IMG/VR virus record: IMGVR_UViG_3300032246_000393
Coordinates: 3,329 to 67,328 of that record
Length of the DNA: 64,000 nt
Source: a virus
Strand: one strand, 5' to 3'
Positions 1 through 64,000 of this stretch are shown one piece after another (the first letter of the stretch is position 1; every line of letters begins with the position of its first letter). The position numbers and the translations under genes were made by a program. The notes beneath the pieces are model-generated. The model did not search any database. It was not told where the DNA came from and saw nothing but the letters and a program-made list of their open reading frames with translations.

Positions 1-9
1 ATCAGTATT

Positions 10-210
10 TCAGTCGTCATCATCAGTCTCCAATCGTTGCACGAGGTCATTACATACTTGCTCTGCGAGGCTTAGCCCTCGGATTACCCCGCAGGTGTGC
101 CGGTATTCGGCGAAATCAGCAGCGCGACCTTGAGCGACAAACGCAGCTTGGTCTTCGCGTATTTCTACTAACTTACTGATGAGATGTCTCAGTACTTTAT
201 CGTCCATCAA
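10..210 (-). CDS. small conserved phage protein downstream of portal
   Basis: 66-aa ORF overlapping the portal stop; YR..CG.I.GL motif typical of post-portal small proteins. Confidence 0.7.
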   Translation of the reverse strand: MMDDKVLRHLISKLVEIREDQAAFVAQGRAADFAEYRHTCGVIRGLSLAEQVCNDLVQRLETDDDD

Positions 211-2714
211 TCTCCCTTATTAGGTGTTTGTTTCTGTTTAGCTGCTTGTACTACTTGCATTGCGTTCTGACGCCTCTGATGCTCTAACGTACTCTTATGT
301 TTAGCCATATCTACGTTCATACGAACGCCATCTGTTTGTTGTTGCCTATGTGCTTTATCTAATGCTGTAGCTGTAGTAGCTCTTACTTGCATTGCTGCAA
401 TTTCTTTCTGCGCGACTATACGAGATTGTTCTATGCGAAGCTGTTCAGCTTTAGCCATAGCATCTTGCTGTTGTTTCTGCGCTTTGAGTTGCAGTTCTTG
501 CTGTTTAATCTGCAATTCTTGCTGTTGCATTTGAACAATTGGGTCTTGTGCAGTTTGCTGCGCTTGTTGTTGTGCAGCTTCACCTTGGTTCTTAGTCAAC
601 AACTGTTGTGCTGCTTGTGCTGCTAACTGAGCCACTTGCGCTGCAATTTCTGGCTTCATTTGTTTGTTCTGCTCTTCCGTTGGCAACTGCAAACCAATGG
701 TTGCTTCTATTTGTTTGCGATACTCAAACGCAATATGCTCACTAATATGTGCTGCCATAGCTGCTTGCATTGATTGCGCTGCAGGACTTTGACTTACCAA
801 CGCCAAAATTTTTGGGTCTTGTAATGCGGCCATGTGCACAGTTATATGCGCTTGGTGTTCTTGCTCAATGAACGCTTTAACAGGTTTGCCTGTTAATATG
901 TTTTGATTCTCTTGTACTGGATCGGTCGGCACTTCATCATCCTCAACCGGCACGAGCTTAGCTGCGTTCTTCACACCTAACACTTCGATCATCTGACGGT
1001 GTAGTAGCGGCAAGTTATATAACTGCGGTGCGCTCTGAGCTAACTGCAATACAGCTTGGTACTGCACAACTTTCTGCGCCATTGTTGCTGCGTTTGGGTC
1101 GCTAACTGGGATCACATCTACATTGTCGTAGTCTGTTTTCTTAGCGCGACGGCTACCTTCTTCTGGTTCGTAGCTATAGTCGTCTGGTGTGTAGTCGGCA
1201 ATGATGACTTTTAAAAGTTTGAACTCTTGTTTCATCGAGTAGTGCAGACGCGCTTGCACCGCTGACATTACTTTCAACGTACGTTCCAGAATAGCTAAGG
1301 TCGTACCCACAGGAGCTTGATTGCTCATGTCGGAAACCTTCATATCGCCACTAGAAGCAAACGAGCGACCTTCTTGAACTATTTGATTGAAGAGGGTGTA
1401 GAGTACTTGGCTTGGTTCCTTGTATGGCAATGGCAGGATGTTGTCCCGTATTGACCCACTGGGCACGTCCACGTCACGGAACTCACCGGGCTGAATTGGT
1501 GTGTCGTCGCCTTTAACACGGAGTCCACGTGATTTGAGTCCACCGGGAAGATTACTGAGCGTTCCAGCGTCAACCAACTGACGAATGAGCATCGTGGCTG
1601 ATTTCGCATACCCCCCGATGAGATGAATAAGTCCGTACCCATAAAAGCCAAATCCCGGTATGTATTGATAGTGAACAAAGTGCTGACGCTTTAAATGCAA
1701 TCTATCGTCTTCGTACCAATTGCGACGAATAGCTAGAACTTCTCTAGTGCCCTTCTCTATAGTAACCACATACGGTAATGCTATACCTGTAAGTTGGCCT
1801 TTTTTATTTTTGTGCTCATAGCCGGGTAAGTCTAAGTCAACATTCATCTCAAGAAATCTATAGCGATTATCTTGTGTAACCGTGATGCCTTGTTCTTCAG
1901 CTTTCTGTTTCTCAATGTCGTCAAGCTCAATAACAGGCTCACCTAAATCTATAGCGCGATAGAACCCAGCTTCTTGTAACCGAATAACTTCGTTTTCTGT
2001 TTTGCGCATGACATGGGTTACACGCTCAGCAGACTCTAAATTAGATGCGCCATAGGGAACTACGATGTCCTCAGCGGGAACAAACATAGCAACCTGACGG
2101 CCTTTGCTTGGATCAAAATACACTTTCTTAAATGCAGAACCTGCTAGTGGTAACGACCACAAAAGCTTCTCATGCTCTGGACGATACTCAGGCATAGCTT
2201 CTGTCAATTGAAAATTCATGTCCTCTTGAACACGCTCAGCAGACTCTTTGCGTTCTACTGTTTCTTTACCAATGATCTTGGTCTTTACTGGCCCCATTGC
2301 AGGGAACGTCTCAGTAATTGCTTCCGATTGAAACCGCACAACACTCTCAGCTAGCATTGGGTGGAAGATGCCACATGCACCCGCCCACGGTTCAGTACGG
2401 TTCTCGTACTTCAATCCTAATAGTTTTATACCTTCAACGTATGCTTGTATCCATTCTTTACGGTCACGTGTATCTTTTTCAAAATCCTCAATGAGATCAC
2501 TTGCCAACGACTGCATGACGTTCTCATCCATGTACTCTGCTAAATTTGCATCAAAGTCTTCAGCCGTTTTTGGTTCTGGACGCATTTGAATTTCAACGCC
2601 ATCCATACCAATAGTTAGTTCTTCTGGGTTATCAATCTCCACTTCAATATCTGGAGCACCCATCATTTGCTCAAGTCCTACAGGCGCTGCGTACAGACTC
2701 TTATCAATTGCCAT
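207..2714 (-). CDS. portal protein (P22-like, long Q-rich C-terminal coiled coil)
   Basis: 835 aa, downstream of terL; GSAFKKVYFD and PGFGFYGYGL motifs; Q/A-rich barrel-like tail. Confidence 0.88.
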   Translation of the reverse strand: MAIDKSLYAAPVGLEQMMGAPDIEVEIDNPEELTIGMDGVEIQMRPEPKTAEDFDANLAEYMDENVMQSLASDLIEDFEKDTRDRKEWIQAYVEGIKLLGLKYENRTEPWAGACGIFHPMLAESVVRFQSEAITETFPAMGPVKTKIIGKETVERKESAERVQEDMNFQLTEAMPEYRPEHEKLLWSLPLAGSAFKKVYFDPSKGRQVAMFVPAEDIVVPYGASNLESAERVTHVMRKTENEVIRLQEAGFYRAIDLGEPVIELDDIEKQKAEEQGITVTQDNRYRFLEMNVDLDLPGYEHKNKKGQLTGIALPYVVTIEKGTREVLAIRRNWYEDDRLHLKRQHFVHYQYIPGFGFYGYGLIHLIGGYAKSATMLIRQLVDAGTLSNLPGGLKSRGLRVKGDDTPIQPGEFRDVDVPSGSIRDNILPLPYKEPSQVLYTLFNQIVQEGRSFASSGDMKVSDMSNQAPVGTTLAILERTLKVMSAVQARLHYSMKQEFKLLKVIIADYTPDDYSYEPEEGSRRAKKTDYDNVDVIPVSDPNAATMAQKVVQYQAVLQLAQSAPQLYNLPLLHRQMIEVLGVKNAAKLVPVEDDEVPTDPVQENQNILTGKPVKAFIEQEHQAHITVHMAALQDPKILALVSQSPAAQSMQAAMAAHISEHIAFEYRKQIEATIGLQLPTEEQNKQMKPEIAAQVAQLAAQAAQQLLTKNQGEAAQQQAQQTAQDPIVQMQQQELQIKQQELQLKAQKQQQDAMAKAEQLRIEQSRIVAQKEIAAMQVRATTATALDKAHRQQQTDGVRMNVDMAKHKSTLEHQRRQNAMQVVQAAKQKQTPNKGD

Positions 2715-2716
2715 GA

Positions 2717-3262
2717 TTATTCCTCGTAGTATTTATATGCCCAGCACACGGCGGTGTATCTAACGCCCCGCGTTACCGGTGTTACACGGTGTTCGGCTTT
2801 TGCATCGAACACAACTATGTCCCCCTGATTCTTCAAGAGGTTGTCGCTTTTGTCTTTAATCTGTAGCAGCCCACCTTCAAACTCTGATGGGTCGTTTAAA
2901 AGCATCACTAGGGATACTGCTCTAATTTTGCCGTTTTTGGGCGGAAGCACGTCGTTATGCCACATATAATGCCCATTTTGGGTATATCTGATTATTTGAG
3001 CTATGTCGAAGTCACATATAGTCCCAGCCCATTGACCCTTTACGTTGCCATCTACTAAATAATTCTTACAAATGGAACCTATAGGTGACATTAAGTCTTG
3101 CGAAATGATACTCGCTTTACGGTGTTCTTCTTTTAACTCAGCACCTTCGTCTTTATATACTGTAGCGTCCTGCGCCACATCCCAGTCAATAGAGTCCAAG
3201 ACGTAGTCGCAGAACTGCCACGGCATCGCGTTCTCGTAGTACATACAAGTAAAGTTGCTCAT
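2717..3262 (-). CDS. 2OG-Fe(II) oxygenase (prolyl-4-hydroxylase/PKHD type)
   Basis: HxD (WHND), FEGG, distal H (EHRVTPVTRGVRYTAVCW). Confidence 0.85.
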   Translation of the reverse strand: MSNFTCMYYENAMPWQFCDYVLDSIDWDVAQDATVYKDEGAELKEEHRKASIISQDLMSPIGSICKNYLVDGNVKGQWAGTICDFDIAQIIRYTQNGHYMWHNDVLPPKNGKIRAVSLVMLLNDPSEFEGGLLQIKDKSDNLLKNQGDIVVFDAKAEHRVTPVTRGVRYTAVCWAYKYYEE

Positions 3263-4794
3263 ATATTGTAATATTTCTCGTTAGCTCGACGGCCTTTGAA
3301 CCACTTAATTTCTTCTGGCTCATCGCTTGGTAAACGCAAGAAGCCACCTTGTCTAAAGCGCATTAGCGCCAGAGTTGTCGCATCCACTAAGTCATCATGC
3401 TCGCCGCTAGGAAAAGCTGCAATCTCATCTACTAATTCTTCAGCCCAACGCGTCTCAGGAACCCAGACTTTACCGGACGCAATGATGTCAGCCACGCTAT
3501 TTAAGCGAGCTATCTTATCGTTTCCTCGGCTCGGAGTGTACTCTTGTACAGGTATTCCCATGCTCCTAAGCTCATAAATAAGAGGGGCACCTGTCGCCTT
3601 TTTCTCTATAAGTACCCCGTCTGGGTCCCAGTCATGGTAGGTTTTCAGCACATCCTTCTTCAAGTCCACCCACTCCACGCGCTTCTTATATGTATCAAGC
3701 AAGATGATGTTGGGCGAGCCGTTATCCTCGTCGTTGTTCCAAATGCCCCACGTTGTACCCGCAGAATAGTCAGCCCTGTTGTTTTTCTCGAACGCCGTAT
3801 CCCACGTCTGGAGGATGTAGTCACACACGGGCGGACGGTCTTGCGTCCACCACTTCCACCAATCGCGCTTAACAATAGCGGACTCGTTACCTACTGGGTT
3901 CTGTTGGTACTGGGCTTGCCACTTACTATTAGGAAGCTCCTCGTGGAGGGCCTCTAACTCCTCTTTTGACCAAAATTCGGGCCAAAGTGGGTTTCCAGAG
4001 GGCAAAATAGCGGGGAATTCGATCACTTCCCACTCTTCTCCACCCCTAGCTGCAGCTGCTTTTAGTACCTGACCCGTCAAATCTCTTTGCGACCACCGAG
4101 TCATCACAATTACAATAGCTCCACCCGGTTGGAGACGCTGACGTGGGCCAGATGTATACCACTCGTACACTTTATCGTAGATGTCTGGGTTGGAAGCTGC
4201 CATTGCAGCCTCTTGTTCTGAGTGCGGGTCGTCAATAATCAGAATATCCGCACCTTTACCGGTCACAGCACCACCCACACCAATCGCAAAGTAGTCACCA
4301 CCCTTGCTTGTGTTCCATCGACCAGCCGCTTTTGAGTCGCTTTGTAGGCTTAAACCCGGAAAAATCTCGTTATAATCCTCACTATCGACAAGATTTCGCA
4401 CTTTTCGACCGAATCCGACCGCTAATTCTGCTGTATGTGAGGTTTGGATGACCTTTTTGTGCGGGAACTTACCTAAAAACCAAGCTGGCAGTAAATAAGA
4501 AGCGAATTCGGACTTAGTATGGCGAGGTGGCATGTTAATAATGAGCCTTTTACAAGTGCCGTTAGCTACTCGCTCAAACGCCTCAGCCATTCTCTTGTGA
4601 TGCCGACCCCCAATGAAGGTAGGCCAGACCCGTTCAACAAACTTTAGAAACTTTTCCTGAGAAATTTCTCGCTGCTTTAATTTCTCCAGCTTAACTAGCT
4701 GCGCCTCCAGTACCCGCAAGTCCGATTCGGACAGCTTGTCCAAGACACCGGGTATATCCTTTAGGGATACATTAGCTAGGAGATCAGTTTCCAT
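3259..4794 (-). CDS. terL: terminase large subunit
   Basis: Walker A variant MPPRHTKS, Walker B ILIIDDP, nuclease motifs WDTA and HDDLVDA. Confidence 0.93.
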   Translation of the reverse strand: METDLLANVSLKDIPGVLDKLSESDLRVLEAQLVKLEKLKQREISQEKFLKFVERVWPTFIGGRHHKRMAEAFERVANGTCKRLIINMPPRHTKSEFASYLLPAWFLGKFPHKKVIQTSHTAELAVGFGRKVRNLVDSEDYNEIFPGLSLQSDSKAAGRWNTSKGGDYFAIGVGGAVTGKGADILIIDDPHSEQEAAMAASNPDIYDKVYEWYTSGPRQRLQPGGAIVIVMTRWSQRDLTGQVLKAAAARGGEEWEVIEFPAILPSGNPLWPEFWSKEELEALHEELPNSKWQAQYQQNPVGNESAIVKRDWWKWWTQDRPPVCDYILQTWDTAFEKNNRADYSAGTTWGIWNNDEDNGSPNIILLDTYKKRVEWVDLKKDVLKTYHDWDPDGVLIEKKATGAPLIYELRSMGIPVQEYTPSRGNDKIARLNSVADIIASGKVWVPETRWAEELVDEIAAFPSGEHDDLVDATTLALMRFRQGGFLRLPSDEPEEIKWFKGRRANEKYYNI

Positions 4795-5377
4795 CAGTCT
4801 CCTCTGGGGTTTCTACCGTTTCAGTTATTTCAGTTATGCCTAACTGCGCATCCAGATCATCCAAGGGGGTCACGTCTACGATGTCACTATTTAATAGGCG
4901 TTTGATCCTATCTTTAATAGAATTCTCCAGCTCGTTGGATGTTTTGTGGTGCACTGTTATCTCACTGCGTTCAGTGAAAATGCCAATGTCGCTGTGCTTG
5001 CCTAGAAGTTCTAACGCTTTAATCTCAATCTTATAGTCGCCACAGTCGGCGAGTTCAATGAGCTTATTTGTTATAAAACTTCGGGCTTGCTGGGAATCCG
5101 CAATCGCTTGGTAGTCGTACTTCTTTAGGATTGCTGATGCGTACCGAGCCACTCCGGGCTGGGTTACATGTTGTGGGGTTGCTGTCTTAGCCGCACCGGT
5201 AATGAGATTGCGTGCTTGCTCTTCGTCCTTCTCACTGAAGTCTATGCTTCCGCCGAGAGACTCAATAAGGTCTGCAGTATTTGCAGCGACAGCAATGCTA
5301 TCCGACAAAGTGTTGGGCTTCTCTTCGGACAGGTCGAACGGAACAGGGTGTTCCTTCGTAGGTTCAATATTTATCAT
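4784..5377 (-). CDS. putative terminase small subunit
   Basis: Position upstream of terL; KALELLGKH..IF.ER motif typical of TerS. Confidence 0.7.
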   Translation of the reverse strand: MINIEPTKEHPVPFDLSEEKPNTLSDSIAVAANTADLIESLGGSIDFSEKDEEQARNLITGAAKTATPQHVTQPGVARYASAILKKYDYQAIADSQQARSFITNKLIELADCGDYKIEIKALELLGKHSDIGIFTERSEITVHHKTSNELENSIKDRIKRLLNSDIVDVTPLDDLDAQLGITEITETVETPEETDGN

Positions 5378-5404
5378 GGCGCACCGTGAGAACGGGGATG
5401 CCAG

Positions 5405-5432
5405 AATTTAACACAAGTATCCAGAAAAGCAA
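5405..5432 (-). promoter_or_regulatory. putative promoter of terS-terL-portal operon
   Basis: On - strand TTGCTT-N16-TAAATT, spacer ending CTTGTGT as in the 24387 promoter. Confidence 0.5.
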
Positions 5433-5690
5433 GGGGTACTAACTGCACTGGGCAAAACAAAGTATCTCCGCTCCACTTTACCTAAGCTTTCCCCCCGGTT
5501 TGATTTTACCGGATTTTGACGTTCAGTTTGTATAGACCACATTTATTTTTACTGGATTTCGACACTCAACCCTTTTGTAGGTTTCGTAGGTACCCCCCCC
5601 TTTTTTTACGGGATTTCGACGTTCCGCTTAACTCACTTTTTGTTCTAACTATTTGTTTTGTCACGTGTATGTAAATCGTACTGGAAAAAT

Positions 5691-5870
5691 ATAGGGGGTG
5701 GGGGGTTTGCAATTTGTTAAGTACCCGGGGGGTCTTGTCCGAAATGTGTATACGTTGTACTGACAAAATTTGCATAGGGGGTGGGGGTATTTTTAATTTG
5801 CGTAATCGTTTGTGCAGAATAGTGTGTAGTGGAGCGCCGGAGTCCCATGCTGAAATTTGGGTGGGTGGGT
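5691..5870 (+). other. G-tract cluster in the divergent intergenic region (possible terminus/packaging region)
   Basis: ATAGGGGG(G)TGGGGG at 5691 and 5774, GGGGGG at ~5727, GGGTGGGTGGG at ~5858. Confidence 0.4.
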
Positions 5871-5914
5871 GTCGCTAGCCTAACAATGTTAGGTTAATTT
5901 TGTTTCCGGCAAAT

Positions 5915-5943
5915 TTGAGTTAGCTATTATTTTGTGGTATAAT
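5915..5943 (+). promoter_or_regulatory. sigma70-type early promoter P1
   Basis: TTGAGT-N17-TATAAT with extended -10 TGTGG. Confidence 0.8.
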
Positions 5944-6021
5944 ATGCTCATACACATAAAAACCTATGTGTATCTGGGTTAGGCAGCACCTAACAATGTT
6001 AGATTAAAAGGACTAACAGTT

Positions 6022-6567
6022 ATGACAATCAATCAAATAGTCGGCGCGGTATCATCATTAGTTGCTGCAGCGCGTGAGCAGGCAGCGGAAGCGGCGGGGC
6101 GTTCGTACGGTGCTGAGCGTGAGTATGCAAAGGCGTTAAATGATGCGTTCGGTGATCTGAGCATTGCATGGTTCACAGTCGAGCACAATGCCAAGGGCGC
6201 GGAGGCTGACTTAGTGCATGCTGAAAAGGCGCTGTACTTTAAGGCGTTGCATGCTAAACACCCTTCCGGTAAATACCCTAACCCTTCCGTACCTTGGGCG
6301 CGTGTACGCAAGTATGCACAAGAGGAACTCAAGGCGGCTTTCGATACTAACGAAGGCGAAGGCGGCGAAGGCGAAGGCGAGGGTGATTCAGTCGGCGCGA
6401 AGCATACTAGATCGTTGTCGTTGCGTATGACTGAGGAACTCACGTTGATCTGGAAAGCCGGACGCAAGGCCGAGAAGGACGGAACTATCCAAACCCGCGA
6501 AGCTGCAGCGTTGGTGCAAGTTGGTAATGCGTTGCAAGCATTAGGTCTGGACTTAGCAAGTCTGTAA
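6022..6567 (+). CDS. first early protein, unknown function
   Basis: 181 aa, own promoter, RBS AAAGGA, followed by two terminators; acidic EGEGGEGEGEGD linker. Confidence 0.8.
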   Translation: MTINQIVGAVSSLVAAAREQAAEAAGRSYGAEREYAKALNDAFGDLSIAWFTVEHNAKGAEADLVHAEKALYFKALHAKHPSGKYPNPSVPWARVRKYAQEELKAAFDTNEGEGGEGEGEGDSVGAKHTRSLSLRMTEELTLIWKAGRKAEKDGTIQTREAAALVQVGNALQALGLDLASL

Positions 6568-6585
6568 AATAACCTAGTTTCACTT

Positions 6586-6610
6586 AACCCGCCGCAAGGC
6601 GGGTTTTTTT
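6586..6610 (+). terminator. intrinsic terminator
   Basis: AACCCGCC-GCAA-GGCGGGTT followed by T-run. Confidence 0.85.
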
Positions 6611-6613
6611 ATT

Positions 6614-6647
6614 GCCCGCGCCTAACAATGTTAGGTCGGGCTTTTTT
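6614..6647 (+). terminator. second intrinsic terminator whose stem contains the palindrome
   Basis: GCCCG..CCTAAC-AAT-GTTAGG.CGGGC-TTTTTT. Confidence 0.7.
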
Positions 6648-6662
6648 GTTGCCTGAAAAACT

Positions 6663-6772
6663 ATGACCAACCAGTTCCCTATGCGGGCGTAGCCACATGA
6701 TGCCTAACAATGTTAGATCGAGCAATGTTACAAAATACCGATGACCAACCAGTTCCCTGTGCGGGCGTAGCC
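6663..6772. repeat. 32-bp direct repeat pair (1 mismatch) separated by 46 bp
   Basis: ATGACCAACCAGTTCCCTRTGCGGGCGTAGCC at 6663-6694 and 6741-6772. Confidence 0.9.
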
Positions 6773-7113
6773 TTTGTTATGCTTTTCCACTCTGTTACGT
6801 TTCAATGTTACGAAATTAAGGGCTTTGTTACGTTTTGTTTTCGCTAAGTCATTGATTTTACAGCAATGTTATATGTTACGTTTATTTTCGCAAGTGAGCA
6901 AGGCTAGAAAAGTTTGTTCGAGGTCATCGGCGAGTGCAATTCGCACCACAATAGAAAATCTGCAACCGCTTTATAATATATTTTTCACATAACATTATAA
7001 CATTACACAACTAAACTCTCTCAAAACGTAGCACCAGCGCGGCTTTTCGAATGTTACGTTTCCTGTTACAAATTGAACTTTTTAACGCTTTTTCCGTAAC
7101 AGCTTTTGTAACA
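6726..7113. other. putative replication origin (TGTTAC iteron-like repeats plus IHF consensus)
   Basis: TGTTAC at 6726, 6793, 6806, 6826, 6874, 7052, 7064; GTAACA at 7096, 7108; TAAGTCATTGATT at 6845-6857 matches WATCAANNNNTTR on - strand; AT-rich. Confidence 0.5.
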
Positions 7114-7129
7114 CAGCCACGACTAAAGG

Positions 7130-7158
7130 TTGACTTGGCTATAACTTTGTGGTATACT
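7130..7158 (+). promoter_or_regulatory. sigma70-type early promoter P2
   Basis: TTGACT-N17-TATACT, extended -10 TGTGG. Confidence 0.8.
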
Positions 7159-7260
7159 ATAAGTATAGTGGGAAAACGTAACAAAGCAACACACCCACGA
7201 CATCGTGCCTAACAATGTTAGGTGCAACAAACGTAACAAAGCCCATTAACAGGAGGGAAC

Positions 7261-7449
7261 ATGCAACGCGGACACATTGAGGTATCTAAGTTGTTCCAAG
7301 CCAACGGATACATCGTATCTATCTACTCAAACAAAACCGAGCTGTACAACTTTGTCGGTCAAGACGTGCAAGAGCTACTGCAGAAGGCGCAAGTCTGGGC
7401 AAACAACCAAGAGCTGCGCATCGTAGCAACCATGCAACTATTCAACTAA
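7261..7449 (+). CDS. hypothetical early protein
   Basis: RBS AGGAGG, first gene after P2. Confidence 0.7.
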   Translation: MQRGHIEVSKLFQANGYIVSIYSNKTELYNFVGQDVQELLQKAQVWANNQELRIVATMQLFN

Positions 7450-7459
7450 GAGGCTAACA

Positions 7460-7678
7460 ATGTTAGGTAACAACGAAGATGCACGTTATCTGTGCGTAGT
7501 ATGTGGCGGCTTCATTGACCATCAACGCTACCGACTCGGTTACAAGCTGTGCCTACCATGCGGTGAGGATGCAGCCAAACAAGTCAAGCACACAATCGCC
7601 CCGATAAACAAAAGCAACTACATGTATATCAGCGACTTATCACAACTGAAACAACTCAACCCCAAGAGGACAACATGA
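7460..7678 (+). CDS. DksA/TraR-type C4 zinc-finger protein
   Basis: CVVCGGFI...R.....LCLPC. Confidence 0.65.
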   Translation: MLGNNEDARYLCVVCGGFIDHQRYRLGYKLCLPCGEDAAKQVKHTIAPINKSNYMYISDLSQLKQLNPKRTT

Positions 7679-7902
7679 ACGAAGCACTACTAGATGAAAC
7701 ACTACGCCGGATGCAGTCCAAGCTATTCGCAACTAAGGACTCGATACCCGAAGCTATTCAGTACGCATACGACGTGATCGACTCGGGCGGTAGTAACAAA
7801 GCAGCTATGTACACAGTTGTGCATGTGCTAATGAACACAATCGCCGAGGAAGTCCGGCACATAACAATGTTAGGTGAGGGCGATGAAACAGGAGGTGAGT
7901 GA
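7675..7902 (+). CDS. hypothetical early protein
   Basis: ATGA coupling, RBS GAGGA. Confidence 0.7.
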   Translation: MNEALLDETLRRMQSKLFATKDSIPEAIQYAYDVIDSGGSNKAAMYTVVHVLMNTIAEEVRHITMLGEGDETGGE

Positions 7903-8036
7903 TGGAAAAGTTAACACCGAAGCAACTAGCCGAGGTGCTACCAATACTAAAGAAGCTGCGGCTGATGATGCAAGCCGACCCAGACTTGACGCTGCGCATC
8001 AAACATTTACTACGAGCACTTGAGGAGGATAGGTGA
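7902..8036 (+). CDS. small hypothetical protein (44 aa, below ORF-track cutoff)
   Basis: MEKLTPKQLAEVLPILKKL..., RBS GGAGGTG, coupled to both neighbours. Confidence 0.6.
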   Translation: MEKLTPKQLAEVLPILKKLRLMMQADPDLTLRIKHLLRALEEDR

Positions 8037-8320
8037 TGGAGAACCGAGACAGGCAGGGCAACTTACTTGCCTTTGCGAACGATTACCAAGAGGGCATGCA
8101 GTTGCGTGATTACTTTGCGGCTAAGGCATTACCCGCTTTGATGCCACGATACAGAGAGATGTTTGATTTAAATGTGTTCGAGGATTGGCATGATGATGTT
8201 TTACCTGAGATGGCACATGAATCGTACGCATTGGCTGATGCAATGTTGCAAGCAAGAGATGAGAAGTATGGTGTTTGGTTAAAACGTAGGATGGAAAAAT
8301 ACAGGGAGGAAAACAAATGA
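8033..8320 (+). CDS. conserved phage hypothetical protein
   Basis: GMxLRDYFAAKA...AY..ADAML.AR motif widespread in proteobacterial phages. Confidence 0.75.
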   Translation: MMENRDRQGNLLAFANDYQEGMQLRDYFAAKALPALMPRYREMFDLNVFEDWHDDVLPEMAHESYALADAMLQARDEKYGVWLKRRMEKYREENK

Positions 8321-8496
8321 AACCACGTAATCACGTAGCCCGAGCGCAACAGTCGGGAGCAGGTAAGCACAAGGACAAGAACGATACGGCTATGGAGCTA
8401 GCACTACGCCGAGCGTTTGAGGAAGCGAAAGATATTATGCGCGAGCGTAATGCAATGACAACACCTAACAATGTTAGGAGGGGGAAGCATGGATAA
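8317..8496 (+). CDS. small basic hypothetical protein (59 aa, below cutoff)
   Basis: MKPRNHVARAQQSGAGKHKDK..., RBS GGAGG, ATGA overlap. Confidence 0.6.
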   Translation: MKPRNHVARAQQSGAGKHKDKNDTAMELALRRAFEEAKDIMRERNAMTTPNNVRRGKHG

Positions 8497-8572
8497 GGAC
8501 GAGTTGCTGCTCTGGGCAATGGTAGTTATGGCTATATTCTTGGCGTATTTAGTAGCCTTTGAGGGGGTGTGA
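8489..8572 (+). CDS. 27-aa membrane peptide
   Basis: MDKDELLLWAMVVMAIFLAYLVAFEGV, RBS AGGAGG. Confidence 0.5.
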   Translation: MDKDELLLWAMVVMAIFLAYLVAFEGV

Positions 8573-8573
8573 T

Positions 8574-9611
8574 ATGAGCGGGTTTGCAACGATAGGCCGA
8601 CTTGAACGGCTGAGGGATTACCGAGAAGCGGAGTTGTTCTACAACAGCGTGACACCCATACGTGGCAGGGCTGAAGTAATCAAACCGCTAGGTGCGCGAC
8701 GTGATGCTGACAAGTACCAGATTGTTAAGGGTGGTAATGATGTGTTCGGTCACTTTTATGCGGCTAAGTTATACAACACATACGTCGTTAAGTTTAGGGA
8801 AGATGGCGAGATCGTAATCAATACAGGCGGGTATAACACAGCGTTGACCATGCAGTTTATTGCTGAGGTCTTAGGGATAGGTGCGAATAGACAACGAGGT
8901 AGTAATGTTTTCCGCATTAGCGGTGAGAACTACATCACCAAAGGCAACGACGAGCTACGCATAAAGCACATAGGCAACGGACAGTTTGACATCATCAGCG
9001 AGAACAAACACTTCCACTATGTGATTAACCGTAGCGGGGCTAACAATGTTAGGAAGCGTACCGCTGACTTCCGAGGTTACTTGAAGGGCTTCATATCCCT
9101 GCGTACACAGGAGGTTAAGAAGTATGGAAACGCCTACGAGATGGTGTGCGTACCGAGGACTGAGTTCGCCGAGATATTTGGTACACGAGTGGAAGAAGAT
9201 TGGAGTGGTAAGGAGATTTCCTTACTTAAGTCTGATCGCTTTCATTACCTGACGGACAAACGGCATAACTATACGAAGTTTATGGAGAACAGCCGAGCGT
9301 TAGACGCATTGGCAAGATCAAGTGACACGCAGGACTACTACATTGCAGCAATGATGCTGTGTGCGGGGGCATCGCATGAGACGTTCGTGAGACTAGACAC
9401 CAAAACAGAGGAGCACTTGCGAGTTATGCCGAGCGGCATCATCGAGACGTTCGACGAGTCACAGTTCAAGCTGTATGCAAGCGAGGTGCTGACGATGGTT
9501 GAGGTAGGTAAGGGCAAAGTGCCTAACACTAAGTACGACAGTTGGGCTGACCCAACGCCTAGTGATAACGAGTACAGCAGAGACAACGACACTTTAGTAA
9601 TCAAGGTGTGA
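8574..9611 (+). CDS. hypothetical early protein
   Basis: Long ORF; likely start ATG 8574 after GAGGGGG. Confidence 0.8.
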   Translation: MSGFATIGRLERLRDYREAELFYNSVTPIRGRAEVIKPLGARRDADKYQIVKGGNDVFGHFYAAKLYNTYVVKFREDGEIVINTGGYNTALTMQFIAEVLGIGANRQRGSNVFRISGENYITKGNDELRIKHIGNGQFDIISENKHFHYVINRSGANNVRKRTADFRGYLKGFISLRTQEVKKYGNAYEMVCVPRTEFAEIFGTRVEEDWSGKEISLLKSDRFHYLTDKRHNYTKFMENSRALDALARSSDTQDYYIAAMMLCAGASHETFVRLDTKTEEHLRVMPSGIIETFDESQFKLYASEVLTMVEVGKGKVPNTKYDSWADPTPSDNEYSRDNDTLVIKV

Positions 9612-9618
9612 CTAAAGG

Positions 9619-9647
9619 TTGAAGTTAGTATAACAATGTGGTATAAT
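9619..9647 (+). promoter_or_regulatory. sigma70-type early promoter P3
   Basis: TTGAAG-N17-TATAAT, extended -10; context homologous to P2. Confidence 0.8.
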
Positions 9648-9741
9648 ATAATAGTGGGAATTCAACCACTAACAACGCCGCCTAACAATGTTAGGTATAA
9701 CAACGTAGTGCAAACAAGTCCATTAACAGAAGGAGCTAACA

Positions 9742-10806
9742 ATGGCTGAAGTAACTTTCGGTAAGACAATTTCCCTAGATCAAGCTGTCTCTTTGATCGT
9801 GAGTAACCCTGAACTTAGGTTCATGTTACGTGGCGAGCCGGGGATAGGTAAGAGTTGGATGCTAGAGGTTATCGCTTCAAAGCTAGGCTATGGTCACGCA
9901 TACATTGACGTGCCTAACTTAGACTTGGGCGACATCGCAATGCCAGTCATCAACCACGAGACAAAGACTACCCACTACTACCCTAACGCTAGGTTCGGAC
10001 TGCATGACGGTAAGCCTATGGTCATTATGCTTGACGAGTTCAGTAAGGGAGCCGACCCAGTAAAGCACATGCTGCATCCGATGCTAGAGAAAGCTAACCC
10101 GCGACTCGGTGACATACCGATACCTAACAAAACCATAGTCTTTATGACAGGTAACTTAGCTACTGACGGCGTAGGCGATACGCTGAAGGCACACACTCGC
10201 AATCGTATCGTGGAGGTACACGTGCAGAAACCTAATGCAGACCAATGGGTAGCGTGGGCTATTGAGAATGACGTAGAGGCTGAGGTCATTGCGTGGGTAT
10301 CACGCTATCCGCACGTATTGGCTAGCTATACCGACCCTGCGCAATCAGAGAATCCGTACATCTTTAACCCAAAGCGTGCACAAGCTGCGTTCGTATCACC
10401 ACGTTCGTTGGTAACAGCATCTAACATTGTTAGGACACGTTCGCAGAACCATCCTGATGCAATCATCGCTGCGTTGACTGGTGCTATTGGCGAGAGTGGT
10501 TCGCGTGACATGCAAGCGTACATCGAGTTCTCGGATCAGTTGCCGACATGGGAGCAGACTATTGAGCACCCTATGACTACGAAGATACCCACAGACCCAG
10601 GGGCTTGCGCAATCATTGTGTTCGGTGCAATCGCACGTATCACTAAGGAGAACATCACACCGTTCATGCAATACCTCGCACGAATGGATGCCGAGTGGCA
10701 AGCCGCGTTCGTAATCAATACAGCTAAGTCAGAAACTAAACAACAAATTGCATTTACGTGCAAAGCGTTTAGCGACTGGGTTGCTAAGAACATGGACATC
10801 ATTTGA
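9742..10806 (+). CDS. MoxR/dynein-related AAA+ ATPase
   Basis: Walker A GEPGIGKS, Walker B IMLDEF, TGN sensor, NR finger, SPRS. Confidence 0.88.
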   Translation: MAEVTFGKTISLDQAVSLIVSNPELRFMLRGEPGIGKSWMLEVIASKLGYGHAYIDVPNLDLGDIAMPVINHETKTTHYYPNARFGLHDGKPMVIMLDEFSKGADPVKHMLHPMLEKANPRLGDIPIPNKTIVFMTGNLATDGVGDTLKAHTRNRIVEVHVQKPNADQWVAWAIENDVEAEVIAWVSRYPHVLASYTDPAQSENPYIFNPKRAQAAFVSPRSLVTASNIVRTRSQNHPDAIIAALTGAIGESGSRDMQAYIEFSDQLPTWEQTIEHPMTTKIPTDPGACAIIVFGAIARITKENITPFMQYLARMDAEWQAAFVINTAKSETKQQIAFTCKAFSDWVAKNMDII

Positions 10807-10821
10807 TAGGGGAGCCTAACA

Positions 10822-11031
10822 ATGTTAGAGCATGTGTACTACTGGGCGTGGCGTGAGGAGGACAACCCACAGAGTTACGCCACACCTGATGACAAGAAGC
10901 TGTATCGAGTCTTTAGAGCATCGAAGAGTAGTACTCGGGGTATACCTTTAACTGAGACTATGAGTAGGGAAGAAGCAAAACAGAAGTGCGAAGAGATAGT
11001 TAAATTAACTCAAGGGAAGGAAATTAAATGA
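10822..11031 (+). CDS. small hypothetical protein (putative paralog family A)
   Basis: RBS GGAG, start codon inside palindrome; YRV...LTETMSREEA...IVKL. Confidence 0.65.
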   Translation: MLEHVYYWAWREEDNPQSYATPDDKKLYRVFRASKSSTRGIPLTETMSREEAKQKCEEIVKLTQGKEIK

Positions 11032-12224
11032 GCGAAGAACGCCGTTTGCAGAAGGCCAAGATCAGCCTAATGCGTAGTGAAAGGTTCGCGTTGTTTAGCG
11101 GCATCCTAATGGTTGGGCGTACGTCAGTAGACGATAACGTGCCGACTGCATGTACCAACGGGCGCGACGAGCGGTATGGTCGTGAGTTCGTTAAGAAGTT
11201 GAGAGACCCCGAGCTTGCGTTTGTTGTGATGCACGAGGGCATGCACAAGTGTTATCGACACCTAACTACGTGGCGCAAGCTATACGAGGAGGATAAGGTG
11301 TTAGCTAATGCTGCATGTGACCACGTGATTAACCTACAACTACGTGACCTTGACCCCGAGGAGAAGATCATAGCGATGCCGAGGTATCGGGATGGTGAGA
11401 AGAAGGGTGAGTTCATGGGCTTGATTGACGAGCAGTATCGTGGCATGAACGCCAAGCAAGTGTTCGACCTACTAAAGCAGAAGTATGGGCGTGGAGGTGG
11501 TGGCGGTGGTGAGAACTTTGATGAGCACGATTGGGATGGAGCCAAAGAACTTACCGAAGAAGAGAAGAAGAAACTCGAACGCGACATTGACGTTGCTGTG
11601 AGGCAAGGACTAATGACGCACGAGAAAATGGTAGGGAAGGGAACTGGTGGGATTTCTCGGGAACTTGAGCAATTGCTCGAACCAAAAATTGATTGGCGTG
11701 AGGTGTTGCGTGAGTTCGTTAAATCTACGTGCCGAGCAAGAGACACGTCATCATGGCGTAGACCGAACCGGCGCTATCTGGCTACGGATACGTACATGCC
11801 TAGCATGATCGGGCAGCGCGTTGGACACTTGGTTATTGCTATCGACACATCAGGTTCGATTGGTGGTGACGAGTTGGCTGAGTTCTTATCCGAGGTGAAA
11901 GGTATTGCCGAAGAAGTTAATCCTGAGAAGGTTGACTTGCTGTACTGGGGCACGAGTGTTGAAGGGCATGAGGAGTATAGCGATGCGGACGTGGCTAACA
12001 TTGTTAGTTCAACCAAGCCAATTGGTGGAGGTGGTACTGCACCTAGCTGTATTTCAGAATACATAGCCGAGAACAAGATCGACCCCGAGTGCATCATCGT
12101 GCTGACTGATGGGTATGTTGGTGACGATTGGGGTAGTGAGTGGAACGCGCCGTTGCTGTGGGTGATTACTGGAGGTAACAAAGTAATGGCTGCACATGGC
12201 AAGACTATTCATGTGGAGAAGTGA
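11028..12224 (+). CDS. DUF2201-like metallopeptidase plus VWA domain protein
   Basis: HEGMH zincin, N.A.D..IN, MIDAS DTSGS, GGGGT, LTDG. Confidence 0.88.
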   Translation: MSEERRLQKAKISLMRSERFALFSGILMVGRTSVDDNVPTACTNGRDERYGREFVKKLRDPELAFVVMHEGMHKCYRHLTTWRKLYEEDKVLANAACDHVINLQLRDLDPEEKIIAMPRYRDGEKKGEFMGLIDEQYRGMNAKQVFDLLKQKYGRGGGGGGENFDEHDWDGAKELTEEEKKKLERDIDVAVRQGLMTHEKMVGKGTGGISRELEQLLEPKIDWREVLREFVKSTCRARDTSSWRRPNRRYLATDTYMPSMIGQRVGHLVIAIDTSGSIGGDELAEFLSEVKGIAEEVNPEKVDLLYWGTSVEGHEEYSDADVANIVSSTKPIGGGGTAPSCISEYIAENKIDPECIIVLTDGYVGDDWGSEWNAPLLWVITGGNKVMAAHGKTIHVEK

Positions 12225-12433
12225 TGGGCAAAGTTAAGGTAGGAGGTATTCATACGATGAGGCAGCGACTTGCTGAAGCGTACGAACGTCAATCCAAGAT
12301 CACGTATTACCGCATCGAGGACATTGACGGTACGTTCATGATAGCAACTACGCCTAATAGAGGTATCGTCAAGACTAACTTAACCGAAGCCGAGTGCAAC
12401 GCATGGATGCGCATACTTATGGGGGGTGAATAA
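12221..12433 (+). CDS. small hypothetical protein (putative paralog family A)
   Basis: YYRIE...VKTNLTEAECNAWMRIL. Confidence 0.65.
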   Translation: MMGKVKVGGIHTMRQRLAEAYERQSKITYYRIEDIDGTFMIATTPNRGIVKTNLTEAECNAWMRILMGGE

Positions 12434-12690
12434 TGGCAATAATAACCCTACAGCAAATGAAACAGGCTGCGTTAGCTATTCTGAACCAAAGTTTTGCTCA
12501 GAGTTACCCGCCGACTATTGAGTATCACGCTAGGCGTACCGATGATAACCCGAAGGTATGGAAGGTGGTGGAGCTAACAATGTTAGGTAAAGAAGTAGTA
12601 AATATGAAGGAGCTTGCGACTGACTTGAAACGTAACCGAGCAGAAGCATTAGTAAGACTGTTACGTAATAACCAGAAAGATGGGAGCTAA
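12433..12690 (+). CDS. small hypothetical protein (putative paralog family A)
   Basis: WKVVE...LATDLKRNRAEALVRLL. Confidence 0.65.
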   Translation: MAIITLQQMKQAALAILNQSFAQSYPPTIEYHARRTDDNPKVWKVVELTMLGKEVVNMKELATDLKRNRAEALVRLLRNNQKDGS

Positions 12691-12692
12691 TT

Positions 12693-13547
12693 ATGAGCAT
12701 AGCAGCTAGCGCAGTATTGGTTGAGCTAAACATTTCCGTTTGGCCTGCAAAGAAAGTAGATCGTGAGACAACGGATCGTGTCAATGCTAACGCATCGGCA
12801 GTACATGACGCATCGCAGACCAAGAAGAATTTGTTTGCGGGTACGAGCATGCGTAGTGACATCGAGAAGTTCGCCGCACGTGTTCGTTTATTCCACAACC
12901 AACACACATTACCGTGGGCTGACAAAGGTGAGCGACTGTTACCAACTAAGTTGTTCATGGACTACAAGCAAACGATGGATGGGTTCGAGCGTACGTTCGA
13001 GATCATGTGCGACAACTTCTTTACTGCATACCCTACGTTAGTACAACAAGCACAGGGCAGTTTAGGTGCTATGTATAAAGCCGACGACTATCCTGATATT
13101 GACGAAGTACGAGGGAAGTTCGGGTTCAGACGTGCGACCAACCCACTACCAGAGGCGGGAGACTTCCGACTGGACGTAGGCAACGATGCACTAGAGGAGA
13201 TAAAGCAGGAGTATGCGCGTAAGTTTGATGAGCGATTAGCTGACGCTATGCGTTCGCCGTGGGAGAGACTGCATAAAATTCTCGCAGACATGAGTGCCAA
13301 GCTGACCGACAAGGAAGGCGAGGATGGTAAGAAGCGTTACCACGATACTCTGATTACTAACGCACAGGAAATGTGCGACTTGCTGACTAAGTTAAACATT
13401 ACCAACGATCCGAAGCTAGAGCAAGCACGTAAGTCATTGGAGCTAACAATGTTAGGTGTAGATATTGCCGACATCAAAGAAAGCCCAGTAGTACGTAGCG
13501 ATGTGAAGAACAAGGTCGATGACATTCTTAAACGCTTTGATTGGTAA
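12693..13547 (+). CDS. DUF3150-like protein
   Basis: AVLV.LNIS.W...K.D, TLPW...G.RLLP, DYP....VR.KF; usual neighbour of AAA/VWA pairs. Confidence 0.65.
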   Translation: MSIAASAVLVELNISVWPAKKVDRETTDRVNANASAVHDASQTKKNLFAGTSMRSDIEKFAARVRLFHNQHTLPWADKGERLLPTKLFMDYKQTMDGFERTFEIMCDNFFTAYPTLVQQAQGSLGAMYKADDYPDIDEVRGKFGFRRATNPLPEAGDFRLDVGNDALEEIKQEYARKFDERLADAMRSPWERLHKILADMSAKLTDKEGEDGKKRYHDTLITNAQEMCDLLTKLNITNDPKLEQARKSLELTMLGVDIADIKESPVVRSDVKNKVDDILKRFDW

Positions 13548-13556
13548 GGGGGAAGT

Positions 13557-13925
13557 ATGGGATACCGAAGTGATGTAGCTGCTGTGTTCTATGCAAAAAA
13601 CATAGAGGACATGCCAGTAATAAAGCTGTGGCTAGAAGAGAACTTCCCTATAGATACGTTTGCACAGAGTATACGGTGGTTCGCTAAGGGTATGGTGTTT
13701 AACGAAGAGAATGTTAAATGGTACGACAACTACCCTGAAGTTATGGCGTTCGAAGAAGCAAGGGATAAATTCATAGACTTGTTCTGTGATGACAAAGAAG
13801 GCGCGGTTGTAGGTGCGTTCGAGTTCATACGTGTAGGTGAGCAGTACGACGATGTTGAAACCGATTATAGAGGTGACTATGACTGTTTACTTGAGTGTAA
13901 TCGTTCGATAAGTGTATCCGCATGA
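13557..13925 (+). CDS. conserved phage hypothetical protein
   Basis: MGYRSDV, VKWY, FIRVGE.YDDVE motifs. Confidence 0.75.
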   Translation: MGYRSDVAAVFYAKNIEDMPVIKLWLEENFPIDTFAQSIRWFAKGMVFNEENVKWYDNYPEVMAFEEARDKFIDLFCDDKEGAVVGAFEFIRVGEQYDDVETDYRGDYDCLLECNRSISVSA

Positions 13926-14188
13926 GGCTAAGTCAACTAACAAGTAGGAAGTGGGCAGTTATGAAGCCAAGAGGATGGAGTCAAGGAAAACAACTTGCTC
14001 GTATTGCCAATTCATTCATAGCACAAGGCAGACTCTACAACGTCAAGAAACATTCGGCGCGTAGTAAATACAGGGGGTATTACATCGTTGAGTTGAAAGG
14101 ATCATTATTAAGTAGAGAGTTCAAGGTAGCCAAGAACCTAACAAAAAAACAAGCAGTAGCGTGGATAAAACTATTGAAGGGGTTGTAA
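13922..14188 (+). CDS. small basic hypothetical protein (putative paralog family A)
   Basis: YYIVE...VAKNLTKKQAVAWIKLL. Confidence 0.65.
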   Translation: MRLSQLTSRKWAVMKPRGWSQGKQLARIANSFIAQGRLYNVKKHSARSKYRGYYIVELKGSLLSREFKVAKNLTKKQAVAWIKLLKGL

Positions 14189-15054
14189 TGAACAACATAG
14201 CAAAACTATCGAACGTGAAGTACAGCGAGAAGTTTGACGAACATAGAAGAGCTAACGTACCCATAGACTCGCCGAGTCTATTACATAGCGTTGTGTGGGA
14301 GCTTGCTACTAGGAACCCACAGTGGGTTTTCTATGTGAACGCAGGGATCAAGACAGGCCGAGACATATTCAGGGCTGAAGCGTTCGATGTGAAACTAGAC
14401 GATGAGATTATCGGTTCGCTGCATCACGTGTATTACCGAGGCGACTACTGCGTGGGTGTATCTAACCAACGTATCGGTAAGATGATGGATCACGGAACCA
14501 TGACGCGCACTAAAGATATATCTAAGGCACTACAGGTAGCTAGGAAACATTTCAGTAAACGTAATCAGACTGAGGTAGTTGATGAGGCACACAAACAAGC
14601 TAAGGACTACTTAGCTAATGTGAACTTCACCCATGACCGCAAGCTACGAGATGCTAAGGAACCGTTCGATGTACTAGCCAAAGAGTTTGCGTATGAAGCA
14701 GGGATGGATGTGTTCAAGGCTTATCTAAATACAAAAGTAAATGGTGGTCAATTGCTACATAACCTTGAGCAAATGTTTAACATCTGGGCAGAAAAACACA
14801 TAGTTGAGCAGGTTCAGAAACAATTCAGGGTGGGTATGGCTTGCGTTGTGGTATTAAATGGTGGTACATATATCGTTAGGAACCAAGCAAACGAGGTAAT
14901 CAGTAGGTATACCGATGAGGACTTACCTGAGTTCATGCGTATGAGGATTGGTTTGCTAAAGCTAGTACGTGAGGGGCAAGTGGTGAATAACGTAGGGTTC
15001 CGAGCTAGTGATACGACATTCATAGTACTTACGAATCGGGAGGAGACATGTTAG
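14188..15054 (+). CDS. hypothetical protein
   Basis: TAATG-coupled start; C-terminal LPE.....IGLLKLV..GQ....VGFR motif. Confidence 0.8.
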   Translation: MNNIAKLSNVKYSEKFDEHRRANVPIDSPSLLHSVVWELATRNPQWVFYVNAGIKTGRDIFRAEAFDVKLDDEIIGSLHHVYYRGDYCVGVSNQRIGKMMDHGTMTRTKDISKALQVARKHFSKRNQTEVVDEAHKQAKDYLANVNFTHDRKLRDAKEPFDVLAKEFAYEAGMDVFKAYLNTKVNGGQLLHNLEQMFNIWAEKHIVEQVQKQFRVGMACVVVLNGGTYIVRNQANEVISRYTDEDLPEFMRMRIGLLKLVREGQVVNNVGFRASDTTFIVLTNREETC

Positions 15055-15230
15055 TAGACGGTAAATTTTTTAAGGAAGAGCCGCCAAAAATAGGGGCAAA
15101 TTGGATACCTAAGTACAAGGACGATCTGATTACCCCAGAGGAACGGATTGTTCAGGATGCGTTGCTAGGTGTACGTAGCCCTGAGTTCTCAGTATTTGCA
15201 CGAGTGTTTGGAAAAATTTTAAAAATCTAG
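15048..15230 (+). CDS. hypothetical protein
   Basis: RBS GGAGGAG; PPKIG..W motif. Confidence 0.65.
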   Translation: MLVDGKFFKEEPPKIGANWIPKYKDDLITPEERIVQDALLGVRSPEFSVFARVFGKILKI

Positions 15231-15239
15231 GGAGGAAGC

Positions 15240-15440
15240 ATGGACATACTACCGCACAGAGAATACATCAAAAAATTCTTGGCGCAGCAAGAGCCTTTGA
15301 TTGGGCGCATTGAAGCTATCACTACCAACGAAGGTGCGCACATTGATTTAAATAACATGAACGACGAAGAAGCAAGGATTGCCGCCGAGTACTTCATGTT
15401 GTTGGGCGTGCCCACGTTCGAAGGCAAAGCGGGGAAATGA
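15240..15440 (+). CDS. hypothetical protein
   Basis: RBS GGAGG. Confidence 0.65.
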   Translation: MDILPHREYIKKFLAQQEPLIGRIEAITTNEGAHIDLNNMNDEEARIAAEYFMLLGVPTFEGKAGK

Positions 15441-15553
15441 TGGAGACATATTCTTTTCTTACGTTTATAGGCGGCATACTTGTGGGTATGGGTGTAGCTG
15501 TACTACTAACCGTTTTAGCTATGGTTATATGGAGCAGACGTGATGGAGGATAA
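15437..15553 (+). CDS. 38-aa membrane peptide
   Basis: MMETYSFLTFIGGILVGMGVAVLLTVLAMVIWSRR; ATGA coupling. Confidence 0.5.
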   Translation: MMETYSFLTFIGGILVGMGVAVLLTVLAMVIWSRRDGG

Positions 15554-15713
15554 AAAGTTTTGCACTTCATGTCAGATGCACAAGCCAGTCGAAGGAGGTA
15601 TGGTGCAAAGGACAAAGACAACTAGGTGGAAGTGTAAAGGTTGTCTTACCAAGAAAGCCCCTAGCATTTATACAAAAGTAATGAAGGAGGCTTTGTATGA
15701 CCACAGGGATTGA
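15543..15713 (+). CDS. 56-aa zinc-ribbon protein (below cutoff)
   Basis: KFCTSCQ...RWKCKGC. Confidence 0.6.
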   Translation: MEDKKFCTSCQMHKPVEGGMVQRTKTTRWKCKGCLTKKAPSIYTKVMKEALYDHRD

Positions 15714-15897
15714 AGAACTAAAGGTAATAAAAAAACGGAAAGGGCGGGGCGTAGGCAAGAAACCCGCACTATTCTGTACGAGCTTGCGACTGCCAAAGGA
15801 TGTGATGAATTACTTTAACCAACACTTCCCATACACGAAGCAAGCGAAGATGAGGGAAATTCTTGCCGACTATGTAAAACAACAAGGAGCTAATTAG
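15697..15897 (+). CDS. ribbon-helix-helix (BrnA-like) DNA-binding protein
   Basis: Basic arm RKGRGVGKKP then TSLRLPKDVMNYF...QAKMREIL..YV. Confidence 0.6.
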   Translation: MTTGIEELKVIKKRKGRGVGKKPALFCTSLRLPKDVMNYFNQHFPYTKQAKMREILADYVKQQGAN

Positions 15898-15899
15898 CT

Positions 15900-16421
15900 A
15901 TGGAAACAAAGAAGAAAGTAGGTAGGCCAAAAGGTAGTAAAAATAAAGTATCACGCGCAAAGCGTATGGCGGCTAAAGTAAAACATACTAAGGCTGAGCT
16001 TATCCGTAAGTACGCAACCACATTCCCTAACGCAAGGCCATCAGAAATTGCTAGATACTATGGGTATACACGTCAGTACGTTATCCAAGTGTTATGGGCA
16101 TGGCGTAAGAAGAACGCGGGTATTACTCCTGCTAAGTATGTGCACGAAGTAACTACGGATGAAATGAAAGCGCACATGAACGAACACATAGAACTGCACA
16201 AGGAAATAACTAAAGATATGGTTAACAACCCGCCGCACTATACACAGGGTGGGATTGAGACTATTGATTTCATTGAAGCTAAAGCGTTGTCTTACAACTT
16301 GGGTAATGTAGTTAAATACATTACACGTGCCGATCACAAGGGCAACAAGGTTGAGGACTTAATGAAAGCACGTTGGTATCTTGACCGAGAGATTACTAAT
16401 TTAACACCGCCGTTAGCCTAA
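15900..16421 (+). CDS. AT-hook/HTH plus DUF3310 (SaV-like) protein
   Basis: GRPKGSKNK; PSEIARYYGYTRQYV; VNNPPHYT.G.IETID, GNVVKY, EDL.KARWYL. Confidence 0.8.
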   Translation: METKKKVGRPKGSKNKVSRAKRMAAKVKHTKAELIRKYATTFPNARPSEIARYYGYTRQYVIQVLWAWRKKNAGITPAKYVHEVTTDEMKAHMNEHIELHKEITKDMVNNPPHYTQGGIETIDFIEAKALSYNLGNVVKYITRADHKGNKVEDLMKARWYLDREITNLTPPLA

Positions 16422-16441
16422 CATTGTTAGGTGCAACGTCG

Positions 16442-16465
16442 AGCCGCCTTAGGGCGGCTTTTTTA
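16442..16465 (+). terminator. intrinsic terminator
   Basis: AGCCGCC-TTAG-GGCGGCT-TTTTT. Confidence 0.85.
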
Positions 16466-16480
16466 TTTTCTGAAACACTC

Positions 16481-16508
16481 TTGACAAAGTACAGTCTTAT
16501 GTTATATT
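16481..16508 (+). promoter_or_regulatory. promoter of replication genes
   Basis: TTGACA-N16-TATATT. Confidence 0.7.
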
Positions 16509-16541
16509 TGTGATGTGCTTTGATACGTTAGGAGTATACGC

Positions 16542-16856
16542 ATGGCAGCAACCCCAGAAGCGAAAGTTAAGAAGAAGGTTGTTGACATACTTAAAGGTCA
16601 TGGGGTGTATTACTTTTTCCCCGCGACACATGGATACGGCAGGTCAGGTGTACCCGACATAGTGTGTTGTATTAACGGTAGATTCGCAGCCTTTGAAATT
16701 AAAGCTGGTAACAATCAACCGACTGCATTACAGGAGAGGGAGATACGTTTGATACAAGAGACTAAGGGTATAGCCGCAGTCATAAGAGAAACCAACATTG
16801 ACTTGGTGACTACAATCGTTAAGGAGCTAACGCATGCCAAAGAAGGAGATAGTTAG
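16542..16856 (+). CDS. VRR-NUC (PD-(D/E)XK) nuclease, putative Holliday junction resolvase
   Basis: E..VK, GVPD, FEIKA, PTALQ. Confidence 0.88.
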   Translation: MAATPEAKVKKKVVDILKGHGVYYFFPATHGYGRSGVPDIVCCINGRFAAFEIKAGNNQPTALQEREIRLIQETKGIAAVIRETNIDLVTTIVKELTHAKEGDS

Positions 16857-17112
16857 GTATCACCCTTGTGAAGCAGTGATGCTACTAATGCAGCGCATGG
16901 AGTCAAACCCCGAAGAGTTTAGGTTAGACACCGGCAAGTGGGCGAACCTACTTGCACATATCAAGAAGCGTGTAGTGGACAAAAACGCCGATGCTTTTAT
17001 TATCTTAGATGACTTTGAAGCTGAGATGGTGTGGAATAAATTTAAAGCAGCGGGTAAAAGAGAACTACATACATTCGTAATGCAAAAAATATTAGAAGGG
17101 AATGAGAAATGA
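16834..17112 (+). CDS. hypothetical protein (paralog pair B)
   Basis: LL.RMESNPEEF....GKW. Confidence 0.7.
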   Translation: MPKKEIVRYHPCEAVMLLMQRMESNPEEFRLDTGKWANLLAHIKKRVVDKNADAFIILDDFEAEMVWNKFKAAGKRELHTFVMQKILEGNEK

Positions 17113-17570
17113 GCGATGAATTTTGCGCGGGGGTACAGATACTACTAAAGCGGTTGGAGACTAACCCTGAAGAGTTTAAGGAAGAACATGGTAAATGGTC
17201 GAGTATACGCAACGCTGTGTTTGAGTACAAGGAACGTGGTGAGCGCGGCGCATGGCTGCGTGGGTTAAAAGAGCCAGAGATAGATGCGTTGTATGAAAAG
17301 TTCAGCGCACTTCATAGAGGTGTGATCGACGAGTGGGTGATGAAGCAAGTGCTAGCTGAGCCAGAAGAAGAGCTTAAATACAGAGCTACAGAGAGATACG
17401 CGCATAGTTGGAATGACCCACGTATGCTGCAAAACGCTGTACCCGCCGGAAGCTTTGTTACTGTGGGTGGTAGTGGAGGTGGAGGTAGTGGGGGCGTGTT
17501 GATACAAAACAGTACGCAAGCTAAACCCGAGTCCGTTATGAGCAAAATTAAAAGAGAGCTTGGTCTGTGA
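17109..17570 (+). CDS. hypothetical protein (paralog pair B)
   Basis: LLKRLETNPEEF....GKW. Confidence 0.7.
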   Translation: MSDEFCAGVQILLKRLETNPEEFKEEHGKWSSIRNAVFEYKERGERGAWLRGLKEPEIDALYEKFSALHRGVIDEWVMKQVLAEPEEELKYRATERYAHSWNDPRMLQNAVPAGSFVTVGGSGGGGSGGVLIQNSTQAKPESVMSKIKRELGL

Positions 17571-19387
17571 AAATAATCACAATAGATTTTGAGACGTACT
17601 ACGACAAGGACTTCAGCCTAAGCAAGCTGACTACTGAGGAATACGTACGTGATGAGAAGTTTGAAGTTATCGGCGTAGGAGTTAAAGATGGTGACAATGA
17701 ATCGGTCTGGTGTAGCGGCACGAACGAAGAGATCAAGGCTTTCTTGGATTCTTATGAGCTTCAAGAACATCTTGTTCTCGCCCATAACGTTATCTTTGAT
17801 GCTGCTATTCTTACTTGGCACTTTGGTATTAGCCCTCGCGGGTGGCTTGACACGCTTAGCATGGCACGTGCTATCCATACTACCGAAGTGGGAGGTTCCC
17901 TTGCGGCCTTGGCACAGTACTACGGAGTCGGGGAGAAAGGAACCGAAGTTGTTGCCGCTCTCGGAAAGCGTCGAGCCGACTTCACCAAGCAAGAGTTAGC
18001 AGACTACGGTGGCTATTGCTGTAACGACTGCGACCTTACGTATGACATTTTCCAACTTATGTCCAACCAGTTCCCTAAGAAGGAACTTAGGTTAATTGAT
18101 CTGACGATCAGGATGTTTTCGGAGCCGGTGCTGCGTTTAAACGTGCAGGCTTTGCGTGGGCATTTAGTTTCCGTACAGACAAAGAAAACTAATTTGATGT
18201 TGAAAGTTCACATCGAGCGCGATCAGTTGATGAGCAATGAAAAACTAGCAACGACCCTAACAATGTTAGGTGTGGTTCCCCCTCGTAAGGTTAGCCCAAC
18301 TACAGGTAAAGAGACGTGGGCATTTGCTAAGAACGATGAAGAGTTTAAGGCTTTGCTTGAGCACCACGACCCTGACGTTCAAGCTCTGGTCGCGGCCCGA
18401 CTCGGAGTTAAGTCTACGTTAGAAGAGACTAGGACTGAGCGGTTCATCAGTATTGGGCAGCGGGGGGCTTTGCCAGTGCCACTACGTTACTACGCTGCAC
18501 ACACAGGACGTTGGGGTGGCGACGATAAACTGAACTTACAAAACTTACCACGAGCATCTCCGTTGAAGTACTGCATCGTAGCACCAGCAGGTTACATGCT
18601 TGTGGATTCTGACTCATCCCAAATCGAAGCACGTACGCTAGCTTGGCTTGCAGGGCAGAATGATCTGGTATCAGCCTTTGAAAGGGGTGAAGATGTTTAC
18701 AAAATTATGGCCTCAGCCATCTATGGCAAACCAGAAGCGTCGATTACGAAGGACGAGAGGTTCGTTGGTAAGACAACGATTCTGGGCGCAGGGTACGGCA
18801 TGGGCGCGGCCAAGTTTCAAGCGCAACTTAAAACATTTGGCGTGCAAACTCCGTTGGATGAGTGCAAACGCATTATTGAGGTCTACCGCAGGACTTACCC
18901 GCGTATCCCCGAACTTTGGAAAGAAGCTGCAAAGAGTCTTGAAGCTGTGGAGCGTAACGCGTCGACTACGCTAGGCCGAGACGGAATACTGAAAGTTGAA
19001 GGAGCAAAGGGCATCAGGCTTCCGAACGGCTTGTATATTAAATACCCTAACCTGCGTACACAGAATGTTGATGGCAAAGCCGAGATGGTCTACGACGTGA
19101 AGAAAGGTAGAGCACTTATACCCAACCGCATCTATGGCGGTAAGGTTGTGGAGAATGTATGCCAAGCATTAGCGCGAATCATAATTGGTGAGCAGATGCT
19201 AGTAGTAGCGAAGAAGTATAAGGTTGCGATGACGGTGCACGATGCTATCTGTTGCGTGATTCCTGAAGCTGAAGCGCAAACAGGTAAAGAGTTCGTTGAG
19301 ATGTGTATGCGTATTCGACCCGATTGGTGTTTAGAACTCCCATTAAATTGTGAAGCCGGTGTTTCTGATACGTACGGAGGTTGTTGA
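17567..19387 (+). CDS. polA: family A DNA polymerase with 3'-5' exonuclease
   Basis: Exo DFET, HN..FD; HTGRW, NLQNLP; motif A DSSQIEAR; motif B K...LG..YG; motif C VHD. Confidence 0.93.
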   Translation: MKIITIDFETYYDKDFSLSKLTTEEYVRDEKFEVIGVGVKDGDNESVWCSGTNEEIKAFLDSYELQEHLVLAHNVIFDAAILTWHFGISPRGWLDTLSMARAIHTTEVGGSLAALAQYYGVGEKGTEVVAALGKRRADFTKQELADYGGYCCNDCDLTYDIFQLMSNQFPKKELRLIDLTIRMFSEPVLRLNVQALRGHLVSVQTKKTNLMLKVHIERDQLMSNEKLATTLTMLGVVPPRKVSPTTGKETWAFAKNDEEFKALLEHHDPDVQALVAARLGVKSTLEETRTERFISIGQRGALPVPLRYYAAHTGRWGGDDKLNLQNLPRASPLKYCIVAPAGYMLVDSDSSQIEARTLAWLAGQNDLVSAFERGEDVYKIMASAIYGKPEASITKDERFVGKTTILGAGYGMGAAKFQAQLKTFGVQTPLDECKRIIEVYRRTYPRIPELWKEAAKSLEAVERNASTTLGRDGILKVEGAKGIRLPNGLYIKYPNLRTQNVDGKAEMVYDVKKGRALIPNRIYGGKVVENVCQALARIIIGEQMLVVAKKYKVAMTVHDAICCVIPEAEAQTGKEFVEMCMRIRPDWCLELPLNCEAGVSDTYGGC

Positions 19388-19590
19388 TGATTGTTGAAAC
19401 GATTGACTATAGAAAAGTATTTGCTTGGATTAACAACGTATGGGCAAAGTCATTAGCTGCGGTGCTGATGTTTTGGATTGGTATATGGCTAGGCCAAGTT
19501 CAAGTTGAAGGCAGGGTGATTGGTGACTGCAAGTACGCAGGAGCTTTTCGTGTAGCGCATGAAGCGTTCGTATGTCAGAGAAGAATGTGA
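19381..19590 (+). CDS. small membrane protein
   Basis: One TM helix and a Cys pair. Confidence 0.6.
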   Translation: MLMIVETIDYRKVFAWINNVWAKSLAAVLMFWIGIWLGQVQVEGRVIGDCKYAGAFRVAHEAFVCQRRM

Positions 19591-19793
19591 TTAAGGCGTA
19601 CTACAAGAAGCTGTACTACGTTAGGTGCAGGTGGATAGATTTCCCTGATGGTGGTGGAAGGAATTACATAGCAACGCCATCACTAGCTAGAGCTATCCGC
19701 ATGAATAAAAAACTTAAACGCGGCGTGCGGCAGATTGATGTACGAGAACGTGGGAATAGAAACCCCTACGTATTACATAACAGTTGGTTATAG
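19572..19793 (+). CDS. hypothetical basic protein
   Basis: In-operon ORF. Confidence 0.55.
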   Translation: MSEKNVIKAYYKKLYYVRCRWIDFPDGGGRNYIATPSLARAIRMNKKLKRGVRQIDVRERGNRNPYVLHNSWL

Positions 19794-19804
19794 GAGAAGA
19801 ACAC

Positions 19805-20122
19805 ATGACCGACCGCGAACTATTATTAGATGCTTGTTATGCGTATGAGGCTTTAGCCGGTCTTGGTGGGATGTCAGATAGGCATAGAGAAGCATACAAA
19901 AAACTCCGCGCCAAACTAAGCGAACCTGAACGCAAATGGGTAGGGCTGACGGAAAAAGAAACGATTGATCTTGCGCTTAATGCTTTTGCTCTTCCTGAAG
20001 TATCTCTTGAACAACGGTTACATTTACAGTTTGAACTAGTCAAAGCTATGAACGAACCAGACAGCCGTTTGATGATTTTTGCCGCGACTATAGAAGATAA
20101 GCTAAAGGAGAAAAATGCATGA
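19805..20122 (+). CDS. hypothetical protein
   Basis: RBS AGGAG; KWVGLT..E and IE.KLKEKN motifs common in phage small proteins. Confidence 0.7.
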   Translation: MTDRELLLDACYAYEALAGLGGMSDRHREAYKKLRAKLSEPERKWVGLTEKETIDLALNAFALPEVSLEQRLHLQFELVKAMNEPDSRLMIFAATIEDKLKEKNA

Positions 20123-20907
20123 AACCGTACGCCCTTTTGCTTTCGTTACTTATACCGCTAGCCCATGCCGAGTGGGTAAAGGTCGAGGGGCTTGAGCATT
20201 TTGGGCCTGAAACTGCGGAGAAAGCAGCGTGTCGTGCAGCAGAGAACAAAGCTATCAACACCGCAGTGCAGAAAGTATCTGGAGAGGCGGTAGCTACATC
20301 GCAGTATTTAGTATGTAACGATTCACGTGCGGACGTATGCCAATTACTTATGTCCTCGATGACACATACTGAAGGTGTTGTAGCAGGGCTAAAGAAAATA
20401 AAAGAAGAAGTTGTATCACGTACTTGTTATGTTGCTTTGGAAGTGGATGTTGTTAAGGATGATGGTGATACAGACGTTTCTTTTGACCCAGAGATAAGAA
20501 TGTCTCAGTCACGCTTAAGAGATGGTGAGCGTTTTAAAGTACTAATCAAACCAAACAAACCTTTCTACTTAAACATATTTATATTCTCACCGTACGCAAG
20601 TGAGCATAAGCAGTTGATGCAGCTTTTTCCAAGCGATATAGAAGAGAGCAGAGTCTTTGATATAGATATGGAGTTTCCTACTACGTCAGTCTATACAGCT
20701 AATATCCCAAAAGGATTGCGTGTTGAAATAGCCGACGCGGTTTTAATAGCAGTGGCAACAAAGAAAGAAGTGATACTAAGAAAAAACTTTTCACTCGCCG
20801 AGTTCAATAGGCGTATGCGAGAAATACCAAAGAAAGAACGCCGGATTATACGTATTCCCTTTTCTATATGGGCTTTGCGTCCGGAATACACAATGAAGGG
20901 GGAATGA
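20119..20907 (+). CDS. secreted protein, FlgT-N/LPP20-like N-domain plus DUF4384-like C-domain
   Basis: Signal peptide MKPYALLLSLLIPLAHA-E; AC..AE.KA...A; L..GE.F.......KP.YL.IF, LFP. Confidence 0.6.
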   Translation: MKPYALLLSLLIPLAHAEWVKVEGLEHFGPETAEKAACRAAENKAINTAVQKVSGEAVATSQYLVCNDSRADVCQLLMSSMTHTEGVVAGLKKIKEEVVSRTCYVALEVDVVKDDGDTDVSFDPEIRMSQSRLRDGERFKVLIKPNKPFYLNIFIFSPYASEHKQLMQLFPSDIEESRVFDIDMEFPTTSVYTANIPKGLRVEIADAVLIAVATKKEVILRKNFSLAEFNRRMREIPKKERRIIRIPFSIWALRPEYTMKGE

Positions 20908-21503
20908 TGAATAGCACTATGTGGATTATAGAAATTTTAAAAGTTGTCGGATGCTTTGTATTGTTTGGGTGCAATAGTCCCAAGCCGGGATCATACGAAG
21001 CAATGAAGGAAGAAAGGCTTGAGGTTAAGAAGGAAATGGTAAAGACGTTAGAAGCCGCGCCTTCTTGGTACACCAAGCCCCCAAAAGATACGGACATTCT
21101 GTATGAGAAAGCGTCTGCTAAGTCTGGCGATATGCAGATGGCGATTAACAAAGCCACTACGCTAGCACGTGCACAACTTGCGTTGTCTATTCAAAACGAA
21201 ATAAACGCAACGATGAAGTTGTACGCAGACGACAACGGACAAGAAGCAGCAGTTATTACATCGCAGGATGCCATACTTGCAAACCTGACAGGGGTGCAGG
21301 AAGAGGATACTAAGATAGTTGTAGAGGGTGATAAGTACGTAGCTTACGTGCTAATCCGTTACCCCATAGGTGAGTTTAATAAGCTACTAACGCAGAAGCT
21401 CAACACAAACGCTAACGTGAAGACCAAGCTACGCGCAAAGAAAGCGTTTGATGATTTGGAAAAAAAGATTGAAGAAGCTAGGCTACGAAAGGAACAAGAA
21501 TGA
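20904..21503 (+). CDS. LPP20-like lipoprotein
   Basis: Lipobox LFGC; PSWY, A..KA...ARAQLA. Confidence 0.65.
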   Translation: MMNSTMWIIEILKVVGCFVLFGCNSPKPGSYEAMKEERLEVKKEMVKTLEAAPSWYTKPPKDTDILYEKASAKSGDMQMAINKATTLARAQLALSIQNEINATMKLYADDNGQEAAVITSQDAILANLTGVQEEDTKIVVEGDKYVAYVLIRYPIGEFNKLLTQKLNTNANVKTKLRAKKAFDDLEKKIEEARLRKEQE

Positions 21504-22162
21504 GTATCGTATGGTCGTTTAGTAGCCTTAAGACTTTCCAACAGTGCCCACGCAAGTACTACCATGCGAAGGTTGCTAAAGATATAAAAGAGCAGGACAG
21601 CAAAGCAACGCTATACGGTAAACAGATGCACTTGATTGCCGAGGAGTACATCAGAGATGGTACGCCTATACCCCCTGCGTTTGATTACCTTAAGCCTACG
21701 TTAGATATGTTAGCTGCAATCCCCGGGGAGAAGTTGTGTGAGGTAAAGCTCGGCCTGACCCGCGACCTGAAAGCCTGCGACTTTGATGCCCCTGATGTGT
21801 GGTGGCATGGCATTGCCGATTTGGTAATACTTAATGAAGAAAAGGGGCTTGCACATTCGGTTGACTACAAGACCAGTAAGAGTGCACGATATGCGGATAC
21901 TAAGCAATTGGACTTGGTGGCAGCAGGTATTTTTGCTAAGTATCCGAAGATCAAACGAATCAAGTCAGCGTTGGTGTTTGTGGTTAGTAAAGAGTTTGTG
22001 AAAACCGACCACGACAAAGAAAAAGAGTCGCGGTACATAGCGCAAGTAGTACCCGACATTAAACGTATCGAGATAGCACTACAAAATAATGTATGGAACC
22101 CAGTAAGTGGGCCACTATGCAAATTCTGTGCCGTAACCCAGTGTGAATATAACAGGAGCTAA
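21500..22162 (+). CDS. Cas4/AddB-like PD-(D/E)XK exonuclease
   Basis: WSFSSL..F.QCP, GIAD, DYKT, QL, C-terminal CxxC....C. Confidence 0.88.
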   Translation: MSIVWSFSSLKTFQQCPRKYYHAKVAKDIKEQDSKATLYGKQMHLIAEEYIRDGTPIPPAFDYLKPTLDMLAAIPGEKLCEVKLGLTRDLKACDFDAPDVWWHGIADLVILNEEKGLAHSVDYKTSKSARYADTKQLDLVAAGIFAKYPKIKRIKSALVFVVSKEFVKTDHDKEKESRYIAQVVPDIKRIEIALQNNVWNPVSGPLCKFCAVTQCEYNRS

Positions 22163-22163
22163 C

Positions 22164-22364
22164 ATGGATGAAAAAGAAGCGGCGGCATATATAAAGCTGC
22201 AAGAAAACGTGCAAGAGTTAATAGTCAGTTCCGTATACGGAGAGCTTTTAGCAAACCCGCACGGGATGCTAGCAAACCACATAAAAATGCTTTTACAGCA
22301 AACAATAAAAGACGAGATGAAGCAGTACCGCGTAGTCCGCATGGGACAGACAGCCACATACTAA
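22164..22364 (+). CDS. hypothetical protein
   Basis: RBS AGGAGCTAAC-ATG. Confidence 0.7.
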   Translation: MDEKEAAAYIKLQENVQELIVSSVYGELLANPHGMLANHIKMLLQQTIKDEMKQYRVVRMGQTATY

Positions 22365-22374
22365 GGAGCTAACT

Positions 22375-22716
22375 ATGGAAAACCATCAAATTGATTCAGC
22401 ACTTTTACTTGAGAATGAACTTAAGCGTCGCGTTAAAGAAATTGTTACTGCTCAAATTGAAGAGGCTTTAGTTAAACACGTTGGCGGAATTATTCGCCAA
22501 GAGAAAGAATCTTTAATTTTTGAAATAGCTACAGGGGTAGGTAAGATAATTAGGTTAGCCGAGGAAGAAGGTCGCAAACCATTGTGGCAAACTACACCCG
22601 AAGAATTTGGTATGACAAAAGAAGAACTTAACCGATCACACATGAGTCGTAATGTTGAAATTCCAGACTTGGAGTTAAAAAAGGAGATTGATGATGCCGT
22701 ACGTAAACAAACCTAG
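22375..22716 (+). CDS. hypothetical protein
   Basis: RBS AAGGAGCTAAC. Confidence 0.7.
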   Translation: MENHQIDSALLLENELKRRVKEIVTAQIEEALVKHVGGIIRQEKESLIFEIATGVGKIIRLAEEEGRKPLWQTTPEEFGMTKEELNRSHMSRNVEIPDLELKKEIDDAVRKQT

Positions 22717-23008
22717 ACCATACAAGAAAGAATATCAACAGCAATTATCCCGAGGCGAAGCCGACGAGCGCAAAGAACGTGAACGTGCCCGAGCACTAAT
22801 TGACAAGAAGGGCAAAGACGCAAACGGTAACGGCAAAGCCGATGCACGTGAAGGTAAAGACGTTGCACACGTGAGAGCATTGTCAAAGGGTGGATCAAAC
22901 AAAGATGGGTTGCGTGTGGAGTCAGCCTCCGCTAACCGTTCGTACCATCGTGGATCAAACCATAAAGTTGTATCCGAGACGAGTACAAGAGAACGAAAGA
23001 AAAAATGA
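22688..23008 (+). CDS. HNH-like endonuclease
   Basis: KDVAH...LSKGG.N...LR......NRS. Confidence 0.7.
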   Translation: MMMPYVNKPRPYKKEYQQQLSRGEADERKERERARALIDKKGKDANGNGKADAREGKDVAHVRALSKGGSNKDGLRVESASANRSYHRGSNHKVVSETSTRERKKK

Positions 23009-24390
23009 TTCTACAAGACTACGACTGGCCGAGGCCGTTTGGTTTTACTCCATTTGACCATCAGAAACAGACTGCTGAGTTCTTGATAAATAACCGCAAG
23101 TCGTTTTGCTTTAACGAGCAGGGCACAGGTAAGACCGCATCTGTTATATGGGCGGTGGATTACTTGATGACCAAGGGTATCGTGAATCGAGTCTTAATAG
23201 TCTGCCCTCTCTCCGTGATGCGTTCGGCTTGGCAAGAAGATTTGTTTAAGTTTGCTGTTCACCGTACGGTAGCAGTGGCACATGGTTCAGCCGAGAAACG
23301 TAAAGAAATTATCAAGGGTGGTGCTGAGTTCGTCATCATTAACTTTGATGGAGTAAAGATTGTTAAAGATCATTTAGTAGCAGCTAAGTTTGATCTTGTC
23401 GTAGTCGATGAAGCTTCAGCGTATAAGAACGCTATGACGGATCGTTGGAAAGCATTGCGTGACATAAACAAAACTGCCAAAGGGTTGTGGATGCTAACGG
23501 GTACTCCCGCTGCGCAGTCACCGGTAGATGCGTATGGCTTAGCTAAGTTAGTCAACCCTACTGGCGTGCCTATGTTCTTTGGGCAGTACCGCGATATGGT
23601 GATGACAAAGATCAGTGAGTACACATGGATACCTAAGCCGACAGCTAAGGAAACAGTACACCGTGTACTGCAACCCGCGATTCGATTTGAGAAAGCTCAG
23701 TGTCTTGACCTACCTCCGGTTACGCACATAGATCGAGATGCACCGATGACGCCGCAGCAGTTTAAGTATTATTTCACCATGAAGAAGCAGATGATTATTG
23801 AAGCTGCTGGTGAGGAGATTAGTTCTGTCAACGCTGCTGCCAAATTAAATAAGCTTTTGCAGATTGCTGGTGGCGCAGTATATACGGACAGTAAAGAAGT
23901 TATTGAATTTGATGTCAGCAACCGATTAAAAGTAGTGCATGAAGTTATTGAAGAAGCGAGCCAAAAAGTATTGGTGTTTGTGCCGTTCACGCACACGCTT
24001 GAGTTATTGAAAAAGTATTTAGAAAGCAAAAGCATTAGCTGCGAAATTATTAATGGTTCGGTATCCGCCAACCGCCGAGCAGAGCTAATCAAAGAATTCC
24101 AGAGTAAACCAGACCCTCACGTACTGTTGATTCAACCACAAGCTGCATCGCATGGACTAACACTTACTGCAGCCGACACAATCATCTGGTATGCACCGAC
24201 TACAAGCGTAGAGACATACTTGCAAGCTAACGCACGTATTGATCGCCCTGGACAGAAACACAACATGACTATTGTGCACATCATTGGTAGCCCAGTAGAG
24301 GCTAAGGTGTACAAACTGTTGCGTAGCAACATCGACAACCACGAAAAAATAATTGACCTATATCGTCAAGAACTTGAAAACAACTCTTGA
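23005..24390 (+). CDS. SNF2-family (SF2) helicase
   Basis: EQGTGKT, VVDEAS, LTGTP, HGLTLT, QA.ARIDRPGQ. Confidence 0.92.
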   Translation: MILQDYDWPRPFGFTPFDHQKQTAEFLINNRKSFCFNEQGTGKTASVIWAVDYLMTKGIVNRVLIVCPLSVMRSAWQEDLFKFAVHRTVAVAHGSAEKRKEIIKGGAEFVIINFDGVKIVKDHLVAAKFDLVVVDEASAYKNAMTDRWKALRDINKTAKGLWMLTGTPAAQSPVDAYGLAKLVNPTGVPMFFGQYRDMVMTKISEYTWIPKPTAKETVHRVLQPAIRFEKAQCLDLPPVTHIDRDAPMTPQQFKYYFTMKKQMIIEAAGEEISSVNAAAKLNKLLQIAGGAVYTDSKEVIEFDVSNRLKVVHEVIEEASQKVLVFVPFTHTLELLKKYLESKSISCEIINGSVSANRRAELIKEFQSKPDPHVLLIQPQAASHGLTLTAADTIIWYAPTTSVETYLQANARIDRPGQKHNMTIVHIIGSPVEAKVYKLLRSNIDNHEKIIDLYRQELENNS

Positions 24391-24414
24391 CATTGTAAAG
24401 TCTTGTGTTATATT
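24387..24414 (+). promoter_or_regulatory. promoter of SSB/primase operon
   Basis: TTGACA-N16-TATATT; spacer 12/16 identical to the 16481 promoter. Confidence 0.7.
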
Positions 24415-24422
24415 CGTTGTTC

Positions 24423-24497
24423 GCCCCAGCTACAGGTGGGCTAAAACAGTAGCAGCGGGGGCTAGGTCTTTCCTTCAAAGTTTACTTAGTGACCCCG
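24423..24497 (+). ncRNA. structured 5' leader (H-type pseudoknot plus hairpin)
   Basis: GCCC/GGGC and GCTAC/GTAGC interleaved stems; CGGGG-GCTAGGT / ACTTAGT-GA-CCCCG hairpin. Confidence 0.5.
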
Positions 24498-24521
24498 TAC
24501 TTTTAATTAGAGGAGAATGAA

Positions 24522-24941
24522 ATGGACGAAGTGTTAGAAGCCCCCACGGAAGTAATCCCCCTTGATACGTTGACTAAAGTCTACATAAAGATTCGGGATA
24601 AACGTGCGCAGATGAAACGTGAATTTGAAGATAAAGATTCAACATTAGAAGAACAAATGAAACAGATAGAAGCAGAGATGCTTGAAGTCTGTAAGCAAAA
24701 TAGTGCGAGTAGCATACGTACAGAACATGGCACGATCATTCGTCAAACCAAGTTACGCTATTGGACTAATGATTGGGATTCAATGTATACGTTCATAAAA
24801 GAGAACGCTGCATTTGGCCTGTTGGAGAAGAGACTTCATCAAACACACATGAAGGAGTTTCTTACCGAGAATCCAGATAAGTTCCCTATGGGGCTTAATG
24901 TGGAAAGTGAATATACCGTGGTTGTTAGACGTTCTTCGTGA
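24522..24941 (+). CDS. conserved replication-module protein (coiled coil)
   Basis: YIKIRD, SIRT..GT, DWD..Y.FI, LLEKR; typically upstream of SSB. Confidence 0.75.
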   Translation: MDEVLEAPTEVIPLDTLTKVYIKIRDKRAQMKREFEDKDSTLEEQMKQIEAEMLEVCKQNSASSIRTEHGTIIRQTKLRYWTNDWDSMYTFIKENAAFGLLEKRLHQTHMKEFLTENPDKFPMGLNVESEYTVVVRRSS

Positions 24942-24948
24942 GGATAAT

Positions 24949-25833
24949 ATGAGTAACCTAGCTTTAGTATCACAAGATTTACCTGACTTCCTGCAAGCTG
25001 CAGGTATCAGCGAATTAACCAAGACCCTAGTCGGCAAGACGGGCGTAAAACGTATCGTTCCTAAAAACGGTATCTTCCGCAAGCTTGTTGGCGGCGAAGA
25101 GATGGGTAAAACTAGCGGCCCTTTAAAGGCTGTGATTATCAACGCATCTCCAGCCGTAGGCCGTATTTTCTACGCAAAGGCTTGGTCTCCTGATTCTGAA
25201 CCTGCTGCACCGGACTGCTTCTCTAACGATGGCCGTACACCTGATAAAGGTGCGCAGTCTCCTGTTGCAGATCGTTGCGATAGCTGCCCGAACAACATCA
25301 AAGGTTCAGGTCAAGGTAGTTCAAAAGCTTGTCGCTATTCTCGCCGACTAGCACTTATGTTGTTGGATGATTTTGGTACTCCGCTAGAAGGCGAAGTCTA
25401 TCAAATGAACTTAGCATCTAAGACTTTGTTTGGTGAAAACGTAGGCGACAAGTATACGTTTGAGAACTACGCGAAGTACCTTGCTAACAACGGCAAGAGC
25501 GTAGATTGGTTCGTAACCGAACTTAGCTTTAACACAGACAACGACAATCAGTCAGTTCTGTTTGAAGCTGTAGGTCACATCAACAAAGCTATATACGAAG
25601 TAACTCAGCCAGCATCGCAGCGTGATGACGTTAAGAAGATGGTTGTTATGACTCCGTATCAAGCCGACGCTAGTGGCCGTGCACTCCCTGCTCCTACTAA
25701 AGAAGACAAGGAAGAGTTTGAAAGTGCTCCGGTTGTTGAGCCTAAGAAGCGTGAAAGTAAGAAAGCTGCTGAAGCACCTGCGGTTAAGCAGAGTCTTGAT
25801 TCTGTAGTTAAAGCATGGAGTGATGAGGACTAG
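24949..25833 (+). CDS. putative single-stranded DNA-binding protein (Zn-binding)
   Basis: P.C.S.DG..P, CDSCP.N..GSG, KACRY.RRL; acidic WSDED C-terminus; position in replication module. Confidence 0.6.
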   Translation: MSNLALVSQDLPDFLQAAGISELTKTLVGKTGVKRIVPKNGIFRKLVGGEEMGKTSGPLKAVIINASPAVGRIFYAKAWSPDSEPAAPDCFSNDGRTPDKGAQSPVADRCDSCPNNIKGSGQGSSKACRYSRRLALMLLDDFGTPLEGEVYQMNLASKTLFGENVGDKYTFENYAKYLANNGKSVDWFVTELSFNTDNDNQSVLFEAVGHINKAIYEVTQPASQRDDVKKMVVMTPYQADASGRALPAPTKEDKEEFESAPVVEPKKRESKKAAEAPAVKQSLDSVVKAWSDED

Positions 25834-25834
25834 T

Positions 25835-26074
25835 ATGAGTTATGGGTACAGTCAGCGCCTTATAGAAGCTATACATTCTGCAGACCCTAAGTTGCTGAGT
25901 GTCACCCTTGGACGACTCTGTTTAAAATTAGACATCCCAGTCAATGATGTTGCACAAGACTTGGGGGTAAGCCGTGCTACGGTTTACAACTGGTTTTGGG
26001 GAATCTCAAAGCCAGACCCCAAGAGAAGTGTTCGCATTTCCGAATACATCTATAAGTTAAAAAATAGTAAGTAA
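25835..26074 (+). CDS. Cro/CI-type HTH protein
   Basis: DVAQDLGVSRATVYNWF.G...P. Confidence 0.8.
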   Translation: MSYGYSQRLIEAIHSADPKLLSVTLGRLCLKLDIPVNDVAQDLGVSRATVYNWFWGISKPDPKRSVRISEYIYKLKNSK

Positions 26075-26133
26075 AAATTACAAGCGTTGGGGAGTTTGCT
26101 CCCCTTCTTAGGCCCTCTTTCCCCTAAAATTCT

Positions 26134-28983
26134 ATGCCTACTTTTGACCTACTTGACGCTGTACTACCCCCTGAAGGGCGGTATTGCGTACTGGGGGTAG
26201 GTAAGTATGTAGACCAGACATTCTGGAATACACGCAAAGAAGTTGAGGCACAAACACAAAAGTTGGTTGATGGAGGCTTTGATGCGTACTTTGGTTGCGC
26301 AAAGTTTGGAGCCGCTAATAACCGCACACACAGTAACGCCCAACATTTCCGTGCGCTATGGATGGATATTGATTGTGGGCCGACTAAAGGTGTCCCTAAC
26401 GAAAAAGGAATTATCCAAGGCTACCTGACCCAAGAGGAAGGGATGGTTGAGTTCCGGAAGTTTTGCAAGGCGTACAAACTGCCTCGGCCTATATTGGTCA
26501 ACTCCGGATATGGAATACATGCGTACTGGCTACTTGAAGAAACTATCAACCGCCAAATGTGGGAGCCGTTGTCTAATCGGCTATGTGAACTTTGTGTTGA
26601 ACATGGGTTGATCGTTGACCCATCTGTGTTTGAAGCTTCTCGCGTACTGCGAACCCCCGGAACTAAAAACTTTAAGTACAGCACCGAAGCTGACGTGTTC
26701 GTAATGAGTGAAGAAACCACTCGACTGTCTTATGAACACATCAAAGAATTACTAGGCGCACCAGACCCCGCGCCAGAAAAACCTGATTTTCTTCCGTCAA
26801 AGCTAAGCCCTTTGATGGAGTCGATGATGGCAAACAAGGTCAAGAAGTTTAAGACCATCATGATTAAGTCGGCGCACGGTGAAGGTTGTCAACAGCTACT
26901 ACACTGCTACGAGAATCAAGAAAGCATTCCGTACGACTTGTGGCGCTCGGCGTTGTCTATTACTGCGTTCTGTATAGATAAGGACGTAGCTGCACACCGC
27001 ATGTCGGAGAAGTATCCTGAGTACGACGCATCTGAAGTTGAGCGCAAGCTAGATGACTTAGTGCGCACCGGAGGCCCACACCGTTGCACTACGTTTGAAA
27101 AGTACAACCCAACTGGGTGTGACGGTTGCCCCCATAAAGGCGTTATCGTTTCGCCGATAGTATTGGGTGTGGAGATAGCCGAGGCTGACGAAGAAGATAA
27201 CGTGGTAGAAGTGGAAGAAGCGGGGGAAACTCAAACCTATCGTATTCCAGAGTACCCATTTCCTTTCTTCCGTGGCAAGAACGGTGGGGTGTATCGCAAA
27301 CCTGCTGAAGGTGAAGACGACCCTCACTTAGTTTACGAAAATGATTTGTATGTAGTTAAGCGTATGCAAGACCCCGGATCAGGTGAGACGTTGCTGTTTA
27401 GGCTGCACCTACCGAGAGACGGAGTGCGGGAGTTTTCCGTGCCATTAGCAAACGCAGTCGTTAAAGAAAAACTTAGAGATTCATTAGCACCGCATGGCGT
27501 TGCCCCTTCGGGCAAACAGGTAGACTTGTTACTAATGTACGTCATGACGTTTGTGAAGAACCTACAACACCAGAACAAGGCAGAGATTATGAGGACACAA
27601 TTTGGTTGGGTAGACAACAACAGCAAGTTCATACTTGGGGATCGGGAGATCACGAAAGACGGAGTATTCTATAGCCCTCCGTCGGCGGCTACAAAGGACG
27701 TTGCCGAGATGCTGTACCCAAAAGGGGAGTTCGACAAATGGAAAGAAGTATTCAACATGTACGCGCTGCCGGGGTTAGAGCCTCATGCGTTTGCCGCACT
27801 TACAGCTTTTGGTTCTCCCTTGCTAAAGTTTACGGGTTTGAGCGGTGCAATTATCAACGTGATTCACGAGAGTTCCGGTTCGGGAAAATCGACTGCACTT
27901 TATATGTGCAACAGCGTCTATGGTGAGCCGCAAAAGTTAGCGTCTATTTGGAAGGACACATTCAACTCCAAGATGCACCGACTCGGCGTACTGAACAACT
28001 TGCCTAATACGATTGACGAAATAACGAATACTACACCGATGGAGTTCTCTGATCTGTCATACAGCATCAGCCAAGGCCGTGGTAAGAACCGCATGAAAGC
28101 ATCTACTAACGAGATGCGTCTGAATAACACTACGTGGCAAGGCATAACCTTAGCATCGTCAAACGCTAGCTTTTACGAGAAGCTTGGTTCAGCTAAGAAC
28201 TCTCCTGACGGTGAGTCGATGCGTCTGTTGGAATACGCTATCAGACCCAATAGCATTATTGATGTAGCTGTAGGTAAGCAGATGTTTGACCATCAGTTGC
28301 TTGAGAACTTTGGGCACGGTGGGGAAGTGTACGCACAGTGGCTGGTCAACAACCTAGAAGATGCGCAAGCATTACTGGCTAAGGTACAGGCTAGGATTGA
28401 TAAGGCTGTGCAGTTTACTAGCCGAGAGCGTTTCTGGTCGGCAGTGGCGGCATGTAACATCACAGGCGGTTTGATTGCTAGAAGTCTTGGGTTGCACGAC
28501 TACGATATGGCTGCAGTGTACGAGTGGTTATTGAAGATGCTTGGTGAGATGCGCGAAGATATTAAGCCTCCAAAATCCAACCCAGCTATTTTGCTTGGTG
28601 AGTTTATTAACAGCCACATGAACAACGCATTAGTAGTTAATGGCGAGATGGATGCCCGAAGTAACATGGAAGCGATGCCGTTATGGGAGCCGAGGGGCGA
28701 GCTACTGATACGATACGAGCCAGATAATAAGCACCTGTACGTAGCAGCAAAGCAGTTCAAAGACTTTTGCGTCAAGCAGCAGGTTAACTACAAGGCTATG
28801 TTGAAAGAGCTACAAGATGCAAACGTGTTTGTTGAGGGTATGAACAAGCGCATGTCCAAGGGGATGAAGGTTGTCTCCCCTGCTGTTAGGGTGCTTAAGT
28901 TTGATGCCTCTTCAAATGAGTTTATCCAGATGGATGGTTTTATACCGACCAATGAAAATAGAGACAGTCAACTACAACATTGA
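26134..28983 (+). CDS. primase-helicase (AEP/RepB-like primase, Zn domain, DUF927-type helicase)
   Basis: WMDID, SGYGIHAYW, RVLR.PGT.N; C..F......C..C.H; QFGW; Walker A SGSGKST, IDE. Confidence 0.85.
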   Translation: MPTFDLLDAVLPPEGRYCVLGVGKYVDQTFWNTRKEVEAQTQKLVDGGFDAYFGCAKFGAANNRTHSNAQHFRALWMDIDCGPTKGVPNEKGIIQGYLTQEEGMVEFRKFCKAYKLPRPILVNSGYGIHAYWLLEETINRQMWEPLSNRLCELCVEHGLIVDPSVFEASRVLRTPGTKNFKYSTEADVFVMSEETTRLSYEHIKELLGAPDPAPEKPDFLPSKLSPLMESMMANKVKKFKTIMIKSAHGEGCQQLLHCYENQESIPYDLWRSALSITAFCIDKDVAAHRMSEKYPEYDASEVERKLDDLVRTGGPHRCTTFEKYNPTGCDGCPHKGVIVSPIVLGVEIAEADEEDNVVEVEEAGETQTYRIPEYPFPFFRGKNGGVYRKPAEGEDDPHLVYENDLYVVKRMQDPGSGETLLFRLHLPRDGVREFSVPLANAVVKEKLRDSLAPHGVAPSGKQVDLLLMYVMTFVKNLQHQNKAEIMRTQFGWVDNNSKFILGDREITKDGVFYSPPSAATKDVAEMLYPKGEFDKWKEVFNMYALPGLEPHAFAALTAFGSPLLKFTGLSGAIINVIHESSGSGKSTALYMCNSVYGEPQKLASIWKDTFNSKMHRLGVLNNLPNTIDEITNTTPMEFSDLSYSISQGRGKNRMKASTNEMRLNNTTWQGITLASSNASFYEKLGSAKNSPDGESMRLLEYAIRPNSIIDVAVGKQMFDHQLLENFGHGGEVYAQWLVNNLEDAQALLAKVQARIDKAVQFTSRERFWSAVAACNITGGLIARSLGLHDYDMAAVYEWLLKMLGEMREDIKPPKSNPAILLGEFINSHMNNALVVNGEMDARSNMEAMPLWEPRGELLIRYEPDNKHLYVAAKQFKDFCVKQQVNYKAMLKELQDANVFVEGMNKRMSKGMKVVSPAVRVLKFDASSNEFIQMDGFIPTNENRDSQLQH

Positions 28984-29146
28984 TTGGTCTAAGTTCCACA
29001 GGGGGTACTCTATTTTTGTACCCTGCATTGACCATAAGGCGGCTTTTGCTGAAGTACACCGTGTTACAAAAAGGTTAAAGATACCCGTGGTGACTAAAGT
29101 CGTTATAGAGGAAGGAGTGAAAGGGCTAAGAGTTTGGAGAATTTAG
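28952..29146 (+). CDS. small conserved protein, last gene of + arm
   Basis: W..F..G.SIFVPC...GLRVWR. Confidence 0.7.
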   Translation: MKIETVNYNIDWSKFHRGYSIFVPCIDHKAAFAEVHRVTKRLKIPVVTKVVIEEGVKGLRVWRI

Positions 29147-29160
29147 GTTATACTAATTTC

Positions 29161-29220
29161 CGAAAGGTTAGCTCCTTTCTCTCGCTTTTGCCCCCGTGAC
29201 CTCTTCCGGGGGCTTTTTTT
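29161..29220 (+). ncRNA. candidate anti-Shine-Dalgarno small RNA
   Basis: TATACT at 29149-29154; hairpin GAAAGG-TTAGCT-CCTTTC; terminator; GTTAGCTCCTT is the reverse complement of shared RBS AAGGAGCTAAC. Confidence 0.55.
29190..29220 (+). terminator. intrinsic terminator at the convergence point
   Basis: GCCCCCG...CGGGGGC-TTTTTTT. Confidence 0.8.
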
Positions 29221-32200
29221 ACTTGCCTTCCCTAGCCCTTCGTTCCATCACTTCCTTATTGCGTTTATCTATTTCTTTCGTAGCACTCAACGCAGTTTCT
29301 GCAGCTACTGGGATAAACTTCTCATCCACCGGCATACCACTCCACTCTTGGGTAGTAGCCATTTGCTCTTCGCGCTTGTCGATAGAATTAGACAGTTGAT
29401 CGTCGTCGATACCAAACTCTGGATACTTTGTGTTGAACTTTTCAATCTTATCAAGTTGTTTCACATACCCATCAAAGTTACCTGTGCGCTGACCATTGAA
29501 GAACTCTCTAGTAGCATTGTTCATAAGCTTAGTGCGTTCTATCTCAACCCGCTGACGAGCAGAATTAAGTTTAAACGCCACTTGTTGTGGATGCGACAGA
29601 ATGTCTGGACGGAAACCAATAGACTGCCCCAACAACTCACCTGTAGTAAATCCACCCTGCAAGATTAAGTCAGACCCTTTGGTGTCTCTTGCACCTTCAG
29701 TAGCGTACTTGTGCGCCATAATAAAGTTACGTATCAATGCAGGTGACATCTTCTCAATGCCCTTTTGATAGTCCCCGTTACCAAAGGCTTCGTATGCGTC
29801 GGCTAAGGAAAGAATCATTGCAGCCGAGGGGCCAGACTTCTCCATTGCTATAGCTACTGCACTCTCCCTAGCGGTCTTTGTTTCTTTAGTGTCGCGCAAC
29901 CACAAGTCATTCAAGCTAGTGCGAGATGCAATATCAAGTCCAGTGACGTAATTAGCTAAGCCACGGTCTGCAACTTCTACTAACGGTACGCCAGCAATCT
30001 TCATATCACCCAAGACTTCAGGTAGCCAAACGGTGCGCCACCATGTCTCGTAATCCATATCTTTAAACTCTTGCGGCTTGTCTTCATCACGCCACATCCA
30101 ACCAAGTAAGCCCATGACCATACTAAACATAGGTAAGCCAGACGCACCAGCCAAAACTGCAGTCGTGCCGAGAGTGCCAAAGAAAATCTTAGTAGACTCC
30201 CACTTACCTTCTTTGTTTAGTAGCGGCAACATGCGCTTGAAGTTACGCATTAAGAACAGCGTTACATGTAACGGATACATGGTGAACTGCAGGGCTACTT
30301 TACCTAAGCCCTTTTGCATAATCAGTGGGCGGTTGTACTGACCATAGTTACCAAGAGCTTCGTTCGTATCAATAACTGCTTGGTTTACTGACTCATCGTG
30401 TGATTTACCAGCTTTGCGGTTTAGGCGGTACGAAGCTAGATATACCATCTCCCGCGACAGGCGCTCGGTCGAGTGCATCAAACCACCCGTGACCATAGCT
30501 GCACCCCGCTTAGTCATGTTCCATGCCCCGCTAATATCTTCAGTCGGCGTGCTTTTGTACCCAAACATAGCACTGGCATAGGTAGATTGAGACACGTCAC
30601 GACCTAGCATTTCACGGATTGCACGCTTCTCATCATTGGTCATACCTTTAGCATTAGCAATACTTGGAGGTACAAATGACACCGAGCCATCTGGGTTTGT
30701 GCGAAACACACCGTATTGATCCCACACACGCAACATCTTTAGTAACTCACGAGAGCCATTGATCTGCCCATAACGAGACATAAGGATTGGTGCGCCAGTC
30801 TGGAATACGCCAAGTGGTTGCAACAACGCAGAAGATGCACCCGACAGATACCATAGGAACGCTGAACGGTTTAAAAAATCCCCCGTTCTATCTAGTGCAG
30901 TGCGTCTATCAGGACTGAGTTGATTAGTTACGCGAGCTTGCATTTCCGTGATGAACGGTTGCAAATCTTCTCTACCTACGATGGAATCCTGAGCCGCAGA
31001 TAGTGAGTTACGTAGAAGTGGGGCGTACTTAATCTTAGCCAACTGGGTTGCCATCTTAACGCCAGTAGTGGAGAAGTTACGCAACAAGTCAACAGAGAAA
31101 CCTGTGATGTTTTTACGACTAATAAACTGCCGACGGAAGCTTTGCTCCGGCATCGTGGTTAGATAAAGCTGGTATATAGAGTCTTTCAACTCTTCCCGTA
31201 CATCTGGGCTGCTAAAATCTTCTGAGTCGATGATGTCAAACAAACTCTTCAGTAGAGTACTGGAGTTAAACGAGGCACGACGCAAAGTGCCGATGTCGTT
31301 ACCCAACACAAAGTCTTGGTCAGCTTTCAGTTCATCTAAAGAAGTCCGACGCTCTTTCGCCATTGCTTCGGCTGCAGCATCACGCTCAGCCATAGTTTCA
31401 AACGTAAAGAATTGACGGTGTTTGCCAGAGCCAACAGCTAAAAAGAAATCCCCTCGGCGAACCAAAGGTATATAAGGTTTAATCTTTTGGCCTGTCTCGT
31501 ATATCTCACGAATCTTAGCCATCAAACGGTTCTGTGTTTCTGTCGATGTGCGTGAGCTAGCAATCTGCTCGTCAAGTAATTGGGCAAAGTAATCTGACAT
31601 GTTCTGGTAGTGATCCAGAATTAGCTTGTATATCTGCTGCCCTTTAGCCCCCAAGTCTTTGTACATTTGGTCGAGTACAGGACTACGTTCTGTAGCATTA
31701 GGGTCAGATGGATCAACCTGCGCTATCGTTGACGCATACGCAATGTTCTCTAACTTGTTCTTTAGTGTTTTGTCTTCCTTAAACGCTTTGTGTATGGTCT
31801 TAGCCATAATCGCCGACGAGTTCAACAGCTGCTGTGTTAAGCCGCTCATCTTCTCCAACAGCACGTTGGTGTTCATCAACTCAGGTACATACGACGCACT
31901 CCATCGAGCCAAGAACTCTGTAGTCGGTAGTTTAACTAAAGCCAAACGCTGGGCGTAGTTAGCCGTTCTCCATAGCCTACGCATGGTTGGCACAATCTTA
32001 CGTGGGTCACGTAGGGCTTGGAGTATTTTAGATTGACGTGCAGTTTCCTCAGCATCACGACCAATGCGCACTTTCTCAATTGCTATGGCTACTTCTTTAT
32101 CTATTTCTTTTTGCGTCCTTACTGCGTCCGCTCCATCCTCCGCAGTTTCGCCACCAACTCCGGCACCGACGCCGCCTTGTCCAGTACTTTGATAGCTTGG

Positions 32201-35200
32201 CCCAAGGCTTCCGGATATTCCGCGTCCGGATTCTTCTCCTGCATCGCCAGTGCCTGCCATTGCTTGAGCAGCGCTTGCATCTCCGGCTTCGATGGCGCTA
32301 GCGTCTTGGAAGCGGTTTCCACGAGGTTCGATATTTCCATTTTTAAACTCTCCATTTAGGAAGTCAAAGATATTTATGTTTTTTTGAATATGGTCGGTAA
32401 GTCTTTTCTTAGCGTCGGCCAAATCAAATGTTGGGTGCGTTTCCAGCAAATTCATAATAAGTTGCATTTCCGAAGCAAAGCCAGCCCCGTGCCCACGTTC
32501 TCTATGGTGCGCCATTTCATGAATCATTGTGCCTATCATAGACACTGCAACTTGTCGTGAATTACCAGTCAACGAAGTTGTGGCTGGATTGATATACAAC
32601 CCGCTAAACGGCACGCGAATACTTACCCCGTAGTATTCTTTATCTAGACTTACACCTATGGCTTCATTAAGTATGCTTGTAAATTTTCCATTATGTTCTG
32701 TAGCAAGTGCGTTACGCAACTCCATAAAAATGTTGCCAATACCAACTAAGTACTCATCATATTTTTTACCAAATGTCTCACGAGCCACTTCAGACAAAGT
32801 TGCCTGTTTAGTTTCAAACGGACGTTGTATGTGTACCCCACGATCACCTAATCGGTTAATTAAGTACTCTATATTTCTTCCGTGAACTACAGTTCTAACA
32901 GCACCTTCTACTAAGGGGCCAGTTGCTACAAACCGTTTAATAGTACTAGTGGGGTCTTCTTCAACTGTCCAACCTTCTGGTAATTGCGCACGTAAATTGT
33001 CAAGAGTAAGTCCTGATGTAGAAGTAGCGGTTTTTGATAAGGTGTTGTCGTGCACCATCACACGTTTTGTATCAATCTTATTTTGTGGGATTGTTAGTTC
33101 ATCAACGCGAACTACAGTATTTTTAAGGTCATCATCAGTAAGTTCTGGTACAGCACGGCCATTGACATACATAACACCTTCACGAATTTCAACCTTATCA
33201 TCAGGTTTAATCATAGTGAAGGCAGTTGGCGTAGTCGGGGCTTCTGGAACAAGTTCTTCTGGCGCAGTTAATGTACCGTCAGCATTGACGTATTGAATTT
33301 GCCCAAAGCTCTTACTTTCTTCTGCAAGAGATTGCTGTTGGTAAATAACAGTGATGTACTTAAATATTTTATCAAAGTCACTTCGTATAGATGGCGAAAA
33401 CCCTTGACGGTTTAAATCAAATGGGTAACCCGCATCTTCAGGTTTTACTTTAGGGTCTACGTCAATATAAAAGTTACGTTTAATTTTTTCACCGTCCCAG
33501 CCCGGGCGATCTTTAATATTGGTATCAAACTGCCACAAACCATTTGATAAGATATGTGTGTTGTCTCTAGGTAAATAATCTTGTGTTTCTTTTTGGACGT
33601 ACACACGGGCTGTACCCCAATCAAAATTGACGTTGGCAAATGCGGTGTAATCATCAATAGGAAAATTTGCACCAATAGGCAATGTTTTTGGATTGCCGTA
33701 CGCATCTATAGTAACTTCAATATTGTCAAATAGTGGGCTATCCGTAAGTACTTTACTAGTTTCTAATTGCCATGTTTCAAATGGAATATTTTTTTCTTCC
33801 CCAGTAGATGCGTCTTTAAAAGTTTTAGGGATTTGCACAACGATGGTCGTGCCGTGACCGTCAGGGAATGTGCTATCAACATACTGCTTAATTACTTTGG
33901 AGTCGGTAGACGTTGTAATTTTTGGTGCTAGGCTTGGATCATCTAACGCAGCCATAACTTCATCGCCCGTAGTTACCATGCGGGCTAACACACCATCGCG
34001 CAACGATACTACTTCTAGCTTTTCGTTACCAAACAAAAACAACATCTTGGCAATACCTAAACCACCCGATGCACGATCAGTTTCTTTTACAGTACCCGCA
34101 ATTGTAAGAAATTCGTTACCCATTACAGACGCAGGCATGCCAAGGCCGTTATCGGTTACAGTAATAGTGCGAGCCTTTTCGTCTAGCTTAATAGCAATCT
34201 TGCCGTCTGTAAGTTGACCTTTTTCTATTGCGCCTTTAATTGCGTCGAATGAGTTTTGGAATATTTCTTTGATCGACACCTTTGCAATATCGGTTGGATC
34301 ACCGTACAACTTAGCACCTAACAGCGCAGCCAGACGTTTAGCATTTGCCGACGGTTTGGATGTAATCGTTTCTCCTGCAAACCCAGTTGTTGTGTCTTTT
34401 GGTTTACCAAACCCAAATAATGCCATTGGGGACAGACCTTCAGTCAAATCAAGTTGACCGACAGGGCGAGCAGTTAAGATGCTGTCAACTGCAACAAGTA
34501 AATCACCGAGTGCGTTGGTGTCATCTTCAGTCATACCAACCAAGCGACGTAGTGCATCAACAAACATAGACCAGTACGACGTAGTTCCACCAAGAGCACC
34601 AGCAGACTTTAAGAATTGCTGGAACCCTTCATCTGTCATGCCATACGCAATGAACTCACGTGGGTCATCGAATATTTCACCAAACTGAGCCAGTCGAGAA
34701 ATGTTGTCAGGGAGTTTGCCTTGCGACGCAAGTTCGTTAAACCTATCTCCAGCGTTGTTCATTATCTGGATTAAGTCTTCTGTAGCACGTACAAGCTGAG
34801 TGCCCTTGTGTAGACCTTTGCTAATAGCTTGTCGGCCTAGCTCTACTTTCTTATTGGTAGTCGCGTGCCACAACTCATGCAGCATCGTAATGTTGTTAAC
34901 GCCTTGCGCATCGCCAAAGGAAGCACCGCGCACATAAATAGTTTTAGCCCCGGTTGCGTAGTTCTCAATAAACATAGCACGTGCACGATCCCAGCTACGC
35001 TGATGCTCTGGGGTTTTAGTTATGCCTTCTGGAAGCGGATCGTTAGCTTCAACAACTACAATCTTGACGTTACCTACAAAGCTACGCAGACGTTTAGCCA
35101 ACGCTTTTTGGAAATCATTACCTGTCTTAATGATCTGAGTAATGGCTTGCGCACCGTTAGTAACTTTGCCAAGTTTTGGATCAGCTACGGTTTGAGCCGC

Positions 35201-37897
35201 TACTTGTTCAACAGCTTTAGATGCCGACTCTGATCTTTGCTTGCGTAGTTGGTGCCCAGCTTCTGCAGTCTGAATTTCTCTTGGCGTTGCTTGTGCCAAC
35301 AATGCTTTAGCACGTGCGCCCGGTTTGCCACGATTAGTTTTAGAAACATCGTAGAGTTTATTGATAGCAAACTGGCGCTGCCTAGCTTTTTCAGCTTGCA
35401 TGTCAAGCAGGTGATCCTCAGACGTAGCTTCGCCTTCTTCAACCGGTTCGGCTGATTGAGCTAAATCACGTTCCGCATCATTGACTTGTTTCTCTACTGC
35501 TTTATAAGCCGTGCGTTGTTGTTTGCGTTTTTCTTCAGAAGTTAGTTTAGCTGCGGGTGCGAGCCTCGGCCTTCCTCTTTTGCCGGTTGTGGTGGGAACA
35601 CCGGCCTCTGTTTCTGCTCCTTGCGCTTCTGTTTGCTCGGCTTCAGTGGTTTGAGAGACACTGGCTTCCTCCTGTTGGGCTTTGGTTAACTGTTGTTGCG
35701 CACTGCGTACGTTTTCCCGTTCTCTAGTAATGTCCCAAACATTACCGGATTGCTCTGCTGCTTTAAAAGAGTTTTGAGCGGCGGTTAATCTATTCTGAGC
35801 GGCGTTTACTTTTTGCTGTGCTTGTTCTAATGCACTCGGCTGAACCGCTTTTCCTTGAGTAAGTTCTCCAGTAGCTGTTTCAGTAGGAACCAATCCAATG
35901 GCGAGAGGCGCACCAACTCCTCCGGCAGGTACTCCAACTGCTCGTTCGCCAGACACCCCAGCGCCAACTCTACCTGCTCCAGTGATAGGTTTTCCAACAT
36001 TTGTGACTCCTTGTTCCGCCAACGCGTCATTCTCAGCTTCCTGTTGTGCCATAAATACCGCACGTGCTGCGGCTTCAATTGGGGACATCCCCGCATCAAT
36101 TAAGTCGTTTGTTATTTCTTGTATACGAGTTTCAGCAGCTTCTATAAGTGTTGGGCGTTTAGCTACCTCAGCTTGCATTTCATCTTGGCGCTTTTGTTCT
36201 TGCTCTTCTTGCGCACGTACGCGACCCTCCGCTATTTTCATAGCAGTGTCAGGGTCAATACCACTTGTCTCTACCAACTTAGTAGCAATATCATCTACTT
36301 GGGATTGGCGGCGCGTAGCTTTCTCTTCCGCAGTTGGTGGGGCTAACGTAGGCTCAACACGTTTAGTAACTTCGCCAGCTTTTTCACCAGCAGCTGCTTC
36401 CATCACAGTTTCAGTTGTAGCTTTGCCCGACGCAGTACGTGAAGGCTTAACCAAGAAACCTTTTTCCCGCATAAGCTGCTCGGCGGTTGGTATTGGTTCT
36501 TCTGCTTCAGGTTTTTGAAATGCGTTTACGCCTTTCTCTAGCGCCTTAGTGCCTCCTGTCATTAAGCCAGACTGTATTACGGTTTGCACCGTGGTGTCGG
36601 CCATTTGTTGCAAGTAGTCGTCTAACGTCGCGTCTTTGTTTAAACCAATTGCCGACTTGTCCGTTACAAACTGCCCCGTAGTAGTTAAGTACTCACCGGG
36701 TAATTCTTTCTTTAATGTGTTGCCCAAGAAAGATTTAAGTTCATCAGTTTTCATACCGCGAGTTGCTCGGCGCAAATTATCCAGTTCAAATTTCAAACCA
36801 AACCGTTCACCAATAACTTCAAACGCCCCAAACAATCCTGCACGTGTAGCAGCTTCAGCGCCATCCAACCCTTTAGCTCTACCTTCAGAGTATTCTTGGC
36901 CAAACGACTGTAGGAACATGGAACCAAGCACGTAGGCTTCTGATCCGGATATAGCACCACCAAACAATGCTGGGAGTTGTTGGGCAATTGAACTGACTGC
37001 GCCTTCAAACTGCCTAGCTAAATAGTTGGGGTTTTGCCCCATTGATTCCACGCCAATACGGGATTCTTTAGCTCCAGCCGCCTGCGTACGTGCAAATTCA
37101 TCTGCGCCTATTAGTTCAGCTACAGCTTGGTTAACACCAAGCGCACCTTGTTTAAAACCTTCATACCCAGCAACGCCAGCCCTAATTAAAGGATTAGCAT
37201 TACGGTACTTTTCAGCCATTTCAAAATCAAAGTCAGTCTTCTCCAACGTACCTTGGCGCTGCATAAATTGGATTTCTTTACCCGGTAGCACTCCAGCAGC
37301 GGCAGCTTCTTCAGCTGCGGCTCGCGCAAACTCAGGTTTTTCACCTTCACCAATTAAACGACTAGTACGGCTTTCAACACTAGTGTCGTATTTTTCCATC
37401 CCTTCAAGTAAACCGGGGGTTGCTTGGCCTGTACGTATTTGTTTTTTAACTTCCGCAGTACGTTTTTCTTGCCTAGTCTGGAATTTTTTAGCGTACTCAC
37501 GGATCACATCTCCAGCAACGCCGGGGAGTGTCATCTCCATATAAGCACGTTCTTCTGGGGATGCCGAGTTGTACTTGGCAATTAAAGCTTGACGGACTTC
37601 AGGGCGAATAGGGAGGAAACCAGTTTTATCTGGTTCCCCTTTAGGGGCGTTCTTCATTACGCCAAGGTCACGCTCGGCTACATCCATAATAGATGCGCCT
37701 ATGTCGCTACCCATAGAATCGTAAGACGCAGGGGGTTTGGAGAGAACTGGTTGTTTCTTTGCTGGGGCGGGTGCCGCCGCAGTTTCTTTAAACGGGTTTG
37801 GCGTGGTTGCTAGGGGGATAAACGCCATTTCCCCTGAGTCCTCCGCTTCGTTAGTTGTTGCTTTTGTATCTTCTTTTGAAAGCGGAGTAAATTCCAT
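29219..37897 (-). CDS. giant polyvalent ejection (internal virion) protein with GHKL ATPase, two zincin motifs and PLxRFG-like region
   Basis: 2892 aa, last late gene; IKEIFQNSFDA, DNGLGM, GGLGIA; HELWH, HEMAH; YIPLVRRG. Confidence 0.8.
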   Translation of the reverse strand: MEFTPLSKEDTKATTNEAEDSGEMAFIPLATTPNPFKETAAAPAPAKKQPVLSKPPASYDSMGSDIGASIMDVAERDLGVMKNAPKGEPDKTGFLPIRPEVRQALIAKYNSASPEERAYMEMTLPGVAGDVIREYAKKFQTRQEKRTAEVKKQIRTGQATPGLLEGMEKYDTSVESRTSRLIGEGEKPEFARAAAEEAAAAGVLPGKEIQFMQRQGTLEKTDFDFEMAEKYRNANPLIRAGVAGYEGFKQGALGVNQAVAELIGADEFARTQAAGAKESRIGVESMGQNPNYLARQFEGAVSSIAQQLPALFGGAISGSEAYVLGSMFLQSFGQEYSEGRAKGLDGAEAATRAGLFGAFEVIGERFGLKFELDNLRRATRGMKTDELKSFLGNTLKKELPGEYLTTTGQFVTDKSAIGLNKDATLDDYLQQMADTTVQTVIQSGLMTGGTKALEKGVNAFQKPEAEEPIPTAEQLMREKGFLVKPSRTASGKATTETVMEAAAGEKAGEVTKRVEPTLAPPTAEEKATRRQSQVDDIATKLVETSGIDPDTAMKIAEGRVRAQEEQEQKRQDEMQAEVAKRPTLIEAAETRIQEITNDLIDAGMSPIEAAARAVFMAQQEAENDALAEQGVTNVGKPITGAGRVGAGVSGERAVGVPAGGVGAPLAIGLVPTETATGELTQGKAVQPSALEQAQQKVNAAQNRLTAAQNSFKAAEQSGNVWDITRERENVRSAQQQLTKAQQEEASVSQTTEAEQTEAQGAETEAGVPTTTGKRGRPRLAPAAKLTSEEKRKQQRTAYKAVEKQVNDAERDLAQSAEPVEEGEATSEDHLLDMQAEKARQRQFAINKLYDVSKTNRGKPGARAKALLAQATPREIQTAEAGHQLRKQRSESASKAVEQVAAQTVADPKLGKVTNGAQAITQIIKTGNDFQKALAKRLRSFVGNVKIVVVEANDPLPEGITKTPEHQRSWDRARAMFIENYATGAKTIYVRGASFGDAQGVNNITMLHELWHATTNKKVELGRQAISKGLHKGTQLVRATEDLIQIMNNAGDRFNELASQGKLPDNISRLAQFGEIFDDPREFIAYGMTDEGFQQFLKSAGALGGTTSYWSMFVDALRRLVGMTEDDTNALGDLLVAVDSILTARPVGQLDLTEGLSPMALFGFGKPKDTTTGFAGETITSKPSANAKRLAALLGAKLYGDPTDIAKVSIKEIFQNSFDAIKGAIEKGQLTDGKIAIKLDEKARTITVTDNGLGMPASVMGNEFLTIAGTVKETDRASGGLGIAKMLFLFGNEKLEVVSLRDGVLARMVTTGDEVMAALDDPSLAPKITTSTDSKVIKQYVDSTFPDGHGTTIVVQIPKTFKDASTGEEKNIPFETWQLETSKVLTDSPLFDNIEVTIDAYGNPKTLPIGANFPIDDYTAFANVNFDWGTARVYVQKETQDYLPRDNTHILSNGLWQFDTNIKDRPGWDGEKIKRNFYIDVDPKVKPEDAGYPFDLNRQGFSPSIRSDFDKIFKYITVIYQQQSLAEESKSFGQIQYVNADGTLTAPEELVPEAPTTPTAFTMIKPDDKVEIREGVMYVNGRAVPELTDDDLKNTVVRVDELTIPQNKIDTKRVMVHDNTLSKTATSTSGLTLDNLRAQLPEGWTVEEDPTSTIKRFVATGPLVEGAVRTVVHGRNIEYLINRLGDRGVHIQRPFETKQATLSEVARETFGKKYDEYLVGIGNIFMELRNALATEHNGKFTSILNEAIGVSLDKEYYGVSIRVPFSGLYINPATTSLTGNSRQVAVSMIGTMIHEMAHHRERGHGAGFASEMQLIMNLLETHPTFDLADAKKRLTDHIQKNINIFDFLNGEFKNGNIEPRGNRFQDASAIEAGDASAAQAMAGTGDAGEESGRGISGSLGPSYQSTGQGGVGAGVGGETAEDGADAVRTQKEIDKEVAIAIEKVRIGRDAEETARQSKILQALRDPRKIVPTMRRLWRTANYAQRLALVKLPTTEFLARWSASYVPELMNTNVLLEKMSGLTQQLLNSSAIMAKTIHKAFKEDKTLKNKLENIAYASTIAQVDPSDPNATERSPVLDQMYKDLGAKGQQIYKLILDHYQNMSDYFAQLLDEQIASSRTSTETQNRLMAKIREIYETGQKIKPYIPLVRRGDFFLAVGSGKHRQFFTFETMAERDAAAEAMAKERRTSLDELKADQDFVLGNDIGTLRRASFNSSTLLKSLFDIIDSEDFSSPDVREELKDSIYQLYLTTMPEQSFRRQFISRKNITGFSVDLLRNFSTTGVKMATQLAKIKYAPLLRNSLSAAQDSIVGREDLQPFITEMQARVTNQLSPDRRTALDRTGDFLNRSAFLWYLSGASSALLQPLGVFQTGAPILMSRYGQINGSRELLKMLRVWDQYGVFRTNPDGSVSFVPPSIANAKGMTNDEKRAIREMLGRDVSQSTYASAMFGYKSTPTEDISGAWNMTKRGAAMVTGGLMHSTERLSREMVYLASYRLNRKAGKSHDESVNQAVIDTNEALGNYGQYNRPLIMQKGLGKVALQFTMYPLHVTLFLMRNFKRMLPLLNKEGKWESTKIFFGTLGTTAVLAGASGLPMFSMVMGLLGWMWRDEDKPQEFKDMDYETWWRTVWLPEVLGDMKIAGVPLVEVADRGLANYVTGLDIASRTSLNDLWLRDTKETKTARESAVAIAMEKSGPSAAMILSLADAYEAFGNGDYQKGIEKMSPALIRNFIMAHKYATEGARDTKGSDLILQGGFTTGELLGQSIGFRPDILSHPQQVAFKLNSARQRVEIERTKLMNNATREFFNGQRTGNFDGYVKQLDKIEKFNTKYPEFGIDDDQLSNSIDKREEQMATTQEWSGMPVDEKFIPVAAETALSATKEIDKRNKEVMERRAREGK

Positions 37898-37906
37898 AAC
37901 AACCCT

Positions 37907-39547
37907 TTACTTGGCGTGTCCTATTAATTTGCCTTGGCTATCTAATATTTCATAGCGCCCATCAGGCAGCAGCTTACCGAATTTAGACCCAGCTGGCGCT
38001 CCTTTTATTGTAGCGGCCTTTCCGGTCTTTGAGGAATTTTTGTTTCCAGCCGGAGCCTTTGCCGAAGTCTTTGAAGTATCCGGGGCAGCAGGCTCTGACG
38101 ATGCGGCCCCTGCGCCGCCCGCTGTTGGTTTTGGTACGCTAGGATAGCTATCTTCAATTGCTTTGTTTCTAGCCGCTTTTTCCTCTGGATTTGCTGTGAT
38201 GTACGTTCTATCTGTACGTAACTTTTTCTTCTCCTCAGCAATAGCTTTTTTACGTTCTGTTTCAGCCCTCTGCCAGTGCGTTATAGCTTCTTGGAGTTTA
38301 ATGTTAGCTTCAGATTCCCGCGTTTTTGCTTCTGAACCTTTAATATCAATTTCTTGTTTCTTGAGTCCAACAGTCTCACCCGCTGGAACTTTAGCCCAGT
38401 CGGCAGCAGCACGTTGGTATGACCTAGCTTCTACAAGTGCTTCAGGCGCTCTTTCATTTTCAGGTAGTTTATTGTTTGCAAGCTTATCTGCCTCAAAGTA
38501 TTTAGCCGCCAAGTTATCAAAGCCTTTAGGCGCACCTGTGTTAGCACCCGGTCTAGTAGCCCGAGCCATACCTGTTGCAACTGTAGCAAGAGCTTTGTTT
38601 TTCTCCAAACCAAACCTTTGTGAAGCAGTGTGGTCTGCGCGTGCTTGGTCGGCAGCATGAATAGCTTCACGGTTTAAGCCCATTTTCTCTTTGCGTTGTG
38701 CGTCGGCAAGATTAAACTTCATGCTCATTAAGGAGCGTTGTTCAGCTTTACTTGCAGCCATTGCTTTGCCGTACTCGGTAGCAAATGTTTTAGCCGATGC
38801 ACCAGCAGCACGTGCAAACCCGCCCGGTTGTAGGGCATCCCCCGCTGCAGCAAGCATTGCCAAACCTTTAGCTTGATCCAAACCTTGTTGGCGTTCAGCA
38901 TCAAACTGTTCTATCTGTTGCTGCATACCGGGTATTGGGTCAGTACCGGCATCTTTTTGTAATAACCTAAGACGATCTTCAAATGCAGTTTTGTATGCTG
39001 CATCTGGCATGGGGGCATATCTAGTATTTTGAATGTTTCGCATCAACCCCGGTAGCATTGCAGATACTGACTTATACGAAGTTTCATCACCCATAGAATT
39101 ATCAAGCTCAGAGTCTTCCAAGTCTTGTAACAAGCTCGGGTCTAGTTGATCTTCCGTATTTTTAACAAGTGATTCGTTTTCACCCGCAAAAGCTACAATG
39201 CCGCCCCCAGCGTATTCACCTTCAGGCGCAGGCATACCACCTAGACCCGGACTAGGCTGCTGTTGGTTCATAGCCATCAAGCCTTGTTGTGGCTGTGGCT
39301 GTTGTGGTTGCTGCTGAGGCATTTGTGCCCCTTGTAGTGCTTGCTGAACTAATGACGGTTGTTGTTGCTGCCCATTCATAGCAGCTTCTGCCATCTTGTA
39401 TCTCTCGGCTTCTTTCTGTAACTGAAGCGCACGCAAGGCAGCGTAAGGGTTGATGTCAGCACCACCTTGCCCAAGCACTGCTGCTTTTAACGGAGCAGGA
39501 TTAGTGTGGTAGCGTGCGGCTAAAATAGCTGCTGTATCAATAGACAT
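37907..39547 (-). CDS. putative ejection/internal virion protein
   Basis: A/Q/K-rich helical protein upstream of the giant protein. Confidence 0.65.
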   Translation of the reverse strand: MSIDTAAILAARYHTNPAPLKAAVLGQGGADINPYAALRALQLQKEAERYKMAEAAMNGQQQQPSLVQQALQGAQMPQQQPQQPQPQQGLMAMNQQQPSPGLGGMPAPEGEYAGGGIVAFAGENESLVKNTEDQLDPSLLQDLEDSELDNSMGDETSYKSVSAMLPGLMRNIQNTRYAPMPDAAYKTAFEDRLRLLQKDAGTDPIPGMQQQIEQFDAERQQGLDQAKGLAMLAAAGDALQPGGFARAAGASAKTFATEYGKAMAASKAEQRSLMSMKFNLADAQRKEKMGLNREAIHAADQARADHTASQRFGLEKNKALATVATGMARATRPGANTGAPKGFDNLAAKYFEADKLANNKLPENERAPEALVEARSYQRAAADWAKVPAGETVGLKKQEIDIKGSEAKTRESEANIKLQEAITHWQRAETERKKAIAEEKKKLRTDRTYITANPEEKAARNKAIEDSYPSVPKPTAGGAGAASSEPAAPDTSKTSAKAPAGNKNSSKTGKAATIKGAPAGSKFGKLLPDGRYEILDSQGKLIGHAK

Positions 39548-39555
39548 TTATCACC

Positions 39556-40533
39556 TCAACCCAGTTGATGCAAAGCAATACCACCTAGACCATTACTAGG
39601 GGTTTCTTTTACTAACCCACCTTTGGCAAATAGCCCAGCTTGTTTTAAACCTGCAGAACCTAAACCCAAAGCCAACGCGTTTTGTGCAAAAGTTGGAGGC
39701 GCGGTATATTGTTGCTGCGTTTGCTGTGATAGCGGTAAACCACGAAGCATGTCCGACATATACGACAACTGTTGTTGCGGGTAACCACGTTGCGTAAGGA
39801 AGTCTTGGTATTGCTGTTGTAGTTTCTGTTGTTCCAGACCCTGCTGTTGTTGCCCCGCCGCAGCTTGAGCTTGTATAGCTCCTTGTTGCTGACCAAACTG
39901 AGTTTGCCCCAATTGCCCCAAAGCTTGTGCCGCTTGCAGTCCTTGACCCATGCCTTGCAAACCAAGATTGGCACCAAACTGTTGTGCTTGCTGAGCGTTC
40001 TGAAATGCGTTCTGCATCCCAGTGCCATAAATATTGTTTTGCAATGCGCCTAAGTTACGTTGGCGTTCTGCTTCTTGTAAGCCAAACCGTGAGCCACCAA
40101 AGGCACCTGCTCTAGCGGCTTGACCTGCATTTTGTTGCCCTTGAATATCAGATTGACGCGCCGCTTCTATCATTTGAGGAGCTAATGCATTTTGTATGTA
40201 CGGCGACATATACGATTGGAGAGCGTACGGATTAGTAGCTTGGTTTGAATAGTTCTGTCCAGCTTGCATAGAACCAAGACCCGCCATACCAGCTAACTGA
40301 GTACCAACTCCAATTTGTTGCGCTGGTTGTAAATTAGCCGCCCCTTGGAAAGCTTGATTCTGCAAGTCATTAAACCCAGCAATACGCTCCCCGCCATACG
40401 CTTGATATGGGGTATTTGATAACGCTTCTGCTTTACCCAGCATACGTTCAACGTATGGCTGCGCGTATTGAGGTATATTGGTTTGCGTTACTGTTTGTTG
40501 TGTAGGTTGTGAGCTTCCGCCGCCTTTACCCAT
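39556..40533 (-). CDS. putative ejection (DNA pilot-like) protein
   Basis: MGKGGG N-terminus; Q/A/G-rich; YMSPY, GAFGGSR. Confidence 0.7.
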   Translation of the reverse strand: MGKGGGSSQPTQQTVTQTNIPQYAQPYVERMLGKAEALSNTPYQAYGGERIAGFNDLQNQAFQGAANLQPAQQIGVGTQLAGMAGLGSMQAGQNYSNQATNPYALQSYMSPYIQNALAPQMIEAARQSDIQGQQNAGQAARAGAFGGSRFGLQEAERQRNLGALQNNIYGTGMQNAFQNAQQAQQFGANLGLQGMGQGLQAAQALGQLGQTQFGQQQGAIQAQAAAGQQQQGLEQQKLQQQYQDFLTQRGYPQQQLSYMSDMLRGLPLSQQTQQQYTAPPTFAQNALALGLGSAGLKQAGLFAKGGLVKETPSNGLGGIALHQLG

Positions 40534-40957
40534 TTTCTGCTCCTTTTACTGGCAACTCAAAAGTTACCCAGCGTTCTTTATACCCATCAGTTTTAAAGAT
40601 TTTTGCCCAGCCTTTGCGTGCTGTCGCTTCAATCCCGTCGCAATTCATATCTGCTGCAAACCTTTGTAATAGCGCCAACATCGGGTCTTTCCACCGCACT
40701 AAATGTTTACCGCCACAAAACGTCATACTTAGTGTTCTTCGTTTGGGGTACACCATGAACTGTGTAACCACGGCACCCAATATTGTTTGCCCCTCAAACG
40801 CCACCCATAAGTGGTAGTCATGCTCTGTTACTGAATCGTATATATCATCTACCGTAAACCGACCGTATGTATACTCGGCTGCTCTTTCCATATACGGTTT
40901 AACTTGTTCCCAACATGAATCTATATGTTGAGGCGGCACCATAGATACTTCTATCAT
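40526..40957 (-). CDS. GNAT-like protein
   Basis: LWV, GAVVT, FA....C..IE...RKGW.K. Confidence 0.55.
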   Translation of the reverse strand: MIEVSMVPPQHIDSCWEQVKPYMERAAEYTYGRFTVDDIYDSVTEHDYHLWVAFEGQTILGAVVTQFMVYPKRRTLSMTFCGGKHLVRWKDPMLALLQRFAADMNCDGIEATARKGWAKIFKTDGYKERWVTFELPVKGAENG

Positions 40958-42627
40958 GCGGGCAAGTATTTATCTGCTTTAGTGTTTAAAGCTACTTTAT
41001 TTTTTCCTGAACTTTTTCTACGTGCGTGCTGCACTCTATCCATCATTGCATACAACTTACGAGCACCAGCTTCGGTGGAGCCATTGCCAAGCTCGGACAC
41101 AATCCGGGCGGGTACAACGAATTCGCCATCAGCAAGACGAGCGGGCTGACGGTTACCAATAGAAGCAGGGATAGAATCACTGACACCATCACCCGGCCCA
41201 CGGAGCAATCGTCCACCATCTGAGTAGCCTCCTAAATGAGAAAGACCGCCTGCAGCCATACCTTTATCACGCATACCAGCAAGCTGCTGGTTCATATAGT
41301 TGTAGAACCCACCTAAACCTAATTGCTGTTCAGGAGTTTGATAAGCAGGGACATTTATAGCTGGTGCTTGCGCTACTTGTGTTGTTTGCTGTACTGGTGC
41401 TTGTGCAGCTTGTTGGATTGCTGGCGTAGTAATGCCGCCCGTTACTACAGGCGTAAATGGTTTTGGTGTTACTTTTTGTGGTTGAAACCGCATACCAATA
41501 CTATTCCATGACTCTGGTTGTAATGTTTGTTGTTTAGCTTCAGCCACAGGATCGTTTAATTGCGTAAATTGCTGCGTTACTGGATCGTATGTATATTGGT
41601 ACCCACTTGTATCTCCACCACTAGCAAACTTTTCTTCGCCCGTGTATCGGTCAACATTAGTGTCACTTTCAGAACCAATTAAGTTCATCGCTTGTGGACG
41701 TTGCACATTAGGGTTGCTGTAAATGTCAGTCTGGTATTGTGACTGTGGATAACCAAGGTTCTCACCAACAGCGTTCATGGCCGACATAGTTTCAATAGGG
41801 CCACCGACAGCAAAACCGGTTAAACCACCACCTGCTATACGTTGGATAGGCTGTGCTTCTAAACCACCGGTAAAGTAATTACGCTCAGCAGTAGACCCGC
41901 CGCTGTAAGGCGAATAAAAATTAGGGTTTGCCCGTGTTGTACGTGTGTTCGTATACGGACGTATATATTGCGGCGCTGTTTTTACAGTAGGCGTTTTAGG
42001 CTTCATTAACTGCATACCAGCCAAAGCTAAAGTTAATGCTGTTTTTGGGTTTTCATTAGCAAACGCTTTAAGGTTTGCCCAATTAGGTTTATCAGCTAAT
42101 GTTTTTAAATCCCCCCAGACACTTTGTCCAGTAATGGAATTGCCTTGCATAATTTTATTAGCCGCCGCAATTCTATCCGCGCTAGTTTTATCAAGGTTGC
42201 CTAATGCATTTTCAGGATCATAGTTGTAAGGGCTAGTTTTTTCTACAAGGTCAGTAGTGTTGGATGCTAAGTCTTCATATTTTGGAAGTTTACTAAAGTC
42301 TGTTGGGTTAGCGGAAATCTGCGCAAGTTGTTCTTCCACTGATACAGGAACGTTTTGCAACAATCCCGGCAAACCTGCTACGTTAGCGTTTAATCCCGCA
42401 AGTCCCGGAAGTCCTATTCCGTTTGCCAACTGCATTGACTGCGCAAGTCCACCTACTGTAGCTGGGTTAAACACCGCAGGAGTCGCGGCATTAGTTAAAC
42501 CCGCCAACTCCAAACCGCCTGTCATGGAACCCAGCGCACCAGCGCCTGCAATTTCGGGTATTGTCGCAGCGGCAACTGTAGGGGCTAGAGCAGCTTCCGC
42601 TCCAGCGGCGGCAAGTATTTCTGGCAT
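40954..42627 (-). CDS. putative internal virion protein
   Basis: C-terminal GPGDGVSDSIPA...ARLADGEFVVPA..VS..GNGS..AGA..LY.MM motif. Confidence 0.7.
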   Translation of the reverse strand: MPEILAAAGAEAALAPTVAAATIPEIAGAGALGSMTGGLELAGLTNAATPAVFNPATVGGLAQSMQLANGIGLPGLAGLNANVAGLPGLLQNVPVSVEEQLAQISANPTDFSKLPKYEDLASNTTDLVEKTSPYNYDPENALGNLDKTSADRIAAANKIMQGNSITGQSVWGDLKTLADKPNWANLKAFANENPKTALTLALAGMQLMKPKTPTVKTAPQYIRPYTNTRTTRANPNFYSPYSGGSTAERNYFTGGLEAQPIQRIAGGGLTGFAVGGPIETMSAMNAVGENLGYPQSQYQTDIYSNPNVQRPQAMNLIGSESDTNVDRYTGEEKFASGGDTSGYQYTYDPVTQQFTQLNDPVAEAKQQTLQPESWNSIGMRFQPQKVTPKPFTPVVTGGITTPAIQQAAQAPVQQTTQVAQAPAINVPAYQTPEQQLGLGGFYNYMNQQLAGMRDKGMAAGGLSHLGGYSDGGRLLRGPGDGVSDSIPASIGNRQPARLADGEFVVPARIVSELGNGSTEAGARKLYAMMDRVQHARRKSSGKNKVALNTKADKYLPA

Positions 42628-42628
42628 A

Positions 42629-42928
42629 CTATATCTCCCGTTTCATCAACACATGCCCCGCGTTTTGACCGTAGGCTTGAAATTTAAACATTTTAATGAG
42701 TTTCTGTGCTTTTGTATCATTTTCATACGGCGTTGCATAGACTTCGTTATAATTACGCGCTTTTAAAAGTGGTACAATTTTAGTAACAAGTATGTTTTGA
42801 TATTTTTTAAACTTAGATGGTGACCACGACCCCGGCGTAATATTTAAGTGCATAGCCACTTTAGTTTGATTAAATAAATAATCGCACGAAACACGTATAT
42901 CTTTATCTTGGTAAAGCGTTTCTCTCAT
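42629..42928 (-). CDS. GNAT-like small protein
   Basis: EVYA......KAQKL..MF.F..Y resembles GNAT motif B. Confidence 0.5.
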   Translation of the reverse strand: MRETLYQDKDIRVSCDYLFNQTKVAMHLNITPGSWSPSKFKKYQNILVTKIVPLLKARNYNEVYATPYENDTKAQKLIKMFKFQAYGQNAGHVLMKREI

Positions 42929-43254
42929 GGCGCTATCTTTACAACATACGTTGATGTGTCATAGTACAAATCCCCTGTGCGCAACTTACCTCCAGCTAAG
43001 TCAACTTGTGTTGGCAAACTTATACGCCGTGTTTTAGTAACCGGATTAAAGTCACTAAAGTTGTAGCCCGAGATAATCTCTTCCGCGCCACTAATGGCAC
43101 TAACTACACGCCTTGTTGAACCTGCACTGGGGCCGGGGTTGTCTAGTTGCGCAAAGTACAAACGCAAAATGTTGTTTAGTTGATCCTGATACTTCTGGTC
43201 GTATTGAATTGGAGCCAATGGCAACGTAGGGAATTTGGTTGTGCCTGTAGACAT
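42925..43254 (-). CDS. small virion protein
   Basis: LPLAP.QYD..YQDQL.N.LRLYF; follows nozzle gene. Confidence 0.65.
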   Translation of the reverse strand: MSTGTTKFPTLPLAPIQYDQKYQDQLNNILRLYFAQLDNPGPSAGSTRRVVSAISGAEEIISGYNFSDFNPVTKTRRISLPTQVDLAGGKLRTGDLYYDTSTYVVKIAP

Positions 43255-45395
43255 TAGCGTCTCCCGTCAGGTCTAACATTAATTCGCGGTGTACCTAACT
43301 GCCACTGAGTGCCTAATGTATCGCACTCAATCTTAAACGCCATCTGTCTGCCACGTATGCGAGTGTTCACTAACTGAGTAAACTGCTGTACGTTGTACGT
43401 ACTACGCGACGAGTAAGAAACTGTGGCTGCCACCGCTGGAGTGTCCGCTGGGCCGTAGTTAGCACCGGGGTTTTGTCGTGGGCGCACAGTGAAATTAACT
43501 GATGGGAAACCCGGAGACGCTGTGTTTGATCCATCAAACGTAATATCTGGCACGATCTGCCATACGAACCCATAGTTATGTCCGTCACCAATATCAAAGT
43601 CAGACGACTGAATATATGAATCAATAGGCGAAGGTGGGTTAGTAGTACCGTCGTCAACCGCTGCTTCGTGGAACACCAGCAAGTTATTAAGCGTAGCTGC
43701 TTGTGGGTATTGACGTAATGGGCTATCTAACCAAGCAGAACGCGGCATCGTACCGTAGTACCAAACGCGATCCAAATAATTAAAGATCACATAGCGGTCA
43801 ATAGCATTTGAGTTTTGTGAACAATAGAACCACCACACTTCACTGTAACCCTCGTTCGTACCAGCAAAGCACTGGAACGATTGGTCTTTGTTAATGTCAT
43901 CAAACACATACTGACGCAGTGAGCATGGCAGCGTTTCTACGCGACCAGAATAAATATAAAACTTGTCCGTACCCATCCAGTAAGTAACACCGTTGGCTGT
44001 TGCCATAGCGTTAGGCGAAATGATGGAGATGTTATCCGATAGTAAGTTAAAGCCCCAGATGTAAGGTGGCCCCAAATACTGCATGGAGTAGATCGTAGAA
44101 TCCGTCCACACCAAAATCTCTTGACGAGTCTGTAGTGCACCTACAATGAACGAGCCGTGCGATAACCTATAGCTACCTGCTTGGTTTGTAACTGCTGGTG
44201 ACCAATTAGTGTAGTCTTCTTGCACCGACCAACGAACCAACATTGGGTCAAACGTACTGGCAGGAGTATCAAATGAATACGACGTAGCGCCAAACGCTAT
44301 ACAAATACGTGTGGCGTCTGACACCATAATCTGATTGGTTTGCGTTGGAACTTCGGAACCCGTAACAAGCGCACCGCGTGTAGCAAAGTCAGGTGTACCA
44401 GCACCGCCCGGTGCCCAGTAATAAATAGCGCCGCCGCGAGGCGAGAACAAAAGTACTTCACCAAAGTTAGCTTGGTTCCATAGACGTAACTGCAAACCAA
44501 TACCTGTAGACGCACCGGTGTAGCCTGAACCCCATGTACCGCGTGACCAAGGCCCTGCACCCCAACCTGTACCTACTTGGTATATTTCCAAACCCGCGTC
44601 AAGCTCATACTCAGCTTTAACTGATGCGCCGCCACCTGTAGTAGCTGCTGTGGAATAAATATACGCCCCAGTAGTTTGATCTGATACGGTGATTGTGTAC
44701 GTTGTGCCGGACAGGTATTGCACCTGAAAGCTTGGGATGTGCGTAGACGCACTAGTGTTCATAATCGTTGACGTAAACACATTAAACGTAGTTACATTGC
44801 TGTAATCCACAAAGCTATTATTCTCAACCACATGAGAAGCATCAGTAACAATTAACGTAGCGCAACCAACCGGCCTCCCCGTGCTATGTGTAGCTGCCGT
44901 AGTGCCGTTAACTCCACGAGTTAAACCTGTCAACGTACTGCCCGATACAGCAGCGTAAATCATTTCTTCTGAATCAATCTTTATACGTCCACCAATTGTT
45001 GGGAACGTCGAAGTGCTAGTTAGCGTAATCGTTGTAGCTGTAGCAGTAATACCGCCGTTAAGTGTGGAGTAGGCTGTAGCAAACGGATTGTTTGCCATTG
45101 GGTTGGTCGTTGCTGTAATAGGCGTGATGTCGTAATAAGTGCCGCCGTTTTCTACATAGAACTTTAGATGTGTGCCAACGCCAAGTAAGTTGTAACCCTT
45201 TAGCGTAACCCAATTCCACAATGATCGGCATGTGCCCAAAAAGGTATTGTAAGTAATTGCAGCCCAGCCACCAATTTTTTCAGGGTAGCCAGAACGAAAC
45301 CGCACTTTGTCGCACTCAAACCAACCACCTTCATTGGCAAGCGTCGTACCTTCGCGGTTAACTCCGGGGCGAAACTGTAATTTCTGTAAGGGCAT
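43254..45395 (-). CDS. tail nozzle / tubular protein B (packaged DNA stabilization protein)
   Basis: KVRFR.G.PEKIGGW, VRWS..E, beta-rich repeats, RGRQ, WQLG..R. Confidence 0.75.
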   Translation of the reverse strand: MPLQKLQFRPGVNREGTTLANEGGWFECDKVRFRSGYPEKIGGWAAITYNTFLGTCRSLWNWVTLKGYNLLGVGTHLKFYVENGGTYYDITPITATTNPMANNPFATAYSTLNGGITATATTITLTSTSTFPTIGGRIKIDSEEMIYAAVSGSTLTGLTRGVNGTTAATHSTGRPVGCATLIVTDASHVVENNSFVDYSNVTTFNVFTSTIMNTSASTHIPSFQVQYLSGTTYTITVSDQTTGAYIYSTAATTGGGASVKAEYELDAGLEIYQVGTGWGAGPWSRGTWGSGYTGASTGIGLQLRLWNQANFGEVLLFSPRGGAIYYWAPGGAGTPDFATRGALVTGSEVPTQTNQIMVSDATRICIAFGATSYSFDTPASTFDPMLVRWSVQEDYTNWSPAVTNQAGSYRLSHGSFIVGALQTRQEILVWTDSTIYSMQYLGPPYIWGFNLLSDNISIISPNAMATANGVTYWMGTDKFYIYSGRVETLPCSLRQYVFDDINKDQSFQCFAGTNEGYSEVWWFYCSQNSNAIDRYVIFNYLDRVWYYGTMPRSAWLDSPLRQYPQAATLNNLLVFHEAAVDDGTTNPPSPIDSYIQSSDFDIGDGHNYGFVWQIVPDITFDGSNTASPGFPSVNFTVRPRQNPGANYGPADTPAVAATVSYSSRSTYNVQQFTQLVNTRIRGRQMAFKIECDTLGTQWQLGTPRINVRPDGRR

Positions 45396-45405
45396 CTAAT
45401 GCTCC

Positions 45406-46434
45406 TTAAGCTTTCATGATGTAGCAAAGTGCGTAGTACGGGGGTAGGTTTGCGTTTGTGCCTGATGAACCGTTAGCCGACGTAGTACCTGAGAATGAGT
45501 GGCTGTGTGTGCCTTCTTCTGACATTACGTTTGCACCGCCATAGCTAGTTACAAAACTTTCACTTGTTGGAGAGCTACTAATACCCGCAACCTTTGATGT
45601 TTCACCACCAAGAACTTTAAGCGAACCTCCAGCATTACCGTTTAACCCGTGACGGTGAGCGCCTGCGGAATTTGTATTACCGCTATATGTGTGGTCGTGG
45701 CTAACAAGTATTGCGTTTGCACTACCGCCTGTTGCATTAACAGCGTAACTAGAACCTGCGCCTACTACAAAACGGTCACGCAAATCCGGGGTGCCGTTGG
45801 AGCCGTTACACAAATACCAACCAGCAGGAATTGAACCGACCGAGCCGTTCCACAACAAAATAGCGCCAGCAGGTATACCGCCAGACACCGCCGAAGAAAC
45901 AAACGCGGTTGTCGCAAACTTAGTACTGCTATCTCCTGAAGAAGGCGTAACACCTGTAGCCGTTCCAGCCACCGAAAAGTTTCCGCCCACACCCAACGCG
46001 CCGCTGATGTAGTTAGTCTGGTCAACAATGTTGGTACCATCGCAACGCACTAGCATAGACGTGGAAGTTGGTACAGTGATACCTGAACCCGCCGCTGTGG
46101 TGTTACCTGCTACCGTACTTGCGTAGAGTGTGCAGGTGTAGGTTGCGCTTGTGTTTCTAACAGCGTAAAGCTTGGGAACTGGTGGCACATAGACGTTGTA
46201 ATTTGATGCAGCCGCCGTATTTAGTACGAGGGTTGAGCACCGCGCTTGGTCTTGCGCCCCGTTAAACACCGTCAAAGCTTGTGCAGCAGAAGCCGTAGTA
46301 ACCGTTGCCGCCCCAGCGATAGCGTCTTCTATAAGAGTGCCGAGGTTCAAGTTGGTGATGGTGCCCCACGTTCCTGACTTCTCGCCGTTGGCAATCAGTT
46401 CTATTCGTAGGTCGGGTGAGTAGGTACTTGCCAT
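45406..46434 (-). CDS. tail needle/fibre with collar domain
   Basis: ATTAFV; PAGAI.LW.G....IPAGWYLCNG.NGTPDLRDRFVVG; His motifs; NLPPYYAL.YIMK. Confidence 0.8.
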   Translation of the reverse strand: MASTYSPDLRIELIANGEKSGTWGTITNLNLGTLIEDAIAGAATVTTASAAQALTVFNGAQDQARCSTLVLNTAAASNYNVYVPPVPKLYAVRNTSATYTCTLYASTVAGNTTAAGSGITVPTSTSMLVRCDGTNIVDQTNYISGALGVGGNFSVAGTATGVTPSSGDSSTKFATTAFVSSAVSGGIPAGAILLWNGSVGSIPAGWYLCNGSNGTPDLRDRFVVGAGSSYAVNATGGSANAILVSHDHTYSGNTNSAGAHRHGLNGNAGGSLKVLGGETSKVAGISSSPTSESFVTSYGGANVMSEEGTHSHSFSGTTSANGSSGTNANLPPYYALCYIMKA

Positions 46435-46435
46435 G

Positions 46436-46915
46436 TTAGTTCCCTAAATAGATTGAACGTTCGTCTTTGCGGCGGTTCTCAAGACCTCTTAGGACTTTAC
46501 CACCAGATTTACAATATTTTAAAAATTCGTCGGCTGCGCCTTGGTAGTCGCCCCGGTTATGCTTTTGTCGCAGTGTGCTGCGCTGCAAAGTTCCCAAACC
46601 TAGGTTGAAGCTAAAACTGACCAGAGCGTCCATCCAGCCTTGCTTAGAGCCAGCGTTAGGACAATATTTAAGAACTCCGCGCTCGAACCTCTCAAGGTCT
46701 TTTGCAAGTATGGCATCGACTTCTTCCATTGTAAATGTGCGGTTGTCTTCAGGTCTAATCGGGTATTTAAGCCGGTCTTCCGTAGTGAGCTTCGCTTGCT
46801 CCGGATAAAGTACATGCCCCACGCCGATTGTGTGCAGTGCAGCGGGGCACCGGTAAGGTTTATTCCTTACCCCCTCGTGGTGTTTAATCATGTTTAAAGC
46901 TTTGGGGCTTATCAT
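46436..46915 (-). CDS. endolysin, phage lysozyme (GH24)
   Basis: HEG.R.KPY.C.A...TIG.GH, ALVSF.FNLG, L.GL..RR..E. Confidence 0.92.
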   Translation of the reverse strand: MISPKALNMIKHHEGVRNKPYRCPAALHTIGVGHVLYPEQAKLTTEDRLKYPIRPEDNRTFTMEEVDAILAKDLERFERGVLKYCPNAGSKQGWMDALVSFSFNLGLGTLQRSTLRQKHNRGDYQGAADEFLKYCKSGGKVLRGLENRRKDERSIYLGN

Positions 46916-47427
46916 TTTCCAAACGCCCGACCGCCAAAATGAAAGCTAATGATTGCAGCGAATAGTGCTTGGGTTTCGTCATCCCACAGTTGGTCAGCTA
47001 ATGTATTAAACTCCACACCGCTGCTTATACCTTTGTACGCCAGCGTTGCATCAATAGCTACTAATAGGAAGAAGAAACCGTAGGTAATAACAGGGCGAAC
47101 TGAAGCGCGTAAGTCTTTCATCCATGTGGATGTGCCCTCAGAAAGTGCCGCGTCATGCGCGTATATGGCATTCATCTCCGCTTTTTGTGCGTCGATTAGC
47201 GAGACTTTCTCCGCAGATTGTGTCTGGGTTCTGATCTCGTCTAACTTAATAGCTTCGATCTGTTGTTGAGCAGCGTAGCCTGCAGCGGCTAATTGCAGTT
47301 CCCGTTCAGTTTGCATCTTGGCAAGAGCAAGTTCATGTGATTTGTCTGACTTGTCTTGAAAAAAGTCTAGTATCTTAGGCAAGCCGCCCATTAAAAAAGA
47401 TACAAAAGTTGAAAGTAGTGTCAGCAT
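46912..47427 (-). CDS. putative holin (3TM type)
   Basis: N-terminal hydrophobic segment, SVRPVITY, FHFGGR; adjacent to endolysin. Confidence 0.7.
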   Translation of the reverse strand: MLTLLSTFVSFLMGGLPKILDFFQDKSDKSHELALAKMQTERELQLAAAGYAAQQQIEAIKLDEIRTQTQSAEKVSLIDAQKAEMNAIYAHDAALSEGTSTWMKDLRASVRPVITYGFFFLLVAIDATLAYKGISSGVEFNTLADQLWDDETQALFAAIISFHFGGRAFGK

Positions 47428-47720
47428 TATTCCCCCTGAATTTCTAAAAGTATCTTTGCACGTAACTCACGCATCTTGCGTGTCTCTTCCATCGCTCGAG
47501 CCGTAGCGTTGTTCATATCCATGTACATTATCCCCATCACGGGGAGAGCAATCACTAACACAAAACACAAGACCACCACGGCGATGAGTAAGCTCCACGG
47601 TACGTCGCGCTCGTTCTTATCAGTATCATTACCCATAGGAACCACAATATTATGAACACGACCGCGAGAATTGATGTCATCTGTTCCGCGATTTTTCTTT
47701 TTATACTTGCCCGTCGCCAT
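47427..47720 (-). CDS. single-TM protein (lysis accessory?)
   Basis: TM helix plus short coiled coil; overlaps upstream gene; start uncertain. Confidence 0.55.
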   Translation of the reverse strand: MATGKYKKKNRGTDDINSRGRVHNIVVPMGNDTDKNERDVPWSLLIAVVVLCFVLVIALPVMGIMYMDMNNATARAMEETRKMRELRAKILLEIQGE

Positions 47721-48166
47721 TGAGCCGCCTGTTGCTTTAGTAGTTCCTGACGTTGGACTTCAGCACGTTCTGCTTTCACCCTGTCGCGCATTACTTCAAA
47801 CTCTGACCAAATAGCACCAAGTTCTTTGGGTGCTTGGTACACCATCATTTCGCGCAACTCAGTTTCCAACCGAATCATTTCTTTTACTGCCATGACTCTG
47901 TTAAATGCTTCCTGATTTACAGACAGCTCAGGATCACGCGACTTCTTAGCCTTTAACTCTTCTTCATGTACATGTGTTTCTAACTGCTCATGCGCTTTAA
48001 AGAAATGACCAAGGTGTCCGCTTAGATCAGCGACAACATCCTTGGCCTGTCCATACGCATCTACTAGCTCCATCCCTTGCGCTTTGTACTCTTGGTACAT
48101 CTCACAGCCTTTGCGTATTGCAGCGGCTGCGGTTTTTGCTGCGGCTAGGAGGGTAAGCGGGTCCAC
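47555..48166 (-). CDS. coiled-coil protein with C-terminal TM
   Basis: MDP.TLLA..., E.ELRE...Y, C-terminal TM. Confidence 0.7.
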   Translation of the reverse strand: MDPLTLLAAAKTAAAAIRKGCEMYQEYKAQGMELVDAYGQAKDVVADLSGHLGHFFKAHEQLETHVHEEELKAKKSRDPELSVNQEAFNRVMAVKEMIRLETELREMMVYQAPKELGAIWSEFEVMRDRVKAERAEVQRQELLKQQAAQWRRASIKRKIAEQMTSILAVVFIILWFLWVMILIRTSATYRGAYSSPWWSCVLC

Positions 48167-48504
48167 GATGTAGTGTCTTCATCCCATCTGTACATGCCAC
48201 CATCTGTAGGCATAGGAGTAGGTGGTTGCCACTGAGCATCAGCATCTAGCGTCCAGCTTGGATATGTCTGTGGGGGTACAAACGCATCGATGTCTTCACG
48301 GTAGGTAAATCCAATACCAGCATAGTTTTTACGCTTGTTACCGTTGTAGCTAGTTTGCACCCAACGACCGCCAAGTACGCGCTCGCAGAACGCAGCACCA
48401 ATATGTTCTTTCTCAGTACCGTAAGCATCGGATGTGTCTTTGTTATCGACTACGATGACTTGGATAACAACATTGTTGCTATCTAATTGAGCAAAATGCG
48501 CCAT
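48145..48504 (-). CDS. putative fibre-associated/chaperone protein
   Basis: MAHFA.LD.NN.V, W.QTSYN...RKNYAGIG, W.PP.P.P, Y.WDE. Confidence 0.7.
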   Translation of the reverse strand: MAHFAQLDSNNVVIQVIVVDNKDTSDAYGTEKEHIGAAFCERVLGGRWVQTSYNGNKRKNYAGIGFTYREDIDAFVPPQTYPSWTLDADAQWQPPTPMPTDGGMYRWDEDTTSWTRLPS

Positions 48505-49112
48505 TACTCTTCTCCTAAATGTAATCCAGTCAGACTTTCATCTGAACCTATGTAACCTTTAACAAAGGTGTTAAACGAAATACTGATACGAGTTCCATCA
48601 CCTTGCTTGGTCTGAACCATGTGCGTCAAGTTGGATGGAAAAATAATTAAGTCCCCTGCACCAGTCTCAAACCACCAGCTTTCACTATTCCAGTGATTGA
48701 AGTTTTCAGTTGGAATTTTGATACGCTCGTAACCATCTTTGTAAAAATAAATTCTGTCTGTTTCTCTGTTTGCCTGCGGGTAAAACACGCCAGATATAAT
48801 GCTGTTAGGGTGAGCATGTTTGTGGTGATACTGCCCCGGCTCTGTGTAGTTAGACCACGACTGAGTGATATACGGTGTTACGTCATGTTTAGGTGCATGG
48901 ACTGATTTAAAATAATCCAGCATCGCGGTTTCAATAAACTCACGAATTTCTGTCATTTCAACAGCCTGCAACAGTTTTCTGTTTTCGCTAGTGGTATTAC
49001 CTTCATTGGGATAACGCACCTGACCTATGATGAACTCCAACTCACGGGCGGTAAGATCACGACCGAGTTTGGAAAAACCTACCGCTGTGGGGAATAGGTT
49101 GTGTATGTTCAT
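48504..49112 (-). CDS. TIGR02466-like 2OG-Fe(II) oxygenase
   Basis: LFPT, SW.N, HxH (HAHPNS), SGVFY, FPS.L.H.V, RISISFN. Confidence 0.85.
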   Translation of the reverse strand: MNIHNLFPTAVGFSKLGRDLTARELEFIIGQVRYPNEGNTTSENRKLLQAVEMTEIREFIETAMLDYFKSVHAPKHDVTPYITQSWSNYTEPGQYHHKHAHPNSIISGVFYPQANRETDRIYFYKDGYERIKIPTENFNHWNSESWWFETGAGDLIIFPSNLTHMVQTKQGDGTRISISFNTFVKGYIGSDESLTGLHLGEE

Positions 49113-49363
49113 GCAACCGCCCGGTCGTACATTTCTTGCTGACCACGAAATTGTTCTATCTGCTCTTGAGTCCAAATTGTATTGATGCTGTCCTCAAATG
49201 CTTTTATCTTCTCCATTGTTTCTTTCACTTCTTCCATAGTTGGACACGGGCGTGGGTCTTCCCAACGTGTGAACATGGTGTTGCTGATTTCCCACTTAGC
49301 GCCGGGGCGCAATAAGTGCATAGCTGTGTCAATACCGTAGAGTTGATAAATTTTATTGTCCAT
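49109..49363 (-). CDS. small fibre-associated (XkdW-like) protein
   Basis: A...LRPGA.W, W.D.RP.PT..E. Confidence 0.6.
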   Translation of the reverse strand: MDNKIYQLYGIDTAMHLLRPGAKWEISNTMFTRWEDPRPCPTMEEVKETMEKIKAFEDSINTIWTQEQIEQFRGQQEMYDRAVA

Positions 49364-49366
49364 AAA

Positions 49367-51019
49367 TTAGCTGTAATTTAGTTTAATAATAACAATCCCT
49401 GAACCACCACTTGCTCCACCACCATTAGAACCCCCGCCACCACCGGCACCTCCACCAGTGTTAGCAGTTGCATTATTGCCGGGGCCGCCGTTTACATGGC
49501 TGCCGTTAGCTCCACCTCCAGCGCCTCCTATACCACCAGAGTAAGTTTCAACACTACCACCGCCACCACCACCCGCATACATTACAGACCTTCCTGTAAG
49601 CACAGAGGCTAAACCTGAACCACCATTTCCGGCGACAAGATATGTAGTGTTAGTACCAGCAGCACCTGCGCCACCGCCACCGCCTCCAGCGTATAAGTTA
49701 GAGCCGTTAGGTGATGATCCACCGTTATTTCCTTGAGATGGGCTAGTAGCTGGAGTATTGCCTAAACCTCCTGCCAAAGTTCCACCGCCACCACCACTTG
49801 AACCACCACCACCTGAACCACCATTACCACCTGCGGTACCAGAAGGGCCACTACCAACTCCAGCACCGCCACCAGTAGAAGTTATAGTGTAAAAAGTTGA
49901 ATCCGAACCGGCAGCACCTGCACCGCCGCCTGCGCCAACAGTAATTGTAGATGTGTTGCCAGCAGTTACAGCGTAAGCAGTTCCAGTTCTAAATCCGCCT
50001 GCTCCACCACCGCCACCCCAGTTTTGACCAGCACCTGCACCACCACCAACAACTAAATAATCCACGCTAACAACACCAGTAGGTATTGTGTATGACTGTG
50101 TAGATGTAAAAGAAACAGGAGCAGTAACAACAGGGGCTACATATCTAATAATAACTATACCGCTGCCTCCAGCACCACCAGCTGCATTACTTGCACCGCC
50201 ACCACCACCGCCGCCGCCTGTATTTGTTGTTCCAAAGCTTCCAGCAGTTTGACTTCCATTACCGCCACCTCCGGCACCGCCTGTTCCAGCACCAGCGGCA
50301 TATCCGCCACCGCCACCACCACCCGCATAAGTTACAGAGGAACCAGATAAAGTAGATGCAGTACCAGCACCACCATCAGCACTTGGGTAACTCCCTCCAA
50401 CAGCAGATGCACCGCCGCCGCCACCGCCTCTTGCGCCTGTACCAGAAGTATTATCACCAGTACCGCCAGTGCTTCCTTGAGATGGTGTAGTAGATGGTGT
50501 GTTACCAGCTCCGCCAGTTCTGGGGCCAGTATATCCACCACCTCCGCCACCAGAACCACCGGCACCACCGTTAGCAGAAGCTGGGCCACCAGCACCACCG
50601 TAGCCGCCTCCTGCAGAATTTATAGTAGAAAACAAGCTATAACCCCCAGCAACACCGGGATTTCCTTGCCCACTAAGACCATAAGTACCACCTGCACCAA
50701 CAGCAACAGCATACGTAGTTCCGGGAACAACAGCCAACCCAGTACCGGTAAGAAATCCACCCGCACCACCACCGCCACCAACATTACTAGCGCCCCCGCC
50801 ACCACCAGCTACTACAAGATAATCAACCTGCGTAACACCAGTAGGTGCAGTCCAATAACCAGAAGAAGTAAAGCTAGTAGTAACAGTTGTTCCAATGCCG
50901 GGCCACACGCCGCCCTTAATAGCTTGCAGCGCTTGTTGCAGCGTCCACACACCTGAGGCTTGTGTAGTCGATATTGTTACCGGATTCTTTGTGATGATCC
51001 GACCGGGATAATTACTCAT
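49367..51019 (-). CDS. glycine-rich fibre/adhesin 2 (two Gly-rich domains)
   Basis: 2x VDYLVV.GGG..GGGGAGGF.TG ... YAGGGGGG ... GGSGIVII. Confidence 0.8.
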   Translation of the reverse strand: MSNYPGRIITKNPVTISTTQASGVWTLQQALQAIKGGVWPGIGTTVTTSFTSSGYWTAPTGVTQVDYLVVAGGGGGASNVGGGGGAGGFLTGTGLAVVPGTTYAVAVGAGGTYGLSGQGNPGVAGGYSLFSTINSAGGGYGGAGGPASANGGAGGSGGGGGGYTGPRTGGAGNTPSTTPSQGSTGGTGDNTSGTGARGGGGGGASAVGGSYPSADGGAGTASTLSGSSVTYAGGGGGGGYAAGAGTGGAGGGGNGSQTAGSFGTTNTGGGGGGGGASNAAGGAGGSGIVIIRYVAPVVTAPVSFTSTQSYTIPTGVVSVDYLVVGGGAGAGQNWGGGGGAGGFRTGTAYAVTAGNTSTITVGAGGGAGAAGSDSTFYTITSTGGGAGVGSGPSGTAGGNGGSGGGGSSGGGGGTLAGGLGNTPATSPSQGNNGGSSPNGSNLYAGGGGGGAGAAGTNTTYLVAGNGGSGLASVLTGRSVMYAGGGGGGSVETYSGGIGGAGGGANGSHVNGGPGNNATANTGGGAGGGGGSNGGGASGGSGIVIIKLNYS

Positions 51020-51027
51020 CGTTCACC

Positions 51028-51609
51028 TTAATAAGCGTTAAAACTTATGATTGTTCTATTCTTGGTGTTATTAACTACACCGTTCGAACCATGACATAAC
51101 CAAGAAGGGAAAATATACAACTCTCCATTTTTTGGTTGAAACTTAAACCATAAATAAGAATACTCTGTAGCACTTTTGCAAAACGTGTTGTAGACATGTT
51201 GATTAGGGTTAAAAAAATACAACGGACTGCTTTCTTCATCAACATTTATATACAACACTCCACTAAACGTACTTAACGGATGCGTATGGTTATCTAGTTT
51301 GCTCCCAACATCTTGGACACTGTACCAAGAATTTTCCATTTTGCTGAAGTTAAAACCAGATGCAGCCGCATAGTTTTGTACAGCCACTTGCATCCGATTA
51401 CCAAGATCAGGACACACAGAAACATTGTTAATAAAATCACTGGCAAGTCCAAAATTTGATCTTGAATCGCCACCTACAATTAAATTGTGCTTTTTTCCAT
51501 CGTTCAAATTTTTTATGTACTCAAATACAGTTACGCATTCAGTAGCAGATAAAAAATTATCAACTCTCTGTACTAGCGTTGGAAACAATGCAAAATTATT
51601 TGTACTCAT
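51028..51609 (-). CDS. TIGR02466-like 2OG-Fe(II) oxygenase
   Basis: LFPT, SW, HTH, SGVLY, FPSWL.H, RTIISFN; AT-rich. Confidence 0.85.
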   Translation of the reverse strand: MSTNNFALFPTLVQRVDNFLSATECVTVFEYIKNLNDGKKHNLIVGGDSRSNFGLASDFINNVSVCPDLGNRMQVAVQNYAAASGFNFSKMENSWYSVQDVGSKLDNHTHPLSTFSGVLYINVDEESSPLYFFNPNQHVYNTFCKSATEYSYLWFKFQPKNGELYIFPSWLCHGSNGVVNNTKNRTIISFNAY

Positions 51610-53258
51610 TAAGCGTTAAGTTTAAGAACAACTATGCCAGAACCACCATTAGACCCACTAATAAAAGTGGTTGAATTACCACCACCTCCACCTCCGCCGC
51701 CTGTGTTGTTTGTACCATCAATATTAGAACCACCAGCAGTGCCGCCACCTGTTCCACCAGAACCGCCGGGTCTAGAACCTCGTGAATCACCACACCCACC
51801 ACCTCCACCTGCATAAGTTACAGATGTTCCAGTAATAGAGCTTGCGGTTCCTGCTCCACCATTACCGCCTTGACTACCATTTCCTGCGGCTCCAGCAGCA
51901 GATGCACCACCGCCTCCGCCACTTGTGTAATAAGACGAACCGTCTGTAGAACCACCCGCTCCACTGTTTCCTTGAGATGGTGACGTAGTTGGCGTATTAC
52001 CTGAGGCTCCAGAAAAACCCGGAGGATTACCAGCACCACCACCACCAGAACCGCCGGCTGTACCGTTAAAACTTTGGCTTCCGCCTGCTCCACCACCAGC
52101 AGAAGTGATAGTAGAAAAAGTTGAACTTCCGCCATTTAAAGAATTTGTGCGTGGGGTTCCAGCTCCCCCAGCGCCACCAGCGCCAACGACGATTGTATAC
52201 GTAGTACCGGGGGTGACAGAAAAAGAAGTACCTGTTCTAAAGCCACCAGCACCGCCTCCGCCACCAGAAGAACCACCACCGCCTCCACCACCAACAACCA
52301 AATAGTCAACGCTACTAATACCGTATGGCATTGTGTACGGAGTAGTGCTGTTAAACGAAACTACAGTAACTTGATTAGAGACTGTGTATCTAAGAATGAC
52401 TATGCCTGAGCCACCTGCGCCGCCGGGGCCGGGTGTACCAGCGCCATAACCACCGCCACCACCACCACCGGTATTTCCCGCTCCTGATGTTGCGTTTGGT
52501 GATGAGTCAAATCCACCATTGCCACCGCCGCCTATTCCACCAAGTCCCGGAATAACGCCAGTTGTATTGTTTCCACCACCGCCTCCGCCAGCATAATAAA
52601 CACCTGTGCCTGATAAAGATGAAGCTAAACCAGAGCCCCCATTACCACCAGCCAATTGCGTAGCAGTAATATTAGTGCCTGCAGAACCAGCACCGCCACC
52701 ACCTGCGCCATTAAAGCTTCCTGTGCCACTTACATATCCACCATTGTTTCCTTGCGATGGACTTGTGCTTGGGGTATTACCAACGCCAAAAGAGCTAACA
52801 CTATTAGCATCCCTACCAGCCCCGCCGCCAGAACCTCCTGAACCACCAGTAGCACCATTACCACCGCCGTAACCACCACCAGCCGATGTTATAGATGCTG
52901 GCGCACCAATCGAAGAACTTCCACCAGCAACACCATTGCCGTTACTAGTACCAGCAGTCCCGCCTGAACCAACAGTTATCGTATAGGATGTGCCGGGCGT
53001 AACAGCTAATGCTGTACCTGTTCTAAAACCTCCGCCACCTCCGCCACCACCATTGGAACCGCCGCCACCACCCCCAGCTACGATCAAATAATCTACAGAT
53101 GTAACGCCAGCAGGGGCAACCCACGTAGAAGTTGAAGTAAATATTTGAACTACAACAGATGCTGTTGGAGATAATCCTGTAAGCGTCCAAATGCCTGACC
53201 CGCGAAATGCAGGCGGTATAGCATTTATTATTTGACCGGGATAACCATGAATTGCCAT
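51609..53258 (-). CDS. glycine-rich fibre/adhesin 1 (two Gly-rich domains)
   Basis: Same duplicated architecture as 49367-51019. Confidence 0.8.
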   Translation of the reverse strand: MAIHGYPGQIINAIPPAFRGSGIWTLTGLSPTASVVVQIFTSTSTWVAPAGVTSVDYLIVAGGGGGGSNGGGGGGGGFRTGTALAVTPGTSYTITVGSGGTAGTSNGNGVAGGSSSIGAPASITSAGGGYGGGNGATGGSGGSGGGAGRDANSVSSFGVGNTPSTSPSQGNNGGYVSGTGSFNGAGGGGAGSAGTNITATQLAGGNGGSGLASSLSGTGVYYAGGGGGGNNTTGVIPGLGGIGGGGNGGFDSSPNATSGAGNTGGGGGGGYGAGTPGPGGAGGSGIVILRYTVSNQVTVVSFNSTTPYTMPYGISSVDYLVVGGGGGGGSSGGGGGAGGFRTGTSFSVTPGTTYTIVVGAGGAGGAGTPRTNSLNGGSSTFSTITSAGGGAGGSQSFNGTAGGSGGGGAGNPPGFSGASGNTPTTSPSQGNSGAGGSTDGSSYYTSGGGGGASAAGAAGNGSQGGNGGAGTASSITGTSVTYAGGGGGCGDSRGSRPGGSGGTGGGTAGGSNIDGTNNTGGGGGGGGNSTTFISGSNGGSGIVVLKLNA

Positions 53259-53270
53259 AGCAACCCCTTA

Positions 53271-53669
53271 TTAAGACGATATATCTTCGTAGCTTATTGA
53301 ATAGGTAATCCCACTAGCTGTACCAGAAGTTACAGAAATACATCTATCTTCTTCCAAGTAAATCGCTGTAGTTTTATCCGTAACGATCAACGAAGCTAGT
53401 GCAGGGACCGATACTGTGCTTACGATTGGGTACGCTGTACCGCCCGATGGTGCAGAGCCTTGAGCAACTGCGCCGTTCGTATAAAGAGACACGGTAGTAT
53501 TTACAGCAGCAGAACCATTTACATTAGCCGCAACGATCTGATTGATCTTTAAGACCTTACCAGAACCAGAAGCGTTAGTTAATAGAACCACCGCAGTAGT
53601 ACCGCTAGGTGTTAGATACGTTGTCTTACCATAGATGGTAGTGACGTTAACAATATTTGGGGCTGCCAT
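53271..53669 (-). CDS. virion fibre-associated protein
   Basis: MAAPNIVNV..I.GKT, KIN.I..ANV.G, IYLEE, SYE.I. Confidence 0.7.
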   Translation of the reverse strand: MAAPNIVNVTTIYGKTTYLTPSGTTAVVLLTNASGSGKVLKINQIVAANVNGSAAVNTTVSLYTNGAVAQGSAPSGGTAYPIVSTVSVPALASLIVTDKTTAIYLEEDRCISVTSGTASGITYSISYEDISS

Positions 53670-53680
53670 GATTGTGCTCC

Positions 53681-54784
53681 TTAGAATCCAAAGATCATCG
53701 CCATAGCGATGGATTTACCTGTTGATATACCACCTGCCGCCCAAGTTGGAGCAGACCCTGCACCGTTTGATGTAAGAACGTAACCACTTGTGCCGGTAGC
53801 CAAGAATGTTGTAGCGCCTGAACCTGTTTGGTAAGGAATGTAATTAGCACCGCCGCCAGCTAAGTTAGTCGCTGTTCCGACAGCTAAACTTGATTGTGCT
53901 GTGTATTGAGGGGCAGAAGCACCCGCCGTTAATACGTAGTTAGTTGTGCCTAGTGTTAAAAAGGTAGATGTTCCAACACCAGATTGGTAATGCAATGCGC
54001 CTGTAGTACCACCAGCAAGATTAGTTGCAGCCCCCGCTGTAGTAGCTGAACCTACCGCTAATGTGCTTTGGGCTACATACTGAGGAGCCGATGCGCCAGC
54101 AGTTAAGACGTAGTTGGTTGTACCAAGACCTAGCGTTGTTGTAGCGTTTGTGCCTGACTGATATACCAGAGAGCCTGCTGCACCGCCTGTGACATTCGTT
54201 GCTGTAGTTGCTGTTCCAACTGTAATGCCAGTAGGGTTAGACCACTGCGGGGCACTGCCCGTAGAAGTCATTAAGTAAGTGCTAGTACCAATCGGTAGTT
54301 TAGTAAGGGCTGTACCTGAAGCGTAGTAAGTTGTGTCGCCTGCTGTAAATGCGGACTGACCTGTACCACCATTAGTGGTAGTCAAAACCCCAGTAACATT
54401 AGACAGATTAACCGTACCAACTGTTGACTTCAACGCACCGGTTGTATCAAACGTACCATCAGTTGTCCACGTATCACCAACTTGCAAAGTCACTTTAGCT
54501 ATGACTCGTAACGTACTAGCGTTGTTGTAGTAAACCGTAATAGTTACAGCGGCGGTGTCGCAATTCTCAATGTTAATCGTCTTAATAATGCGACGAGTAG
54601 ACGCCGCAGGGGCTGCTACTAAAGTAACCGTAGTTACACCGTTTAAAGCACCATCAGAGGAACCTTCGGTAAATGTTGCGCCGGTATTGTCGGAGTACGA
54701 AGTAACAAAGCCCGGATTAGTTGTGGTAGGTGTACCACTCATTACCGCTTGAATGGACTTCGATGTTGAGTCTAGGATAAGCAT
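53681..54784 (-). CDS. tail fibre protein with internal repeats
   Basis: ~3 repeats ATN.AGG....L.YQ.G...TT.L..GT..YVLT; ends GKSIAMAMIFG. Confidence 0.75.
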   Translation of the reverse strand: MLILDSTSKSIQAVMSGTPTTTNPGFVTSYSDNTGATFTEGSSDGALNGVTTVTLVAAPAASTRRIIKTINIENCDTAAVTITVYYNNASTLRVIAKVTLQVGDTWTTDGTFDTTGALKSTVGTVNLSNVTGVLTTTNGGTGQSAFTAGDTTYYASGTALTKLPIGTSTYLMTSTGSAPQWSNPTGITVGTATTATNVTGGAAGSLVYQSGTNATTTLGLGTTNYVLTAGASAPQYVAQSTLAVGSATTAGAATNLAGGTTGALHYQSGVGTSTFLTLGTTNYVLTAGASAPQYTAQSSLAVGTATNLAGGGANYIPYQTGSGATTFLATGTSGYVLTSNGAGSAPTWAAGGISTGKSIAMAMIFGF

Positions 54785-54793
54785 GTTTGCCCC

Positions 54794-55141
54794 TTAACTG
54801 TAAAACCAAGCATAGGACTCTGCTTGCGGATTTGTTACTGCTTTTCCAGCAGGGTACGTGATGAATACGTCCTGAGTACCAGTACTAAAATTAACTGTGC
54901 TTCCAGAGTTACTAGAAGATAAAACGGATGTTCTTGTCAGGGTATTTACCCCTGAGTATGTGCCGATACCAACTTCCCAAGTAGCCCCACCCTGAGTAGC
55001 TATGGTGTAGAAGCACGTATCGCCAATGGTTAACACCGCGCTAAATGCTTGGAATCCTGTAGCTGCGCCCAACAACGTAACCGCTCCGGTTCCGGGGGCT
55101 GACGCTGTTTCTTTTACGCGATCTGCTTGAACTAACGCCAT
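54794..55141 (-). CDS. virion protein
   Basis: DRVKET....GTG, WEVGIGTY, DVFITYPA. Confidence 0.75.
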   Translation of the reverse strand: MALVQADRVKETASAPGTGAVTLLGAATGFQAFSAVLTIGDTCFYTIATQGGATWEVGIGTYSGVNTLTRTSVLSSSNSGSTVNFSTGTQDVFITYPAGKAVTNPQAESYAWFYS

Positions 55142-55151
55142 AGTGGCACCT

Positions 55152-56135
55152 TTAAATCGTATTAATCAACACCCAATCGCCTTGCTCGGAAGTATTAATA
55201 GGCGTCCAATCTACATTGTACAAGTCACCTACCGAACCCCTAGCCGCTGCTCCTGCCAATGCTACAGAAATTACTTTGTTAACACTAGCCACTGCCGCCG
55301 CCGCTTGATTACCAGTAAGTGCAACTGCAAATCCCGGAGTTATATTACCAACTCTGCCTGTAGCCGCAACTCCTGTAGCATTTTTAACTTCACCAGATGT
55401 TGGGGCTACTGTTCCAGCACTACCTGCCGCAGCTACGCCTGTTAACGCGTTGTTATTAGTCGAGGATGGTTGAACCATTCCCAAACTTCCATACGCTACA
55501 ACACCAACGCCTTCGTTATATGCTTCTAGTATTCCAGCACTACCTCTAGCAAGAACATTAGTAAGCAGCGAACTTATACCGGGGTACACCGTGCCTCTAA
55601 ACCCCGCAGCTTCTACGCCTGTTAGTGTTTGGAAGTAATCGTTAGAGCCTGTAACAGCGCCAACATTTCCTACCGCACTAACCCCAGTAATACCCAACGT
55701 AGTTGATGTAGATACAGTACCCGCGTTACCAGAAGCACTTACCCCACTAAGTTGCGTAATACTTCCAGCTAACGTCGTAACGGTGCCAACCGTACCTGTT
55801 GCAAGAACTCCTGTACCGGGAAGATTCGGGCCGCTTGTACCTTCAATCGTACCGGTAAACCCATACAACTCCGTATGGAACAAAGTTGCAGAGTTTTCAG
55901 TAAATGTCGTTACCGTACCCGCACTTCCAGAAGCCGAAACGCCTGTAAGCGATATACCAAGAACAGCTATAACGTCAGCAACCGTACCAGTAGCATTTAC
56001 TCCAGATAACGCCGCTACAAAGTTTGGCGTTTCATTACCTACAAGACCACTGGCAGAAACCCCTGTCAGTTCAATTACAACGCCGCCGCTTAACGCGCTA
56101 TACGGAGCGGCTGAATAGGGGTTAAAGCCGTACAT
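55152..56135 (-). CDS. virion protein with LTGV.A.G.VG repeats
   Basis: Many ~20-aa repeats. Confidence 0.75.
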   Translation of the reverse strand: MYGFNPYSAAPYSALSGGVVIELTGVSASGLVGNETPNFVAALSGVNATGTVADVIAVLGISLTGVSASGSAGTVTTFTENSATLFHTELYGFTGTIEGTSGPNLPGTGVLATGTVGTVTTLAGSITQLSGVSASGNAGTVSTSTTLGITGVSAVGNVGAVTGSNDYFQTLTGVEAAGFRGTVYPGISSLLTNVLARGSAGILEAYNEGVGVVAYGSLGMVQPSSTNNNALTGVAAAGSAGTVAPTSGEVKNATGVAATGRVGNITPGFAVALTGNQAAAAVASVNKVISVALAGAAARGSVGDLYNVDWTPINTSEQGDWVLINTI

Positions 56136-56141
56136 GGTTTA

Positions 56142-56627
56142 TTAGGTAGTAGCTAAACGCAACAGAGCGGTCGAAGTCGTGTTAGAAGGCATCGTCAAAG
56201 TAAATGTACCGGATGTAACCGTCTGGGCAGTAAACGTATGGGCGCTCACTGCTTTATTACTTTGAGTGCTGTTATAAACCAACACGCAATCAAACGACGA
56301 GAACGTCACAGGGCTACCAGATGAACCATACACAATACTTGCTGATGGAGTCCAATAAGCAGTACCTGCCGTAGCCGACGAGTTTGACGACGCTGGAGGC
56401 GTTGCGTTCGTAACCGTTACACCACCAGCCGAATAGTTCGCGCTAGATACTTCGCCCGAAGCCGTATAAGCCGTGGTCGCTGCATTGATGGTAGCCGAGG
56501 TTAAATATAATGCCGCTTTAAACGTATCGGCAGCTGAAGTGCCACGAGTAGGAGCGGTGCCGAAGTTGTGCGTAGCCGTCATGAGTTCAGACATGAACGA
56601 TGTGCACATTGATTGGGTATTTGCCAT
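56142..56627 (-). CDS. virion protein (paralog of 56841-57263)
   Basis: SF..EL, ALY, TTAYT, EV...Y.AGG. Confidence 0.75.
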   Translation of the reverse strand: MANTQSMCTSFMSELMTATHNFGTAPTRGTSAADTFKAALYLTSATINAATTAYTASGEVSSANYSAGGVTVTNATPPASSNSSATAGTAYWTPSASIVYGSSGSPVTFSSFDCVLVYNSTQSNKAVSAHTFTAQTVTSGTFTLTMPSNTTSTALLRLATT

Positions 56628-56640
56628 TTTAGTCCTCTAC

Positions 56641-56832
56641 TTAAAAAGATGCGGCAACAGGCAGGCCGCTTACATCGTACTTCTTCAACACCATGTCAAC
56701 AGAACGGTGAACAAGTTCGCCGTCCAACCAATATTCCACCCAACGGGTAGTTTCATTTTCTGTGTCAACTACACCTTCTTTTTTCTCTAGAAGGGAGTCA
56801 TCCATTTCGCCTTTTGTTGTTTGAACCAACAT
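56641..56832 (-). CDS. small conserved protein
   Basis: TTKGEMD..LLEK, WVEYW..GELVHRS; RBS GGAG. Confidence 0.7.
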   Translation of the reverse strand: MLVQTTKGEMDDSLLEKKEGVVDTENETTRWVEYWLDGELVHRSVDMVLKKYDVSGLPVAASF

Positions 56833-56840
56833 GTAATCTC

Positions 56841-57263
56841 CTATGGGAACCGAATTAGTGCGGTTGTTGCCGTATTTACCGGCATAGTTACAGTGAATGT
56901 TTGATTGGTACATGTTTTATCAGCACCAAAATCTAACACCGCAACAGATTTATTGCTTCGCGTTACGTTATATATTAACGCTCCACGTGTGGTAAAAGAC
57001 GCGCTTGTCCACACAACATTATTAAAATCTACATACACCGTACCATCAGTACTAGTACTAATAGTTACATCCGTTAATTGTTTTCCCCCGGCAGTATATC
57101 CTGTGCCGGTTACTTCATTGTTCGTTGTGTAAGCTGTAGTATCTGGCCCTAACGTAGCTGAACCGGTATACAACGCTATGTACAGCGTATCTGTTGCCAA
57201 GTTCTGCCCAGCTTGAAGCATCTCTTGCTTGAAGCTTGTCGTTATGCCTTGTTGTATAGCCAT
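56841..57263 (-). CDS. virion protein
   Basis: SFK.E.L, IALYT, EV.G.GYTAGG, GALIYN, VLDFG. Confidence 0.75.
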   Translation of the reverse strand: MAIQQGITTSFKQEMLQAGQNLATDTLYIALYTGSATLGPDTTAYTTNNEVTGTGYTAGGKQLTDVTISTSTDGTVYVDFNNVVWTSASFTTRGALIYNVTRSNKSVAVLDFGADKTCTNQTFTVTMPVNTATTALIRFP

Positions 57264-58186
57264 TACTGAGTAACCTTAATTCTTGCCTGACCGTCGCGGT
57301 ATGCGTCACCACGTTCGAGGCCTGTACCCAGACGATTAAGCTGACCAAGAGCCTCTTTAAACTTAGTCTCGTAATACGCCATCATATCTTGTTCGCCCTT
57401 CATAAAGATGTAGGCTTCGACTAACGAACCATACAAAAGCACTGGAGAATAATTATCGCCTAGCCATGAAGAACCGTCTGCATTAATTAGTGTTTGGACA
57501 GGGACGGAAAAGCCCGAACCCGCACCAAGAATTGTTGTGCTAGCAGTCAACGAATCACCGACGGTATAGAACGAACCACCGCTACGCAAAGTCACTGCTG
57601 TAATAGAACCGCCTGACACAATAATGTCTGCGGTTGCGCCTGTACCTGTACCGCCTGTTAACGGCACTCGATAGTAACTGCCGTTTGTGTATCCTGAGCC
57701 ACCAGCAATAGTCCCCAAAAGTCGAATGATGCCTTGAACAATAGATACTGGATAATAGTAGTAATGCAGTTCAATGCTGTATCTGCTATCCGGTGTAGGG
57801 GCCAACATAAAACTCAACTCGTTAGTGGCTCCTCGGTTCAACACTTCTGGACCAAACAAAGAGTAGTACTTAGGAATGCCCGTGTCTGTTGGGCTAGGAT
57901 ACGCAGCCCTTAAGAAGTTAACATCCTTGTTAAGCAGATACTCATAGGTGCCAGTTGAATCAATGACCGCCATTGAAAATACCGACAAGAAGTCGGTAGG
58001 GCAACTAAGGTAAGGGCTGTTAGGTTGAGACGTGCCAGTGACGTTTCTACGCAAGGGAGGTATTTGAACGGTGTTGTACACACGTTCTTCTGCCTGAGTA
58101 ACAAAGACAGGGATATTAGCTACGAAATCAGTCTCGTAGTTCTGGGTGTAATCCTGAATCGTCTGCCAAAGTTCTGCGTAGTTCAT
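57263..58186 (-). CDS. head-tail adaptor/neck protein with GGSGYT-type insertion
   Basis: MNY.EL...IQDY, AE.R, APTPD, LLYGSL.EAY.FMK. Confidence 0.7.
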   Translation of the reverse strand: MNYAELWQTIQDYTQNYETDFVANIPVFVTQAEERVYNTVQIPPLRRNVTGTSQPNSPYLSCPTDFLSVFSMAVIDSTGTYEYLLNKDVNFLRAAYPSPTDTGIPKYYSLFGPEVLNRGATNELSFMLAPTPDSRYSIELHYYYYPVSIVQGIIRLLGTIAGGSGYTNGSYYRVPLTGGTGTGATADIIVSGGSITAVTLRSGGSFYTVGDSLTASTTILGAGSGFSVPVQTLINADGSSWLGDNYSPVLLYGSLVEAYIFMKGEQDMMAYYETKFKEALGQLNRLGTGLERGDAYRDGQARIKVTQ

Positions 58187-58215
58187 TGTAAACTTATCCC
58201 TAACCCACTATTAAC

Positions 58216-58473
58216 TTAACCCATCGGGCCACGAGCCATTACACCTTTAGTAGCTGCGCCGGTACCACGAATTTTGATGCCATCAGTCTTCTCAGGTTTG
58301 TAGTTACCTTTGCTGATACCGCCAACTGAAGGGTTTGATTCATTCATATCCGCAGCGCCAGTCTTAGTAGGCACTTTAGCTTCCACGTTTTTACCACTCA
58401 TGTTGTGGGGTTTAGCGTATACGTCAGCTTGGCCTATTTCTTTGCCCTTAACTTTTTCTGAAAATTTAGCCAT
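58216..58473 (-). CDS. small basic protein
   Basis: K-rich; RGTGAATKG..ARGPM. Confidence 0.65.
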   Translation of the reverse strand: MAKFSEKVKGKEIGQADVYAKPHNMSGKNVEAKVPTKTGAADMNESNPSVGGISKGNYKPEKTDGIKIRGTGAATKGVMARGPMG

Positions 58474-58483
58474 GTTGTACCCC

Positions 58484-58669
58484 TTAGCCTGACTTCTGGT
58501 TAGCAGCACGAGCCAAATTACGACCCATAGACTTCATTGACTCAGTAGTTACGCCGCCCTTTTTAAGCGACAATTTTGTACCTTTGCCGCCTTTGTGTTC
58601 TTGCATGTCGTGTTGCTTCATAGCTTTCTTAATCATAGCTACGTCTTGCTTCTTATCTTCTTTGTCCAT
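58484..58669 (-). CDS. small basic protein
   Basis: K/M-rich; LKKGG, MGRNLARA. Confidence 0.65.
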   Translation of the reverse strand: MDKEDKKQDVAMIKKAMKQHDMQEHKGGKGTKLSLKKGGVTTESMKSMGRNLARAANQKSG

Positions 58670-58678
58670 GTCTTACTC

Positions 58679-59107
58679 CTAAGTAATCGTGATAGTCACG
58701 TTTTCTACTACACCCGCAGATGTTAGATAGTTAGGTGTTAACCCATCATCGTTTGCACTTGCGCCACCAACCGGTGCCCAACCCCACTGAATAACTCGAC
58801 TACCTTCACCCGGATAGCCCTGTGCGTCTAAAGTAGGGGCGTTACCGTTTACTATTTGCAACCCAGTCAAGCCAGATTGCGTATAGCTACGATCTGGGCG
58901 AGGGTTTCTTATACCCTGTGGATCGTCTACCGGATACATACCTAACTGCAACTGCGGTTGATCTGGGTCCCAACATGTTGGGCATACTAACAATTCGTAG
59001 TTCTTTGTTTTAACAACTTCGCGTTTAAGTATCTTTAACTTATACCGCATCCCGCAGCGATCACATTCGGCAATCGCATTTTTACCGGATGCAAACCGGT
59101 TAGACAT
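58679..59107 (-). CDS. Zn-finger neck/head-closure protein
   Basis: ASGK.A...CDRCG, VC..CWD...PQL, DPQ....PRPD. Confidence 0.7.
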   Translation of the reverse strand: MSNRFASGKNAIAECDRCGMRYKLKILKREVVKTKNYELLVCPTCWDPDQPQLQLGMYPVDDPQGIRNPRPDRSYTQSGLTGLQIVNGNAPTLDAQGYPGEGSRVIQWGWAPVGGASANDDGLTPNYLTSAGVVENVTITIT

Positions 59108-60039
59108 TACACAGTACTCCCAATGAACTGCTGTCTCGGCACAAAACGTATTGCGGCTTTTTCACGATCCTCGTCTGCCGCCAACTGCCATGCTTCATCA
59201 TACTGTTGTTTCAATATCGCAAGCCTATCCATACCTTCAGGAACCTTACCCGCTATGTAATACGATAACCCAGCGGCCATACAAGGAATAAAACGAAATG
59301 GTACGTCCATTACGTTAACGCCGCCACCAGCATCTTGCGTTCTACGCAAACGCCAGTACACAAACTGATATGGTTGCGATCCATCTGGAGTAGGCCAGAC
59401 ACTCACGCATGGGAGCTGTGCCCAATAAGCTGTATCACCGGCTGCGTGCGAAGCTGCGGTAGTGTTTTGTTGCCCACGGAAGCAGTTATTTAATGTGCTA
59501 CCGGTAATGTATCCGTAGTTGATTAGCTCGTTACCAATCTTAATAAACCCCGCAGCGGGAAAATTAGTAACATTGCTAAGCGTAATCGTCGTAGATGTAG
59601 CAGTAATTGCACTAACTAACGTAGCTCCAACAGGTGAAGTCATACCGTTTAGTCGTTGAATCCATACTTGAATTGGACGCGCTTGCTGCAGTTTATTAGG
59701 TAATGTAGCGTACGTAGATACGCTTATTCGGGTGATCGTAAGGTCTGCTTGGGTCGCTTGTTGGTTGGCGTTAGTACGAATAACATGCTCAAGCAAATCA
59801 ATAGTATCGTCAGGAAGTGCATAAGTATTTTGCCCTTGTACAAGACTAATCAAACCCTGTTCAATCGTCCACATGTTGATACCACGGTTTGCCCATTCAG
59901 CAAACATGATATTCAAACTACGTCTTGCGGTCTTTAAGTCATAGCCCGTACGTAACTGACTACCGGCGCGTTCAAACGCCTCCTCAACTAACTCGGAGAG
60001 GTCTAAATTAAAACTAGTAAGACCAGAAGTATTTGCCAT
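59107..60039 (-). CDS. head-tail adaptor (tubular protein A-like)
   Basis: EEAFER, ARRSLN....WANRG.N.W, WPTPD, PFRF.PC..AGL. Confidence 0.75.
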   Translation of the reverse strand: MANTSGLTSFNLDLSELVEEAFERAGSQLRTGYDLKTARRSLNIMFAEWANRGINMWTIEQGLISLVQGQNTYALPDDTIDLLEHVIRTNANQQATQADLTITRISVSTYATLPNKLQQARPIQVWIQRLNGMTSPVGATLVSAITATSTTITLSNVTNFPAAGFIKIGNELINYGYITGSTLNNCFRGQQNTTAASHAAGDTAYWAQLPCVSVWPTPDGSQPYQFVYWRLRRTQDAGGGVNVMDVPFRFIPCMAAGLSYYIAGKVPEGMDRLAILKQQYDEAWQLAADEDREKAAIRFVPRQQFIGSTV

Positions 60040-60041
60040 GA

Positions 60042-60215
60042 TTACTTCATTTTCTTAAGAGTTTCCGCCAAACGTGCGCGTTGTCCTATTTTGCCGGGCT
60101 TTTTTGCAGCCGCTGCAAGTTTCTTTGCTGGTATTGGCTTGCCTTCTTTTGCGCCAAGCTGAGCACGAAGAGCACCGGGTTTTTTGATAGCCTTTTGTAT
60201 CCATTTTTCAGCCAT
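60042..60215 (-). CDS. 57-aa K/A-rich basic protein (below cutoff)
   Basis: MAEKWIQKAIKKPGALRAQLG...ARLAETLKKMK; TAATG coupling. Confidence 0.75.
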   Translation of the reverse strand: MAEKWIQKAIKKPGALRAQLGAKEGKPIPAKKLAAAAKKPGKIGQRARLAETLKKMK

Positions 60216-60463
60216 TATTTCCTCGCCATCCTCATGTTATCGACCAAATTTGGGTATGGTCTGCCAGCAGCCTTTGCCGCAGCTTTTGCCTTTGCTTTCT
60301 TGGCAGGGCTTAACGGCGTAGACTTCTTCTTGGGGTTGGGTTTATCCCACACCTCACCACCCTTTGCATACTGAGTAAAGTCAGTATTATCCCTACGCGG
60401 TTTACGCTTAGGGCCGGGCATTTTAGATGGGTTGATGTCACCCATACCCCGAGAAGCTCTCAT
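60215..60463 (-). CDS. small basic protein
   Basis: MRASRGMG.I.PSK, YAKGG, AGRPYPNLVDNM. Confidence 0.7.
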   Translation of the reverse strand: MRASRGMGDINPSKMPGPKRKPRRDNTDFTQYAKGGEVWDKPNPKKKSTPLSPAKKAKAKAAAKAAGRPYPNLVDNMRMARK

Positions 60464-60464
60464 C

Positions 60465-60869
60465 TCAGCACGCGCCGCCGCGTTTGTAATTCTTAGCACC
60501 GGCCATCTTCACATTTGTGCCTTTGGTTTTGCCTTTAACAGCAACACCATCACGGCTAGGGGCTGCAGTCTTAACAGCACCCATCTTAGAAGGGGTTGGG
60601 TATTTTTGTTTCGTTGCCATGGTACTCTCCTTAAGTTGGTTTACTACTCCACCTTTTGCAAAAAGCTCACCTTGGCCTTGACGTGTGGTGGGCTTGTTTA
60701 CTTTCTGTAGATCAGGACGCGATCTATCTGCGCCCTTAATCTTCTTACCTTTGTCCGCTTGCATATACTCTTCCCCAACAGACTGAGGGATACCAACACG
60801 CTTGGCGGCAGCGGGGTCATTAGCAACCATTGCCATCAAGTTATGCTGTTTTTTGGAAACGCTAGGCAC
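60465..60869 (-). CDS. small basic protein
   Basis: GTG start PS.SKKQHNLM..VA...., FAKGG, DG.A.KGKT. Confidence 0.7.
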   Translation of the reverse strand: MPSVSKKQHNLMAMVANDPAAAKRVGIPQSVGEEYMQADKGKKIKGADRSRPDLQKVNKPTTRQGQGELFAKGGVVNQLKESTMATKQKYPTPSKMGAVKTAAPSRDGVAVKGKTKGTNVKMAGAKNYKRGGAC

Positions 60870-61131
60870 GAGTCTTACCTCTAACAGCGCAGCCATCGGC
60901 ACGGGCGGAAGCTGATTTAATCGAGCCGCCTTTAGCTTTCTTTTTTGCAGGTTGCCCCGGTTGGCCCGGCTGTGCTGAACCCATATCGTCATCCTGAGGG
61001 GGTGTCATACCCTCTCTAAAAATATCAGCTTCTTTTTTAGTCGTGCCGCGTGGGGGCGCAACTGTTTCTTTTTTTGCCTCTTCCCGTAGCTCTGCACGAG
61101 TGGGGTTAGGTTTATATTGGGTAGCCATCAC
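60862..61131 (-). CDS. small basic protein
   Basis: KAKGG, RADGCA.RGKTR. Confidence 0.65.
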   Translation of the reverse strand: MMATQYKPNPTRAELREEAKKETVAPPRGTTKKEADIFREGMTPPQDDDMGSAQPGQPGQPAKKKAKGGSIKSASARADGCAVRGKTRA

Positions 61132-61386
61132 TTATCCTTTTTGCGCAATAAGCTGGTCAATCTTTGCTTCCAACTTGTTAAAGCGTTGGTCAATGTGGTC
61201 AGTAATTCTTTCAACTTCTGCATTAGTGACGTTATCACGAGCAATCTCCACGCGGGTATCATTAACAAGTTTTTCAACTGCTTCTAATTTCCGAGATTTT
61301 TCAGCCGCAACAAACCCAATAATAGTAACTAAAATGCTAAGAACTAAATTCCATAGCATCATCATCTCAGTGTTTAACATTTCCAC
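61132..61386 (-). CDS. N-terminal TM plus coiled-coil protein
   Basis: WN.VL..., TR.EIARD.VT, LE.KID.L. Confidence 0.7.
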   Translation of the reverse strand: MEMLNTEMMMLWNLVLSILVTIIGFVAAEKSRKLEAVEKLVNDTRVEIARDNVTNAEVERITDHIDQRFNKLEAKIDQLIAQKG

Positions 61387-61628
61387 GCCCTCAAACTTTT
61401 GTTTATTCTGCTATTTGGATCACTAGCTGTTTTTGACGACGTTAGTTTTTTCTTCATGCCCTCCATACGGGCACAAAATGACTTCTTTCGTGGGCCACCT
61501 TCAGGCTGCGGGGCTTTCAACCCCGGCTTCCCGGGGTTTGCTTTGTTGTAGGAGGCTCGGCCTTTGGCGTTCAAACCGCCCTTCTCGGACTTGCCTTCCT
61601 TACGCTGCCATGCCGGGGTCTTAGCCAT
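61374..61628 (-). CDS. DUF6321-like basic protein
   Basis: AWQRKEGK...GGLNAKGRASY, RKKSFCARM, SRINKSLRAWKC. Confidence 0.7.
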   Translation of the reverse strand: MAKTPAWQRKEGKSEKGGLNAKGRASYNKANPGKPGLKAPQPEGGPRKKSFCARMEGMKKKLTSSKTASDPNSRINKSLRAWKC

Positions 61629-62133
61629 AGAAAACACTCACTGCTGCAAGGTTAAGCATATAAGTATATACGCCGTTTACTGCTAATAAACCTTCACCGG
61701 GCAATACTTGACCGTTGTTATAAGTGTCATTAGCAGCAATATCGAACGTCATTAACCAATTACCCGTTGTATAAACAGCGGCTGGCGACCCTGTAATAGT
61801 TCCAGAGTTAATGTCTGTAATAGTGAAGCTATTAGTGCTTGCAGTAGCAATAGTGTAATTTCCGGGCGTAGCCGAACCACCGGTACCAACATCAAAGTCA
61901 ATACCAATAGTTTGCCCTGCTAGTAAACCATGAGCATTCTTTGAAACAGTAATGGTTGTACCAGAACGCCCATAAGTAACACTGTTAGAAACTGGAGCAG
62001 TTGTTGTATCAAAAAGAACAAAACTACCCGCAGTCGCACTGCCCACAAATGCCACGGCTTTAACCCGTGTGCGTCCAATATACATCTGGCTAGACTGGTT
62101 TGCGTGGGCCTGCTTTACGTCTGTTTGCATCAT
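61621..62133 (-). CDS. virion (head decoration-like) protein
   Basis: MQTDVK, R.RVK, PGEGLL, FYG C-terminus; T/G-rich insert. Confidence 0.65.
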   Translation of the reverse strand: MMQTDVKQAHANQSSQMYIGRTRVKAVAFVGSATAGSFVLFDTTTAPVSNSVTYGRSGTTITVSKNAHGLLAGQTIGIDFDVGTGGSATPGNYTIATASTNSFTITDINSGTITGSPAAVYTTGNWLMTFDIAANDTYNNGQVLPGEGLLAVNGVYTYMLNLAAVSVFYG

Positions 62134-62148
62134 GGTGATGCCTCCTTA

Positions 62149-62604
62149 TTAGACGTTTTGCTGACCGTACAGCGGATCGACGACGAAGTAAGTGATGTAG
62201 CCACCAACAGTGCCAGCACCAGAAGTGTCGATAGTTACAGTTACGTAGCTTAATTCGCTAATAGCTGTGAGTGTCAGACCGCTAGTAATCACGCCAAGCG
62301 AAGATACAGTTAAGTTATTAGCAATAGACGCGCCAGTAGCTGTACCAGAAACTACGCCTAAAGTGCCAAGGTCGATAGAACCTGTACCTGCATCGTTAAT
62401 AACTACGCCGGTAACAACAGCACCTGCTGGGAGAACTAAATAAGTAGTGAGTAGTGTTGAGTCAACAGCTACTTTAGTGGCGGTAGCAACGGATGCATCA
62501 GCGATGTAAAACTCCGCTGCCATCATGCCGGAACCGCAATACGACGTACGAGTTTGATCGCCGCCGCCAGAACGCCAAATACTTTGGGTGGTAGAAACTG
62601 CCAT
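62149..62604 (-). CDS. putative capsid cement/decoration protein
   Basis: Beta-rich, LPAGA.V motif, first gene after the 62697 promoter. Confidence 0.6.
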   Translation of the reverse strand: MAVSTTQSIWRSGGGDQTRTSYCGSGMMAAEFYIADASVATATKVAVDSTLLTTYLVLPAGAVVTGVVINDAGTGSIDLGTLGVVSGTATGASIANNLTVSSLGVITSGLTLTAISELSYVTVTIDTSGAGTVGGYITYFVVDPLYGQQNV

Positions 62605-62696
62605 GATAAATTGTCCTCACATGCGAGTTAAGTGCGACGATATGCATGTAACAGGCCGGGGCCATTCGTTCGCACCGGGTTTCCCGGAATAGTGGT

Positions 62697-62724
62697 GTTA
62701 TAACACAGCCGTAAAAAAGCGCAA
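62697..62724 (-). promoter_or_regulatory. putative late promoter
   Basis: On - strand TTGCGC-N16-TATAAC, spacer ends CTGTGT. Confidence 0.5.
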
Positions 62725-62731
62725 GTAGAAT

Positions 62732-63139
62732 TTGCGCACTATGCCAGCTAAAACTAAAGAACAACGAAACGCTTTAAACCGGGCTAGTTATGCTAGAAAT
62801 AAAGACCAACGGCGAAAAAGAAACCGAGAAAAAAAAGCTTCTTCCAAAGCAAAATGGCGGGAATATAAAAGTACATTATCGTGTGTACAGTGTGGACAAA
62901 ACCACCCTGCTACCCTAGACTTTCACCACATTGAAAAGCACCCTTCCAACCGTAAAGTTAACAAGTTAGTAACTAATAATGCCTATAGAAAAGCAATAGA
63001 AGAAATAAAAAAGTGTTTAGTATTATGTGCAAATTGTCACCGTATACACCACCACAATGAACGCCAAGCAAAGAAAAAGGGAGCCGAAGCTCCCTCAAAT
63101 CACTCTACTTCAACCCACTCATCTGACTCTTCGTCGTAG
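62732..63139 (+). CDS. HNH endonuclease (antisense to late operon)
   Basis: CVQCG, LDFHH, EI.KC..LCANCHR.HH. Confidence 0.85.
   Translation: MRTMPAKTKEQRNALNRASYARNKDQRRKRNREKKASSKAKWREYKSTLSCVQCGQNHPATLDFHHIEKHPSNRKVNKLVTNNAYRKAIEEIKKCLVLCANCHRIHHHNERQAKKKGAEAPSNHSTSTHSSDSSS
63071..63095 (-). terminator. intrinsic terminator after acidic protein gene
   Basis: AGGGAGC-TTCG-GCTCCCT-TTTT on - strand. Confidence 0.8.
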
Positions 63140-63381
63140 TAATAAACAACTTCGTCTTCATCAACGTACCAAACAGTGCCGTCTTCAGTAACTTCAGCCC
63201 AATCGCCCAAGTCTTCATCATAGTACCAATCAGTGCCGTCTTCATCGCAGTACCAAATAGTGCCGTCTTCATCAATGTCATACTCAGCATCGTACTCTTC
63301 ATCATGCTCTTCAAGCATCTCTAAGTCCAACGCGTCAAGCAAATCGTCCATATCAAACGCAAAAGTAATTGTTGCAATCAT
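63100..63381 (-). CDS. extremely acidic, aromatic-rich small protein
   Basis: Nearly half D/E, no K or R; repeats (D/T)EDGT.WY. Confidence 0.7.
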   Translation of the reverse strand: MIATITFAFDMDDLLDALDLEMLEEHDEEYDAEYDIDEDGTIWYCDEDGTDWYYDEDLGDWAEVTEDGTVWYVDEDEVVYYYDEESDEWVEVE

Positions 63382-63463
63382 GGTAATCTCCGTAGTTAAA
63401 AAAGCAACCCCCCACAGGGTGCAAAATCATCCTACACCACGATTATGACAGATCAAAAACGAG

Positions 63464-63667
63464 TCACATGCGCTCTAATGATTCATAAGCAAGCAACTGG
63501 CGTTTTAGTTTTTGTATTTCTTCGTCGCGGTCGTTTATTTTTTTCTGCAAACTTTCACTTAAGGCGTAGACTTCTGCAATTTTTTCAAACCGTTGCTTAT
63601 GGTCTGCCATCATCATGTTGTACAAACGCTCTGAAGCTTCAATTTGTTTTTGCATAAAATCGTGCAT
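63464..63667 (-). CDS. small coiled-coil protein
   Basis: RBS AGGTAGG; heptad pattern. Confidence 0.6.
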   Translation of the reverse strand: MHDFMQKQIEASERLYNMMMADHKQRFEKIAEVYALSESLQKKINDRDEEIQKLKRQLLAYESLERM

Positions 63668-63711
63668 AAGTACCTACCTTTGCATAAAAACGATAATATT
63701 TACTGTACAGT

Positions 63712-63736
63712 AAAAAACGGGGCCGAAGCCCCGTTT
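63712..63736 (-). terminator. terminator after major capsid gene
   Basis: AAACGGGGC-TTCG-GCCCCGTTTTTT on - strand. Confidence 0.85.
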
Positions 63737-63756
63737 ATACACCTGATTACACCCAA

Positions 63757-64000
63757 TTAGGCTGCGCCGGACGAACCGTACATACCTAGTGGATCAGACC
63801 AACCGAACGAATAACGCTCGCGGGCCTTGTAACGTACGTTACCGGTGTCGAAGTCACCGTCCATTGATGTAGCCAACTTAGTACGAACAAAGTGCTTCAT
63901 GCCGTTTGGAACGTCGGTAGTTAAATACCAGCCGTTTGTGTCGGTCAAGAAGTGATTGATCGTGTAACCACCGGGGATCGAACCGTTGTTCTTCAACGCA
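63757..64000 (-). CDS. major capsid protein, C-terminal part (Mu gpT-like family), truncated by window
   Basis: NHFLTD...W, DFDTGN.RYKARERYSFG.SD. Confidence 0.85.
   Translation of the reverse strand, partial: ALKNNGSIPGGYTINHFLTDTNGWYLTTDVPNGMKHFVRTKLATSMDGDFDTGNVRYKARERYSFGWSDPLGMYGSSGAA

Follow-up and report, generated by a model that had tools for sequence, protein, structure and literature searches.

The palindromes dispersed over the early arm of the phage analysed here are probably double-stranded DNA sites of a phage-encoded symmetric dimer, most likely the product of ORF 6022, that would control this arm. We put the probability of this reading, which was reached by sequence comparison, at about one half. 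It draws on the strand symmetry of the element, its concerted change among relatives and its co-occurrence with the ORF 6022 family.

A palindrome array in the early arm

Scanning the window (the whole stretch of 64,000 nucleotides that was analysed) for CTAACAWTGTTAG with at most one mismatch recovered 16 exact copies and one single-mismatch copy (ATAACAATGTTAG, at 7861). All 17 lie between positions 5880 and 18269, reproducing the predicted count and range (5.9-18.3 kb). Dinucleotide-preserving shuffles of the window gave a mean of 0.20 copies and a maximum of 2, with none of 100 shuffles reaching 17. The full 67,328-bp virus record holds the identical 16 exact copies and no more, and a reversed-pattern control returned zero; the genome-wide distribution named in the original prediction as the contrary outcome was thus not found. 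Since no two-mismatch copies occur inside the 5.9-18.3 kb domain, the copies are all-or-nothing; the only two in the window are at 52795 and 61976. The palindrome observation is therefore confirmed, together with the central base (A in 14 copies, T in the three at 10421, 11995 and 16418) and the described spacing, which is dense at the left, then 400-1200 bp, and tapers after 13.4 kb. The source is an uncultured freshwater phage, and the array is restricted to its early-gene arm.

Translation agreed with the predicted codon readings, start codons (7460 and 10822) and stop codon (ORF 15900-16421). ORFs read I/LTMLG through the sites at 7861, 12574, 13443 and 18257, and xN(N/I)V(R/S) through those at 8465, 9040, 10421 and 11995. 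The motif had been described as encoded in all three frames; this holds for two sense frames, while the third is usable only as a stop because it contains TAA and TAG.

The sites and the surrounding features are listed in Table 1. For three of the window's four sigma-70-like promoters, the centre of a site falls at +34 to +50. The architecture of P1 is conserved in relatives: a site equivalent to site 1 lies upstream of the promoter (-59 to -112) in 19 of 30 unique promoter contexts, and site 2 has leader counterparts in 7 of these contexts at +40 to +66 and in 3 more at +98 to +116. The hairpin carrying site 3 has an RNA fold of -18.2 kcal/mol (z -5.15), and its flanking stem co-varies in locus L005. 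Overall, 476 of 760 unique-context sites (63%) fall outside genes, compared with 17% of background positions, a 3.7-fold enrichment.

Table 1. Palindromic sites and neighbouring features of the early arm (window coordinates).
Feature	Position	Strand	Remarks
Site 1	5880..5892	no strand	Start of first early promoter (P1) ~64 bp downstream
P1, sigma-70-like promoter	5915..5943	+	TTGAGT-17-TATAAT with TG extension, ahead of ORF 6022; consensus match
Site 2	5990..6002	no strand	5' leader of ORF 6022, ATG 20 nt further on
ORF 6022, 181 aa	6022..6567	+	First gene of early arm; candidate palindrome binder (association with sites)
Intrinsic-terminator-like hairpin	6586..6605	+	3' of ORF 6022
Second terminator-like hairpin	6614..6647	+	Apex is site 3 (6622-6634), followed by T-run
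Site 4	6704..6716	no strand	Intergenic, two 24-nt direct repeats either side
P2, sigma-70-like promoter	7130..7158	+	TTGACT-17-TATACT, TG
Site 5	7209..7221	no strand	~+50 of P2; ORF 7261 begins 40 nt on
Site 6	7454..7466	no strand	Supplies ATG start codon of ORF 7460; SD aagagg immediately upstream
Site 7	7861..7873	no strand	One mismatch; 3' end of ORF 7675-7902
Site 8	8465..8477	no strand	3' end of ORF 8317-8496
Site 9	9040..9052	no strand	Within ORF 8559-9611; conserved in L005 and L009
P3, sigma-70-like promoter	9619..9647	+	TTGAAG-17-TATAAT, TG
Site 10	9682..9694	no strand	~+34 of P3, 47 nt ahead of ATPase gene; 14-mer at same place in L006
Site 11	10421..10433	no strand	Within AAA ATPase gene (SNIVR)
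Site 12	10816..10828	no strand	Supplies ATG start codon of ORF 10822
Site 13	11995..12007	no strand	Within VWA/DUF2201 gene
Site 14	12574..12586	no strand	Within ORF 12433-12690; no counterpart there in L005, L006, L009
Site 15	13443..13455	no strand	Within ORF 12693-13547
Site 16	16418..16430	no strand	Overlaps TAA stop of ORF 15900-16421
Terminator	16441..16460		Directly after site 16
P4, promoter	16481..16508		Follows the terminator, directly after site 16
Site 17	18257..18269	no strand	Within PolA gene; sole site of P4 (replication) unit

Conservation in relatives and selection on the DNA

Comparison of 80 related loci from metagenomic phages shows the element to be conserved. In five complete relatives, 11-19 sites each are confined to one 10-18 kb stretch of 62-66 kb (sites as listed; for G002, 16 of 18 sites are listed), which agrees with the single contiguous domain originally proposed. 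In the relatives' records 5-22 kb separate this domain from the ends, and the suggested link to first-injected DNA or staged injection gained no support. Orthologous sites are perfect although their flanks are only ~70-76% identical. Within a genome the sites change together in centre spacing (1, 2 or 3 nt) and, now and then, in their arms.

Site 11 is retained in 34 of 38 loci of the 13-bp type, 8 of 29 of the 14-bp type and none of 6 motif-less loci; the corresponding figures for the 13-bp and 14-bp types are 34/37 and 0/28 for site 13, and 27/35 and 0/28 for site 15. The identical peptide ASNIVRT is encoded without a site in 22 loci. Because a site within a gene survives only where the genome belongs to the matching spacing class, even with the peptide unchanged, selection acts on the DNA and not on the protein, as had been suggested. 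In L006, all aligned intergenic orthologous sites have acquired the additional central base typical of 14-bp sites, a concerted change that implies a specific trans factor; the counterpart of the 5990 site there is a degenerate 14-bp copy, and the intragenic orthologues have decayed. Compensatory arm variants were found in L066 (TGACAnnTGTCA) and L082 (ATAACAnnTGTTAT). Three mixed genomes (L011, L061 and L062) carry two spacings each, L061 also two arm types, with only one ORF 6022 family member in the locus.

The ORF 6022 family tracks the sites

Association was assessed in the 39 loci that extend 6.1 kb or more beyond the ATPase gene on its upstream side; the other 41, with less upstream sequence, were excluded. 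Thirty-four of the 39 combine at least four sites with a match to the ORF 6022 family HMM; L052 alone has at least four sites (four) without a match, four loci (L018, L036, L037 and L074) have at most two sites each and no match, and none has a match but few sites. The ORF 6022 family gave the top association of all ORF clusters (34/0/0/5 at a 5-site threshold; Fisher 1.7e-6, uncorrected for phylogeny). When phylogeny is considered, there are three independent contrasts (four including unsupported branches), all concordant (sign test p 0.25). Between L044 (12 sites) and L052 (4 sites), whose ATPases are near-identical, the difference is a swap of precisely the ORF 6022 cassette; it takes out only the family gene and the sites flanking it. 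Palindromes flank this gene on both sides in nearly all relatives. The family divides into two subfamilies along the lines of site spacing: subfamily A falls in 13-bp genomes in 20 of 21 rows and subfamily B in 14-bp or mixed genomes in 18 of 19, the exceptions being L006 (A protein, 14-bp sites) and L077 (B protein, 13-bp sites); under phylogeny this link comprises 2-3 contrasts, one concordant and one without difference. L020 and L052 retain 4-5 perfect sites with the gene absent, about the number expected, by our arithmetic, from neutral decay at roughly 12% divergence.

The predicted regional palindrome with a co-varying protein is thus found in relatives, and the co-occurrence points to the ORF 6022 product as the most likely binder. 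Of the binders proposed earlier, ORF 6022 tracks the sites and the others do not: the ribbon-helix-helix (RHH) ORF 15697 stays the same whichever arm variant is present and also occurs in motif-less loci, and both the helix-turn-helix (HTH) ORF 25820/25835 and ORF 15900 are present in the motif-less G006.

The ORF 6022 protein is predicted to be helical, with two domains joined by a flexible acidic linker, and to form a homodimer. Its self-association score was 0.77, against 0.00 for the best of three controls; models agreed in at least 80% of contacts between runs, with partner pLDDT of at least 77. The same mark was met by 20 of 30 proteins solved as one-chain pairs and 1 of 23 single-chain proteins, counts that are only rough because an alignment of our own was used as input. 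None of 33 family members matched Pfam at E up to 1, apart from scattered chance-level hits; PHROG and PDB searches gave no match, Foldseek none at E 0.001 or better, and the best VIA hits (Z = 7.2) were generic helical bundles, so that no DNA-binding domain or fold was recognised by Pfam, Foldseek or VIA. The N-terminal domain lacks a basic character, with a net charge of 0 in the protein of the window and an average of +1.2 over the family. In a protein atlas, a 'Streptomyces phage repressor protein c' cluster ranked with the closest named ones at a score of 0.81, a value that by the tool's own rating is no more than a lead.

Probable duplex DNA sites and alternative explanations

Of 413 13-mers, 408 have W at the centre (A 218, T 190), with symmetric flank preferences. 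Once start-codon (xTG) sites are set aside, A and T occupy 79 and 52 intergenic centres (p 0.48 versus composition), and for two-base centres the split is AA 70 : TT 33 (p 0.11); intragenic centres are T 119 : A 101. Among 214 one-mismatch variants, G·U wobbles show no bias (12 sense, 13 antisense). This strand symmetry and the lack of wobble bias favour a duplex-DNA site over an RNA or single-stranded DNA hairpin. A hairpin in early mRNAs, with the AUG in its loop and 3' stem, could instead serve as operator for a translational repressor or endoribonuclease, as with T4 RegA/RegB or the MS2 coat protein. Such a hairpin would easily accommodate the variable loop, and 193 of the 463 unique ATG-bearing sites serve as the start of an ORF of 45 aa or more, 133 of these with a Shine-Dalgarno (SD)-like sequence directly upstream (for all ATGs, 3,884 and 1,965 of 24,979, respectively). 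RNA folding gives -5.5 to -8.3 kcal/mol for copies flanked by C...G, and site 3 crowns a still stronger hairpin. We nevertheless consider this improbable, given the symmetry above, a conserved site upstream of P1 and hence outside the sense transcript, arms conserved base for base and not just in pairing, and a weak bare 5-bp stem (-2.6 to -3.0 kcal/mol). The start-codon positions and the folding of flanked copies do make an RNA-level effect possible at start-codon sites. The 5-bp stem and 3-nt loop also resemble N4 virion-polymerase promoters, and the order AAA ATPase, VWA, PolA, helicase, primase and giant reverse-strand ORF is loosely N4-like. It is nonetheless very hard to credit that a phage RNA polymerase uses the sites as short or hairpin-type promoters: the analysis turned up no RNA polymerase, the matches of the giant ORF are to a solved internal virion protein and to DarB-like PHROGs and not to a polymerase, and the strand-symmetric sites have no conserved initiation region downstream. 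Moreover, many lie between SD and ATG, from where a transcript would be without a ribosome site, and the sigma-70-like promoters carry extended -10 elements.

If the sites are bound as duplex, the binder may still be another phage protein, or a host regulator whose specificity varies among hosts, with ORF 6022 merely travelling along with the site-rich cassette. This is a possibility that we hold to be rather doubtful. It gains from the non-basic ORF 6022 protein without a recognisable DNA-binding fold, the small number of independent contrasts (3-4), the sites kept in L020 and L052, the single family member in mixed-class genomes and the many small early-arm ORFs with no assignment. Against it, no other ORF cluster in the loci fits the presence/absence pattern, which proteome-wide is matched only by lysozyme and its neighbour (the lysis cassette); the distribution of the obvious DNA binders does not follow that of the sites, and the L044/L052 swap is confined to the ORF 6022 gene and flanking sites. 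An architectural role, in which dimers bridge, condense or coat the early arm in a MatP/matS- or centromere-like manner for nuclease protection or the organisation of replication or packaging, appears unlikely. Fairly even spacing (~400-1200 bp), a single domain in the window and five relatives, and the predicted two-domain dimer are in keeping with it, as are intragenic sites maintained by selection, which a pure promoter-operator role would not need. The enrichment outside genes and the promoter-proximal and gene-junction positions speak against it, no ParA/ParB, MatP or SMC-like partner was found in Pfam and PHROG scans, and the two sites bracketing P1 are 110-148 bp apart (8 loci) with no common helical phase.

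Comparison with known systems

The matS sites bound by MatP dimers in the Ter macrodomain of E. coli are likewise 13-bp palindromes dispersed over one contiguous domain, and the present candidate is also a predicted dimer. Membership in this system, to which the original prediction had likened the geometry, was not supported: the site sequence differs, Pfam scans of 33 ORF 6022 family members gave no MatP domain, and the domain here spans 12 kb, not about 800 kb, with sites tied to promoters and gene junctions. In the temperate phage phiC31, highly conserved 17-bp inverted repeats for repressor c occur at many intergenic places, including around the repressor gene, just as the candidate gene here is flanked; no ORF 6022 family member matches Pfam PF25746 at E up to 1. 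On plasmid RK2 (IncP), OB reportedly occurs 12 times. The KorB-OB and KorA-OA systems of RK2 combine short palindromic operators at several places with a dimeric global repressor acting at a distance from promoters, as described in PMC11790492. KorB is a ParB-family CTP-dependent sliding clamp, whereas no ParB-like domain was found here, the replicon is a phage and the sites are restricted to one arm.

In Cluster A mycobacteriophages, L5 gp71-type repressors are described as having more than 20 13-mer sites for one repressor, located in promoters and short intergenic spaces and proposed to block initiation and elongation; these sites are asymmetric, monomer-bound, oriented with transcription and genome-wide (PMC9283540). 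The 17 13-mers here are similarly enriched outside genes and just downstream of promoters. They differ in being perfect palindromes, strand-symmetric and confined to ~12 kb, with 37% intragenic and many doubling as start codons; the candidate binder has no HTH or known fold, and neither an integrase nor a CI-type repressor turned up in the ORFs scanned.

A possible regulatory network on the early arm

In the model that we favour, host RNA polymerase would initiate at P1 and produce the ORF 6022 protein, which would recognise duplex CTAACAATGTTAG with its flanks. The dimer would occupy the sites bracketing its own gene, giving autoregulation, as well as 14 further sites across the P1-P3 transcription units (5.9-16.4 kb). 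Bound just past promoters, at gene junctions and within genes, it would block or throttle transcription of this arm by the host polymerase; the replication unit that starts with P4, which has a single site, would largely escape. Tight genome packing may have led to sites being fitted into Shine-Dalgarno-to-ATG spacers, with the motif's ATG reused as start codon, and into coding sequence through codon choice. The outcome would be repression or a roadblock of early-arm transcription, with roadblock silencing, also raised in the original prediction, as the inferred mechanism that we favour. On the best reading of these sequences, the phage would thus have an early arm under a new regulator with a stoperator- or operator-like network of sites.

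A perfect palindrome repeated along the early arm

The source record is a phage. A scan of the window for CTAACAWTGTTAG, allowing up to one mismatch, returned 17 copies (sites 1-17 from left to right), 16 exact and one, at 7861, reading ATAACAATGTTAG; all lie within 5880-18269, and the central base is A in 14 and T in 3, as the original prediction had described them. In 100 dinucleotide-preserving shuffles the mean was 0.20 copies, and 17 were reached in none. The window covers bases 3329-67328 of the 67,328-bp record; the remaining 3.3 kb contained no further copies, and no two-mismatch copies were found within the domain, indicating that the copies are kept all-or-nothing. Five complete relatives (62-66 kb) carried 11-19 sites within one 10-18 kb stretch, with none for a reversed-pattern control (for the relative G002, 16 of its 18 sites were placed in this comparison, two not being listed), in line with the regional confinement first noted from the sequence.

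The motif domain starts exactly at the switch between the divergent late and early arms. Besides the portal and large terminase genes, the minus strand encodes tail and virion proteins, SU10-type adaptors, lysozyme and an internal virion protein of 2,892 aa. Small early ORFs, an exonuclease, an SNF2 helicase and a DUF927 primase are among the genes of the plus-strand arm, which runs from 5.9 to 29 kb. The ORFs that were scanned yielded no RNA polymerase, integrase or CI-type repressor, and a search of 5300-9800 against Rfam gave no match at the gathering score, the weak ones being terminators. The domain spans the units of the first three of four sigma-70-like promoters with TG-extended -10 elements (P1-P4), and the replication unit of the fourth contains one site (18257). 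By our gene calls, non-coding sequence makes up about 10% of 5880-18270; of the 17 sites, 8 are intergenic or on a start codon, and one more is on a stop codon. The predicted coding readings of the sites were correct as translated, but their use of all three frames was not: two sense frames can carry the motif, and the third, which contains TAA and TAG, occurs a single time, where it supplies the stop codon of ORF 15900-16421.

Several other genes of the window were noted. Residues 987-1145 of the 2,892-aa ORF match 9sfn_G, a solved internal virion protein, its C-terminal 700-800 residues match DarB-like antirestriction PHROGs, and a weak HATPase_c-like stretch lies at residues 1209-1285. Of two 2OG-Fe(II) oxygenase-like genes, the one wedged between portal and terminase has no counterpart in the five relative genomes compared. 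ORF 7460 (72 aa) shows a CxxC...CxxC zinc-ribbon pattern, has no match in Pfam or PHROG, and has its start codon inside site 6.

Coordinates of features in the window and, where named, in related loci
Feature	Position	Strand
Portal	207-2714	minus
2OG-Fe(II) oxygenase-like gene	2717-3262	minus
Large terminase	3259-4794	minus
Conserved elements upstream of site 1	5839-5870	
P1	5915-5943	
Hairpin at predicted P1 transcript 5' end	5950-5974	
ORF 6022	6022-6567	
Terminator-like hairpin	6586-6605	
24-nt direct repeat, two copies	6671-6694 and 6749-6772	
P2	7130-7158	
ORF 7460	7460-7678	
P3	9619-9647	
AAA ATPase	9742-10806	plus
VWA/DUF2201 protein	11028-12224	plus
Terminator-like hairpin	16441-16460	
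P4	16481-16508	
PolA	17567-19387	plus
Xre-type HTH ORF	25820-26074	
2,892-aa ORF	29219-37897	minus
Lysozyme	46436-46915	
2OG-Fe(II) oxygenase-like gene	48504-49175	minus
Cluster 96 genes, L036	4475-4984 and 5536-6045	
Cluster 96 gene, L052	5721-6245	
Cluster 96 gene, L018	4324-5049	
Cluster 96 gene, L020	253-771	

Site classes in relatives and selection on the DNA

The nearest cultured phages are remote, with PolA 35-38% identical to that of Rhizobium RHph_TM and Pseudomonas KPP25/phiR18 phages, and searches of cultured phages matched neither the DNA of the region nor, at the protein level, ORF 6022 or the ATPase. Among bacterial genomes, two MAG contigs (labelled Polaromonas and Anaerolinea) matched the ATPase at 44-45% identity, which is too weak for calling a host; L085 has neither the ORF 6022 gene nor the sites. 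A related ATPase is encoded on 273 IMG/VR contigs, of which the best 80 (ATPase identity 70-86%; L-numbered loci) were analysed. The same arms are repeated many times in nearly all of these, as CTAACA-n-TGTTAG or with -nn- at the centre, and with -nnn- in L081. Arm variants comprise TGACAnnTGTCA in L066, ATAACAnnTGTTAT in L082 and CTAACnnnGTTAG in L019, and two site classes are mixed within one genome in L011, L041 and L062. In L061, TAACAnTGTTA sites are interleaved with TGACAnnTGTCA sites: between 1979 and 15601, the classes ATCTGACAAATGTCAGAT and ACCTAACAATGTTAGGT, which differ in arms, spacing and flanks, are intermingled on one early arm together with two hybrid sites, TGACAAATGTTA, and the single ORF 6022-family gene is bracketed by TGACA-type sites.

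Aligned with L005, L009, L014 and L058, the window shows perfect sites in flanks that are about 70-76% identical. L006 is a close relative with 14-bp sites. Its intergenic orthologues (5880, 7209, 9682, 16418) all have the extra central base, with a degenerate copy at 5990, and its intragenic orthologues (10421, 11995, 12574, 13443), where one added base would break the frame, have decayed. The ATPase site (10421) is retained in 34/38 13-bp-type, 8/29 14-bp-type and 0/6 motif-less loci; the corresponding fractions are 34/37, 0/28 and 3/6 for the VWA site (11995), and 27/35, 0/28 and 0/6 for the ORF 12693 site (13443). In 22 loci the peptide ASNIVRT is encoded without the site. Class-specific retention and these siteless peptides imply a constraint on the nucleotide sequence that depends on the site class of the genome, in agreement with the earlier proposal that selection acts on the DNA and not on the protein; judged from such alignments, this dependence is what co-evolution with a diffusible reader would predict. 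The 13-mers are often intragenic (225, with 189 outside genes) and the 14-mers rarely so (47, with 265 outside), as the reading frames would lead one to expect. Overall, 760 unique family sites fall outside genes in 63% of cases, compared with 17% for background positions.

Probable recognition as duplex DNA

Where the centre is a single base, it is A or T in 408 of 413 sites (A 218, T 190), and the weak flank preferences are symmetric (A-2, C-1 / G+1, T+2). Raw counts at intergenic centres gave an apparent strand bias (A 133 : T 54; AA 180 : TT 38). The internal ATG starts an ORF of at least 45 aa in 193 of 463 unique ATG-bearing sites (15.5% for all ATGs), with an SD-like sequence just upstream in 133 of those 193 (7.9% for all ATGs); with start-codon sites set aside, the intergenic centres are A 79 : T 52 (p 0.48 vs composition) and AA 70 : TT 33 (p 0.11 vs composition). 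Of 214 one-mismatch variants, 189 are transversions, mainly at the outermost and innermost arm positions, and G·U pairs number 12 in the sense and 13 in the antisense orientation, so wobble pairs are not tolerated preferentially. A site upstream of P1, outside the sense transcript, is conserved: of 30 unique promoter contexts, 19 have one between -59 and -112. Together, the centre and flank symmetry, the G·U counts and the upstream site lead us to favour recognition of the duplex by a symmetric reader. By RNA folding, the bare motif reaches -2.6 to -3.0 kcal/mol, C...G-flanked copies -5.5 to -8.3 kcal/mol, and site 3 sits at the tip of a terminator-like hairpin of -18.2 kcal/mol, the outer stem of which co-varies in L005; because these flanked copies and the site 3 hairpin fold more strongly, some sites may have a secondary effect at the RNA level.

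Around the ORF 6022 gene, nearly all relatives of both its subfamilies share one order of features. A G-rich tract is followed by a site, an A/T-rich tract and the -35 and TG-extended -10 elements; downstream of the promoter come a conserved 5' hairpin, often a second site (+40 to +66), the RBS and the gene; and 3' of the gene a GC-rich hairpin has another site directly after it. In the window, a site is centred at +34 to +50 at three of the four promoters. As far as can be read from sequence, this architecture and the promoter-proximal sites would fit autoregulation plus roadblock-type control of the early units. Other modes of action agree less well with the sites. A MotA-like activator or promoter reading does not fit because many sites lie between SD and ATG, and no -10-like signal occurs at a fixed downstream distance. 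N4-type hairpin promoters were dropped, since neither a strand-specific hairpin nor a defined downstream start is found, given the centre and flank symmetry and the G·U counts; the 2,892-aa ORF gave no polymerase match beside its 9sfn_G and DarB-like ones, in a search that divergent polymerases could escape. DNA looping between the sites that bracket P1 was likewise set aside, their distances of 110-148 bp in 8 loci having no common helical phase.

Further conserved elements were observed at this locus. Where the P1 transcript is predicted to begin, a hairpin reads ATACACATA...TATGTGTAT, and relatives have one at the same position with another sequence (catgcaaac...gattgcat). The hairpin 3' of ORF 6022 homologues (e.g. 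L005, L016, L038, L050) contains GGGGAAACCCC, has a co-varying outer stem and no T-run, and is followed in relatives by the site and then the SD and ATG of the next gene; it could act as an attenuator that depends on a factor. In the divergent switch region, immediately before site 1, GGAGTCCC and TTTGGGTGGGTGGGTG are conserved in most relatives and could be part of the leftward late promoter or a packaging/end signal. The 690-bp non-coding stretch after ORF 6022 contains a 24-nt direct repeat, CCAGTTCCCT(A/G)TGCGGGCGTAGCC, on either side of site 4, with closely similar copies at the same place in relatives, including the motif-less L018, L020, L036 and L052; it could be an origin, encode a small RNA or act as the promoter for some other factor.

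ORF 6022 as candidate reader

All plus-strand ORFs of the loci were clustered, and each cluster was tested against the sites. An HMM of the family of ORF 6022 (181 aa), the first gene of the early arm, was searched in six frames and counted in the 39 loci with at least 6.1 kb upstream of the ATPase, 41 loci with too little upstream sequence being left out. At least 4 sites and an HMM match occurred together in 34 loci; L052 had 4 sites and no match, L018, L036, L037 and L074 had at most 2 sites each and no match, and none of the 39 had a match with few sites. ORF 6022 was the best-associated of all clusters (34/0/0/5 at a 5-site threshold; Fisher 1.7e-6, uncorrected for phylogeny). On the ATPase tree, motif-poor loci fall at three or four separate positions, L036 and L037 being identical. 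There are 3 phylogenetically independent gene-versus-site contrasts (4 with unsupported branches), all concordant (sign test p 0.25). The ATPases of L044 (12 sites) and L052 are near-identical, and the two loci differ in exactly the segment where the ORF 6022 gene and flanking sites are swapped for a 174-aa cluster 96 gene. Subfamily A of ORF 6022 has 20 of 21 rows from 13-bp genomes and subfamily B 18 of 19 from 14-bp or mixed genomes (exceptions, L006 and L077); of the subfamily-versus-spacing contrasts, one is concordant and one shows no difference. Across the proteomes of one complete and one partial motif-less genome and three motif-rich genomes, the ORF 6022 pattern was shared only by lysozyme and its neighbour. 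We therefore consider ORF 6022 the candidate reader of the sites with moderate confidence.

The original prediction had proposed testing relatives for a regional palindrome and a co-varying protein; both were found, with ORF 6022 as the one co-varying family (3-4 contrasts). Of the binders it proposed, ORF 6022 tracks the sites, but ORFs 15697, 15900 and the HTH ORF 25820 are present without the motif. The RHH-like ORF 15697 equals the ATPase in conservation, but it occurs in motif-less L018 and L024, and its beta-strand TSLRLP is the same in CTAACA, TGACA (L066) and ATAACA (L082) genomes. The Xre-type HTH ORF is present at 56% identity in the motif-less genome G006, and ORF 15900 in motif-less genomes including G006. 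Motif-less genomes also encode the ZnF ORF 7460, whose family is found in most relatives, and ORF 8559; cluster 29 (163 aa), from a class I/II Fisher screen, is in motif-less loci too, at varying positions. Label changes on gene trees were not discriminating, at 2-6 for 11 of 12 gene families and 13 for the Hjc-like ORF.

In motif-poor relatives, the place of ORF 6022 is taken by the cluster 96 gene (~170 aa), present as two tandem paralogues in L036/L037. Within the 4.6-10.5 kb downstream, the L018 and L036 lineages have 0-1 sites and the L052/L020 lineage 4-5. We calculate that a 13-mer would survive by chance with a probability of roughly 0.2-0.45 given the divergence of about 12% from L044, so that a few relic sites are expected. 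Beside the cluster 96 gene are 1-4 copies of other palindromes, (T/C)AGGGTTTACCCT(A/G), GGGTTAACCC and TTTACAnTGTAAA, one of which abuts the -35 element. A loose scan for GGGTn1-4ACCC was not specific; only GGGTT[TA]ACCC, in 1-4 copies, is particular to cluster-96 loci. Gene and palindromes have the look of a regulator-plus-operator cassette that can be exchanged; ORF 6022 and cluster 96 were not shown to be homologous (hhalign probability 15%).

ORF 6022 has no Pfam or PHROG match, its 33 relatives have no meaningful Pfam match, and the at least 401 metagenomic proteins of the family are all unnamed or 'hypothetical'. AlphaFold2 with the 33-row alignment (mean pLDDT 80.9) predicted four helices at residues 3-108, an acidic linker at 110-126 that is disordered and, with confidence, a helical hairpin at 132-173. 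Foldseek returned nothing at E <=0.001, and the best VIA-align Z was 7.2, to generic helical bundles. The nearest named atlas clusters, DUF3102 (0.82) and Streptomyces phage repressor c (0.81), fall below the trusted level (<0.9) and had no support in the Pfam scan. The two-copy prediction passed with a score of 0.77 (best of 3 controls, 0.00), a mark reached by 20 of 30 proteins whose solved structures are one-chain pairs and by 1 of 23 solved as single chains, counts that apply approximately because our own alignment was used; contact agreement between runs was at least 80% and partner pLDDT at least 77. Conserved residues include W50, W92, R94, V95, R/K96, R18 and Y35. The N-terminal domain is approximately neutral in charge, a mild argument against direct DNA binding. 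In the model, the flexible linker joining two dimerising parts could account for tolerance of 1-3 bp spacing.

A more ambitious combined reading, which we consider improbable as a whole, is that ORF 6022 is the founding member of a new class of dimers that bind DNA sequence-specifically, organising a 12-kb early 'chromosomal domain' of a virulent phage. Its four-helix domain, acidic linker and helical hairpin, with no HTH or RHH, would contact half-sites at variable 1-3 bp spacing; it would act as a roadblock or bridge on DNA and maybe also on mRNA, through the palindrome over about one third of intergenic start codons. If true, one element would be read at two levels.

Comparison with known systems

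Among known systems, the nearest is the operator/stoperator network of Cluster A mycobacteriophage repressors (L5-type), for which PMC9283540 describes more than 20 13-mers that lie in promoters and short intergenic spaces and are proposed to halt both initiation and elongation. The likeness lies in many copies of one 13-mer in such places (17 here; 63% versus 17%). The L5-type site is asymmetric and oriented with transcription, whereas the present one is a perfect, unoriented palindrome; the present sites are limited to a single arm, and some are intragenic; and the searches here yielded no HTH or stoperator domain, with Pfam HTH matches in 0/33 members of the ORF 6022 family and folds no better than generic helical bundles. 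The KorB/KorA operators of RK2 (PMC11790492) are a looser parallel. No ParB-like Pfam or PHROG match, as a KorB/ParB-type binder would give, was obtained for any ORF scanned.

The matS/MatP system and the phiC31 repeats are also looser parallels. The matS-like geometry first proposed was apt in one respect, the sites being confined to, and defining, one contiguous domain, but not in the site sequence (matS consensus, GTGACRNYGTCAC; here, CTAACAWTGTTAG) or the protein family: a MatP model was absent from the Pfam matches of ORF 6022 and 33 relatives (E up to 1) and was not listed among the 50 best VIA fold rows for ORF 6022. The phiC31 repressor c (PF25746) matched 0/33 family members at E up to 1, the atlas feature score of 0.81 being the only lead. 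Limited literature searches and sequence look-ups in databases found no published description of the network, and nothing relevant on dispersed palindromes in phage early regions or phiC31 conserved inverted repeats.

From the sequence comparisons, we hold with high confidence that a cis-element network is established; its regulatory outcome is what we infer. Dispersed networks of sites for a single regulator are known from a few temperate phages and plasmids, and here the network would sit in a lineage of freshwater phages that is apparently virulent, abundant and entirely uncultured. Its perfect palindromes are unusual in being kept all-or-nothing and written into coding sequence and start codons through codon choice, as is a candidate binder from a family of at least 401 members without annotation, domain or known fold. 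The relatives provide a natural specificity series, with 13-, 14- and 15-bp spacing, arms of the TAACA, TGACA or ATAACA type, and a different first gene accompanied by palindromes of its own, so that protein-DNA recognition and early-to-middle switching could be tested with synthetic genes and oligonucleotides, with no need for the host.

What the first reader, a model, noticed from the sequence alone, without database searches (positions are those of the whole stretch)
29149..29220. Candidate phage sRNA antisense to the shared early-gene RBS (multi-target translational shut-off)
Seen: the 72-bp gap between the convergent arms holds a -10 box (TATACT 29149-54, no clear -35), a hairpin GAAAGG-UUAGCU-CCUUUC (29162-79) and an intrinsic terminator, together a ~60-nt unit. 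Nucleotides 29167-77, GUUAGCUCCUU, are the exact reverse complement of AAGGAGCUAAC. That sequence is the RBS at 9730, 16821 and 22363, and nearly so at 22154, 15884, 12683, 6008 and 10811. The loop UUAGCU exposes the part pairing with the non-SD spacer AGCUAA while the anti-SD is hidden in the stem. This would give specificity for tagged phage mRNAs over host or late mRNAs. A given 11-mer is expected about 0.015 times per 64-kb strand. Known: loop-initiated pairing and SD occlusion are standard antisense mechanisms. Inference: a barcode-RBS/sRNA system, made last in the early arm, that switches off a set of early genes.
Basis: partly seen in the sequence, partly recalled or inferred. Interest (0 to 1): 0.92.

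Follow-up and report, generated by a model that had tools for sequence, protein, structure and literature searches.

The report
Conserved phage anti-ribosome-site small RNA
Between the two converging gene blocks of this uncultured 67-kb phage lies a small RNA gene, kept in every related phage examined, whose exposed stretch mirrors the ribosome-docking sites of the phage's own early genes and has changed together with them in several lineages, so it probably turns early protein synthesis down, although nobody has yet seen the RNA.

Summary
TATACT (29149-54), the hairpin 29162-79, an intrinsic terminator (29190-29220) and the minus-strand copy of AAGGAGCTAAC at 29167-77 are all present. The 11-mer is exact at three early RBSs and near-exact at two more.

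The unit is not a chance gap. In 147 of 147 loci, counting the window, a TAnAnT box sits exactly 2 nt after the stop of a 64-aa ORF. TTG lies 17 bp upstream in 123 of 147, and a terminator follows. Of 106 distinct bodies, 101 carry CTCC (22 expected). Stems keep pairing through G-U and compensatory changes on the + strand.

Each phage's own ("cognate") RNA/RBS pairs show exact complements of 11 nt or more in 17/1355 cases, against 7/6298 mismatched pairs. Several compensatory changes were found. The main family-wide target is the first gene of the operon that the RNA terminates. This window does not match that gene. It matches five CTAAC-type RBSs instead.

The CTAAC tag is half of a family-wide DNA palindrome that does not covary. 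No RNA data exist.

Verdict: a probable phage sRNA that represses early-gene translation. The "barcode" reading is only partly supported. This scan noted the same kind of thing before, on other phage DNA.

The parts
28952..29146 (+). 64-aa ORF, last gene of the early arm. Its last codons (G-L-R-V-W-R-I) carry the -35 position of the RNA's promoter.
   Evidence: ORF. No Pfam or PHROG family. Only viral hypothetical clusters in the Atlas. The ORF is conserved before the unit in all 147 loci.
29126..29131 (+). -35 position, 17 bp before the -10 box. It reads CTAAGA here (weak, 3 of 6). Relatives have TTGCGN.
   Evidence: TTG at this place in 123 of 147 loci. The spacing is fixed because the box lies exactly 2 nt after the stop codon in 147 of 147.
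29149..29154 (+). -10 box TATACT
   Evidence: T1, A2, A4 and T6 are invariant in 147 of 147 loci. Variants are TACACT 56, TAAACT 37, TAGACT 20, TATACT 18, TATAGT 6, TATAAT 4, TACAGT 3, TACAAT 2, TAAAGT 1. One of the window's strong early promoters also uses TATACT.
29161..29220 (+). Predicted small RNA of about 58-60 nt. The start is inferred 6-8 nt after the -10 box. The end is in the U run.
   Evidence: Fold: -23.8 kcal/mol, z = -3.8. The 5' end is inferred from promoter geometry and has not been observed.
29162..29179 (+). 5' hairpin GAAAGG / UUAGCU / CCUUUC
   Evidence: The same hairpin type (GAAAG-UUAGYUC-CUUUC or GGAAG-UUAGCUC-CUUCC) occurs in distant relatives L040, L140, L189, L194 and L198.
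29167..29177 (+). Seed GUUAGCUCCUU: anti-SD core CUCCUU plus GUUAG, the complement of the CTAAC spacer
   Evidence: exact reverse complement of AAGGAGCTAAC. CTCC is present in 101 of 106 distinct bodies against 22.2 in shuffles.
29180..29189 (+). Single-stranded U-rich linker UCUCGCUUUU
   Evidence: Unpaired in the fold.
29190..29220 (+). Intrinsic terminator: stem 29190-29213, seven U at 29214-20. It is shared with the last early operon and overlaps the stop codon of the minus-strand 2892-aa gene.
   Evidence: Found in all 147 loci, some with an imperfect stem or an interrupted T run. Compensatory stem changes: CG 15 / UA 3 and GC 14 / AU 3. No T run follows on the minus strand.
9730..9740 (+). 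Predicted target RBS of gene 9742-10806 (AAA ATPase), 11 of 11 nt
   Evidence: second-best net energy, -8.3. The ortholog in G005 reads GAAGGAGCTACA and its RNA reads TGTAGCTCCTTC.
15884..15893 (+). Predicted target RBS of gene 15900-16421 (DUF3310 domain), 10 nt
   Evidence: Orthologs are matched with 11-12 nt in L051 and L075.
16821..16831 (+). Predicted target RBS of gene 16834-17112 (92 aa, no family), 11 of 11 nt
22154..22163 (+). Predicted target RBS of gene 22164-22364 (66 aa), 10 nt
   Evidence: This RBS type is conserved in the family without covariation.
22363..22373 (+). Predicted target RBS of gene 22375-22716 (113 aa), 11 of 11 nt
   Evidence: best net energy, -8.6.
24522..24941 (+). 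First gene of the last early operon (promoter at 24387-24414). Its orthologs are the commonest target in relatives, but this gene is not matched in this window.
   Evidence: promoter; 13 of the 31 own pairs with 10 nt or more involve this gene. The window pair shares only 5 nt. PHROG 13900 and a weak DUF7307 hit.
29219..37897 (-). 2892-aa late gene whose stop codon and last codons lie in the terminator's U run
   Evidence: Weak GHKL ATPase hit.

Best explanation
The 72-bp gap is a small-RNA gene on the + strand. A host sigma-70-type promoter has its -35 inside the last codons of the 64-aa ORF and its -10 two bases after the stop codon. It would start an RNA of about 58-60 nt at about 29161-62. 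The RNA ends at the intrinsic terminator that also closes the last early operon, so the same RNA could also arise by processing of that operon's 3' UTR.

The RNA carries a pyrimidine stretch, CUCCUU, that is complementary to Shine-Dalgarno sequences. Its flanking bases give it a preference for particular mRNAs. In this genome the flank is GUUAG. The seed GUUAGCUCCUU can therefore form 10-11 uninterrupted pairs with the RBS AAGGAGCUAAC of five early genes (9742, 15900, 16834, 22164, 22375). Pairing would begin in the loop UUAGCU, open the 6-bp stem, cover the ribosome site and lower translation. That would be a delayed negative loop on early functions.

Shown by sequence comparison: the conserved unit, its strand, its anti-SD core, and joint change of seed and RBS in several lineages.

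Inferred: that the RNA is made, its 5' end, repression rather than activation, timing, and any helper protein such as Hfq.
For: 1. Anatomy is confirmed.

2. Promoter. All 147 of 147 loci keep a TAnAnT box exactly 2 nt after the stop codon, and 123 of 147 have TTG 17 bp upstream. Only the positions that matter most for sigma-70 are invariant. The window's five strong early promoters are of the sigma-70 type, and one has TATACT as its -10 box.

3. Terminator. A terminator hairpin with a T run is present in all 147 loci, some with an imperfect stem or an interrupted T run.

4. Structure on the + strand. The first hairpin and the terminator keep pairing through changes: pair 16-31 is GC 11 / GU 4 / AU 3, pair 15-32 is UG 9 / CG 8, and the terminator pairs are CG 15 / UA 3 and GC 14 / AU 3. 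G-U pairs would be mismatches on the other strand.

5. Anti-SD core. CTCCTT occurs in 74 of 106 distinct bodies (shuffles give a mean of 3.4 and a maximum of 9). CTCC occurs in 101 of 106 (22.2, maximum 32). AAGGAG occurs in 0 of 106. The core is unpaired between hairpins in most of the 12 folded relatives.

6. Joint change of seed and RBS.
- Exact complement of 11 nt or more: 17 of 1355 distinct own pairs against 7 of 6298 mismatched pairs. At 10 nt or more: 31 of 1355 against 37 of 6298.
- For the ortholog of gene 24522: 10 nt or more in 10 of 84 against 7 of 2666; 11 nt or more in 6 of 84 against 0 of 2666.
- Compensatory cases: L049 CAAGGAGAAAA with UUUUCUCCUUG versus L182 CAAGGAAAAA with UUUUUCCUUG; L148 and L179 ACTGAAGGAGA versus L154 ACCGAAGGAG, each with a matching RNA; L140 has two seeds that cover one RBS.
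- The window's ATPase RBS GGAGCTAAC with GTTAGCTCC versus G005's GGAGCTACA with TGTAGCTCC.
- Permutation over one representative per clade gave p = 0.003-0.005 for the longest match. Other representative sets gave p = 0.003-0.09.

7. The seed GTTAGCTCC recurs in scattered lineages (primase identity 64-96%): window, L002, L124, L128, L040/L140, L189, L199. RBSs with GGAGCTAA are commoner in loci whose RNA carries TAGCTCC: 12 of 139 against 27 of 1464.

8. In the window the six best net energies among 80 RBSs all belong to early genes.
Against: - No transcript has been seen. No listed sequencing run is on record as RNA, which is no evidence either way.
- The window's own -35 is poor (3 of 6) and the site fails the 9-of-12 promoter scan.
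- The seed is half buried. Opening the hairpin costs about 7 kcal/mol, so net energies are modest, -8.6 to -4.1.
- Many lineages show no extended match. 73 of 84 distinct pairs for the main target have 7 nt or fewer. G007, G010, G002, G011, G013 and G014 have maxima of 7-9 nt.
- Duplex-energy versions of the own-versus-swapped test were not significant (p = 0.12-0.30), and the first energy ranking was mixed.
- Eight of 12 ortholog groups showed no preference for the phage's own RNA.
- The RBS word GGAGCTAA is frequent in genomes whose RNA does not match it (G004), and the 22154-type RBS shows no covariation.
- CTAAC may be kept for a DNA-level reason, the palindrome.
- Gene starts were called by a crude script of my own. 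Loci are related, so the counts overstate the number of independent events. Some metagenome loci duplicate IMG/VR contigs, so I counted distinct sequences.
Confidence: 0.55

Rival explanations
1. The small RNA is real, but its conserved CUCCUU stretch acts mainly on host messages, or acts as a general competitor for Shine-Dalgarno sites by mimicking the 3' tail of 16S rRNA. Matches to phage RBSs would be side effects of carrying an anti-SD.
For: The only family-wide invariant of the body is the anti-SD core. Most lineages show nothing beyond 5-7 nt against the main phage target. The window's GCUCCUUUCU resembles the usual 16S 3' tail; that is my recollection, not tested.
Against: Long exact matches are enriched in own pairs, and the flanks change with the RBS. 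A general competitor needs no such flanks. The host is unknown, so no host target could be examined.
Confidence: 0.15
2. There is no separate RNA. The gap is only the 3' UTR and terminator of the last early operon, with protective hairpins. The TAnAnT box and the RBS complement have no function.
For: The terminator is needed anyway for two converging arms. Distant cultured relatives have only a terminator or no gap there (RHph_TM27A and Rollin). The window's -35 is weak.
Against: In 147 of 147 loci the box sits at a fixed 2 nt from the stop codon, with only the sigma-70-critical positions invariant. CTCC is enriched in 101 of 106 bodies. Compensatory changes occur with distant RBSs. Even without its own promoter, a processed 3' UTR fragment would still be the same regulator.
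Confidence: 0.1
3. The RNA works in cis as an antisense partner of late transcripts that read through from the 2892-aa gene. It would trigger their cleavage or stop convergent transcription from entering the early arm.
For: On the minus strand the hairpin is not followed by a T run, so read-through is likely. The RNA would be fully complementary to it. Antisense RNAs at arm junctions are known in phages (passages in PMC10914365).
Against: This does not explain the conserved CUCCUU, the fast-changing body, or the matches to RBSs 7-20 kb away. It can coexist with the main reading.
Confidence: 0.1
4. GTTAG in the gap is a DNA half-site of the palindrome CTAACAWTGTTAG, which is probably bound by a protein. 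The RBS 'tag' would be the other half-site, so the match would reflect a shared DNA motif, not RNA pairing.
For: The palindrome occurs 12-19 times in the early arm of each of the 6 genomes tested.
Against: The gap has a single half-site without the palindrome's flanks. The complement extends 6 nt further into the SD. Most relatives have other flanks and no GTTAG at that place. G005 changed seed and RBS together, away from the palindrome sequence.
Confidence: 0.05

Closest known systems
c4 antisense RNA of phages P1 and P7 (Rfam C4)
   Same: A phage-encoded small RNA that acts in trans on the phage's own mRNA by pairing around a ribosome-binding site, with the complementary bases thought to sit in loops. 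It is made from the same transcription unit as its target (passages of the review PMC12197685).
   Different: No Rfam match. c4 serves immunity in temperate phages and has one target operon. Here the unit has its own promoter box, an anti-SD core, changing target sets, and sits at the end of the early arm.
Cuckoo / CcsR1-4 (alpha-r14) sRNAs of Alphaproteobacteria
   Same: Small RNAs that display an anti-SD-like pyrimidine motif in hairpin loops, with variable stems (abstract of PMC4615179). They derive from the 3' UTR of a small-protein gene (abstract of PMC8034643).
   Different: The defining loop motif CCUCCUCCC is absent, and there are not 2-4 repeated hairpins each bearing it. The upstream 64-aa ORF has no DUF1127. 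This one is phage-borne and its targets are phage genes.
Start-associated sequences (SAS) of cluster K mycobacteriophages
   Same: An extended, asymmetric RBS word shared by a subset of non-structural genes, with bases that cannot pair with 16S rRNA. The paper mentions rare copies in the opposite orientation (its Fig. S3 legend says three of its genomes each hold a single such site). The authors left open whether a phage RNA or protein binds it (passages of PMC3203893). Passages of a 2025 study still speak only of a 'proposed role' (PMC12699233).
   Different: Different sequence and host group. Here the tag is half of a DNA palindrome. No RNA partner is reported for SAS in the passages I read. 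I did not examine the reversed SAS copies.
sRNAs made from the 3' end of a gene with their own promoter inside the upstream coding sequence (DapZ and MicL type; recalled, no call)
   Same: The promoter overlaps the end of the upstream gene. The RNA shares the mRNA's terminator. There is a short seed and a U-rich tail.
   Different: Expression and Hfq dependence are untested here. It is phage-encoded.
T4 RegB endonuclease and RegA repressor (recalled; PMC3014915 seen only in a search listing)
   Same: A functional analogue: a phage shuts off a set of its early messages through their ribosome-binding sites.
   Different: Those are proteins. Here an RNA is proposed.

Membership tests
Rfam families (all 4227, including C4 and alpha-r14) | Match at or above the family's gathering score | tested here: not met
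   0 matches in the window; the best sub-threshold match is ncS54 at 22.5 bits against a gathering score of 43, covering the linker, the terminator and the last bases of the hairpin (29175-29220).
c4 RNA (P1/P7) | Loop sequences complementary to the target mRNA at or near its RBS | tested here: met
   The loop UUAGCU plus stem bases complement AAGGAGCUAAC. This shows it works like c4, not that it descends from c4.
c4 RNA (P1/P7) | Cut out of the immunity operon transcript; role in immunity of a temperate phage | not testable with these tools
   There are no RNA data. No integrase or repressor search was made.
Cuckoo / CcsR | 2-4 adjacent hairpins, each with the loop motif CCUCCUCCC | tested here: not met
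   The window has one such hairpin, with loop UUAGCU. CCTCC occurs in only 5 of 55 bodies of the first set.
Cuckoo / CcsR | Lies in the 3' UTR of a DUF1127 small-protein gene | tested here: not met
   It does lie after a 64-aa ORF, but that ORF has no Pfam family.
Hfq-type trans-acting sRNA (architecture) | Rho-independent terminator with a U tail of 6 or more and a U-rich stretch before it | tested here: met
   Seven U after the stem, and CUUUU before it. A terminator hairpin with a T run is present in all 147 loci, some imperfect.
Hfq-type trans-acting sRNA (architecture) | Binding to Hfq and dependence on it | not testable with these tools
   The host is unknown and there are no data.
sRNA gene with its own sigma-70 promoter | -10 and -35 hexamers at 16-18 bp, conserved among relatives | tested here: met
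   TAnAnT in 147 of 147 loci, TTG at -35 in 123 of 147, 17-bp spacing fixed. The window's own -35 matches only 3 of 6.
sRNA gene with its own sigma-70 promoter | A primary transcript starting after the box | not testable with these tools
   No RNA holder is listed.
SAS-like shared RBS tag | The same extended word immediately before the start codons of a subset of genes, beyond what 16S pairing needs | tested here: met
   Three exact and two near-exact copies lie before starts. GGAGCTAA is the top GGAGnnnn word, 8 of 113.
SAS-like shared RBS tag | The tag follows the RNA's seed across relatives | tested here: inconclusive
   Yes for the window clade versus the G008, G009 and G012 clade, and for single genes. 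No for G001-G004 and for the 22154-type RBS.

The most novel reading that the evidence does not exclude
This large family of uncultured phages carries a fast-evolving 'translation timer' RNA. It has a fixed anti-Shine-Dalgarno core, and its flanks are rewritten lineage by lineage to pick which early genes are silenced. Often the target is the first gene of the very operon that ends in the RNA, which would be a self-limiting loop. In this genome the seed has instead captured the CTAAC-tagged ribosome sites, so that one 60-nt RNA could shut off at least five early genes at once. If so, it is a concrete RNA partner for 'start-associated' RBS tags of the kind left unexplained in mycobacteriophages since 2011. 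Together with the similar cases this scan met in unrelated phages, it would mark anti-RBS RNAs as a general phage strategy for early shut-off.
Probability: 0.35. Interest if true: 0.85.

Novelty: new variant of a known kind. Interest (0 to 1): 0.74.

Why it matters
Shut-off of early genes is well understood in only a few model phages, and there it is done by proteins. Trans-acting small RNAs of lytic phages that regulate the phage's own genes are barely documented. The 2025 review passages I read list mainly prophage RNAs and cis antisense RNAs. My two literature searches for a phage anti-SD sRNA found no such case.

This RNA candidate comes with 106 natural sequence variants and several natural compensatory mutations in its predicted targets. 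That is close to a ready-made genetic test. It also suggests a testable answer to why some phages tag a subset of ribosome-binding sites with extra conserved bases (the SAS question). The unit is 72 bp and the targets are short leaders, so reporter tests in a laboratory strain are simple.

Tried and rejected
- Near-identity search of GenBank phages: no match. A protein search found only relatives at or below 29% identity. Two of these were inspected. Rollin has no gap and RHph_TM27A has only a terminator, so no cultured phage with the unit was found.
- Rfam: nothing at gathering score. Only weak hits that mostly cover the terminator at loose thresholds.
- Expression: no RNA holder listed. The listed runs were DNA contigs, many with small shares. 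I did not lay reads and I draw no habitat from them.
- First energy test of own versus other RNAs over 57 loci: mixed ranks. I abandoned it because body length confounds it. Energy traces were not significant (p = 0.12-0.30).
- Test of 'seed equals the complement of the most frequent GGAGnnnn word': true for the window (8 of 113) and near-true for G005. False for G001-G004.
- Per-ortholog energy test: 4 of 12 groups had p below 0.03 (9742, 11028, 24522, 24949) and 8 did not. The 15900 group fell out through my N-terminal filter.
- Single-linkage clustering of bodies collapsed 138 loci into 7 clusters and was replaced. Strictly dissimilar lineage sets for the main target were too small (mean 5.5) to have power (median p = 0.26).
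- Covariation at the conserved 22154-type RBS: none.
- A minus-strand gene or RBS remnant: rejected by reading. No start codon follows AAGGAG on the minus strand in the window, and no minus-strand ORF of 40 aa or more lies in the gap. G-U pairs fit only the + strand.
- A peptide in the unit: the window has no ATG there. 46 of 147 bodies contain an ATG, not conserved.
- My recollection that PAK_P3 sRNA2 matches many phage RBSs was wrong. The paper's passages say otherwise.
- The 64-aa ORF as an RNA chaperone (by analogy with CcaF1): no support. No structure was predicted.
- Supplements of the papers were not opened. SAS site tables in supplements of PMC3203893 and PMC12699233 could bear on the reversed-copy comparison.
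Full report
**What is there.** The window is bases 3329-67328 of a 67,328-base virus record rated complete. Genes run leftward up to about 5.4 kb, rightward from about 6 to 29.1 kb, and leftward again from 29.2 kb. The rightward arm holds replication and early genes: DNA polymerase, helicase, primase-helicase and an AAA ATPase.

The rightward arm ends with a 949-aa primase-helicase (26134-28983) and a 64-aa ORF (28952-29146). The leftward arm ends with a 2892-aa gene whose stop is at 29219-21.

AAGGAGCTAAC is exact at 9730, 16821 and 22363 on the + strand. It occurs once on the minus strand, at 29167-77. Counting one-mismatch copies there are 7 sites against 1.19 expected, and no shuffle of 100 reached 7. 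The RNA 29161-29220 folds into the 5' hairpin, a free linker and the terminator: -23.8 kcal/mol, z = -3.8.

**Is it more than a gap with a terminator?** GenBank holds no close relative. IMG/VR holds 498 stretches that encode a related primase, and JGI and other metagenome contigs hold 309. I held the best 80 of each.
- Of the first 80, 72 reach through the gap. All 72 have the same layout.
- Of the second 80, 74 reach through it. All 74 have the unit: 65 by script and 9 by eye, because their box is TATAAT or TACAAT or their terminator is imperfect.

Counting the window, that is 147 of 147 loci. Some metagenome contigs duplicate IMG/VR ones, so I also count distinct sequences: there are 106 distinct bodies, where a body is the stretch between the predicted start and the terminator.

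A TAnAnT hexamer lies exactly 2 nt after the stop codon in 147 of 147 loci. Only T1, A2, A4 and T6 are invariant. Those are mostly the positions that matter most to sigma-70, and the third base takes all four values.

Seventeen base pairs upstream, inside the codons for Leu-Arg of a conserved G-L-R-V-W, 123 of 147 loci read TTG, mostly TTGCGN. The fixed 2-nt distance from the stop codon is what a 17-bp promoter spacer demands.

The window's own early promoters are strong sigma-70 sites with an extended -10, at 5915, 7130, 9619, 16481 and 24387. One of them uses TATACT. I found no phage RNA polymerase among the proteins I scanned, so the host enzyme plausibly reads this arm. This window's own -35 is poor (CTAAGA).

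**Strand and structure.** The terminator has a T run only on the + strand.

In 18 relatives that share the first hairpin, the pairs vary as RNA pairs do: GC 11 / GU 4 / AU 3; UG 9 / CG 8; and in the terminator CG 15 / UA 3 and GC 14 / AU 3. G-U pairs would be A-C mismatches on the other strand.

Twelve relatives folded singly give a 5' hairpin in 7 of the 12, often a second hairpin, and the terminator. Eight of the 12 had z-scores below -2.5.

**The conserved content.** The bodies are 19-71 nt long and otherwise very variable.
- CTCCTT occurs in 74 of 106 (shuffles: mean 3.4, maximum 9).
- CTCC occurs in 101 of 106 (shuffles: 22.2, maximum 32).
- The forward SD word AAGGAG occurs in none.

In most folded relatives this stretch is unpaired between hairpins. 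In the window, L140 and L189 it spans a loop and the 3' arm of a stem. The unit has the anatomy of a trans-acting small RNA with an anti-Shine-Dalgarno seed. No Rfam family matches it.

**Does the seed follow the ribosome sites?** An anti-SD matches any SD, so only the flanks are informative. I called + strand gene starts with a crude script: ORFs of at least 40 codons with an SD 3-12 nt upstream. I then measured the longest exact complement between each body and each RBS window. "Own" pairs below match a phage's RNA with its own RBSs; "mismatched" pairs take the RNA from a dissimilar lineage.

- Over all loci, 17 of 1355 distinct own pairs reach 11 nt, against 7 of 6298 mismatched pairs. At 10 nt the figures are 31 of 1355 against 37 of 6298.
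- Thirteen of the 31 involve one gene, the ortholog of window gene 24522-24941. It is the first gene after the promoter at 24387, and so the first gene of the operon that the unit terminates.
- For that gene alone, 10 of 84 distinct own pairs reach 10 nt against 7 of 2666. Six of 84 reach 11 nt against 0 of 2666.

The matched sequences differ between lineages, and both partners differ together:
- CAACCAAGGAGAAA (L051).
- CAAGGAGATAG (L066).
- AGGAGAATCA (L028).
- GAAGGAGCTAAC (L140, where a second seed covers CCTGAAGGAG of the same RBS).
- ACTGAAGGAGA (L148, L179) against ACCGAAGGAG (L154).
- L049 CAAGGAGAAAA against L182 CAAGGAAAAA, where a G-to-A change inside the SD is met by a C-to-U change in the RNA.

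Between the window and G005, the ATPase RBS changes from GGAGCTAAC to GGAGCTACA and the RNA changes from GTTAGCTCC to TGTAGCTCC.

A 16-genome matrix shows blocks. Window-clade RNAs match window-clade RBS sets, with 11-12 nt and 3-5 sites of 9 nt or more. RNAs of G008, G009 and G012 match their own sets with 12-16 nt. Neither group matches the other's sets as well: cross-clade maxima are 7-11 nt, mostly 7-10.

With one representative per clade, permuting the RNAs gives p = 0.003-0.005 for the longest match and p = 0.004-0.013 for the mean of the best three. Other choices of representatives give p from 0.003 to 0.09.

- The joint change of seed and RBS is patchy. 73 of 84 distinct pairs for the main target share only 4-7 nt. 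Six of the 16 genomes have nothing beyond 9 nt.
- Duplex-energy versions of the tests are not significant.
- The 'barcode' CTAAC is the left half of the palindrome CTAACAWTGTTAG. It stands 12-19 times in the early arm of each of the six genomes tested and does not change among them (first noted in e1-6196964). Several tagged RBSs are whole palindromes with the ATG at their centre.
- GGAGCTA words therefore stay frequent in genomes whose RNA carries other flanks (G004: 8 such words, with an RNA complement of GGAGAGAA).
- The family-wide AACAGGAGCTAAC site of the 22154 type shows no covariation.
- The main family target is not matched in this window (5 nt).

The most economical reading is this. 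The RBS words are older and are kept for their own reasons. The RNA's flanks wander, and they have repeatedly landed on them. The seed GTTAGCTCC recurs in scattered lineages at 64-96% primase identity. RBSs with GGAGCTAA are commoner in loci whose RNA carries TAGCTCC: 12 of 139 against 27 of 1464, though these loci are not independent.

**In this genome.** A simple accessibility-corrected ranking (duplex energy plus the cost of opening both partners) puts six early genes first among 80 RBSs: 22375, 9742, 22164, 12693, 17109 and 15900. Gene 16834 ties for eighth. Opening the hairpin costs about 7 kcal/mol, so the net values are modest, -8.6 to -4.1. It is an inference.

**Mechanism and rivals.** The best-supported reading is a phage small RNA that pairs with ribosome sites of its own early messages and lowers their translation (confidence 0.55). 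It may be made from its own weak promoter, or cut from the operon's 3' end.

The rivals are:
- The same RNA aimed at host messages or acting as a general SD competitor (0.15).
- No separate RNA at all (0.10).
- A cis antisense role against late read-through (0.10), which could coexist with the main reading.
- A DNA half-site (0.05).

No transcript has been seen, and no RNA run is listed for this DNA.

**Comparison with what is known.** It works like c4 RNA of P1 and P7, a trans-acting phage RNA that pairs at an RBS (review passages). It also works like the anti-SD hairpin RNAs of Alphaproteobacteria that derive from the 3' UTR of a small-protein gene (abstracts). It fails the defining tests of both families.

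The shared RBS tag resembles the start-associated sequences of cluster K mycobacteriophages. Their binding partner, 'either RNA or protein', was left open in 2011, and the paper mentions rare copies in the opposite orientation (passages). Passages of a 2025 study still call the role 'proposed'.

My searches for a phage anti-SD sRNA returned no described case of a lytic-phage RNA that silences a set of its own early genes. They cover open-access texts only.

This scan has noted the same kind of thing in other, unrelated phage genomes, with the same partly supported verdict. I did not test those notes. They gave me the cuckoo-RNA lead.

**Verdict.** This is a new variant of a known kind. What stands out is the depth of natural variation: 147 loci, 106 variants and several compensatory pairs, with a simple experimental test available.

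Noticed in passing
window 5880-18270 (e.g. 5880, 6622, 7454, 10816, 12574, 13443); also G001-G005: The palindrome CTAACAWTGTTAG (often with CC/GG flanks) stands 16 times in the window's early arm and 12-19 times in the early arm of each of five relatives. Its sequence is unchanged across 68-89% primase identity. Several copies have the ATG of a gene at their centre. It is probably a protein-binding site. It is the source of the CTAAC spacer.
   Followed up: partly
relatives, e.g. L013:7025-7045, L034, L074, L189, L194, L201: The loop and 3' arm of the first hairpin keep the word GCAGTTGC in many otherwise diverged lineages. It may be a second seed or a protein site. The window's clade has lost this hairpin altogether.
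   Followed up: no
window 29190-29221 and relatives: [quoted passage not shown] In many relatives the stop lies in the terminator loop (CTAATCA). The hairpin is thus under coding and structural constraint at once.
   Followed up: no
window 5915-5943, 7130-7158, 9619-9647, 16481-16508, 24387-24414: Five near-consensus sigma-70 promoters with an extended -10 (TG), all on the + strand before early operons. Clean terminators lie at 6586-6605 and 16441-16460. The early arm looks host-transcribed, in at least five units.
   Followed up: partly
window 15884-15899: The RBS of gene 15900 contains its own perfect 12-nt palindrome, AGCTAATTAGCT, between the SD and the ATG.
   Followed up: no
L140:5321-5385: This relative's RNA has two anti-SD seeds that complement overlapping parts (GAAGGAGCTAAC and CCTGAAGGAG) of one RBS, that of the gene-24522 ortholog.
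   Followed up: partly
window 28952-29146: The 64-aa ORF before the unit is kept in all relatives with a nearly fixed C-terminus, GLRVW(R/K)x. It has no known family. Its last codons double as the -35 region, so protein and promoter constrain the same bases.
   Followed up: partly
L123:4558-4621 (Rhizobium phage RHph_TM27A) and L122:4771 (Pseudomonas phage Rollin): The nearest cultured relatives (25-29% primase identity) keep the primase, small-ORF and converging-arm layout. They have only a two-way terminator or no gap, so the RNA unit seems confined to the uncultured family.
   Followed up: yes
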